Source of the DNA: Azolla caroliniana
Lineage: Eukaryota > Plantae > Polypodiophyta
Length of the DNA stretch: 56,212 nucleotides
NCBI GenBank assembly: GCA_043228905.1
Contig: JBHGNT010000191.1
Location: forward strand, 1-56,212
Reading direction: 5' to 3'
A program made the position numbers and the translations under genes. Position 1 is the first letter of the stretch. Each line of letters opens with the position of its first letter. The notes under the pieces are model-generated. The model saw only the letters and a list, made by a program, of their open reading frames with translations, was not told the origin of the DNA and ran no database searches. Of this stretch, positions 1 through 56,212 are shown piece after piece.

Positions 1-219
1 GACAACAAGAAGCAGTATCTTTGGTTGTGGTTATTCGTCAACATTGGTACGACAAATTGGTACACCAACAATTATAGTTTGGATAACTGGATACAATTTC
101 AAAAAATACGCATAGATTGCAGAATAATGGACATTGGTACGATGAGCATTGCACCATGTTTCTTTATTTGTAACAAAGGGCTAGAGTGGTACATTAACTA
201 TTTCATTTACTAAATGAAT

Positions 220-277
220 TCCATTGTAATCAAGTTGCCCCGGATCCTTGCTTTTTACCTGAGACGCCCGGGTACAA
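220..277 (+). pseudogene. Degenerate tRNA-Glu remnant 1 (present in every monomer)
   Basis: TCCATTGTAATCAAGTTGCCCCGGATCCTTGCTTTTTACCTGAGACGCCCGGGTACAA aligns to positions 1-58 of the intact tRNA; the 3' end is deleted. Confidence 0.8.
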
Positions 278-681
278 GTAGATCTATCATATATCATGAG
301 TTAATGTGGCATCGATAAAAGCCCTTGACATTATTCAATGTTAAAAATGAAAGTGTGTTAGAATCATCCTCAGTTTTTTTGTGGATGCTTGCAAACTTAA
401 TCCCATTATTCAATTAATGGGAGAGGTTTCAAATGAAATTTGACAAAACATTAGGTTGTTCGGGACAAGAAGAAACAATATATTTAGTCGTGGTTATTTG
501 TCAACATGGTTACGACAAATTAGTACACCGACAATTATAGTTTGGATAACTTCATAGAGTTTCCCGAAATACGCATAGATTGTAGAATAATGGTGAACTC
601 TCGATCAACATTGCGTCATAGTTCTTTATTTGAAGCAAAGCACTAGAATATTGTATTAACTAATTCATGTACTGAATCAAT

Positions 682-754
682 TCTATTGTAGTCTAGTTGG
701 TTCGGATCCTTGTCTTTTACACGAGACTCCGGGGTACAACAATAGGCATTGGGA
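682..754 (+). pseudogene. Degenerate full-length tRNA-Glu remnant 2 (present in every monomer)
   Basis: TCTATTGTAGTCTAGTTGGTTCGGATCC...GGGGTACAACAATAGGCATTGGGA is colinear with the intact tRNA; the anticodon arm and B box are disrupted. Confidence 0.8.
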
Positions 755-934
755 AAACTAGATACATCATAGATCACTATGTAATGTCGCATCGATAAAA
801 CCCCTTGAAATGATTAAATGTTAAAAACGAGAGCGTGTGAGAGTAATCCTCAGTTTCTTGTTGATGCTTGCGCAATATGTAAATATTATTTATTACTAAT
901 CTATGATTGCAATATATCTATACACAAGATAGGA

Positions 935-958
935 GCCATTGTAATGTAGTTGGTTAGG
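935..958 (+). pseudogene. 5' fragment of tRNA-Glu, remnant 3 (present in every monomer)
   Basis: GCCATTGTAAT(G/C)TAGTTGGTTAGG matches tRNA positions 1-24 and is preceded by a spacer resembling that of the intact gene. Confidence 0.7.
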
Positions 959-1196
959 GACAACATTATGTTGTTCGGGACAACAAGACGCAGTATATTT
1001 GGTTTTGGTTAGTCGTCAACATTGGTACGACAAGTTAGTACACCAACAATTATAGTTTGGATATCACAATACAATTTCAAGCAATACGCATAGATCGCAG
1101 ACTATTGGTCAACTGTCGATGAGCATTGCACCATGTTTCTATATTTGGAGTGAACCACTGGAATATTACATTAACTAAATCATTTACTAAATGAAT

Positions 1197-1226
1197 TCCA
1201 TTGTAGTCTAGCTGGTTCGGATCCTT
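1197..1226 (+). pseudogene. 5' fragment of tRNA-Glu, remnant 4 (present in every monomer)
   Basis: TCCATTGTAGTCTAGCTGGTTCGGATCC followed by a deletion into spacer sequence. Confidence 0.75.
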
Positions 1227-1297
1227 GTTTGCGCAATATATAAATATTATTTATTACGAATCAATGACCGTTACGATAAAAAGCGCACAACATGTGA

Positions 1298-1370
1298 TCC
1301 ATTGTAGTCTAGTTGGTTAGGATACTCGGCTCTCACCCGAGAGACCCGGGTTCAACTCCCGGCAATGGAA
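1298..1370 (+). tRNA. tRNA-Glu(CTC)
   Basis: 73-nt cloverleaf: acceptor stem TCCATTG/CAATGGA plus discriminator A; anticodon arm CTCGG-CT CTC AC-CCGAG; T arm CCGGG-TTCAACT-CCCGG. A and B boxes intact; resembles plant cytosolic tRNA-Glu. Confidence 0.97.
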
Positions 1371-1526
1371 ACGACAATATCATATATTAAATTTCGGACG
1401 CATATCATGTGTTAACTGTTTGACAACTCAAAAACTCAAGACCTAAAGTAGATGTTACGATAATGTGCAATTAAACAAAATAATCAATATTATGTTTGAA
1501 GGATTTGATGACGAACATTAGTTTGA

Positions 1527-1531
1527 TTTTT
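1527..1531 (+). terminator. First T>=4 tract downstream of the tRNA, candidate Pol III terminator (repeated in each monomer)
   Basis: TTTTT about 157 nt after the tRNA 3' end; only T3 runs occur before it. Confidence 0.45.
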
Positions 1532-2919
1532 CTCTCCCAACATCAATTTCTAAACTTAATCCCATTATTCGATTCATGGTAGAGGTTTCAAATGAAATTG
1601 GACAAAACATTATGTCGTTCGGGACAACAAGAAGCAGTATCTTTGGTTGTGGTTATTCGTCAACATTGGTACGACAAATTGGTACACCAACAATTATAGT
1701 TTGGATAACTGGATACAATTTCAAAAAATACGCATAGATTGCAGAATAATGGACATTGGTACGATGAGCATTGCACCATGTTTCTTTATTTGTAACAAAG
1801 GGCTAGAGTGGTACATTAACTATTTCATTTACTAAATGAATTCCATTGTAATCAAGTTGCCCCGGATCCTTGCTTTTTACCTGAGACGCCCGGGTACAAG
1901 TAGATCTATCATATATCATGAGTTAATGTGGCATCGATAAAAGCCCTTGACATTATTCAATGTTAAAAATGAAAGTGTGTTAGAATCATCCTCAGTTTTT
2001 TTGTGGATGCTTGCAAACTTAATCCCATTATTCAATTAATGGGAGAGGTTTCAAATGAAATTTGACAAAACATTAGGTTGTTCGGGACAAGAAGAAACAA
2101 TATATTTAGTCGTGGTTATTTGTCAACATGGTTACGACAAATTAGTACACCGACAATTATAGTTTGGATAACTTCATAGAGTTTCCCGAAATACGCATAG
2201 ATTGTAGAATAATGGTGAACTCTCGATCAACATTGCGTCATAGTTCTTTATTTGAAGCAAAGCACTAGAATATTGTATTAACTAATTCATGTACTGAATC
2301 AATTCTATTGTAGTCTAGTTGGTTCGGATCCTTGTCTTTTACACGAGACTCCGGGGTACAACAATAGGCATTGGGAAAACTAGATACATCATAGATCACT
2401 ATGTAATGTCGCATCGATAAAACCCCTTGAAATGATTAAATGTTAAAAACGAGAGCGTGTGAGAGTAATCCTCAGTTTCTTGTTGATGCTTGCGCAATAT
2501 GTAAATATTATTTATTACTAATCTATGATTGCAATATATCTATACACAAGATAGGAGCCATTGTAATGTAGTTGGTTAGGGACAACATTATGTTGTTCGG
2601 GACAACAAGACGCAGTATATTTGGTTTTGGTTAGTCGTCAACATTGGTACGACAAGTTAGTACACCAACAATTATAGTTTGGATATCACAATACAATTTC
2701 AAGCAATACGCATAGATCGCAGACTATTGGTCAACTGTCGATGAGCATTGCACCATGTTTCTATATTTGAAGTGAACCACTGGAATATTACATTAACTAA
2801 ATCATTTACTAAATGAATTCCATTGTAGTCTAGCTGGTTCGGATCCTTGTTTGCGCAATATATAAATATTATTTATTACGAATCAATGACCGTTACGATA
2901 AAAAGCGCACAACATGTGA

Positions 2920-2992
2920 TCCATTGTAGTCTAGTTGGTTAGGATACTCGGCTCTCACCCGAGAGACCCGGGTTCAACTCCCGGCAATGGAA
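2920..2992 (+). tRNA. tRNA-Glu(CTC)
   Basis: Same sequence as 1298-1370. Confidence 0.97.
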
Positions 2993-4541
2993 ACGACAAT
3001 ATCATATATTAAATTTCGGACGCATATCATGTGTTAACTGTTTGACAACTCAAAAACTCAAGACCTAAAGTAGATGTTACGATAATGTGCAATTAAACAA
3101 AATAATCAATATTATGTTTGAAGGATTTGATGACGAACATTAGTTTGATTTTTCTCTCCCAACATCAATTTCTAAACTTAATCCCATTATTCGATTCATG
3201 GTAGAGGTTTCAAATGAAATTGGACAAAACATTATGTCGTTCGGGACAACAAGAAGCAGTATCTTTGGTTGTGGTTATTCGTCAACATTGGTACGACAAA
3301 TTGGTACACCAACAATTATAGTTTGGATAACTGGATACAATTTCAAAAAATACGCATAGATTGCAGAATAATGGACATTGGTACGATGAGCATTGCACCA
3401 TGTTTCTTTATTTGTAACAAAGGGCTAGAGTGGTACATTAACTATTTCATTTACTAAATGAATTCCATTGTTATCAAGTTGCCCCGGATCCTTGCTTTTT
3501 ACCTGAGACGCCCGGGTACAAGTAGATCTATCATATATCATGAGTTAATGTGGCATCGATAAAAGCCCTTGACATTATTCAATGTTAAAAATGAAAGTGT
3601 GTTAGAATCATCCTCAGTTTTTTTGTGGATGCTTGCAAACTTAATCCCATTATTCAATTAATGGGAGAGGTTTCAAATGAAATTTGACAAAACATTAGGT
3701 TGTTCGGGACAAGAAGAAACAATATATTTAGTCGTGGTTATTTGTCAACATGGTTACGACAAATTAGTACACCGACAATTATAGTTTGGATAACTTCATA
3801 GAGTTTCCCGAAATACGCATAGATTGTAGAATAATGGTGAACTCTCGATCAACATTGCGTCATAGTTCTTTATTTGAAGCAAAGCACTAGAATATTGTAT
3901 TAACTAATTCATGTACTGAATCAATTCTATTGTAGTCTAGTTGGTTCGGATCCTTGTCTTTTACACGAGACTCCGGGGTACAACAATAGGCATTGGGAAA
4001 ACTAGATACATCATAGATCACTATGTAATGTCGCATCGATAAAACCCCTTGAAATGATTAAATGTTAAAAACGAGAGCGTGTGAGAGTAATCCTCAGTTT
4101 CTTGTTGATGCTTGCGCAATATGTAAATATTATTTATTACTAATCTATGATTGCAATATATCTATACACAAGATAGGAGCCATTGTAATGTAGTTGGTTA
4201 GGGACAACATTATGTTGTTCGGGACAACAAGACGCAGTATATTTGGTTTTGGTTAGTCGTCAACATTGGTACGACAAGTTAGTACACCAACAATTATAGT
4301 TTGGATATCACAATACAATTTCAAGCAATACGCATAGATCGCAGACTATTGGTCAACTGTCGATGAGCATTGCACCATGTTTCTATATTTGGAGTGAACC
4401 ACTGGAATATTACATTAACTAAATCATTTACTAAATGAATTCCATTGTAGTCTAGCTGGTTCGGATCCTTGTTTGCGCAATATATAAATATTATTTATTA
4501 CGAATCAATGACCGTTACGATAAAAAGCGCACAACATGTGA

Positions 4542-4614
4542 TCCATTGTAGTCTAGTTGGTTAGGATACTCGGCTCTCACCCGAGAGACCCGGGTTCAAC
4601 TCCCGGCAATGGAA
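4542..4614 (+). tRNA. tRNA-Glu(CTC)
   Basis: Same sequence as 1298-1370. Confidence 0.97.
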
Positions 4615-6163
4615 ACGACAATATCATATATTAAATTTCGGACGCATATCATGTGTTAACTGTTTGACAACTCAAAAACTCAAGACCTAAAGTAGATGTT
4701 ACGATAATGTGCAATTAAACAAAATAATCAATATTATGTTTGAAGGATTTGATGACGAACATTAGTTTGATTTTTCTCTCCCAACATCAATTTCTAAACT
4801 TAATCCCATTATTCGATTCATGGTAGAGGTTTCAAATGAAATTGGACAAAACATTATGTCGTTCGGGACAACAAGAAGCAGTATCTTTGGTTGTGGTTAT
4901 TCGTCAACATTGGTACGACAAATTGGTACACCAACAATTATAGTTTGGATAACTGGATACAATTTCAAAAAATACGCATAGATTGCAGAATAATGGACAT
5001 TGGTACGATGAGCATTGCACCATGTTTCTTTATTTGTAACAAAGGGCTAGAGTGGTACATTAACTATTTCATTTACTAAATGAATTCCATTGTAATCAAG
5101 TTGCCCCGGATCCTTGCTTTTTACCTGAGACGCCCGGGTACAAGTAGATCTATCATATATCATGAGTTAATGTGGCATCGATAAAAGCCCTTGACATTAT
5201 TCAATGTTAAAAATGAAAGTGTGTTAGAATCATCCTCAGTTTTTTTGTGGATGCTTGCAAACTTAATCCCATTATTCAATTAATGGGAGAGGTTTCAAAT
5301 GAAATTTGACAAAACATTAGGTTGTTCGGGACAAGAAGAAACAATATATTTAGTCGTGGTTATTTGTCAACATGGTTACGACAAATTAGTACACCGACAA
5401 TTATAGTTTGGATAACTTCATAGAGTTTCCCGAAATACGCATAGATTGTAGAATAATGGTGAACTCTCGATCAACATTGCGTCATAGTTCTTTATTTGAA
5501 GCAAAGCACTAGAATATTGTATTAACTAATTCATGTACTGAATCAATTCTATTGTAGTCTAGTTGGTTCGGATCCTTGTCTTTTACACGAGACTCCGGGG
5601 TACAACAATAGGCATTGGGAAAACTAGATACATCATAGATCACTATGTAATGTCGCATCGATAAAACCCCTTGAAATGATTAAATGTTAAAAACGAGAGC
5701 GTGTGAGAGTAATCCTCAGTTTCTTGTTGATGCTTGCGCAATATGTAAATATTATTTATTACTAATCTATGATTGCAATATATCTATACACAAGATAGGA
5801 GCCATTGTAATGTAGTTGGTTAGGGACAACATTATGTTGTTCGGGACAACAAGACGCAGTATATTTGGTTTTGGTTAGTCGTCAACATTGGTACGACAAG
5901 TTAGTACACCAACAATTATAGTTTGGATATCACAATACAATTTCAAGCAATACGCATAGATCGCAGACTATTGGTCAACTGTCGATGAGCATTGCACCAT
6001 GTTTCTATATTTGGAGTGAACCACTGGAATATTACATTAACTAAATCATTTACTAAATGAATTCCATTGTAGTCTAGCTGGTTCGGATCCTTGTTTGCGC
6101 AATATATAAATATTATTTATTACGAATCAATGACCGTTACGATAAAAAGCGCACAACATGTGA

Positions 6164-6236
6164 TCCATTGTAGTCTAGTTGGTTAGGATACTCGGCTCTC
6201 ACCCGAGAGACCCGGGTTCAACTCCCGGCAATGGAA
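6164..6236 (+). tRNA. tRNA-Glu(CTC)
   Basis: Same sequence as 1298-1370. Confidence 0.97.
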
Positions 6237-7785
6237 ACGACAATATCATATATTAAATTTCGGACGCATATCATGTGTTAACTGTTTGACAACTCAAAAA
6301 CTCAAGACCTAAAGTAGATGTTACGATAATGTGCAATTAAACAAAATAATCAATATTATGTTTGAAGGATTTGATGACGAACATTAGTTTGATTTTTCTC
6401 TCCCAACATCAATTTCTAAACTTAATCCCATTATTCGATTCATGGTAGAGGTTTCAAATGAAATTGGACAAAACATTATGTCGTTCGGGACAACAAGAAG
6501 CAGTATCTTTGGTTGTGGTTATTCGTCAACATTGGTACGACAAATTGGTACACCAACAATTATAGTTTGGATAACTGGATACAATTTCAAAAAATACGCA
6601 TAGATTGCAGAATAATGGACATTGGTACGATGAGCATTGCACCATGTTTCTTTATTTGTAACAAAGGGCTAGAGTGGTACATTAACTATTTCATTTACTA
6701 AATGAATTCCATTGTAATCAAGTTGCCCCGGATCCTTGCTTTTTACCTGAGACGCCCGGGTACAAGTAGATCTATCATATATCATGAGTTAATGTGGCAT
6801 CGATAAAAGCCCTTGACATTATTCAATGTTAAAAATGAAAGTGTGTTAGAATCATCCTCAGTTTTTTTGTGGATGCTTGCAAACTTAATCCCATTATTCA
6901 ATTAATGGGAGAGGTTTCAAATGAAATTTGACAAAACATTAGGTTGTTCGGGACAAGAAGAAACAATATATTTAGTCGTGGTTATTTGTCAACATGGTTA
7001 CGACAAATTAGTACACCGACAATTATAGTTTGGATAACTTCATAGAGTTTCCCGAAATACGCATAGATTGTAGAATAATGGTGAACTCTCGATCAACATT
7101 GCGTCATAGTTCTTTATTTGAAGCAAAGCACTAGAATATTGTATTAACTAATTCATGTACTGAATCAATTCTATTGTAGTCTAGTTGGTTCGGATCCTTG
7201 TCTTTTACACGAGACTCCGGGGTACAACAATAGGCATTGGGAAAACTAGATACATCATAGATCACTATGTAATGTCGCATCGATAAAACCCCTTGAAATG
7301 ATTAAATGTTAAAAACGAGAGCGTGTGAGAGTAATCCTCAGTTTCTTGTTGATGCTTGCGCAATATGTAAATATTATTTATTACTAATCTATGATTGCAA
7401 TATATCTATACACAAGATAGGAGCCATTGTAATGTAGTTGGTTAGGGACAACATTATGTTGTTCGGGACAACAAGACGCAGTATATTTGGTTTTGGTTAG
7501 TCGTCAACATTGGTACGACAAGTTAGTACACCAACAATTATAGTTTGGATATCACAATACAATTTCAAGCAATACGCATAGATCGCAGACTATTGGTCAA
7601 CTGTCGATGAGCATTGCACCATGTTTCTATATTTGAAGTGAACCACTGGAATATTACATTAACTAAATCATTTACTAAATGAATTCCATTGTAGTCTAGC
7701 TGGTTCGGATCCTTGTTTGCGCAATATATAAATATTATTTATTACGAATCAATGACCGTTACGATAAAAAGCGCACAACATGTGA

Positions 7786-7858
7786 TCCATTGTAGTCTAG
7801 TTGGTTAGGATACTCGGCTCTCACCCGAGAGACCCGGGTTCAACTCCCGGCAATGGAA
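7786..7858 (+). tRNA. tRNA-Glu(CTC)
   Basis: Same sequence as 1298-1370. Confidence 0.97.
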
Positions 7859-9407
7859 ACGACAATATCATATATTAAATTTCGGACGCATATCATGTGT
7901 TAACTGTTTGACAACTCAAAAACTCAAGACCTAAAGTAGATGTTACGATAATGTGCAATTAAACAAAATAATCAATATTATGTTTGAAGGATTTGATGAC
8001 GAACATTAGTTTGATTTTTCTCTCCCAACATCAATTTCTAAACTTAATCCCATTATTCGATTCATGGTAGAGGTTTCAAATGAAATTGGACAAAACATTA
8101 TGTCGTTCGGGACAACAAGAAGCAGTATCTTTGGTTGTGGTTATTCGTCAACATTGGTACGACAAATTGGTACACCAACAATTATAGTTTGGATAACTGG
8201 ATACAATTTCAAAAAATACGCATAGATTGCAGAATAATGGACATTGGTACGATGAGCATTGCACCATGTTTCTTTATTTGTAACAAAGGGCTAGAGTGGT
8301 ACATTAACTATTTCATTTACTAAATGAATTCCATTGTTATCAAGTTGCCCCGGATCCTTGCTTTTTACCTGAGACGCCCGGGTACAAGTAGATCTATCAT
8401 ATATCATGAGTTAATGTGGCATCGATAAAAGCCCTTGACATTATTCAATGTTAAAAATGAAAGTGTGTTAGAATCATCCTCAGTTTTTTTGTGGATGCTT
8501 GCAAACTTAATCCCATTATTCAATTAATGGGAGAGGTTTCAAATGAAATTTGACAAAACATTAGGTTGTTCGGGACAAGAAGAAACAATATATTTAGTCG
8601 TGGTTATTTGTCAACATGGTTACGACAAATTAGTACACCGACAATTATAGTTTGGATAACTTCATAGAGTTTCCCGAAATACGCATAGATTGTAGAATAA
8701 TGGTGAACTCTCGATCAACATTGCGTCATAGTTCTTTATTTGAAGCAAAGCACTAGAATATTGTATTAACTAATTCATGTACTGAATCAATTCTATTGTA
8801 GTCTAGTTGGTTCGGATCCTTGTCTTTTACACGAGACTCCGGGGTACAACAATAGGCATTGGGAAAACTAGATACATCATAGATCACTATGTAATGTCGC
8901 ATCGATAAAACCCCTTGAAATGATTAAATGTTAAAAACGAGAGCGTGTGAGAGTAATCCTCAGTTTCTTGTTGATGCTTGCGCAATATGTAAATATTATT
9001 TATTACTAATCTATGATTGCAATATATCTATACACAAGATAGGAGCCATTGTAATGTAGTTGGTTAGGGACAACATTATGTTGTTCGGGACAACAAGACG
9101 CAGTATATTTGGTTTTGGTTAGTCGTCAACATTGGTACGACAAGTTAGTACACCAACAATTATAGTTTGGATATCACAATACAATTTCAAGCAATACGCA
9201 TAGATCGCAGACTATTGGTCAACTGTCGATGAGCATTGCACCATGTTTCTATATTTGAAGTGAACCACTGGAATATTACATTAACTAAATCATTTACTAA
9301 ATGAATTCCATTGTAGTCTAGTTGGTTCGGATCCTTGTTTGCGCAATATATAAATATTATTTATTACGAATCAATGACCGTTACGATAAAAAGCGCACAA
9401 CATGTGA

Positions 9408-9480
9408 TCCATTGTAGTCTAGTTGGTTAGGATACTCGGCTCTCACCCGAGAGACCCGGGTTCAACTCCCGGCAATGGAA
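9408..9480 (+). tRNA. tRNA-Glu(CTC)
   Basis: Same sequence as 1298-1370. Confidence 0.97.
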
Positions 9481-11029
9481 ACGACAATATCATATATTAA
9501 ATTTCGGACGCATATCATGTGTTAACTGTTTGACAACTCAAAAACTCAAGACCTAAAGTAGATGTTACGATAATGTGCAATTAAACAAAATAATCAATAT
9601 TATGTTTGAAGGATTTGATGACGAACATTAGTTTGATTTTTCTCTCCCAACATCAATTTCTAAACTTAATCCCATTATTCGATTCATGGTAGAGGTTTCA
9701 AATGAAATTGGACAAAACATTATGTCGTTCGGGACAACAAGAAGCAGTATCTTTGGTTGTGGTTATTCGTCAACATTGGTACGACAAATTGGTACACCAA
9801 CAATTATAGTTTGGATAACTGGATACAATTTCAAAAAATACGCATAGATTGCAGAATAATGGACATTGGTACGATGAGCATTGCACCATGTTTCTTTATT
9901 TGTAACAAAGGGCTAGAGTGGTACATTAACTATTTCATTTACTAAATGAATTCCATTGTAATCAAGTTGCCCCGGATCCTTGCTTTTTACCTGAGACGCC
10001 CGGGTACAAGTAGATCTATCATATATCATGAGTTAATGTGGCATCGATAAAAGCCCTTGACATTATTCAATGTTAAAAATGAAAGTGTGTTAGAATCATC
10101 CTCAGTTTTTTTGTGGATGCTTGCAAACTTAATCCCATTATTCAATTAATGGGAGAGGTTTCAAATGAAATTTGACAAAACATTAGGTTGTTCGGGACAA
10201 GAAGAAACAATATATTTAGTCGTGGTTATTTGTCAACATGGTTACGACAAATTAGTACACCGACAATTATAGTTTGGATAACTTCATAGAGTTTCCCGAA
10301 ATACGCATAGATTGTAGAATAATGGTGAACTCTCGATCAACATTGCGTCATAGTTCTTTATTTGAAGCAAAGCACTAGAATATTGTATTAACTAATTCAT
10401 GTACTGAATCAATTCTATTGTAGTCTAGTTGGTTCGGATCCTTGTCTTTTACACGAGACTCCGGGGTACAACAATAGGCATTGGGAAAACTAGATACATC
10501 ATAGATCACTATGTAATGTCGCATCGATAAAACCCCTTGAAATGATTAAATGTTAAAAACGAGAGCGTGTGAGAGTAATCCTCAGTTTCTTGTTGATGCT
10601 TGCGCAATATGTAAATATTATTTATTACTAATCTATGATTGCAATATATCTATACACAAGATAGGAGCCATTGTAATCTAGTTGGTTAGGGACAACATTA
10701 TGTTGTTCGGGACAACAAGACGCAGTATATTTGGTTTTGGTTAGTCGTCAACATTGGTACGACAAGTTAGTACACCAACAATTATAGTTTGGATATCACA
10801 ATACAATTTCAAGCAATACGCATAGATCGCAGACTATTGGTCAACTGTCGATGAGCATTGCACCATGTTTCTATATTTGAAGTGAACCACTGGAATATTA
10901 CATTAACTAAATCATTTACTAAATGAATTCCATTGTAGTCTAGCCGGTTCGGATCCTTGTTTGCGCAATATATAAATATTATTTATTACGAATCAATGAT
11001 CGTTACCATAAAAAGCGCACAACATGTGA

Positions 11030-11102
11030 TCCATTGTAGTCTAGTTGGTTAGGATACTCGGCTCTCACCCGAGAGACCCGGGTTCAACTCCCGGCAATGG
11101 AA
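11030..11102 (+). tRNA. tRNA-Glu(CTC)
   Basis: Same sequence as 1298-1370. Confidence 0.97.
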
Positions 11103-12651
11103 ACGACAATATCATATATTAAATTTCGGACGCATATCATGTGTTAACTGTTTGACAACTCAAAAACTCAAGACCTAAAGTAGATGTTACGATAATGTGC
11201 AATTAAACAAAATAATCAATATTATGTTTGAAGGATTTGATGACGAACATTAGTTTGATTTTTCTCTCCCAACATCAATTTCTAAACTTAATCCCATTAT
11301 TCGATTCATGGTAGAGGTTTCAAATGAAATTGGACAAAACATTATGTCGTTCGGGACAACAAGAAGCAGTATCTTTGGTTGTGGTTATTCGTCAACATTG
11401 GTACGACAAATTGGTACACCAACAATTATAGTTTGGATAACTGGATACAATTTCAAAAAATACGCATAGATTGCAGAATAATGGACATTGGTACGATGAG
11501 CATTGCACCATGTTTCTTTATTTGTAACAAAGGGCTAGAGTGGTACATTAACTATTTCATTTACTAAATGAATTCCATTGTTATCAAGTTGCCCCGGATC
11601 CTTGCTTTTTACCTGAGACGCCCGGGTACAAGTAGATCTATCATATATCATGAGTTAATGTGGCATCGATAAAAGCCCTTGACATTATTCAATGTTAAAA
11701 ATGAAAGTGTGTTAGAATCATCCTCAGTTTTTTTGTGGATGCTTGCAAACTTAATCCCATTATTCAATTAATGGGAGAGGTTTCAAATGAAATTTGACAA
11801 AACATTAGGTTGTTCGGGACAAGAAGAAACAATATATTTAGTCGTGGTTATTTGTCAACATGGTTACGACAAATTAGTACACCGACAATTATAGTTTGGA
11901 TAACTTCATAGAGTTTCCCGAAATACGCATAGATTGTAGAATAATGGTGAACTCTCGATCAACATTGCGTCATAGTTCTTTATTTGAAGCAAAGCACTAG
12001 AATATTGTATTAACTAATTCATGTACTGAATCAATTCTATTGTAGTCTAGTTGGTTCGGATCCTTGTCTTTTACACGAGACTCCGGGGTACAACAATAGG
12101 CATTGGGAAAACTAGATACATCATAGATCACTATGTAATGTCGCATCGATAAAACCCCTTGAAATGATTAAATGTTAAAAACGAGAGCGTGTGAGAGTAA
12201 TCCTCAGTTTCTTGTTGATGCTTGCGCAATATGTAAATATTATTTATTACTAATCTATGATTGCAATATATCTATACACAAGATAGGAGCCATTGTAATC
12301 TAGTTGGTTAGGGACAACATTATGTTGTTCGGGACAACAAGACGCAGTATATTTGGTTTTGGTTAGTCGTCAACATTGGTACGACAAGTTAGTACACCAA
12401 CAATTATAGTTTGGATATCACAATACAATTTCAAGCAATACGCATAGATCGCAGACTATTGGTCAACTGTCGATGAGCATTGCACCATGTTTCTATATTT
12501 GAAGTGAACCACTGGAATATTACATTAACTAAATCATTTACTAAATGAATTCCATTGTAGTCTAGCCGGTTCGGATCCTTGTTTGCGCAATATATAAATA
12601 TTATTTATTACGAATCAATGATCGTTACCATAAAAAGCGCACAACATGTGA

Positions 12652-12724
12652 TCCATTGTAGTCTAGTTGGTTAGGATACTCGGCTCTCACCCGAGAGACC
12701 CGGGTTCAACTCCCGGCAATGGAA
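12652..12724 (+). tRNA. tRNA-Glu(CTC)
   Basis: Same sequence as 1298-1370. Confidence 0.97.
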
Positions 12725-14273
12725 ACGACAATATCATATATTAAATTTCGGACGCATATCATGTGTTAACTGTTTGACAACTCAAAAACTCAAGACCTAA
12801 AGTAGATGTTACGATAATGTGCAATTAAACAAAATAATCAATATTATGTTTGAAGGATTTGATGACGAACATTAGTTTGATTTTTCTCTCCCAACATCAA
12901 TTTCTAAACTTAATCCCATTATTCGATTCATGGTAGAGGTTTCAAATGAAATTGGACAAAACATTATGTCGTTCGGGACAACAAGAAGCAGTATCTTTGG
13001 TTGTGGTTATTCGTCAACATTGGTACGACAAATTGGTACACCAACAATTATAGTTTGGATAACTGGATACAATTTCAAAAAATACGCATAGATTGCAGAA
13101 TAATGGACATTGGTACAATGAGCATTGCACCATGTTTCTTTATTTGTAACAAAGGGCTAGAGTGGTACATTAACTATTTCATTTACTAAATGAATTCCAT
13201 TGTTATCAAGTTGCCCCGGATCCTTGCTTTTTACCTGAGACGCCCGGGTACAAGTAGATCTATCATATATCATGAGTTAATGTGGCATCGATAAAAGCCC
13301 TTGACATTATTCAATGTTAAAAATGAAAGTGTGTTAGAATCATCCTCAGTTTTTTTGTGGATGCTTGCAAACTTAATCCCATTATTCAATTAATGGGAGA
13401 GGTTTCAAATGAAATTTGACAAAACATTAGGTTGTTCGGGACAAGAAGAAACAATATATTTAGTCGTGGTTATTTGTCAACATGGTTACGACAAATTAGT
13501 ACACCGACAATTATAGTTTGGATAACTTCATAGAGTTTCCCGAAATACGCATAGATTGTAGAATAATGGTGAACTCTCGATCAACATTGCGTCATAGTTC
13601 TTTATTTGAAGCAAAGCACTAGAATATTGTATTAACTAATTCATGTACTGAATCAATTCTATTGTAGTCTAGTTGGTTCGGATCCTTGTCTTTTACACGA
13701 GACTCCGGGGTACAACAATAGGCATTGGGAAAACTAGATACATCATAGATCACTATGTAATGTCGCATCGATAAAACCCCTTGAAATGATTAAATGTTAA
13801 AAACGAGAGCGTGTGAGAGTAATCCTCAGTTTCTTGTTGATGCTTGCGCAATATGTAAATATTATTTATTACTAATCTATGATTGCAATATATCTATACA
13901 CAAGATAGGAGCCATTGTAATCTAGTTGGTTAGGGACAACATTATGTTGTTCGGGACAACAAGACGCAGTATATTTGGTTTTGGTTAGTCGTCAACATTG
14001 GTACGACAAGTTAGTACACCAACAATTATAGTTTGGATATCACAATACAATTTCAAGCAATACGCATAGATCGCAGACTATTGGTCAACTGTCGATGAGC
14101 ATTGCACCATGTTTCTATATTTGAAGTGAACCACTGGAATATTACATTAACTAAATCATTTACTAAATGAATTCCATTGTAGTCTAGCCGGTTCGGATCC
14201 TTGTTTGCGCAATATATAAATATTATTTATTACGAATCAATGATCGTTACCATAAAAAGCGCACAACATGTGA

Positions 14274-14346
14274 TCCATTGTAGTCTAGTTGGTTAGGATA
14301 CTCGGCTCTCACCCGAGAGACCCGGGTTCAACTCCCGGCAATGGAA
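14274..14346 (+). tRNA. tRNA-Glu(CTC)
   Basis: Same sequence as 1298-1370. Confidence 0.97.
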
Positions 14347-15895
14347 ACGACAATATCATATATTAAATTTCGGACGCATATCATGTGTTAACTGTTTGAC
14401 AACTCAAAAACTCAAGACCTAAAGTAGATGTTACGATAATGTGCAATTAAACAAAATAATCAATATTATGTTTGAAGGATTTGATGACGAACATTAGTTT
14501 GATTTTTCTCTCCCAACATCAATTTCTAAACTTAATCCCATTATTCGATTCATGGTAGAGGTTTCAAATGAAATTGGACAAAACATTATGTCGTTCGGGA
14601 CAACAAGAAGCAGTATCTTTGGTTGTGGTTATTCGTCAACATTGGTACGACAAATTGGTACACCAACAATTATAGTTTGGATAACTGGATACAATTTCAA
14701 AAAATACGCATAGATTGCAGAATAATGGACATTGGTACAATGAGCATTGCACCATGTTTCTTTATTTGTAACAAAGGGCTAGAGTGGTACATTAACTATT
14801 TCATTTACTAAATGAATTCCATTGTTATCAAGTTGCCCCGGATCCTTGCTTTTTACCTGAGACGCCCGGGTACAAGTAGATCTATCATATATCATGAGTT
14901 AATGTGGCATCGATAAAAGCCCTTGACATTATTCAATGTTAAAAATGAAAGTGTGTTAGAATCATCCTCAGTTTTTTTGTGGATGCTTGCAAACTTAATC
15001 CCATTATTCAATTAATGGGAGAGGTTTCAAATGAAATTTGACAAAACATTAGGTTGTTCGGGACAAGAAGAAACAATATATTTAGTCGTGGTTATTTGTC
15101 AACATGGTTACGACAAATTAGTACACCGACAATTATAGTTTGGATAACTTCATAGAGTTTCCCGAAATACGCATAGATTGTAGAATAATGGTGAACTCTC
15201 GATCAACATTGCGTCATAGTTCTTTATTTGAAGCAAAGCACTAGAATATTGTATTAACTAATTCATGTACTGAATCAATTCTATTGTAGTCTAGTTGGTT
15301 CGGATCCTTGTCTTTTACACGAGACTCCGGGGTACAACAATAGGCATTGGGAAAACTAGATACATCATAGATCACTATGTAATGTCGCATCGATAAAACC
15401 CCTTGAAATGATTAAATGTTAAAAACGAGAGCGTGTGAGAGTAATCCTCAGTTTCTTGTTGATGCTTGCGCAATATGTAAATATTATTTATTACTAATCT
15501 ATGATTGCAATATATCTATACACAAGATAGGAGCCATTGTAATCTAGTTGGTTAGGGACAACATTATGTTGTTCGGGACAACAAGACGCAGTATATTTGG
15601 TTTTGGTTAGTCGTCAACATTGGTACGACAAGTTAGTACACCAACAATTATAGTTTGGATATCACAATACAATTTCAAGCAATACGCATAGATCGCAGAC
15701 TATTGGTCAACTGTCGATGAGCATTGCACCATGTTTCTATATTTGAAGTGAACCACTGGAATATTACATTAACTAAATCATTTACTAAATGAATTCCATT
15801 GTAGTCTAGTTGGTTCGGATCCTTGTTTGCGCAATATATAAATATTATTTATTACGAATCAATGACCGTTACGATAAAAAACGCACAACATGTGA

Positions 15896-15968
15896 TCCAT
15901 TGTAGTCTAGTTGGTTAGGATACTCGGCTCTCACCCGAGAGACCCGGGTTCAACTCCCGGCAATGGAA
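15896..15968 (+). tRNA. tRNA-Glu(CTC)
   Basis: Same sequence as 1298-1370. Confidence 0.97.
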
Positions 15969-17518
15969 ACGACAATATCATATATTAAATTTCGGACGCA
16001 TATCATGTGTTAACTGTTTGACAACTCAAAAACTCAAGACCTAAAGTAGATGTTACGATAATGTGCAATTAAACAAAATAATCAATATTATGTTTGAAGG
16101 ATTTGATGACGAACATTAGTTTGATTTTTCTCTCCCAACATCAATTTCTAAACTTAATCCCATTATTCGATTCATGGTAGAGGTTTCAAATGAAATTGGA
16201 CAAAACATTATGTCGTTCGGGACAACAAGAAGCAGTATCTTTGGTTGTGGTTATTCGTCAACATTGGTACGACAAATTGGTACACCAACAATTATAGTTT
16301 GGATAACTGGATACAATTTCAAAAAATACGCATAGATTGCAGAATAATGGACATTGGTACGATGAGCATTGCACCATGTTTCTTTATTTGTAACAAAGGG
16401 CTAGAGTGGTACATTAACTATTTCATTTACTAAATGAATTCCATTGTAATCAAGTTGCCCCGGATCCTTGCTTTTTACCTGAGACGCCCGGGTACAAGTA
16501 GATCTATCATATATCATGAGTTAATGTGGCATCGATAAAAGCCCTTGACATTATTCAATGTTAAAAATGAAAGTGTGTTAGAATCATCCTCAGTTTTTTT
16601 GTGGATGCTTGCAAACTTAATCCCATTATTCAATTAATGGGAGAGGTTTCAAATGAAATTTGACAGAACATTAGGTTGTTCGGGACAAGAAGAAACAATA
16701 TATTTAGTCGTGGTTATTTTGTCAACATGGTTACGACAAATTAGTACACCGACAATTATAGTTTGGATAACTTCATAGAGTTTCCCGAAATACGCATAGA
16801 TTGTAGAATAATGGTGAACTCTCGATCAACATTGCGTCATAGTTCTTTATTTGAAGCAAAGCACTAGAATATTGTATTAACTAATTCATGTACTGAATCA
16901 ATTCTATTGTAGTCTAGTTGGTTCGGATCCTTGTCTTTTACACGAGACTCCGGGGTACAACAATAGGCATTGGGAAAACTAGATACATCATAGATCACTA
17001 TGTAATGTCGCATCGATAAAACCCCTTGAAATGATTAAATGTTAAAAACGAGAGCGTGTGAGAGTAATCCTCAGTTTCTTGTTGATGCTTGCGCAATATG
17101 TAAATATTATTTATTACTAATCTATGATTGCAATATATCTATACACAAGATAGGAGCCATTGTAATCTAGTTGGTTAGGGACAACATTATGTTGTTCGGG
17201 ACAACAAGACGCAGTATATTTGGTTTTGGTTAGTCGTCAACATTGGTACGACAAGTTAGTACACCAACAATTATAGTTTGGATATCACAATACAATTTCA
17301 AGCAATACGCATAGATCGCAGACTATTGGTCAACTGTCGATGAGCATTGCACCATGTTTCTATATTTGAAGTGAACCACTGGAATATTACATTAACTAAA
17401 TCATTTACTAAATGAATTCCATTGTAGTCTAGCCGGTTCGGATCCTTGTTTGCGCAATATATAAATATTATTTATTACGAATCAATGATCGTTACGATAA
17501 AAAGCGCACAACATGTGA

Positions 17519-17591
17519 TCCATTGTAGTCTAGTTGGTTAGGATACTCGGCTCTCACCCGAGAGACCCGGGTTCAACTCCCGGCAATGGAA
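17519..17591 (+). tRNA. tRNA-Glu(CTC)
   Basis: Same sequence as 1298-1370. Confidence 0.97.
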
Positions 17592-19141
17592 ACGACAATA
17601 TCATATATTAAATTTCGGACGCATATCATGTGTTAACTGTTTGACAACTCAAAAACTCAAGACCTAAAGTAGATGTTACGATAATGTGCAATTAAACAAA
17701 ATAATCAATATTATGTTTGAAGGATTTGATGACGAACATTAGTTTGATTTTTCTCTCCCAACATCAATTTCTAAACTTAATCCCATTATTCGATTCATGG
17801 TAGAGGTTTCAAATGAAATTGGACAAAACATTATGTCGTTCGGGACAACAAGAAGCAGTATCTTTGGTTGTGGTTATTCGTCAACATTGGTACGACAAAT
17901 TGGTACACCAACAATTATAGTTTGGATAACTGGATACAATTTCAAAAAATACGCATAGATTGCAGAATAATGGACATTGGTACGATGAGCATTGCACCAT
18001 GTTTCTTTATTTGTAACAAAGGGCTAGAGTGGTACATTAACTATTTCATTTACTAAATGAATTCCATTGTAATCAAGTTGCCCCGGATCCTTGCTTTTTA
18101 CCTGAGACGCCCGGGTACAAGTAGATCTATCATATATCATGAGTTAATGTGGCATCGATAAAAGCCCTTGACATTATTCAATGTTAAAAATGAAAGTGTG
18201 TTAGAATCATCCTCAGTTTTTTTGTGGATGCTTGCAAACTTAATCCCATTATTCAATTAATGGGAGAGGTTTCAAATGAAATTTGACAGAACATTAGGTT
18301 GTTCGGGACAAGAAGAAACAATATATTTAGTCGTGGTTATTTTGTCAACATGGTTACGACAAATTAGTACACCGACAATTATAGTTTGGATAACTTCATA
18401 GAGTTTCCCGAAATACGCATACATTGTAGAATAATGGTGAACTCTCGATCAACATTGCGTCATAGTTCTTTATTTGAAGCAAAGCACTAGAATATTGTAT
18501 TAACTAATTCATGTACTGAATCAATTCTATTGTAGTCTAGTTGGTTCGGATCCTTGTCTTTTACACGAGACTCCGGGGTACAACAATAGGCATTGGGAAA
18601 ACTAGATACATCATAGATCACTATGTAATGTCGCATCGATAAAACCCCTTGAAATGATTAAATGTTAAAAACGAGAGCGTGTGAGAGTAATCCTCAGTTT
18701 CTTGTTGATGCTTGCGCAATATGTAAATATTATTTATTACTAATCTATGATTGCAATATATCTATACACAAGATAGGAGCCATTGTAATCTAGTTGGTTA
18801 GGGACAACATTATGTTGTTCGGGACAACAAGACGCAGTATATTTGGTTTTGGTTAGTCGTCAACATTGGTACGACAAGTTAGTACACCAACAATTATAGT
18901 TTGGATATCACAATACAATTTCAAGCAATACGCATAGATCGCAGACTATTGGTCAACTGTCGATGAGCATTGCACCATGTTTCTATATTTGAAGTGAACC
19001 ACTGGAATATTACATTAACTAAATCATTTACTAAATGAATTCCATTGTAGTCTAGCCGGTTCGGATCCTTGTTTGCGCAATATATAAATATTATTTATTA
19101 CGAATCAATGATCGTTACCATAAAAAGCGCACAACATGTGA

Positions 19142-19214
19142 TCCATTGTAGTCTAATTGGTTAGGATACTCGGCTCTCACCCGAGAGACCCGGGTTCAAC
19201 TCCCGGCAATGGAA
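19142..19214 (+). tRNA. tRNA-Glu(CTC), G15A variant
   Basis: Same gene with GTCTAATTGG instead of GTCTAGTTGG in the D loop/A box. Confidence 0.9.
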
Positions 19215-20763
19215 ACGACAATATCATATATTAAATTTCGGACGCATATCATGTGTTAACTGTTTGACAACTCAAAAACTCAAGACCTAAAGTAGATGTT
19301 ACGATAATGTGCAATTAAACAAAATAATCAAAATTATGTTTGAAGGATTTGATGACGAACATTAGTTTGATTTTTCTCTCCCAACATCAATTTCTAAACT
19401 TAATCCCATTATTCGATTCATGGTAGAGGTTTCAAATGAAATTGGACAAAACATTATGTCGTTCGGGACAACAAGAAGCAGTATCTTTGGTTGTGGTTAT
19501 TCGTCAACATTGGTACGACAAATTGGTACACCAACAATTATAGTTTGGATAACTGGATACAATTTCAAAAAATACGCATAGATTGCAGAATAATGGACAT
19601 TGGTACGATGAGCATTGCACCATGTTTCTTTATTTGTAACAAAGGGCTAGAGTGGTACATTAACTATTTCATTTACTAAATGAATTCCATTGTAATCAAG
19701 TTGCCCCGGATCCTTGCTTTTTACCTGAGACGCCCGGGTACAAGTAGATCTATCATATATCATGAGTTAATGTGGCATCGATAAAAGCCCTTGACATTAT
19801 TCAATGTTAAAAATGAAAGTGTGTTAGAATCATCCTCAGTTTTTTTGTGGATGCTTGCAAACTTAATCCCATTATTCAATTAATAGGAGAGGTTTCAAAT
19901 GAAATTTGACAAAACATTAGGTTGTTCGGGACAAGAAGAAACAATATATTTAGTCGTGGTTATTTGTCAACATGGTTACGACAAATTAGTACACCGACAA
20001 TTATAGTTTGGATAACTTCATAGAGTTTCCCGAAATACGCATACATTGTAGAATAATGGTGAACTCTCGATCAACATTGCGTCATAGTTCTTTATTTGAA
20101 GCAAAGCACTAGAATATTGTATTAACTAATTCATGTACTGAATCAATTCTATTGTAGTCTAGTTGGTTCGGATCCTTGTCTTTTACACGAGACTCCGGGG
20201 TACAACAATAGGCATTGGGAAAACTAGATACATCATAGATCACTATGTAATGTCGCATCGATAAAACCCCTTGAAATGATTAAATGTTAAAAACGAGAGC
20301 GTGTGAGAGTAATCCTCAGTTTCTTGTTGATGCTTGCGCAATATGTAAATATTATTTATTACTAATCTATGATTGCAATATATCTATACACAAGATAGGA
20401 GCCATTGTAATCTAGTTGGTTAGGGACAACATTATGTTGTTCGGGACAACAAGACGCAGTATATTTGGTTTTGGTTAGTCGTCAACATTGGTACGACAAG
20501 TTAGTACACCAACAATTATAGTTTGGATATCACAATACAATTTCAAGCAATACGCATAGATCGCAGACTATTGGTCAACTGTCGATGAGCATTGCACCAT
20601 GTTTCTATATTTGAAGTGAACCACTGGATTATTACATTAACTAAATCATTTACTAAATGAATTCCATTGTAGTCTAGCCGGTTCGGATCCTTGTTTGCGC
20701 AATATATAAATATTATTTATTACGAATCAATGATCGTTACGATAAAAAGCGCACAACATGTGA

Positions 20764-20836
20764 TCCATTGTAGTCTAGTTGGTTAGGATACTCGGCTCTC
20801 ACCCGAGAGACCCGGGTTCAACTCCCGGCAATGGAA
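20764..20836 (+). tRNA. tRNA-Glu(CTC)
   Basis: Same sequence as 1298-1370. Confidence 0.97.
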
Positions 20837-21966
20837 ACGACAATATCATATATTAAATTTCGGACGCATATCATGTGTTAACTGTTTGACAACTCAAAAA
20901 CTCAAGACCTAAAGTAGATGTTACGATAATGTGCAATTAAACAAAATAATCAATATTATGTTTGAAGGATTTGATGACGAACATTAGTTTGATTTTTCTC
21001 TCCCAACATCAATTTCTAAACTTAATCCCATTATTCGATTCATGGTAGAGGTTTCAAATGAAATTGGACAAAACATTATGTCGTTCGGGACAACAAGAAG
21101 CAGTATCTTTGGTTGTGGTTATTCGTCAACATTGGTACGACAAATTGGTACACCAACAATTATAGTTTGGATAACTGGATACAATTTCAAAAAATACGCA
21201 TAGATTGCAGAATAATGGACATTGGTACGATGAGCATTGCACCATGTTTCTTTATTTGTAACAAAGGGCTAGAGTGGTACATTAACTATTTCATTTACTA
21301 AATGAATTCCATTGTAATCAAGTTGCCCCGGATCCTTGCTTTTTACCTGAGACGCCCGGGTACAAGTAGATCTATCATATATCATGAGTTAATGTGGCAT
21401 CGATAAAAGCCCTTGACATTATTCAATGTTAAAAATGAAAGTGTGTTAGAATCATCCTCAGTTTTTTTGTGGATGCTTGCAAACTTAATCCCATTATTCA
21501 ATTAATAGGAGAGGTTTCAAATGAAATTTGACAAAACATTAGGTTGTTCGGGACAAGAAGAAACAATATATTTAGTCGTGGTTATTTGTCAACATGGTTA
21601 CGACAAATTAGTACACCGACAATTATAGTTTGGATAACTTCATAGAGTTTCCCGAAATACGCATACATTGTAGAATAATGGTGAACTCTCGATCAACATT
21701 GCGTCATAGTTCTTTATTTGAAGCAAAGCACTAGAATATTGTATTAACTAATTCATGTACTGAATCAATTCTATTGTAGTCTAGTTGGTTCGGATCCTTG
21801 TCTTTTACACGAGACTCCGGGGTACAACAATAGGCATTGGGAAAACTAGATACATCATAGATCACTATGTAATGTCATTAGGTAGATAGGCCCGGTGGAC
21901 GTGGAGGACGAGGTGGATTTGCACGCAATGGTGGCGGCCAATAAGAGCAGGAAAGAAGGCATATAG

Positions 21967-24780
21967 GTGGTGCCGACAACAGTTATGGACAGTCCACAAG
22001 CATGGGGGGGTCAAAGGGGCGCCAGAACCGGCAAGCAAAGGCCGAAACGGAATGCTAGTATGGTTGCTGGAATGGCCATAGAGAGAGTGAGTGCTGGAAG
22101 AAGTGCGCCGATTTGGACAAATCCGGATCCGGCAGAGCCGAACATGGAAATTGACAGCGTCCACAATATGCCGAAGTGTCGGAAGGAGCCAAAACTAAAA
22201 AGGGCCCAACCTTTTTCATGAAGCACAAGGCAAGTTTGATGAAGAAGAGCACCTTGAAACTGAATGAGGTGTGGTATGTCGACTCTAGAGCGTCAAATCA
22301 TATGACGAGCCACACAGTGGTTCTCCTACCTGGAGAAATAGAACAATCGGGAGTCGTCGAAATCAGAGACGACACCTTGCATCCGATCGAACATGTCTGA
22401 CAAAAGCGGAGACTTATGAACTTACTGCATGTTTTGACAATAACGAAAAACTTGTTGTCGGTCGGGCAGATCGTTGATCAAGGGATGTAAATCCGGTTCA
22501 CCCACCTAGGGTGCTTTATCGAAGAGGAAGGCCAAATCATCGCGCAAGGGTGCCGGGAAGGGAGGATGTTCATCCTCGACCCAAATGGCGCAGGCACTGC
22601 ACTGTTTGCCAAAAGACAAAGAGTCGAGTCGGACGTTGACTTATGGCATAAGCGGATCGGCCATGTCAACTATCAAAGGCTTCAAGAGCTGCAAACGATC
22701 AAGCAATTTTCGGATTGCTGAAATTTAGTGGTCAGAAGGCTTCCCCAACGAGTGAAATCGGAGCCGGAATAAGCTCGACTTAATACATTGGGAAATATGG
22801 GGACGGACAAATAATGTGAGCCTAGGCGGGAGTCAATACTTCGTCTCTTTCATCGACGACTATATAGCCGGCACACTTGGATCTACTTGATCGAAAAGAA
22901 GAGTGAAGACTTCGACTGTTTCTAGAACCTAAAAAGTCTGGTAGAAAAGGAAATAGAAAGAAAGATCAAGTGCCTGCGGTCAGACGATGCAAAAGAATAC
23001 TTTTCCGCCAGTTCAATTGTTATCTACAACAAATGGGAATTCGGCGAGAATTCAGCTGTAGACATAAACGCCGGAGCAGAATGACGTAGATAAACGAAAA
23101 AATCGGTCGATTGTCGAAGCAACACGGGCAATGCTTGAGGAGAAGACCATGCCCAAGTTTTACTGGGCCGAAGCGGTTTGAACAACGGTCTACATCTAGA
23201 ATCGGATCGATATGGGAGAATCCGACACCAACTGGAGCGAAGACCGACCTCAAGAGTTGAGGTCGGATGCAGCCAAGAGGGCCCTAAAATCGGCAAATGA
23301 GAAGCTCCGCCGATCGACTCGCCACAAGAAGTAGTTGATCTAGTATGGTTATAACGAGGACATGGTGCACCATTATGCGTACATGACGAAGGTGGCGGAA
23401 GTACGCGAGTCAGAGAGCTAAGCGGAGGCATCACAGGATGCTAAATGGCGTTTGCCCATGGAGGAAGAAATGCGGGCACTTGATTCCAACGAGACATGGG
23501 ACTTAGTTGACCCTCCTCGAAACTGCAAACCGATTGGATGTAAGTGGGTGTATAAGGTGAAATACAATGCCGACGGTTCAGTCAACCAGTACAAGGCCCA
23601 ACTGGTGGCCAAGGGATATGCACAGACCCACAGAATTGACTACGATGAGACCTTCGCACCGGCAGCGAAGATGACGATGTCATCGGTTCATGTGGTGCTG
23701 GCAATCGCAACGGCAAGGGGGTGGCATCTCCACTAGATGGACATGAACATGTTTCTTCAAGGTGATCTTAAAGAACAAGTCGGCAGTATGTAGACTTAAG
23801 AAGTCGCTTTACAGCCATAAGCAAGCCCCCTGTGCTTGGAACTCGAAGATCACGCATTGATTGCGTAAGATGGGGTTTGCAGCCTCCAAGTCTGACTCTT
23901 CATTGTTCATTTCAGAAAAGTCTGAAAGGTCCGGTATGCATTCTACTGTACGTCGACGACTTGGTCGTCACCGGACCCGACTTTGCTGAAATCGGCCAAG
24001 TAAAGTCCCAGCTGTCAGACGCATTCGAGATGAAGGACTTGGGGGACCTTCACTACTTTCTCGGGATCGAAGTGATCCACACCCCCGATGACATATTATT
24101 GTCTCAACGACATTATGTATTGAATATGCTGTAGAAGTTCGGTATGACGGATTGTCGATGCGTCTCTACTCCCTTCAACAAAAACCGGAAGCTACGTCCC
24201 GAGTTAGGAGCAGCCTACAATGATCAATGGTTCCGACAAATTGTTGGAAGCCTTATATATTTAACTATCACCCGACTTGACCTTCGCTATTTGGTCGGAG
24301 TGATGAGTCAGTTGATGCAGCGACCTACAACCGAGCAATATATTAGCGGCACAGAGGATCGGGGAATATTGTATCGACACAGTATAGCCGAATAGTTAGT
24401 CGGCTACATGGATGCCGACTGGGCCGGAAGCACCGAAGCTAAATATTGAGGAGCCACCGTCGCGACTTGTGAAGCTATATGGCTTCGGCGGTTGTTGCAG
24501 GACTTACGGATCAAAGTTCCCACTTCAATCCCGATCTACTGCGACAACATTAGCAACATACAGCTAGCCAAGAACCCCGTGTTCCATGCTCGCACAAAGC
24601 ACATAGAAGTTCATGATCACTTTGTGCGCGAGCGGGTCTTGAGCGGTGAATTTTAACTCCGATATGTTCGAACCGATCGGCAGGTTGCCGACATCTTCAC
24701 CAAAGCGCTCGGATCGGACAAGTTGCAACACTTCTTGGAGATGCTTGGGCTATAACATCTCAATGTGCCGCACAGGTAGA
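21967..24780 (+). pseudogene. Copia gag-pol remnant
   Basis: Fragments in ORFs 22176-22400, 23452-23736, 23832-24134 and 24144-24395, broken by stops and frameshifts. Confidence 0.9.
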
Positions 24781-25349
24781 GAAAAATGGAGAGAGCAACG
24801 AGAGAAAGTTGAAACTGAACAAGATGCCGAATCGATTGAAGAAGTCGACACATCCGATAGAGTTGGAACAAGCAGCAAAGGCGGTAGAGTCAAGAAGGAC
24901 AGAGCCGACCAAAGGAAAGAGGCTGGGACCAGAAAATGTTCGGATGTGGTCAAGGGCTTGCAGACGGATGACAAATTGGAGACAGTTGCGTCAGTCGAGT
25001 GGTTCGATTCGGAGGAGCCGAATCAAGTGAAAGCCAAGCGGACAGGAAGGCAGCCGAAGCCGACACCGAAACGAAGGATTCGACGGGTCGAGAAGCACCA
25101 ATACCGCGACAACGATGGAGCTGAGATGGGCTTGATGAGTAGACAAGCCGACTGTAGGGGTCGAGATGCGGGGGTTGGATGGGTCAAGATGCATGGAGCT
25201 GGATGGGTCAAGAAGCGTTGGACTGGAGGGGTTGTGGAACGCAAGACCGAACCGGATGAGGGGTGCGAGCAAGGCGAAAAGACGCTAGGAGAAGCCGAGG
25301 CAAGGAACTGGCAGATCAGATGGAATCTCAGTTTGAGCTTGAGGGGGAG

Positions 25350-25788
25350 TGTTGAGAAGCAAGCTCAACATGGGCCGATGGGCCGAATCGGCTGAACAAG
25401 CCGAGAGCTAGATTGGGCGAAGACTGAATCGGCTAGGCCTAGATCGGATCGGTGAGTCGGATCCATGAGAGCCAGTAAGCCATTAGAGGCCTACAATCCT
25501 AGCCTAGTAGATAGGCATATTTTTTGGGAGTTAGTGTCTGTCGCTCAGTTATGAGCATTGAAGTACATGTTAGTACTTCTGTCAGTCCTTTTGAGGACTT
25601 GTATAAAAGTGCTCTCGGAGCACATTTGTATGTATAGAGTGTTATTTGAATTTGAGTTTTATTGTTCTACTCTCTCTGTCTCTCCTGTGTACTCTCTCTC
25701 TCTCCGTTGTTCTCAGTGTTTACCGTTCTCTGTTACTGTCCGGCTGAGCCGGTTGTGTCTATTTAACTTCCGCACACTAATCTTTACA
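25350..25788 (+). repeat. 3' LTR of the Copia element (~439 bp)
   Basis: Begins TGTTG immediately after PPT GAGGGGGAG (25341-25349), contains TATAAAA, ends ...CTTTACA. The right end is inferred because there is no second LTR to compare. Confidence 0.7.
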
Positions 25789-25849
25789 TGTTTGCAATAA
25801 AAAATCACCAACATCATGGAGTGAGAGATTAAGTGATTTGTTTTGGCAG

Positions 25850-27094
<1,245 letters not shown>

Positions 27095-28716
27095 GCTGGA
27101 AAAGTGTTTCTTGTTCTTTTTTGAACATGACATCTGAGTCGAGATATACGTCCTCAGCAGTTTCGTTCTAATTAGAAAAAAAACATTTTCCAAATTAGTT
27201 TTCACCAAAATTCTAAGGGGTCACTTGTATTCTGAGTATTGAATTTTCATAGGAAGTAATACAAATTTGTGTAAGTTAACAATTTTGCTGGTGACAGAAA
27301 GCTGAGCAATTTTCATTGGGAGATATTAACCATAACATTTGGTAGTGGTGAAGCTCGCACATGAGTAACAATTGCCAAGTTTTGTAGTATTTCGAAGTCT
27401 GAAATTTCTTTTTGTAATACTCTTGCATTTCACCTTTATTTATTATTCATTATCCACCTGCAAAGTATACATCGACTGACTGGGTTTTGTTGGACTTTTG
27501 TGACTAAGTTCATACGCCAAAAACATATATAGATTAAGTGCCACTCAGTATAAATTTGTGTGCTCCTGGTTTGTGTGACTTCCCTGTGCTTAGAAGATTA
27601 ATACCTATATGTTCAGCCATTATATTCTGTGTGAGCATTTGCGTAGCAAGTTATGAATTGTGTTGAAAATTCAGGACTTTTTCAAGGGTGAATATCACAA
27701 TTTCTGTTGCCTAGTTTGAATTGTGAAAAAGCTGCTGCTTGTAGAAGCCAAGCTGTGGAGACACTCATAGAGGAATTCGGTATGTTTTATTATCCTTGCC
27801 ACTCTTTATCTTTTCACTATTTAGTGGACTTGCACAACTCTTATTGCTATGTTAGGATTCTTTTGTCTCAGTTCAGGCATGTGATAGCTTAGTTTGTAGC
27901 TGCTGTATAAGCTTCTTGTATATGTATGAATGCTAGTAGTCGTGAAAGCATTGGACACTTAATGGAAGGTGTGGAACAGCATAGTAGTTTGAATCTTAAT
28001 GCTGTGTAGTTTTCAAAACCCATAACTAAATAAGAACATGAATGAATGCCAAATTAGAAAGAAATGGGCGTTGTAACCATTATGCCTATTCTTGAGATAT
28101 TTTTCATTTCGTCCACAGGCTTAAATACGCATCAAATAGTGGGATAACCGTGCAATGGTTATGACGTTATTCATCCCCCTTGTCATCCTCAAAGCCATGA
28201 AGCATAATAATATTACATGTTCCAAATTGTTGGCTCCATTTCCTTTATATTCAATCTCTATGCAATTTAATTACATTCCACTACCAACTACATTTCAATT
28301 GTGCCATTTAAAAGTATGGCCCTCCTAAAAGCATGGATATTATATATATAGAAATGTTTAACCCAGTATTCACGTATATGCATGGATGGTAAATAGATGT
28401 ATAATCTCTATTGGGGGGGCATTTGGTGAGATCGATCGATCTGGGCCTTTTGCTCTGCATCTATCTATCTACCTATCTATCTGGTTAGTTAGCTCTAGAT
28501 CTTTTTCGACTTTCTTGGTTCATCATCACTTGTTGGTTGTGTAATTGTTTTCTTCCTCCACAATGTCACGGGCATTTGGTGATTTGCTTCATCTTCGGAT
28601 ATTTTCACTCCGGATTCTCTTGGCTTCTCTCCTTGTTGCTTTCTCCTAATTAATTAAATTATATCGCTCACTCTTCTAGGCAGGTACCCATTGACCTCCA
28701 AACCCTCTATCTTGGT

Positions 28717-28920
28717 ATACATACATACATACGTACATGCATGCATGCATGCATAGTGTGTTATGTGGAGTTAGCTCTCCAGTTGATGGATGACGTAGAT
28801 GAGATGAGGATCCTTCGCGTTTTGGCTTTGGCTTTGGCTTTGGCTTTCGTCAAGCTATCCCATGCACAATATGCCTTAACATTAGCTTGAAACGCTACGC
28901 ATTTAGTGAGTGAGTGAGTG
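28717..28920. repeat. Cluster of short microsatellites
   Basis: (ATAC)n/(ATGC)n at ~28717-28754, (TTTGGC)4 at ~28821-28847, (GAGT)n at ~28905-28920. Confidence 0.7.
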
Positions 28921-29091
28921 CACTTGTCCCATTCTTATAAACACATATATAATTGAGCATTGTAATTATAAGTTACTTGTTTGGTCACAATTGTTAGAAG
29001 TTATAAATAACTAATTAGCTGATAGTGAGCAACTACTTCGTTAATTACTAAATATAACCCCACACCACAAGTTATTAATAGTAAAAAAACA

Positions 29092-29102
29092 TGGTATCAG
29101 AG
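29092..29102 (+). other. Primer-binding site, initiator tRNA-Met type
   Basis: TGGTATCAGAG directly after ...AACA and upstream of gag. Confidence 0.85.
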
Positions 29103-29203
29103 AATCAATAGTATGAAGCCTGAAAATATATTACCCGCACCATACTCTACTTTTGTTGATCAATATAAACATATAATAAAAAAAAGATAATAGCCTCAAC
29201 ATT

Positions 29204-30512
29204 ATGGCAAGCTCCACTTAAACAAGAAAATACTCGGTAGATAGACTTACCGCAAAAAACTACAGAGCTTGGAAACCAAGGATGGAGCTACTACTTGATT
29301 TGGAGGAGCTACTTGAAGTCATCACCGAAACTTGTCAAGCACAAAAAAATACACAATCAAAAGCATGGAAAGATTGGAAAAACAAAGACAAAAGGGCAAA
29401 GCTTGAAACACTGCTACATGTAGAAGACAAGCAAGCTGATGGCATTCGAAAACTCACAACTACAATAGAAATGTGGTCCAAAGTAAAATAGATGTTTGAA
29501 CCACAAGATGGTACTACTAGAATCCATACTCTTCCTACCTTGTTTCACATGTGGGTTTTGCAGGAAGAAGAAAATGTTCTTACCTTCTTGGATACCTGGG
29601 AGATATATCTCGAAGAAGCTATCATTGCGGGAAATGAAATCTCAGAAGAAATGAAGATTGAGCTCCTATTGAGTAAACTTCTAGAATCCTGGAGCACGTT
29701 TGTCACAATGAATAGCCAAGGTAATTCTTTGTCTGATTTGATTACCAAGATCCGCCATGAAAAACTTCGGCGGCAATTAAAAGAATCCACTCCATCTTTG
29801 GCAATGACTGTAACATTTAGCAGAACACAAAAATCATCTTATAATAATAGATATAGAGCTAAATTGGATGCTTACAGAAATGCAGAAATATCAAGTACCA
29901 ACAAGGTAAATGATGCTTGTAAAGCTTCAACAAAACAATCCAATGGTGGTTGCAAACTGATTTGCAGATATTGTAAGAAAGAAGGGCATACAGAAAGGGC
30001 ATGTCGATTGAAGCAAGTTGCAGAGAACAAAAGACGATCACAAGAAAATAATGCAACATTAGAAGACAAATCAAACTTGAAGTCAAAAGAATATATAGAA
30101 TTTGGATGAAATACCAGAAGATGACAATATTTTGCAAGCATACCATGTCACTACAGAAGAGACAAAAACCGAACATGATACATGGTACCTAGACACTAGT
30201 GCTACACATCACCTCACATATCGAAAGGACTGGTTGAATTGCTATAAGATTCTTTCCAATCCACTATCAGTTACTTTTGGAGACAACAAACGAAAAACAA
30301 CAATTGGAAAAGGAACTATTGAACTCAGATTGTCAGACAATCACGTGATTACAGTCCCAAATGTCTATTATGTACTAGGACTAGCTAAACACCTATTATC
30401 AATTGGACAAGCAACTGTAGATGGACTAATAATATAATTATGTAAATAGAACGCAATTCTAATTTTCAAAACTGGAAACACAAGTACACAGTTGGTGTGT
30501 CCTAAGGAGACG
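29204..30512 (+). pseudogene. Copia gag-protease remnant
   Basis: ORFs 29282-29491, 29492-30109 and 30102-30437 separated by a stop and a frameshift. Confidence 0.88.
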
Positions 30513-30552
30513 ACTAGAATATTACATTAACTAATTTATTTACTAAATGAAT

Positions 30553-30625
30553 TCCATTGTAGTTTAGTTGGTTCGGATCATTGCTTTTTTACCCGACACG
30601 CCCGGGTACAACTACAGGCAATGAC
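30553..30625 (+). pseudogene. Degenerate full-length tRNA-Glu remnant
   Basis: TCCATTGTAGTTTAGTTGGTTCGGATC...CCCGGGTACAACTACAGGCAATG is colinear with the intact tRNA. Confidence 0.8.
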
Positions 30626-30808
30626 AACACTAGATACATCATAGATCATAAGTTCATGTGGGTCAGATAAAAACCCTTGAAATTATTAAATCTTAAAAAT
30701 GACAATGTGTTACAATAATCCTCAGTTTTTCGTTAATGCTTACGCAATATATAAATATTATTTATTTCTAGACAATGATTGCAATATTAAAAAGCACACA
30801 AGATGTGA

Positions 30809-30881
30809 TCCATTGTAGTCTAGTTGGTTAAGATACTCGGCTCTCACCCGAGAGACCTGGGTTCAACTCCCACCAATGGAA
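30809..30881 (+). tRNA. tRNA-Glu(CTC), diverged copy and probable pseudogene
   Basis: Four substitutions versus the array gene (D arm TTAAGAT; T arm CTGGG/CCCAC with a C:C mismatch); anticodon and acceptor stems intact. Confidence 0.75.
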
Positions 30882-31544
30882 AAGACAATATCATATATCA
30901 AATTTTGTGACGCATGTCATTTCTTAACTGTTCGATAACTCAAAAACTCAAGACCTAAAGTAGTTGTTACAATAATGTACAATTAATAAAATAATCAATA
31001 TTATGTATGGAGGATTGATAAAGAACTTTTCTTTGATTTTTTTCTCCTAACATCAATTTCTAAATTTAATCCCATTATTCAATTAATAGTACAGGTTTTG
31101 AAATGAAATTTCACAAAACATTACGTTGTTTGGGCCAAGAAGAAGCAGTATATTTAGTTGTGGTTTTTCGTCAACATTGGTACGACAAATTGGTACACCA
31201 ACAATTATAGTTTGGATAACTCGATACAATTTTAAACAATACGCATAGATTTCAGAATAATGGTTAACAGTCGATGAGCATTGCACCATGTTTTTTTATT
31301 TGTAACAAAGGACTAGAATGGTACATTAACTAATTCATTTACTAAATGAATTCCATTGTAATCAAGTAGATATATGATATATCATGAGTTAATGTGGCAT
31401 AGATAAAAACCCTTGAAATTATTAAATCTTAAAAACGAGAGTGTGTTAGAATAATCTTCAGTTTTTCGTTGTTGCTTGCACAAAAGATAAATATTATATT
31501 TTTCTAATCAATGATTGCAAAAAAAAATAGTGCAGAAGATGTGA

Positions 31545-31587
31545 GCCATTTTCGTCTATTTCGTTAGAATACTTGGCTCTCACACGA
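31545..31587 (+). pseudogene. 5' part of a tRNA-Glu copy split by the Gypsy insertion
   Basis: GCCATTTTCGTCTATTTCGTTAGAATACTTGGCTCTCACACGA equals tRNA positions 1-43 and continues at 38504. Confidence 0.9.
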
Positions 31588-32239
31588 TGTCGTGAAGAAA
31601 ACCGTCCACGAGCGGAATCGGTGCGCCGGAGCATAGGAACCGGCTCTTCATGCACGTACGCCTTGTGATATACATAAGAGAGAATTAGGGACATGGAAGA
31701 TCCTAGGTAGGTAGATTCGGTAGGTAGGAAGTTAATAGGAAACGGCTCCCTTCTTGCCTATAAAAGGAGGGAGACGAGGAGGAGGAAGGGGATCGCGGAG
31801 AGTCGAGGACGAAGTGCTGTCGGTTTGTGGGTCAGAGGCTTCTCTCTCTCTCTCGCTCGCAAACTCCGTAGCTTCTTCCTGTGGAGGTTTTGGGAGGCTC
31901 GCGCTGCTCTAAGGAATGCCCGAGTGCTTCCGGCAGCACCTCCAACCTACTCTTTCCTTTCTGTGCGTTTACGAACAGGCATCGGCATCTGTTCGCCGGC
32001 CTGTTCGGTTGTAACCAACTTCGTGCTTCTTGTTGTTTGTCTCTGTTAATATATACATACATACCTTCGTGTCTCTCTGTGTTGGATTCCCGCTCGCGTC
32101 TTCGTGTCGAAGGGCCGTGTCCCTGTGGATCTACGCTCGCACCTAGTGGGTCTCTTCCCTTCTCCTTTCTCTCTTGCTCTTCGGTACAAGACCCCGAGGT
32201 CCCGCCTCATTCCACGCATCCGCGAGGAATACCTCGACA
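31588..32239 (+). repeat. 5' LTR (652 bp)
   Basis: Direct repeat of 37851-38503; TATAAAA at 31759-31765. Confidence 0.97.
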
Positions 32240-32242
32240 TCT

Positions 32243-32260
32243 TGGTGAACCCGACGTGAA
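32243..32260 (+). other. Primer-binding site complementary to tRNA-Trp
   Basis: TGGTGAACCCGACGTGAA is the reverse complement of TTCACGTCGGGTTCA-CCA, the 3' end of plant cytosolic tRNA-Trp(CCA) as recalled. Confidence 0.88.
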
Positions 32261-32282
32261 GGAGGCGGCAGAAGAGCAGAAG

Positions 32283-34304
32283 ATGAAGGGGTCGGATCTT
32301 GCGGAGGCCATGGCTTCGGCCGTGGATCGGATATTGAGCGCACGCGAGGGCACCGGCGCCCTCGACAGAGCCATTGAGGTGGTCGTCGGTACGATCGGCC
32401 GGTTCAGCGGAAAGGATGCCACGAAGTATTTGGCGTCCTACGGGGCAGAAATGCTGATGCGGGACATTCCGGAAGAGAGGCGTCTTGCCGGGTTTCCTCG
32501 AGTGGCGATGCCGAGCATCCATGCGGAGGTGCTCGAGGTGCGGGCAGAGAGCCGTACCTGGGAGGAGTTCGAAGGCCGACTCCTAGAAAAATACGGGCTG
32601 GACGACGCGCTCCGGCTTTCGAAACGAGACTTCATGGAATGGGTGGAGTCCCCCGACAAGGGAAGAAACGCGTCGGCACTCCTCCGGGAGTTCGAAGAAC
32701 GCTTTGCGCGCCTTTCGGCGCTTGACCGAACCGTTCTGGATACGAGCCGGGTCCTACTGTTCGTCAAGTCGGTGGACGAGCGGGACCGGGATCAAGTCGG
32801 CTCCTTGCTGGAAACCGAAGACGGGCTGACAACCGACTGGGCTGCGGTTAAGAGAGTCTGTGGCCGTTTCGACAAACGGCGAGAATGGGCTGACAACGGG
32901 GCGGCTGGTGCGGGCTTTGTCACAGCAAGGAGGCTTGAACCAGCACCGCAAGGGCGAAGGGAAGAAACCCGGGAATGGCTCGAAACCGGTCCGGCTTCGA
33001 CCGGCATGGTCAGTGGCTCGTCCGGAGGAGCAGCGCTGGAAGAGTTGACACGGGCGATAAAGGATCTCCAGATCGCCCAGACTCGAAAGGAAGGCGGCGA
33101 ACCGGCTCGTGACCGACGACCGGCAGCAGGGAACAAGTGCATGTGGTGCGACGAGGTCGGCCACATTCGGAAGGACTGCGGCGATTTCGCAGAGGCATTG
33201 AGGAACCGGGTGGTGTACATGTGGGAAGGCCGGGACTCGGCGTCGGGCGGTATTCGGGTCGGGGGCAGCGAGGCCCGAAAGGAGAGCAAAGAGGGATTCT
33301 GGTCAGCAATGCTGGAAGGCCTCGCCGGCGCACGGCTGAGGAAAGATGAAATGGACCGCGCTGAGAGACGGGTCCGGGAAATAACCGGGTGGAGCGATCC
33401 GGTCGAGGAGAAGACGGGCTTCATAGAAGCCGCCTGCTGGAACTACGAGGCTCTGGTAGAAGACAGACGAGTGGGGAAAGCCGGAGCGGCCGGGCCCTCA
33501 CAACGATACGAGACCCGATTCGGGCAACGACGGAACAATGCCGGTGGGTCCAGCTCGCAAGATAACCCCAGGAAGGGCGGATACCGACTAGGGACGGAAA
33601 TAGAAAGGACCACGGACCTACGAAAGGTCCTAGAAGAACGGATCCTCGACAGCAAAGTGGAGTTGTCATCGCGGGAGGTGCTAGGGATCGCCAAGAAGGA
33701 GTTCCATGACTCCATTGTAGACTTGGTGAAACGGAAGAGGCTGTCGACGGAGACGGAACCGGAAAGACCGGTGGAGGTGCGGACGACGCACATCGACGAC
33801 TTAGCACTGGAAGATGGGTGGGCGGAGAGCCACTATTCGAGGCCACACTGGGCCCGAGTGACCACGGAGACCCCGGTAAAGATCGGAGATGTTCAAGAAC
33901 CGGTGGTAGCACTGGTGGACCACGGTTCGGAAATAAACCTGATGTCCATGGACTTCTATAAGAAGGGAAAATGGCCGATCAACACCAAGTATGGGTGGAA
34001 GATATGGGCGGCGACACGCGCCACCGAGGAACTGCACGGGGCCTGCCTGAATGTGCGAGTCAAGATCTGCGACGTCGAGATTGACCAGCACTTCTTCGTA
34101 CAGGAGACGTCCTCGCATCCGGTCATTTTAGGGGAACCATACATAACGGCGGCGAGAATGGAGACCAAAGTGCTGGACAACAGTTCGGCCTACGCGAGGG
34201 TCAAAAGCCAGGATGGGCGCCATTCGGTCCAATTTCTGACGGTGCGGCCGAACCACGAGCGAAACCACAAATCCCTCGGTGGCGAGAACCAGGAGGATTT
34301 TTAG
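32283..34304 (+). CDS. gag: Gypsy Gag-protease polyprotein
   Basis: First ATG after the PBS (MKGSDLAEAM...); CCHC knuckle CMWCDEVGHIRKDC; aspartic protease-like ALVDHGSEINLM. The ORF-track start at 31881 lies inside the LTR. Confidence 0.9.
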   Translation: MKGSDLAEAMASAVDRILSAREGTGALDRAIEVVVGTIGRFSGKDATKYLASYGAEMLMRDIPEERRLAGFPRVAMPSIHAEVLEVRAESRTWEEFEGRLLEKYGLDDALRLSKRDFMEWVESPDKGRNASALLREFEERFARLSALDRTVLDTSRVLLFVKSVDERDRDQVGSLLETEDGLTTDWAAVKRVCGRFDKRREWADNGAAGAGFVTARRLEPAPQGRREETREWLETGPASTGMVSGSSGGAALEELTRAIKDLQIAQTRKEGGEPARDRRPAAGNKCMWCDEVGHIRKDCGDFAEALRNRVVYMWEGRDSASGGIRVGGSEARKESKEGFWSAMLEGLAGARLRKDEMDRAERRVREITGWSDPVEEKTGFIEAACWNYEALVEDRRVGKAGAAGPSQRYETRFGQRRNNAGGSSSQDNPRKGGYRLGTEIERTTDLRKVLEERILDSKVELSSREVLGIAKKEFHDSIVDLVKRKRLSTETEPERPVEVRTTHIDDLALEDGWAESHYSRPHWARVTTETPVKIGDVQEPVVALVDHGSEINLMSMDFYKKGKWPINTKYGWKIWAATRATEELHGACLNVRVKICDVEIDQHFFVQETSSHPVILGEPYITAARMETKVLDNSSAYARVKSQDGRHSVQFLTVRPNHERNHKSLGGENQEDF

Positions 34305-37300
34305 AGAGGGCTGCCAAGGCGTGGGGCCGAGACAGTCCGGACACTCGGGAAAGACCCCACAGCTGTACGATAGAACCGAAACCGAAGAAACCCTGTACAG
34401 TAGGAAGAAAATTTTGCTTCTCCAACAACGGAGGGTGTATGATAGTTGGCATCGTTGGCCGAGAAAAGGCAAGGGCAGAGGAGCGACTTCGAGCGTGCGG
34501 AGTTCCCGGCCCGGACGAGGAAATTAGCGGCGCCGTGGAGGCGGTCTCCTTCGACGACAGCTTGGGGATGCTGAGGAAGTTAGCCGGAGAAGACCTTAAC
34601 GAAGACCGGACGATACCAGTATGTTCCGAAGAGATGTACGAAGTCATCGCGAGCTTCAGTCAGGGGCTCGGGTCGGACCGGACGGCCCGAGTTAGCACGA
34701 AGTACAAGACTGTGGACCGGAAGGTAAGGCCCGTCGCGGCACCCTTGCCGGAGGGCAGCGAGTCCCGAATCAGAGGGGTTGCGTCGGACCCCAGTTTGCG
34801 AGATCCGGTCTTCATAGGACACACCTTCACCGACGGGACGCTCCGGGAGCTCAAAATCGGTGGGGGCGGGTTCCTACTGCCGGCGGAGGAAGACCGGTTT
34901 CGGAGAATGCTCGTAAGGCACGGGAAAGCCTTCGCATTCTCGCCGGAAGAGATCGGGTGCGTAGACCCGACAATCGTGGAGCCGATGGTGATATTCACGG
35001 TACCGCATGTGCCGTGGAATCTCAAGCCGATTCTGGTACCGAGAGCTCACATCCCGAAATTGATGGAGCTATTGAGGCAGAAAGTCGATATGGGCATTCT
35101 CGAACCGTCAAGTGCCCCATACTCGAACCGATGGTTTACCGTACCAAAGAAAAACATAACATTGCGCTTCATTCAAGACTTGCAGCCGGTCAACAGAGTG
35201 ACCATTCGGAACGCATGAATCGGACCGACCATAGACGAGTTTGCGGAGGCCTTCGCCGGAAGGTCGATTTACTCGGTCGGTGATCTATACTCGAGGTACG
35301 ACCAGTTCCAGCTAGCCGTGGAGAGCAGAGACATTACGACGATGCGAACTCCCCTCGGCCTAGTGCGAATGTGTACCCTGCCACAAGGAGGGACCAACTC
35401 GGTGGCCCACATGGTGAATGCAATGAACAAGGTACTGAGGGATTGCATCCCGGACATCACCATGCCATTTCTAGACGACATCCCGATCAAAGGGTGCCCG
35501 GTGGAAGAGAATGACGAGACACTCGGGCCGGACGGATGCCGGCGATTCGTGGCAACAGACATTGAAGACTGCGAGAAGGTGCTACAAAGGCTAGAGGACG
35601 CGAGGCTCACCTTCTCCGGGGAGAAATCGGCCTTCGGGCAATTAGAAATCCTGGTGGTCGGACACCTATGTGGACCATATGGCCGGAAGCCGTCTCCGGC
35701 AAAGGTAGAAGCCATCTCCGCGATGAAGACCGACTGTAGCTCGGTTACGGAAGTTCGGAGGTTCCTGGGGGCATGCGCTTTCTACCACATATGGATCCCG
35801 CATTACGCCCACGTTGCGGAGCCGCTATACGGGTTGCTGAAAAATTCGAGTGGCGAGACGAGCACACGGAGTCGGTCCGGAAGCTCTTGCGGCAGCACCA
35901 GCGCTCCGGAAGGCTGTCTACGAGAAGAGTACCCCGGTATACATAACGGTGGATACGAGCCCGACCGGGATCGGATGGGTCGTCAACCAAGAAGACGAGG
36001 ACGGCACCCGGTTCCCGATCCGATTCGGCGCAAAGGTCCTCAGTGAGCGACAGCGAGGGTACGCCCAGGTTAAACGCGAACTCTGGGGTATTGTTTCGGC
36101 AGTAAAGTCCGACAAAGACTACCTGATCGGGACAGAAGTGATTATCGAGAGGATTGCCTGCCAATTCTCGGCATGGTTTCCGGATGCGCGACACCGGACC
36201 TGGCGATGCTCAGGTGGATAGCGTACATCAAGTCCCTGGACCCGGAAATACGACACATTTCCAGAAAAGACAACGCCATGGCCGACATGCTTTCGAGGAC
36301 GAGGTTTGATGACGAGTGCGGCATGGTTTCGGAGGACGAAGAAGTCGGCGTGGTCTTCTTCGGAGCAGCGTACGTGACGACCGATGGGACGAGCACTCCG
36401 ACACTTAACGACTTTGACGAGAGCAAGTACGACGGCGACTGGCTATAGATCGGTGGGTTTTTGAGGACAATGACGCCGGATACGTCATGGACGAGGGACG
36501 AGGCCAACCGGATCCGGAAGAAAGCATACCGATTCTTTCTCCGGGACGGATACTTATGGAAGCACCCGAAGAAGAGGAAGGGTGTCCCGCTCCGGGTGGT
36601 GGCGATGAAGGAAGAACAGGAGGAGCTGCTGACGGCCTACCACGACAGCCCCTGGGCTGGACACCGTGGAACGTGGGCCACGTTCGAGAAGATAAAGGGG
36701 AAGTACTGGTGGCCGGGACTGTACCGGGACGTGCATCGGTTCGTGACAACTTGCGAGAGTTGTCAGATGCACTCCATAGTCTGACATCGGGACGAGCTTC
36801 ACCCTACATACCCTCCGACCATCCACTTCAAATGGATGGTAGATCTGGTGACGATGCCGATGGGAGTAGGACAGATGCGGTATTTGGTCCTGGCTCGGGA
36901 AGATCTGACGAACCAGGTGGAAGACCGAGCCCTTCAGAGCAAAACGACCACGGTCGTATGTCGGTTCCTGATCGAGGACCGGATATGCCGGTACGGGTGC
37001 GTCGGGAAGATCGTGGCTGATCGCGGGGAGTTGGACGCTGAAGAGGCCGAGGAGTTGTTCGGCCGGCTAGGAGTCAAGCTCTCGCTTACCACTGCGTACA
37101 ATCCGGAGGCGAATGGGAAGGTGGAGCGCGGACACGGACCGATCGTCAAGGCGTTAGTTCGGGCATGCGGAGGTCAAGTCGGGAACTGGCCGCAGTTGCT
37201 GCCTTATGCGTTGTGGGCTGACCGAACTACGCACAATTCGGTAACCGGATTCATGCCGGCAGAGCTCATGTTTGGGCAGAAGCCGATCATGCCGATGGAA

Positions 37301-37777
37301 CGTACGATCTCCTCATGGGCAACCGTGCACTGGAGAGACGAGATGAACCAGGAGGAACTGTTGGCGGCGCGCATACGACAGCTCGAGCGAAGGCCGGAGG
37401 ACGTGGAGCAGGCTGCGGGAAAGCTTCGGGTGGCAAGGACGACGAACAAAGCCCGGTTCGACCGAACGCACCGGCTCCGACCAAAGAAGATCGAGGAAGG
37501 CGACTGGGTGCTAGTCTACGACAGCAGCCTCGACAACCAGCACCGAGCGACACGGAAGTTCGCAAGAAGGTGGTTCGGGCCTTACGTGGTCCAAAGCGCC
37601 AACAACAACGGGACGTACCATCTGGCGGAACTTGACGGCACGAGAATGGCAATACCGGTAGCTGGGAAGCGGATCAAAGCGTTCAAGAAGCGTCACGACG
37701 ACGAGCCGGATCCGGTTAACCTGGACCGGAACGACGAACGATCCGAAACCGAGGAAGAACCGACGGGCAGGGAATGA
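34295..37777 (+). pseudogene. pol: Gypsy Pol (RT-RNase H-integrase), disrupted
   Basis: RT motifs LPQGGTNS and FLDD (35468-35479), RNase H VDTSPTGIG, integrase HHCC (HDSPWAGH...CESC) and AYNPEANGKVER. Stops at 35216, 36446 and 36782; frameshifts near 35845 and 36150. Confidence 0.93.
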
Positions 37778-37837
37778 AGGCTGGACCGGTTTTCTCCGTC
37801 CCAACTCAATTTGGCGCATGCCGGTGGATGCGCGGTT

Positions 37838-37850
37838 AAGTGGGGGCGGA
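37838..37850 (+). other. Polypurine tract
   Basis: AAGTGGGGGCGGA abutting the 3' LTR. Confidence 0.8.
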
Positions 37851-38503
37851 TGTCGTGAAGAAAACTGTCCACGAGCGGAATCGGTGCGCCGGAGCATAGG
37901 AACCGGCTCTTCATGCACGTACGCCTTGTGATATACATAAGAGAGAATTAGGGACATGGAAGATCCTAGGTAGGTAGATTCGGTAGGTAGGAAGTTAATA
38001 GGAAACGGCTCCCTTCTTGCCTATAAAAGGAGGGAGACGAGGAGGAGGAAGGGGATCGCGGAGAGTCGAGGACGAAGTGTTGTCGGTTTGTGGGTCGGAG
38101 GCTTCTCTCTCTCTCTCGCTCGCAAACTCCGTAGCTTCTTGCTGTGCAGGTTTCGGGAGGCTCGCGCTGCTCTAAGGAATGCTCGAGTGCTTCCGGTAGC
38201 ACCTCCAACCTACTCTTTCCTTTCTGTGCGTTTACGAACAGGCATCGGCATCTGTTCGCCGGCCTGTTCGGTTGTAACCAACTTCGTGCTTCTTGTTGTT
38301 TGTCTCTGTTAATATATACATACATACCTTCGTGTCTCTCTGTGTTGGTTTCCCGCTCGCGTCTTCGTGTCGAAGGGCCGTGTCCCTGTGGATCTACGCT
38401 CGCACCTAGTGGGTCTCTTCCCTTCTCCTTTCTCTCTTGCTCTTCGGTACAAGACCCCCGAGGTCCCGCCTCATTCCACACATCCGCGAGGAATACCTCG
38501 ACA
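37851..38503 (+). repeat. 3' LTR (653 bp)
   Basis: About 10 substitutions and 1 indel versus the 5' LTR, counted by eye. Confidence 0.97.
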
Positions 38504-38537
38504 ACGAGAGACCCGGGTTCAACTCCCGGGAATAGAA
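38504..38537 (+). pseudogene. 3' part of the Gypsy-split tRNA-Glu
   Basis: ACGAGAGACCCGGGTTCAACTCCCGGGAATAGAA equals tRNA positions 40-73. Confidence 0.9.
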
Positions 38538-38861
38538 AGGACAATATCATATATCAAATTTTGCGACGCATGTGATTTGTTAACTATTTAATAACTCAAA
38601 AACTAACGACGTAAAGTAGTTGTTATAATAATGTAAAATTAACAAAATAATAAATATTATGTTTGAAGGATTGATAACGAAATTTACTTTGATTTTTTAC
38701 TCCTCACATCCATTTCAAAACTTAATCCCATTATTCGATTAATGGTAGCGGTTTCGAATGAAATTGGAATAAATATTATGTTTTTCGGGACAACAACAGA
38801 TAGTCTATTTCGTTGTCGTTATTCCTCAACATTGTTACGATAAAAACCACACAAAATGTGA

Positions 38862-38934
38862 TCCATTGTAGTCTAGTTGGTTAGGATACTCGGCTCTCAC
38901 CCGAGAGACCCAGGTAAAACTCCCGACAATGGAA
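38862..38934 (+). pseudogene. tRNA-Glu pseudogene at the array border
   Basis: T arm/B box mutated to CCAGGTAAAACTCCCGA. Confidence 0.88.
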
Positions 38935-40479
38935 ACGACAATATCATATATTAAATTTCGGACGAATATCATGTGTTAACGGTTTGACAACTCAAAAACT
39001 CAAGACCTAAAGTAGATGTTACAATGATGTACAATTAACAAAATAGTCAATATTATGTTTGAAGGATTCATGACGAACATTACTTTGATTTTTCTCTCCT
39101 AACATCAATTTCTAAACTTAATCCCATTATTCGATTAATGGTAGAGGTTTCAAATGAAATTGGACAAAACCTTATGTTGTTCGGGACAACAAGAAGCAGT
39201 ATCTTTGGTTGTGGTTATTCGTCAACATTGGTACGACAAATTGGTACACCAACAATTATAGTTTGGATAACTGGATACAATTTCAAAAAATACGCATAGA
39301 TTGCAGAATAATGGTCAAATGTCGATGAGCATTGCACCATGTTTCTTTATTTGTAACAAAGGGCTAGAATGGTACATTAACTATTTCATTTACTAAATGA
39401 ATTCCATTGTAATCAAGTTGCCTCGGATCCTTGCTTTCTACCTGAGACGCCCGGGTACAAGTAGATCTATCATATATCATGAGTTAATGTGGCATCGATA
39501 AAAACCCTTGACATTACTAAATGTTAAAAATGAAAGTGTGTTAGAATAATCCTCAGTTTTTTGTTGATGCTTGCAAACTTAATCCCATTATTCAATTAAT
39601 AGGAGAGGTTTCAAATGAAATTTGACAAAACATTAGGTTGTTCGGGACAAGAAGAAACAATATATTTAGTCGTGGTTATTTGTCAGCATGGTTACGACAA
39701 ATTAGTACACCGACAATTATAGTTTGGATAACTTCATAGAGTTTCCCGAAATACGCATAGATTGTAGAATAATGGTGAACTCTCGATCAACATTGCGTCA
39801 TAGTTCTTTATTTGAAGCAAAGCACTAGAATATTATATTAACTAATTCATGTACTGAATCAATTCTATTGTAGTCTAGTTGGTTCGGATCCTTGTTTTTT
39901 ACACGAGACTCCGGGGTACAACAATAGCCATTGGAAAAACTAGATACATCATAGATCATTATGTAATGTCACATCGATAAAACCCCTTGAAATGATTAAA
40001 TGTTAAAAACGAGAGTGTGTGAGAGCAATCCTCAATTTCTTGTTGATGCTTGCGCAATATGTAAATACTATTTATTACTAATCTATGATTGCAATATATC
40101 TATACACAAGATAGGAGCCATTGTAATCTAGTTGGTTAGGGACAACATTATGTTGTTCGGGACAACAAGAAGCAGTATATTTGGTTTTGGTTAATCGTCA
40201 ACATTGGTACGACAAATTACTACACCAACAATTATAGTTTGGATATCACAATACAATTTCAAGCAATACGCATAGATCGCAGACTATTGGTCAAATGTCG
40301 ATGAGCATTGCACCATGTTTCTATATTTGAAGTAAACCACTAGAATATTACATTAACTAAATCATTTACTAAATGAATTCCATTGTAGTCTTGTTGGTTC
40401 GGATCCTTGTTTAAGCAATATATAAATATTATTTATTACGAATCAATGATTGTTACGATAAAAAGCGCACAACATGTGA

Positions 40480-40552
40480 TCCATTGTAGTCTAGTTGGTT
40501 AGGATACTCGGCTCTCACCCGAGAGACCCGGGTTCAACTCCCGGCAATGGAA
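40480..40552 (+). tRNA. tRNA-Glu(CTC)
   Basis: Same sequence as 1298-1370. Confidence 0.97.
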
Positions 40553-42097
40553 ACGACAATATCATATATTAAATTTCGGACGCATATCATGTGTTAACTG
40601 TTTGACGACTCAAAAACTCAAGACCTAAAGTAGATGTTACGATAATGTACAATTAACAAAATAGTCAATATTATGTTTGAAGGATTCATGACGAACATTA
40701 CTTTGATTTTTCTCTCCTAACATCAATTTCTAAACTTAATCCCATTATTCGATTAATGGTAGAGGTTTCAAATGAAATTGGACAAAACCTTATGTTGTTC
40801 GGGACAACAAGAAGCAGTATCTTTGGTTGTGGTTATTCGTCAACATTGGTACGACAAATTGGTACACCAACAATTATAGTTTGGATAACTGGATACAATT
40901 TCAAAAAATACGCATAGATTGCAGAATAATGGTCAAATGTCGATGAGCATTGCACCATGTTTCTTTATTTGTAACAAAGGGCTAGAATGGTACATTAACT
41001 ATTTCATTTACTAAATGAATTCCATTGTAATCAAGTTGCCTCGGATCCTTGCTTTCTACCTGAGACGCCCGGGTACAAGTAGATCTATCATATATCATGA
41101 GTTAATGTGGCATTGATAAAAACCCTTGACATTACTAAATGTTAAAAATGAAAGTGTGTTAGAATAATCCTCAGTTTTTTGTTGATGCTTGCAAACTTAA
41201 TCCCATTATTCAATTAATAGGAGAGGTTTCAAATGAAATTTGACAAAACATTAGGTTGTTCGGGACAAGAAGAAACAATATATTTAGTCGTGGTTATTTG
41301 TCAGCATGGTTACGACAAATTAGTACACCGACAATTATAGTTTGGATAACTTCATAGAGTTTCCCGAAATACGCATAGATTGTAGAATAATGGTGAACTC
41401 TCGATCAACATTGCGTCATAGTTCTTTATTTGAAGCAAAGCACTAGAATATTATATTAACTAATTCATGTACTGAATCAATTCTATTGTAGTCTAGTTGG
41501 TTCGGATCCTTGTTTTTTACACGAGACTCCGGGGTACAACAATAGCCATTGGAAAAACTAGATACATCATAGATCATTATGTAATGTCACATCGATAAAA
41601 CCCCTTGAAATGATTAAATGTTAAAAACGAGAGTGTGTGAGAGCAATCCTCAATTTCTTGTTGATGCTTGCGCAATATGTAAATACTATTTACTACTAAT
41701 CTATGATTGCAATATATCTATACACAAGATAGGAGCCATTGTAATCTAGTTGGTTAGGGACAACATTATGTTGTTCGGGACAACAAGAAGCAGTATATTT
41801 GGTTTTGGTTAATCGTCAACATTGGTACGACAAATTACTACACCAACAATTATAGTTTGGATATCACAATACAATTTCAAGCAATACGCATAGATCGCAG
41901 ACTATTGGTCAAATGTCGATGAGCATTGCACCATGTTTCTATATTTGAAGTAAACCACTAGAATATTACATTAACTAAATCATTTACTAAATGAATTCCA
42001 TTGTAGTCTTGTTGGTTCGGATCCTTCTTTAAGCAATATATAAATATTATTTATTACGAATCAATGATTGTTACGATAAAAAGCGCACAACATGTGA

Positions 42098-42170
42098 TCC
42101 ATTGTAGTCTAGTTGGTTAGGATACTCGGCTCTCACCCGAGAGACCCGGGTTCAACTCCCGGCAATGGAA
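42098..42170 (+). tRNA. tRNA-Glu(CTC)
   Basis: Same sequence as 1298-1370. Confidence 0.97.
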
Positions 42171-43715
42171 ACGACAATATCATATATTAAATTTCGGACG
42201 CATATCATGTGTTAACTGTTTGACGACTCAAAAACTCAAGACCTAAAGTAGATGTTACGATAATGTACAATTAACAAAATAGTCAATATTATGTTTGAAG
42301 GATTCATGACGAACATTACTTTGATTTTTCTCTCCTAACATCAATTTCTAAACTTAATCCCATTATTCGATTAATGGTAGAGGTTTCAAATGAAATTGGA
42401 CAAAACCTTATGTTGTTCGGGACAACAAGAAGCAGTATCTTTGGTTGTGGTTATTCGTCAACATTGGTACGACAAATTGGTACACCAACAATTATAGTTT
42501 GGATAACTGGATACAATTTCAAAAAATACGCATAGATTGCAGAATAATGGTCAAATGTCGATGAGCATTGCACCATGTTTCTTTATTTGTAACAAAGGGC
42601 TAGAATGGTACATTAACTATTTCATTTACTAAATGAATTCCATTGTAATCAAGTTGCCTCGGATCCTTGCTTTCTACCTGAGACGCCCGGGTACAAGTAG
42701 ATCTATCATATATCATGAGTTAATGTGGCATCGATAAAAACCCTTGACATTACTAAATGTTAAAAATGAAAGTGTGTTAGAATAATCCTCAGTTTTTTGT
42801 TGATGCTTGCAAACTTAATCCCATTATTCAATTAATAGGAGAGGTTTCAAATGAAATTTGACAAAACATTAGGTTGTTCGGGACAAGAAGAAACAATATA
42901 TTTAGTCGTGGTTATTTGTCAGCATGGTTACGACAAATTAGTACACCGACAATTATAGTTTGGATAACTTCATAGAGTTTCCCGAAATACGCATAGATTG
43001 TAGAATAATGGTGAACTCTCGATCAACATTGCGTCATAGTTCTTTATTTGAAGCAAAGCACTAGAATATTATATTAACTAATTCATGTACTGAATCAATT
43101 CTATTGTAGTCTAGTTGGTTCGGATCCTTGTTTTTTACACGAGACTCCGGGGTACAACAATAGCCATTGGAAAAACTAGATACATCATAGATCATTATGT
43201 AATGTCACATCGATAAAACCCCTTGAAATGATTAAATGTTAAAAACGAGAGTGTGTGAGAGCAATCCTCAATTTCTTGTTGATGCTTGCGCAATATGTAA
43301 ATACTATTTATTACTAATCTATGATTGCAATATATCTATACACAAGATAGGAGCCATTGTAATCTAGTTGGTTAGGGACAACATTATGTTGTTCGGGACA
43401 ACAAGAAGCAGTATATTTGGTTTTGGTTAATCGTCAACATTGGTACGACAAATTACTACACCAACAATTATAGTTTGGATATCACAATACAATTTCAAGC
43501 AATACGCATAGATCGCAGACTATTGGTCAAATGTCGATGAGCATTGCACCATGTTTCTATATTTGAAGTAAACCACTAGAATATTACATTAACTAAATCA
43601 TTTACTAAATGAATTCCATTGTAGTCTTGTTGGTTCGGATCCTTGTTTAAGCAATATATAAATATTATTTATTACGAATCAATGATTGTTACGATAAAAA
43701 GCGCACAACATGTGA

Positions 43716-43788
43716 TCCATTGTAGTCTAGTTGGTTAGGATACTCGGCTCTCACCCGAGAGACCCGGGTTCAACTCCCGGCAATGGAA
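43716..43788 (+). tRNA. tRNA-Glu(CTC)
   Basis: Same sequence as 1298-1370. Confidence 0.97.
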
Positions 43789-45333
43789 ACGACAATATCA
43801 TATATTAAATTTCGGACGCATATCATGTGTTAACTGTTTGACGACTCAAAAACTCAAGACCTAAAGTAGATGTTACGATAATGTACAATTAACAAAATAG
43901 TCAATATTATGTTTGAAGGATTCATGACGAACATTACTTTGATTTTTCTCTCCTAACATCAATTTCTAAACTTAATCCCATTATTCGATTAATGGTAGAG
44001 GTTTCAAATGAAATTGGACAAAACCTTATGTTGTTCGGGACAACAAGAAGCAGTATCTTTGGTTGTGGTTATTCGTCAACATTGGTACGACAAATTGGTA
44101 CACCAACAATTATAGTTTGGATAACTGGATACAATTTCAAAAAATACGCATAGATTGCAGAATAATGGTCAAATGTCGATGAGCATTGCACCATGTTTCT
44201 TTATTTGTAACAAAGGGCTAGAATGGTACATTAACTATTTCATTTACTAAATGAATTCCATTGTAATCAAGTTGCCTCGGATCCTTGCTTTCTACCTGAG
44301 ACGCCCGGGTACAAGTAGATCTATCATATATCATGAGTTAATGTGGCATCGATAAAAACCCTTGACATTACTAAATGTTAAAAATGAAAGTGTGTTAGAA
44401 TAATCCTCAGTTTTTTGTTGATGCTTGCAAACTTAATCCCATTATTCAATTAATAGGAGAGGTTTCAAATGAAATTTGACAAAACATTAGGTTGTTCGGG
44501 ACAAGAAGAAACAATATATTTAGTCGTGGTTATTTGTCAGCATGGTTACGACAAATTAGTACACCGACAATTATAGTTTGGATAACTTCATAGAGTTTCC
44601 CGAAATACGCATAGATTGTAGAATAATGGTGAACTCTCGATCAACATTGCGTCATAGTTCTTTATTTGAAGCAAAGCACTAGAATATTATATTAACTAAT
44701 TCATGTACTGAATCAATTCTATTGTAGTCTAGTTGGTTCGGATCCTTGTTTTTTACACGAGACTCCGGGGTACAACAATAGCCATTGGAAAAACTAGATA
44801 CATCATAGATCATTATGTAATGTCACATCGATAAAACCCCTTGAAATGATTAAATGTTAAAAACGAGAGTGTGTGAGAGCAATCCTCAATTTCTTGTTGA
44901 TGCTTGCGCAATATGTAAATACTATTTACTACTAATCTATGATTGCAATATATCTATACACAAGATAGGAGCCATTGTAATCTAGTTGGTTAGGGACAAC
45001 ATTATGTTGTTCGGGACAACAAGAAGCAGTATATTTGGTTTTGGTTAATCGTCAACATTGGTACGACAAATTACTACACCAACAATTATAGTTTGGATAT
45101 CACAATACAATTTCAAGCAATACGCATAGATCGCAGACTATTGGTCAAATGTCGATGAGCATTGCACCATGTTTCTATATTTGAAGTAAACCACTAGAAT
45201 ATTACATTAACTAAATCATTTACTAAATGAATTCCATTGTAGTCTTGTTGGTTCGGATCCTTCTTTAAGCAATATATAAATATTATTTATTACGAATCAA
45301 TGATTGTTACGATAAAAAGCGCACAACATGTGA

Positions 45334-45406
45334 TCCATTGTAGTCTAGTTGGTTAGGATACTCGGCTCTCACCCGAGAGACCCGGGTTCAACTCCCGGCA
45401 ATGGAA
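45334..45406 (+). tRNA. tRNA-Glu(CTC)
   Basis: Same sequence as 1298-1370. Confidence 0.97.
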
Positions 45407-46951
45407 ACGACAATATCATATATTAAATTTCGGACGCATATCGTGTGTTAACTGTTTGACGACTCAAAAACTCAAGACCTAAAGTAGATGTTACGATAAT
45501 GTACAATTAACAAAATAGTCAATATTATGTTTGAAGGATTCATGACGAACATTACTTTGATTTTTCTCTCCTAACATCAATTTCTAAACTTAATCCCATT
45601 ATTCGATTAATGGTAGAGGTTTCAAATGAAATTGGACAAAACCTTATGTTGTTCGGGACAACAAGAAGCAGTATCTTTGGTTGTGGTTATTCGTCAACAT
45701 TGGTACGACAAATTGGTACACCAACAATTATAGTTTGGATAACTGGATACAATTTCAAAAAATACGCATAGATTGCAGAATAATGGTCAAATGTCGATGA
45801 GCATTGCACCATGTTTCTTTATTTGTAACAAAGGGCTAGAATGGTACATTAACTATTTCATTTACTAAATGAATTCCATTGTAATCAAGTTGCCTCGGAT
45901 CCTTGCTTTCTACCTGAGACGCCCGGGTACAAGTAGATCTATCATATATCATGAGTTAATGTGGCATCGATAAAAACCCTTGACATTACTAAATGTTAAA
46001 AATGAAAGTGTGTTAGAATAATCCTCAGTTTTTTGTTGATGCTTGCAAACTTAATCCCATTATTCAATTAATAGGAGAGGTTTCAAATGAAATTTGACAA
46101 AACATTAGGTTGTTCGGGACAAGAAGAAACAATATATTTAGTCGTGGTTATTTGTCAGCATGGTTACGACAAATTAGTACACCGACAATTATAGTTTGGA
46201 TAACTTCATAGAGTTTCCCGAAATACGCATAGATTGTAGAATAATGGTGAACTCTCGATCAACATTGCGTCATAGTTCTTTATTTGAAGCAAAGCACTAG
46301 AATATTATATTAACTAATTCATGTACTGAATCAATTCTATTGTAGTCTAGTTGGTTCGGATCCTTGTTTTTTACACGAGACTCCGGGGTACAACAATAGC
46401 CATTGGAAAAACTAGATACATCATAGATCATTATGTAATGTCACATCGATAAAACCCCTTGAAATGATTAAATGTTAAAAACGAGAGTGTGTGAGAGCAA
46501 TCCTCAATTTCTTGTTGATGCTTGCGCAATATGTAAATACTATTTACTACTAATCTATGATTGCAATATATCTATACACAAGATAGGAGCCATTGTAATC
46601 TAGTTGGTTAGGGACAACATTATGTTGTTCGGGACAACAAGAAGCAGTATATTTGGTTTTGGTTAATCGTCAACATTGGTACGACAAATTACTACACCAA
46701 CAATTATAGTTTGGATATCACAATACAATTTCAAGCAATACGCATAGATCGCAGACTATTGGTCAAATGTCGATGAGCATTGCACCATGTTTCTATATTT
46801 GAAGTAAACCACTAGAATATTACATTAACTAAATCATTTACTAAATGAATTCCATTGTAGTCTTGTTGGTTCGGATCCTTCTTTAAGCAATATATAAATA
46901 TTATTTATTACGAATCAATGATTGTTACGATAAAAAGCGCACAACATGTGA

Positions 46952-47024
46952 TCCATTGTAGTCTAGTTGGTTAGGATACTCGGCTCTCACCCGAGAGACC
47001 CGGGTTCAACTCCCGGCAATGGAA
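46952..47024 (+). tRNA. tRNA-Glu(CTC)
   Basis: Same sequence as 1298-1370. Confidence 0.97.
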
Positions 47025-48569
47025 ACGACAATATCATATATTAAATTTCGGACGCATATCATGTGTTAACTGTTTGACGACTCAAAAACTCAAGACCTAA
47101 AGTAGATGTTACGATAATGTACAATTAACAAAATAGTCAATATTATGTTTGAAGGATTCATGACGAACATTACTTTGATTTTTCTCTCCTAACATCAATT
47201 TCTAAACTTAATCCCATTATTCGATTAATGGTAGAGGTTTCAAATGAAATTGGACAAAACCTTATGTTGTTCGGGACAACAAGAAGCAGTATCTTTGGTT
47301 GTGGTTATTCGTCAACATTGGTACGACAAATTGGTACACCAACAATTATAGTTTGGATAACTGGATACAATTTCAAAAAATACGCATAGATTGCAGAATA
47401 ATGGTCAAATGTCGATGAGCATTGCACCATGTTTCTTTATTTGTAACAAAGGGCTAGAATGGTACATTAACTATTTCATTTACTAAATGAATTCCATTGT
47501 AATCAAGTTGCCTCGGATCCTTGCTTTCTACCTGAGACGCCCGGGTACAAGTAGATCTATCATATATCATGAGTTAATGTGGCATCGATAAAAACCCTTG
47601 ACATTACTAAATGTTAAAAATGAAAGTGTGTTAGAATAATCCTCAGTTTTTTGTTGATGCTTGCAAACTTAATCCCATTATTCAATTAATAGGAGAGGTT
47701 TCAAATGAAATTTGACAAAACATTAGGTTGTTCGGGACAAGAAGAAACAATATATTTAGTCGTGGTTATTTGTCAGCATGGTTACGACAAATTAGTACAC
47801 CGACAATTATAGTTTGGATAACTTCATAGAGTTTCCCGAAATACGCATAGATTGTAGAATAATGGTGAACTCTCGATCAACATTGCGTCATAGTTCTTTA
47901 TTTGAAGCAAAGCACTAGAATATTATATTAACTAATTCATGTACTGAATCAATTCTATTGTAGTCTAGTTGGTTCGGATCCTTGTTTTTTACACGAGACT
48001 CCGGGGTACAACAATAGCCATTGGAAAAACTAGATACATCATAGATCATTATGTAATGTCACATCGATAAAACCCCTTGAAATGATTAAATGTTAAAAAC
48101 GAGAGTGTGTGAGAGCAATCCTCAATTTCTTGTTGATGCTTGCGCAATATGTAAATACTATTTATTACTAATCTATGATTGCAATATATCTATACACAAG
48201 ATAGGAGCCATTGTAATCTAGTTGGTTAGGGACAACATTATGTTGTTCGGGACAACAAGAAGCAGTATATTTGGTTTTGGTTAATCGTCAACATTGGTAC
48301 GACAAATTACTACACCAACAATTATAGTTTGGATATCACAATACAATTTCAAGCAATACGCATAGATCGCAGACTATTGGTCAAATGTCGATGAGCATTG
48401 CACCATGTTTCTATATTTGAAGTAAACCACTAGAATATTACATTAACTAAATCATTTACTAAATGAATTCCATTGTAGTCTTGTTGGTTCGGATCCTTGT
48501 TTAAGCAATATATAAATATTATTTATTACGAATCAATGATTGTTACGATAAAAAGCGCACAACATGTGA

Positions 48570-48642
48570 TCCATTGTAGTCTAGTTGGTTAGGATACTCG
48601 GCTCTCACCCGAGAGACCCGGGTTCAACTCCCGGCAATGGAA
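48570..48642 (+). tRNA. tRNA-Glu(CTC)
   Basis: Same sequence as 1298-1370. Confidence 0.97.
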
Positions 48643-50187
48643 ACGACAATATCATATATTAAATTTCGGACGCATATCATGTGTTAACTGTTTGACGACT
48701 CAAAAACTCAAGACCTAAAGTAGATGTTACGATAATGTACAATTAACAAAATAGTCAATATTATGTTTGAAGGATTCATGACGAACATTACTTTGATTTT
48801 TCTCTCCTAACATCAATTTCTAAACTTAATCCCATTATTCGATTAATGGTAGAGGTTTCAAATGAAATTGGACAAAACCTTATGTTGTTCGGGACAACAA
48901 GAAGCAGTATCTTTGGTTGTGGTTATTCGTCAACATTGGTACGACAAATTGGTACACCAACAATTATAGTTTGGATAACTGGATACAATTTCAAAAAATA
49001 CGCATAGATTGCAGAATAATGGTCAAATGTCGATGAGCATTGCACCATGTTTCTTTATTTGTAACAAAGGGCTAGAATGGTACATTAACTATTTCATTTA
49101 CTAAATGAATTCCATTGTAATCAAGTTGCCTCGGATCCTTGCTTTCTACCTGAGACGCCCGGGTACAAGTAGATCTATCATATATCATGAGTTAATGTGG
49201 CATCGATAAAAACCCTTGACATTACTAAATGTTAAAAATGAAAGTGTGTTAGAATAATCCTCAGTTTTTTGTTGATGCTTGCAAACTTAATCCCATTATT
49301 CAATTAATAGGAGAGGTTTCAAATGAAATTTGACAAAACATTAGGTTGTTCGGGACAAGAAGAAACAATATATTTAGTCGTGGTTATTTGTCAGCATGGT
49401 TACGACAAATTAGTACACCGACAATTATAGTTTGGATAACTTCATAGAGTTTCCCGAAATACGCATAGATTGTAGAATAATGGTGAACTCTCGATCAACA
49501 TTGCGTCATAGTTCTTTATTTGAAGCAAAGCACTAGAATATTATATTAACTAATTCATGTACTGAATCAATTCTATTGTAGTCTAGTTGGTTCGGATCCT
49601 TGTTTTTTACACGAGACTCCGGGGTACAACAATAGCCATTGGAAAAACTAGATACATCATAGATCATTATGTAATGTCACATCGATAAAACCCCTTGAAA
49701 TGATTAAATGTTAAAAACGAGAGTGTGTGAGAGCAATCCTCAATTTCTTGTTGATGCTTGCGCAATATGTAAATACTATTTACTACTAATCTATGATTGC
49801 AATATATCTATACACAAGATAGGAGCCATTGTAATCTAGTTGGTTAGGGACAACATTATGTTGTTCGGGACAACAAGAAGCAGTATATTTGGTTTTGGTT
49901 AATCGTCAACATTGGTACGACAAATTACTACACCAACAATTATAGTTTGGATATCACAATACAATTTCAAGCAATACGCATAGATCGCAGACTATTGGTC
50001 AAATGTCGATGAGCATTGCACCATGTTTCTATATTTGAAGTAAACCACTAGAATATTACATTAACTAAATCATTTACTAAATGAATTCCATTGTAGTCTT
50101 GTTGGTTCGGATCCTTCTTTAAGCAATATATAAATATTATTTATTACGAATCAATGATTGTTACGATAAAAAGCGCACAACATGTGA

Positions 50188-50260
50188 TCCATTGTAGTCT
50201 AGTTGGTTAGGATACTCGGCTCTCACCCGAGAGACCCGGGTTCAACTCCCGGCAATGGAA
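50188..50260 (+). tRNA. tRNA-Glu(CTC)
   Basis: Same sequence as 1298-1370. Confidence 0.97.
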
Positions 50261-51805
50261 ACGACAATATCATATATTAAATTTCGGACGCATATCGTGT
50301 GTTAACTGTTTGACGACTCAAAAACTCAAGACCTAAAGTAGATGTTACGATAATGTACAATTAACAAAATAGTCAATATTATGTTTGAAGGATTCATGAC
50401 GAACATTACTTTGATTTTTCTCTCCTAACATCAATTTCTAAACTTAATCCCATTATTCGATTAATGGTAGAGGTTTCAAATGAAATTGGACAAAACCTTA
50501 TGTTGTTCGGGACAACAAGAAGCAGTATCTTTGGTTGTGGTTATTCGTCAACATTGGTACGACAAATTGGTACACCAACAATTATAGTTTGGATAACTGG
50601 ATACAATTTCAAAAAATACGCATAGATTGCAGAATAATGGTCAAATGTCGATGAGCATTGCACCATGTTTCTTTATTTGTAACAAAGGGCTAGAATGGTA
50701 CATTAACTATTTCATTTACTAAATGAATTCCATTGTAATCAAGTTGCCTCGGATCCTTGCTTTCTACCTGTGACGCCCGGGTACAAGTAGATCTATCATA
50801 TATCATGAGTTAATGTGGCATCGATAAAAGCCCTTGACATTACTAAATGTTAAAAATGAAAGTGTGTTAGAATAATCCTCAGTTTTTTGTTGATGCTTGC
50901 AAACTTAATCCCATTATTCAATTAATAGGAGAGGTTTCAAATGAAATTTGACAAAACATTAGGTTGTTCGGGACAAGAAGAAACAATATATTTAGTCGTG
51001 GTTATTTGTCAGCATGGTTACGACAAATTAGTACACCGACAATTATAGTTTGGATAACTTCATAGAGTTTCCCGAAATACGCATAGATTGTAGAATAATG
51101 GTGAACTCTCGATCAACATTGCGTCATAGTTCTTTATTTGAAGAAAAGCACTAGAATATTATATTAACTAATTCATGTACTGAATCAATTCTATTGTAGT
51201 CTAGTTGGTTCGGATCCTTGTTTTTTACACGAGACTCCGGGGTACAACAATAGCCATTGGAAAAACTAGATACATCATAGATCATTATGTAATGTCACAT
51301 CGATAAAACCCCTTGAAATGATTAAATGTTAAAAACGAGAGTGTGTGAGAGCAATCCTCAGTTTCTTGTTGATGCTTGCGCAATATGTAAATACTATTTA
51401 TTACTAATCTATGATTGCAATATATCTATACACAAGATAGGAGCCATTGTAATCTAGTTGGTTAGGGACAACATTATGTTGTTCGGGACAACAAGAAGCA
51501 GTATCTTTGGTTTTGGTTAATCGTCAACATTGGTACGACAAATTAGTACACCAACAATTATAGTTTGGATATCACAATACAATTTCAAGCAATACGCATA
51601 GATGGCAGACTATTGGTCAACTGTCGATGAGCATTGCACCATGTTTCTATATTTGAAGTAAACCACTAGAATATTACATTAACTAAATCATTTACTAAAT
51701 GAATTCCATTGTAGTCTTGTTGGTTCGGATCCTTGTTTAAGCAATATATAAATATTATTTATTACGAATCAATGATTGTTACGATAAAAAGCGCACAACA
51801 TGTGA

Positions 51806-51878
51806 TCCATTGTAGTCTAGTTGGTTAGGATACTCGGCTCTCACCCGAGAGACCCGGGTTCAACTCCCGGCAATGGAA
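51806..51878 (+). tRNA. tRNA-Glu(CTC)
   Basis: Same sequence as 1298-1370. Confidence 0.97.
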
Positions 51879-53423
51879 ACGACAATATCATATATTAAAT
51901 TTCGGACGCATATCATGTGTTAACTGTTTGACGACTCAAAAACTCAAGACCTAAAGTAGATGTTACGATAATGTACAATTAACAACATAGTCAATATTAT
52001 GTTTGAAGGATTCATGACGAACATTACTTTGATTTTTCTCTCCTAACATCAATTTCTAAACTTAATCCCATTATTCGATTAATGGTAGAGGTTTCAAATG
52101 AAATTGGACAAAACCTTATGTTGTTCGGGACAACAAGAAGCAGTATCTTTGGTTGTGGTTATTCGTCAACATTGGTACGACAAATTGGTACACCAACAAT
52201 TATAGTTTGGATAACTGGATACAATTTCAAAAAATACGCATAGATTGCAGAATAATGGTCAAATGTCGATGAGCATTGCACCATGTTTCTTTATTTGTAA
52301 CAAAGGGCTAGAATGGTACATTAACTATTTCATTTACTAAATGAATTCCATTGTAATCAAGTTGCCTCGGATCCTTGCTTTCTACCTGAGACGCCCGGGT
52401 ACAAGTAGATCTATCATATATCATGAGTTAATGTGGCATCGATAAAAGCCCTTGACATTACTAAATGTTAAAAATGAAAGTGTGTTAGAATAATCCTCAG
52501 TTTTTTGTTGATGCTTGCAAACTTAATCCCATTATTCAATTAATAGGAGAGGTTTCAAATGAAATTTGACAAAACATTAGGTTGTTCGGGACAAGAAGAA
52601 ACAATATATTTAGTCGTGGTTATTTGTCAGCATGGTTACGACAAATTAGTACACCGACAATTATAGTTTGGATAACTTCATAGAGTTTCCCGAAATACGC
52701 ATAGATTGTAGAATAATGGTGAACTCTCGATCAACATTGCGTCATAGTTCTTTATTTGAAGCAAAGCACTAGAATATTATATTAACTAATTCATGTACTG
52801 AATCAATTCTATTGTAGTCTAGTTGGTTCGGATCCTTGTTTTTTACACGAGACTCCGGGGTACAACAATAGCCATTGGAAAAACTAGATACATCATAGAT
52901 CATTATGTAATGTCACATCGATAAAACCCCTTGAAATGATTAAATGTTAAAAACGAGAGTGTGTGAGAGCAATCCTCAATTTCTTGTTGATGCTTGCGCA
53001 ATATGTAAATACTATTTATTACTAATCTATGATTGCAATATATCTATACACAAGATAGGAGCCATTGTAATCTAGTTGGTTAGGGACAACATTATGTTGT
53101 TCGGGACAACAAGAAGCAGTATCTTTGGTTTTGGTTAATCGTCAACATTGGTACGACAAATTAGTACACCAACAATTATAGTTTGGATATCACAATACAA
53201 TTTCAAGCAATACGCATAGATGGCAGACTATTGGTCAACTGTCGATGAGCATTGCACCATGTTTCTATATTTGAAGTAAACCACTAGAATATTACATTAA
53301 CTAAATCATTTACTAAATGAATTCCATTGTAGTCTTGTTGGTTCGGATCCTTGTTTAAGCAATATATAAATATTATTTATTACGAATCAATGATTGTTAC
53401 GATAAAAAGCGCACAACATGTGA

Positions 53424-53496
53424 TCCATTGTAGTCTAGTTGGTTAGGATACTCGGCTCTCACGCGAGAGACCCGGGTTCAACTCCCGGCAATGGAA
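53424..53496 (+). tRNA. tRNA-Glu(CTC), anticodon-stem variant
   Basis: CTCTCACGCGAG: a C>G change at nt 40 gives a G:G mismatch closing the anticodon stem. Confidence 0.85.
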
Positions 53497-55041
53497 ACGA
53501 CAATATCATATATTAAATTTCGGACGCATATCATGTGTTAACTGTTTGACGACTCAAAAACTCAAGACCTAAAGTAGATGTTACGATAATGTACAATTAA
53601 CAACATAGTCAATATTATGTTTGAAGGATTCATGACGAACATTACTTTGATTTTTCTCTCCTAACATCAATTTCTAAACTTAATCCCATTATTCGATTAA
53701 TGGTAGAGGTTTCAAATGAAATTGGACAAAACCTTATGTTGTTCGGGACAACAAGAAGCAGTATCTTTGGTTGTGGTTATTCGTCAACATTGGTACGACA
53801 AATTGGTACACCAACAATTATAGTTTGGATAACTGGATACAATTTCAAAAAATACGCATAGATTGCAGAATAATGGTCAAATGTCGATGAGCATTGCACC
53901 ATGTTTCTTTATTTGTAACAAAGGGCTAGAATGGTACATTAACTATTTCATTTACTAAATGAATTCCATTGTAATCAAGTTGCCTCGGATCCTTGCTTTC
54001 TACCTGAGACGCCCGGGTACAAGTAGATCTATCATATATCATGAGTTAATGTGGCATCGATAAAAGCCCTTGACATTACTAAATGTTAAAAATGAAAGTG
54101 TGTTAGAATAATCCTCAGTTTTTTGTTGATGCTTGCAAACTTAATCCCATTATTCAATTAATAGGAGAGGTTTCAAATGAAATTTGACAAAACATTAGGT
54201 TGTTCGGGACAAGAAGAAACAATATATTTAGTCGTGGTTATTTGTCAGCATGGTTACGACAAATTAGTACACCGACAATTATAGTTTGGATAACTTCATA
54301 GAGTTTCCCGAAATACGCATAGATTGTAGAATAATGGTGAACTCTCGATCAACATTGCGTCATAGTTCTTTATTTGAAGCAAAGCACTAGAATATTATAT
54401 TAACTAATTCATGTACTGAATCAATTCTATTGTAGTCTAGTTGGTTCGGATCCTTGTTTTTTACACGAGACTCCGGGGTACAACAATAGCCATTGGAAAA
54501 ACTAGATACATCATAGATCATTATGTAATGTCACATCGATAAAACCCCTTGAAATGATTAAATGTTAAAAACGAGAGTGTGTGAGAGCAATCCTCAGTTT
54601 CTTGTTGATGCTTGCGCAATATGTAAATACTATTTATTACTAATCTATGATTGCAATATATCTATACACAAGATAGGAGCCATTGTAATCTAGTTGGTTA
54701 GGGACAACATTATGTTGTTCGGGACAACAAGAAGCAGTATATTTGGTTTTGGTTAATCGTCAACATTGGTACGACAAATTAGTACACCAACAATTATAGT
54801 TTGGATATCACAATACAATTTCAAGCAATACGCATAGATGGCAGACTATTGGTCAACTGTCGATGAGCATTGCACCATGTTTCTATATTTGAAGTAAACC
54901 ACTAGAATATTACATTAACTAAATCATTTACTAAATGAATTCCATTGTAGTCTTGTTGGTTCGGATCCTTCTTTAAGCAATATATAAATATTATTTATTA
55001 CGAATCAATGATTGTTACGATAAAAAGCGCACAACATGTGA

Positions 55042-55114
55042 TCCATTGTAGTCTAGTTGGTTAGGATACTCGGCTCTCACCCGAGAGACCCGGGTTCAAC
55101 TCCCGGCAATGGAA
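55042..55114 (+). tRNA. tRNA-Glu(CTC)
   Basis: Same sequence as 1298-1370. Confidence 0.97.
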
Positions 55115-56212
55115 ACGACAATATCATATATTAAATTTCGGACGCATATCATGTGTTAACTGTTTGACGACTCAAAAACTCAAGACCTAAAGTAGATGTT
55201 ACGATAATGTACAATTAACAAAATAGTCAATATTATGTTTGAAGGATTCATGACGAACATTACTTTGATTTTTCTCTCCTAACATCAATTTCTAAACTTA
55301 ATCCCATTATTCGATTAATGGTAGAGGTTTCAAATGAAATTGGACAAAACCTTATGTTGTTCGGGACAACAAGAAGCAGTATCTTTGGTTGTGGTTATTC
55401 GTCAACATTGGTACGACAAATTGGTACACCAACAATTATAGTTTGGATAACTGGATACAATTTCAAAAAATACGCATAGATTGCAGAATAATGGTCAAAT
55501 GTCGATGAGCATTGCACCATGTTTCTTTATTTGTAACAAAGGGCTAGAATGGTACATTAACTATTTCATTTACTAAATGAATTCCATTGTAATCAAGTTG
55601 CCTCGGATCCTTGCTTTCTACCTGAGACGCCCGGGTACAAGTAGATCTATCATATATCATGAGTTAATGTGGCATCGATAAAAACCCTTGACATTACTAA
55701 ATGTTAAAAATGAAAGTGTGTTAGAATAATCCTCAGTTTTTTGTTGATGCTTGCAAACTTAATCCCATTATTCAATTAATAGGAGAGGTTTCAAATGAAA
55801 TTTGACAAAACATTAGGTTGTTCGGGACAAGAAGAAACAATATATTTAGTCGTGGTTATTTGTCAGCATGGTTACGACAAATTAGTACACCGACAATTAT
55901 AGTTTGGATAACTTCATAGAGTTTCCCGAAATACGCATAGATTGTAGAATAATGGTGAACTCTCGATCAACATTGCGTCATAGTTCTTTATTTGAAGCAA
56001 AGCACTAGAATATTATATTAACTAATTCATGTACTGAATCAATTCTATTGTAGTCTAGTTGGTTCGGATCCTTGTTTTTTACACGAGACTCCGGGGTACA
56101 ACAATAGCCATTGGAAAAACTAGATACATCATAGATCATTATGTAATGTCACATCGATAAAACCCCTTGAAATGATTAAATGTTAAAAACGAGAGTGTGT
56201 GAGAGCAATCCT

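What the first reader, a model, noticed from the sequence alone, without database searches (positions are those of the whole stretch)
1..56212. Macrosatellite built from a tRNA-Glu(CTC) gene: 23 intact or near-intact copies in homogenised 1.6-kb repeats
Seen: each monomer holds exactly one perfect 73-nt cloverleaf with intact A/B boxes; 21 copies appear identical and two have a single substitution. The array extends past both window ends. Known: tandem tRNA clusters exist in Arabidopsis (Ser-Tyr-Tyr, Pro) and as STR-linked arrays in Entamoeba, but I do not recall a single-isoacceptor Glu array with rDNA-like homogeneity in a plant. Inference: it could be a dosage-amplified tRNA locus, or a structural chromosome domain (TFIIIC/condensin-binding, centromeric or heterochromatic) that uses Pol III genes as its repeat unit.
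Basis: partly seen in the sequence, partly recalled or inferred. Interest (0 to 1): 0.8.

Follow-up and report, generated by a model that had tools for sequence, protein, structure and literature searches.

The report
Satellite repeat carrying tRNA-Glu genes
This stretch of plant DNA, likely from a fern, holds about two dozen near-identical 1.6-kb repeats, each with one intact glutamate tRNA gene and four decayed copies of it; it is a real array of a kind already known from maize and Arabidopsis, and it likely spread by recombination rather than being kept for extra tRNA output.

Summary
The array is real but is not one uninterrupted macrosatellite, and its kind is known. ARAGORN finds 25 tRNA-Glu(CTC) genes: 21 identical, 2 with one change, 2 with four. 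They lie in two sub-arrays (1622-bp and 1618-bp monomers, 51 consensus differences, none in the tRNA), split by 17 kb of retrotransposons, helicase exons and an older repeat relic. Each monomer is a higher-order repeat of an older ~0.8-kb unit and carries one intact and four decayed tRNA heads. The tRNA is unchanged along the amplified lineage (0 of 72 sites against 20 of 306 flank sites), yet these copies lack the nearby T4 terminator that the older copies have. Public runs hold the monomer and its tandem junction (4 of 4 laid) at roughly 100 times the depth of the helicase flank. Two other organisms hold the same tRNA at very high depth with unrelated flanks. Best reading: a recombination-amplified, probably mostly surplus tRNA gene cluster, like maize Ile and Arabidopsis Ser-Tyr-Tyr arrays. 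Expression, methylation and centromere role were not testable. The scan's earlier notes hold no look-alike on other DNA.

The parts
1..21876 (+). Left sub-array, about 13.5 monomers of 1622-1623 bp, 13 tRNA-Glu(CTC) genes; runs off the window start
1298..2919 (+). Reference monomer: units of 544, 462, 253, 262 and 101 bp, each opening with a tRNA-Glu-derived head
1298..1370 (+). Intact tRNA-Glu(CTC) gene, major type (21 identical copies); A box at gene positions 8-19, B box at 52-62
1527..1531 (+). First run of four or more T downstream of the gene (T5 at +157); the likely Pol III terminator if transcribed
   Evidence: terminator role inferred
1842..1899 (+). Decayed head A (72% identical to the gene over 58 bases, B box lost)
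2304..2376 (+). Decayed head B (18 of 73 differences, A box kept, B box and T stem broken)
2557..2580 (+). Truncated head C (5' 24 bases only, joined by deletion to spacer)
2819..2847 (+). Truncated head D (5' 29 bases only)
19142..19214 (+). tRNA-Glu copy with G15A in the A box
21877..25788 (+). Degraded Ty1/copia element: begins inside the internal region at an abrupt junction with the array; RT fragments; purine tract and a single putative LTR at 25350-25788
   Evidence: LTR limits inferred from TG/CA ends only
25847..27094 (+). Last three exons of a DED1/RH37-like DEAD-box helicase gene (about 25847-26025, 26209-26317, 26594-27094), open frames; first ~390 residues not in the window
29092..30509 (+). 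Second copia stub (primer site, gag and protease-region fragments), cut off at the repeat relic
30510..31587 (+). Relic of the older two-unit repeat: decayed head (30553), tRNA gene (30809), short decayed head (31352), 5' part of a decayed tRNA gene (31545)
30809..30881 (+). Older tRNA-Glu copy, four substitutions, one T-stem pair broken, T4 run at +22
31588..38503 (+). Full-length Ty3/gypsy element (LTRs 31588-32239 and 37851-38503, 98.3% identical; 4-bp target duplication ACGA) inserted in the anticodon arm of a decayed tRNA-Glu copy; coding region has stops
38504..38861 (+). 3' part of the split tRNA copy and its older spacer (T4 run kept)
38862..38934 (+). Edge tRNA-Glu copy of the right sub-array, B box destroyed, two T-stem pairs broken
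38862..56212 (+). Right sub-array, about 10.7 monomers of 1618 bp, 11 tRNA-Glu(CTC) genes; runs off the window end
53424..53496 (+). tRNA-Glu copy with C40G, breaking the closing anticodon-stem pair

Best explanation
This is a tandem tRNA-Glu(CTC) gene cluster whose 1.6-kb unit carries one intact gene and four decayed heads; it likely arose from an older ~0.8-kb two-head repeat, likely spread and homogenised by unequal crossing-over and gene conversion, and is likely mostly surplus rather than a locus kept for tRNA output. Shown: the unit anatomy, the older relic beside it, block-wise shared variants, and a tRNA unchanged while its spacer drifts. Inferred: three old units fused, two intact heads were lost or cut by deletions, and the fused unit was amplified in the last few million years. 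The one intact head is likely retained by weak selection on occasional expression or by conversion from the larger tRNA-Glu pool. An intact Pol III promoter may also promote the recombination by pausing replication forks, as tRNA genes do in yeast. Silencing in most tissues is inferred by analogy with Arabidopsis and was not tested.
For: Unit anatomy and the older head/spacer alternation at 30510-31587. Spacer modules inside one monomer differ by 14.5-19.6% while whole monomers differ by under 1% within a sub-array. Variants are shared by adjacent or alternating monomers, and the last three right monomers carry left-type letters at several sites. tRNA conservation on the amplified lineage: 0 of 72 sites against 20 of 306 flank sites (binomial P 0.008; Fisher P 0.013), while the two stranded copies changed at the flank rate (4 of 72 against 19 of 306; 9 of 72 against 29 of 306). 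Against output tuning: four of five heads are dead; the amplified copies have T3 where both older copies have T4 at +22, so the first T run is at +155 to +157; two damaging single changes persist. Clustered tRNA genes in Arabidopsis are methylated and mostly silent (PMC7544208, passages). TFIIIB at tRNA genes impedes forks in yeast (10.1101/2020.01.29.925644, abstract).
Against: The conservation signal fits a useful, expressed locus equally well. Simple pairwise tests were not significant (0 of 73 between sub-arrays, P 0.10; current against older copy, P 0.10-0.14); only the polarised test was, and it rests on four sequences and was run after the pairwise tests failed. Three of the four changes in the older copy at 30809 keep base pairing, so that copy may not be decaying neutrally. 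The monomer shows no CpG depletion (observed/expected 0.94-0.99), so long-term CG methylation is not evident; CHG is under-represented (0.45-0.55). Non-angiosperm land plants often lack a T4 within 25 bases (PMC13437025 section 7), which weakens the terminator argument. The Arabidopsis Ser-Tyr-Tyr cluster is silent in most tissues yet functional in root cap cells (PMC12308677, abstract).
Confidence: 0.6

Rival explanations
1. The array is an active dosage locus: most intact copies are transcribed, with a long 3' trailer trimmed by RNase Z, and selection for more tRNA-Glu(CTC), always or in one tissue, keeps it.
For: Perfect cloverleaf, A and B boxes, an upstream CAA and an AT-rich stretch. tRNA unchanged on the amplified lineage. 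The same tRNA, with one site differing at 10% or more, dominates the tRNA-Glu depth in two other organisms whose flanks do not align at 80%. Precedent in the Arabidopsis cluster.
Against: Four of five heads per unit are dead, the proximal T4 is missing in the amplified copies, and damaged singletons persist. Amplifying one isoacceptor about a hundredfold is hard to match to translational demand (inference).
Confidence: 0.2
2. The unit is a tRNA-derived mobile element (a SINE, or a Helenus/Cassandra-like TRIM) that formed tandem arrays, and the heads are its promoters.
For: tRNA-headed units of 250-550 bp; decayed heads B and D keep the A-box end (1 difference in 21 bases). tRNA-bearing TRIMs with tandem arrays and SINE-derived satellites are described (PMC10886601 passages; PMC10702118 abstract). 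One other organism shows A-rich sequence after its tRNA copies, at low agreement.
Against: No purine run of 10 or more before a TG on either strand, no poly(A) tail (longest A run 6) and no ORF over 53 codons from ATG in the monomer. The amplified head is a complete tRNA, whereas Helenus heads are reported not to fold as tRNAs. Decayed heads have lost the B box.
Confidence: 0.09
3. The array is a structural chromosome domain (centromeric, insulator or TFIIIC/condensin platform) that uses Pol III genes as its repeat unit.
For: Regular spacing of intact A/B boxes over at least 39 kb. A human tRNA tandem repeat is proposed as a boundary element (PMC4041453, abstract).
Against: Depth suggests only about 100 monomers, on the order of 0.1-0.2 Mb (rough). 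No short-period satellite in the arrays. Plant tRNA genes are reported to be excluded from centromeric regions (PMC13437025, summary passage). The spacer is not found in two other organisms that hold the tRNA. The array abuts helicase exons.
Confidence: 0.08
4. The array is an assembly expansion of a few real copies.
For: Some neighbouring monomers are identical. No listed contig spans more than a part of a monomer, so the copy order in the window is not independently confirmed.
Against: Monomer held by 8 runs of 3 studies at 0.53-0.65 of its words; tandem junction in 4 of 4 runs; summed depth 83-114 times the helicase flank; structured, shared variants between copies.
Confidence: 0.03

Closest known systems
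Maize chromosome 2 tRNA-Ile(AAT) and chromosome 4 tRNA-Ala(AGC) homoclusters (PMC13437025, Table S3 parts and section 10 read)
   Same: One isoacceptor, one strand, very regular spacing, tens of copies, split into sub-blocks, uniform flanks.
   Different: Maize spacing is about 472 bp (Ile) and 372 bp (Ala); here 1.6 kb, with four decayed heads per unit, isotype Glu, and a likely fern host.
Arabidopsis Ser-Tyr-Tyr cluster (PMC7544208 passages; PMC12308677 abstract and section 7 read)
   Same: About 40 kb of repeated multi-head units, a homogeneous core with more pseudogenes at the flanks, growth by tandem duplication.
   Different: Two isotypes and three mostly intact genes per unit there; one isotype and one intact head in five here. 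Silencing and root-cap reactivation are shown there and untested here.
Ceratodon purpureus identical tRNA-Ile and tRNA-Cys tandem clusters (PMC12652284, passages read)
   Same: Clusters of 14-26 identical tRNA genes in a non-seed plant.
   Different: Spacing under 1 kb; Glu appears there only as the TTC isoacceptor in a mixed Val-Glu-Phe unit.
Human 1q23.3 tRNA variable-number tandem repeat (PMC4041453, abstract and outline read)
   Same: Large-unit tandem repeat with 9-43 copies in which the tRNA genes are conserved between species and the spacer is not.
   Different: 7.3-kb GC-rich unit with several tRNA types and a conserved CTCF site; here an AT-rich unit with one tRNA type and no conserved spacer motif found.
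Entamoeba tRNA arrays (PMC2652664, search listing only)
   Same: tRNA genes as the unit of long tandem arrays.
   Different: Entamoeba spacers are short tandem repeats; none are found in these spacers.
Very large tRNA gene sets of water ferns (Azolla filiculoides, 7,848 nuclear tRNA genes; PMC13437025 Table S1 row; PMC13578239 section 6 read)
   Same: A fern lineage with strongly amplified tRNA genes.
   Different: The window's species is not identified here, and those papers ascribe the count to genome duplication, repeats and perhaps fast growth without describing the repeat units in the parts I read.

Membership tests
Plant tRNA gene homocluster (PMC13437025) | At least 10 tRNA genes within 50 kb | tested here: met
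   25 genes in 54 kb
Plant tRNA gene homocluster (PMC13437025) | At least 5 tRNA genes within 5 kb (the paper's main threshold) | tested here: not met
   At 1.62-kb spacing five intact genes span about 6.6 kb; it qualifies only under the wider threshold
Plant tRNA gene homocluster (PMC13437025) | Single isotype in tandem | tested here: met
   25 of 25 are Glu(CTC) on the + strand
Plant tRNA gene homocluster (PMC13437025) | Uniform flanks among clustered copies | tested here: met
Silenced tRNA cluster of the Arabidopsis type (PMC7544208) | High DNA methylation and transcriptional repression | not testable with these tools
   No methylation data or raw RNA reads; composition is equivocal
Functional type 2 Pol III tRNA gene | Cloverleaf with intact A and B boxes | tested here: met
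   no broken pair in the major copy
Functional type 2 Pol III tRNA gene | Run of at least four T within about 25 bases downstream | tested here: not met
   First run at +155 or +157 in the 3 amplified-type copies checked; +22 in the older copy
Functional type 2 Pol III tRNA gene | Transcribed and processed | not testable with these tools
   Only assembled contigs were available
Higher-order repeat satellite | Diverged subunits within a unit, near-identical whole units | tested here: met
   Subunit modules 14.5-19.6% apart; whole units under 1% apart within a sub-array
tRNA-bearing TRIM (Helenus, PMC10886601) | LTRs with a primer site and polypurine tract between them | tested here: not met
   No purine tract before a TG on either strand; CA-TGG hits coincide with tRNA stems or spacer repeats and were not compared with a tRNA library
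SINE-derived satellite (PMC10702118) | Dispersed parent SINE with A-rich tail and target duplications | tested here: inconclusive
   No A-rich tail in the monomer; dispersed copies could not be sought because no genome is held
Centromeric satellite | CENH3 occupancy and one large array per chromosome | not testable with these tools
   No genome or chromatin data

The most novel reading that the evidence does not exclude
In this plant lineage the tRNA-Glu(CTC) gene is a self-amplifying satellite seed. It has been expanded again and again with unrelated spacers (at least two flank families in the window's organism, others in two further organisms), because an intact Pol III gene promotes the recombination that copies it. 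Units that lose the gene decay into spacer. This could explain the extreme tRNA gene counts of some ferns without genome duplication or selection for fast growth.
Probability: 0.2. Interest if true: 0.7.

Novelty: new variant of a known kind. Interest (0 to 1): 0.4.

Why it matters
Plant tRNA clusters are known mainly from flowering plants and a moss, and whether they are adaptive hubs or by-products is stated as unresolved (PMC13578239, passage). This locus preserves its own history: the older unit, the fused unit, two diverged sub-arrays and a datable retrotransposon. It also carries array-specific marks (a ~155-base trailer, diagnostic spacer letters) that make expression directly testable. 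It warns that tRNA gene counts in ferns may be inflated by satellite-like arrays that a 5-genes-in-5-kb filter would not remove. As it stands it extends a known kind; it is not a new system.

Tried and rejected
No genome is held for this window, so copy number, position and dispersed copies were not measured directly. No RNA holder was listed for the monomer, and one possible RNA run laid nothing; by the tools' own terms this says nothing on expression. Rfam found no second RNA family in the monomer or trailer beyond a weak overlap with the tRNA itself, so a tRNA-snoRNA dicistron is unsupported. Tandem Repeats Finder found no short-period repeat in the arrays (longest period 500). Pairwise tests of tRNA conservation were not significant. 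Methylation-type changes gave no clear signal: of 47 left/right substitutions, 11 were C-to-T type at CG or CHG sites. tRNA targeting by the gypsy element was considered and not adopted: its target ACGA fits the NCGN preference reported for Phygy elements (PMC6317226, passage), and 4 of 49 CG sites in a monomer lie in the tRNA. The helicase tree placed the window among fern rows with no well-supported clade. A look-up of the tRNA core in a published plant tRNA table failed because the supplement could not be read, so the tRNA was not compared with named plant tRNA-Glu genes. The junctions between array and copia were not seen bridged in the truncated tables. Earlier scan notes: none by sequence, none nearby, none on tRNA arrays by words. 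Ten paper searches listed no paper whose title or abstract describes a fern tRNA-Glu satellite.
Full report
Observation. ARAGORN and Rfam each find 25 tRNA genes, all Glu(CTC) on the + strand. Twenty-one are identical, two carry one substitution and two carry four. The major copy forms all 21 cloverleaf pairs and has intact A and B boxes. The window begins and ends inside a monomer. It is not one continuous array: repeats occupy 1-21876 (about 13.5 monomers of 1622-1623 bp) and 38862-56212 (about 10.7 monomers of 1618 bp), 70% of the window. Monomers differ at 0-11 columns on the left (12 compared) and 0-12 on the right (9 compared, up to 18 with the edge copy), but at 51-61 between sides. The two majority sequences differ at 51 columns, 47 substitutions and 4 single-base gaps, none in the tRNA.

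The monomer is a higher-order repeat. It splits into five units of 544, 462, 253, 262 and 101 bp, each opening with a tRNA-Glu-derived head: one intact, two decayed, two truncated. A 235-bp spacer module occurs three times per monomer at 14.5-19.6% divergence. A relic at 30510-31587 alternates a 256-bp unit with a decayed head and a 543-bp unit with a tRNA gene. I infer that this ~0.8-kb pair is the ancestral repeat, and that three pairs fused, lost one intact head and truncated another by deletion, and were then amplified as one block. Variants are shared by adjacent or alternating monomers, and the last three right monomers carry left-type letters at several sites, the pattern expected from unequal exchange and conversion.

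The interruption, 21877-38861, holds a degraded copia element that starts abruptly inside its internal region, the last three exons of a DED1/RH37-like helicase, a second copia stub, the relic, and a full-length gypsy element. The gypsy element sits in the anticodon arm of a decayed tRNA-Glu copy, with a 4-bp duplication ACGA and LTRs differing at 10 of 651 sites plus one gap. With two recalled plant substitution rates, this dates the insertion to about 0.6-1.6 million years and the left/right split to about 1-3 million years. Its primer site resembles the tRNA-Trp 3' end (recalled, not checked by a call). The helicase is 90% identical over 105 columns to a Ceratopteris protein and nearest to Adiantum rows, without a well-supported clade. 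The host is therefore a land plant, likely a fern; the species is not identified.

Reality and size. Fifteen of 20 listed runs hold the monomer or part of it; 8 hold over half of its words, all from organism A, in 3 studies; a run labelled organism B holds 0.39. One of these may be the source of the window. In 4 of 4 runs laid, a contig joins the end of a monomer to its start. Summed contig depth over the monomer is 105, 83, 85 and 114 times that over the helicase region, and the single junction contig alone is 8-15 times. The tool states that summed depth is not a copy number, and the helicase region may not be single-copy, so 'on the order of 100 monomers' is rough. An assembly expansion is unlikely.

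Constraint on the tRNA. Pairwise tests are not significant: 0 of 73 between sub-arrays (P 0.10) and 4 of 73 against 50 of 467 for the older copy (P 0.10). A four-way comparison (left, right, older copy, split copy) assigns no change to the tRNA along the branches leading to the amplified units, against 20 of 306 flank sites (P 0.008 binomial; 0.013 Fisher). The two stranded copies changed at the flank rate, though three of the four changes at 30809 keep pairing. This test was chosen after the pairwise ones and uses four sequences. In two other organisms (runs X16, X17) only the tRNA is covered at 80% likeness (4 and 5 of 30 bins), at summed depths of 182,496 and 155,529, with one site differing at 10% or more in each; their flanks are shared among many contigs but unlike this spacer. 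The longest contigs listed there have depths mostly of 11-58, which suggests far larger amplification, but I have no single-copy control for those runs, do not know their relation to organism A, and cannot tell tandem from dispersed copies. In organism A the tRNA bin is about 6 times the median spacer depth, and loose ends show a second flank family.

Signs of relaxed function. Four of five heads are dead. The amplified copies have T3 where both older copies have T4 at about +22, so the first terminator-like run lies at +155 or +157. Two damaging single changes persist. These are weak arguments: non-angiosperm land plants often lack a proximal T4 (PMC13437025 section 7), and long trailers can be trimmed (established knowledge). 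CpG is not depleted in the monomer (0.94-0.99) while CHG is (0.45-0.55). Expression could not be assessed.

Mechanism. I commit to a recombination-amplified, probably mostly surplus tRNA gene cluster (0.6). Shown: anatomy, relic, variant pattern, tRNA conservation, presence in independent runs. Inferred: the fusion history, unequal exchange, the reason the intact head is kept, and silencing. Rivals: active dosage locus (0.2), tRNA-derived mobile element (0.09), structural or centromeric domain (0.08), assembly artefact (0.03).

Comparison with what is known. Single-isoacceptor tandem clusters are described in plants: 39 maize tRNA-Ile genes at about 472-bp spacing and 42 tRNA-Ala genes (PMC13437025; I read sections 6, 7 and 10, passages, a Table S1 row and 3 of 23 parts of Table S3), and 14-26 identical genes in a moss (PMC12652284, passages). 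In the summary rows I read, Glu occurs in land plants only in mixed clusters (sunflower, Marchantia), and no fern row appears. The Arabidopsis Ser-Tyr-Tyr cluster is a repeated multi-gene unit with pseudogenes, methylated and silent in most tissues but active in root cap cells (PMC7544208 passages; PMC12308677 abstract and section 7). Azolla filiculoides is credited with over 7,500 tRNA genes (PMC13578239 passages and section 6). I recall, unverified, that the main supplementary text of PMC6786969 mentions tRNA-Glu genes clustered on a few scaffolds of a water-fern genome; that PDF was too large to read, and the main-text passages I saw do not say so. If the recollection is right, clustered fern tRNA-Glu genes are already in print, though I found no description of the unit. 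The supplement of PMC12652284 was also unreadable.

Novelty and verdict. The kind is known. What appears new within my ten searches is a Glu-only array in a likely fern, a higher-order unit with one live and four dead heads, its ancestral form preserved beside it, and signs that the same tRNA was amplified with other spacers in other organisms. I rate it a new variant of a known kind, interest 0.4. The boldest reading, that this tRNA gene repeatedly seeds its own satellites, has probability about 0.2 and would merit 0.7.

Noticed in passing
window 25847-27094: The last three exons of a DED1/RH37-like helicase have open frames, but the first ~390 residues are not in the window. Either the gene is truncated, or the copia element and the whole left sub-array lie inside a very large intron.
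   Followed up: partly
window 31588-38503: Gypsy element with a 4-bp NCGN target duplication, as reported for Phygy elements, and a purine-rich tract before the 3' LTR, unlike the tract-less elements in earlier notes on this genome. Its family is abundant (about 750-1,400 times the helicase depth in two runs).
   Followed up: partly
window 31545-31587 and 38504-38537: The gypsy element split a decayed tRNA-Glu copy in its anticodon arm; one event, compatible with a CG-site preference.
   Followed up: yes
window 50188-55041: The last three full right monomers carry left-type letters at several sites, suggesting exchange across the interruption or a gradient along the array.
   Followed up: partly
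window 2304-2324 and 2819-2839 (and every monomer): Decayed heads B and D keep the first 21 bases with the A box almost unchanged (1 difference) while the rest has decayed; unexplained, possibly conversion from the intact gene.
   Followed up: partly
runs X16 and X17 laid on window 1298-1370: Two other organisms hold nearly the same tRNA-Glu at very high summed depth with their own recurring flanks; one shows A-rich downstream sequence at low agreement.
   Followed up: partly
run X8 laid on window 1298-1372: Loose ends show a second recurring flank family for the same tRNA in the window's organism, and the older repeat relic has high depth, so related repeats exist elsewhere in the genome.
   Followed up: no
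window 21876/21877 and 30509/30510: Both junctions between repeat and copia DNA fall inside the elements' internal regions with no LTR or target duplication, so they look like deletion or recombination joints, not insertions.
   Followed up: partly
window 25158-25232, 26132-26186, 28821-28847: Short local tandem repeats (24, 26 and 6 bp) in the copia tail, a helicase intron and downstream DNA.
   Followed up: no
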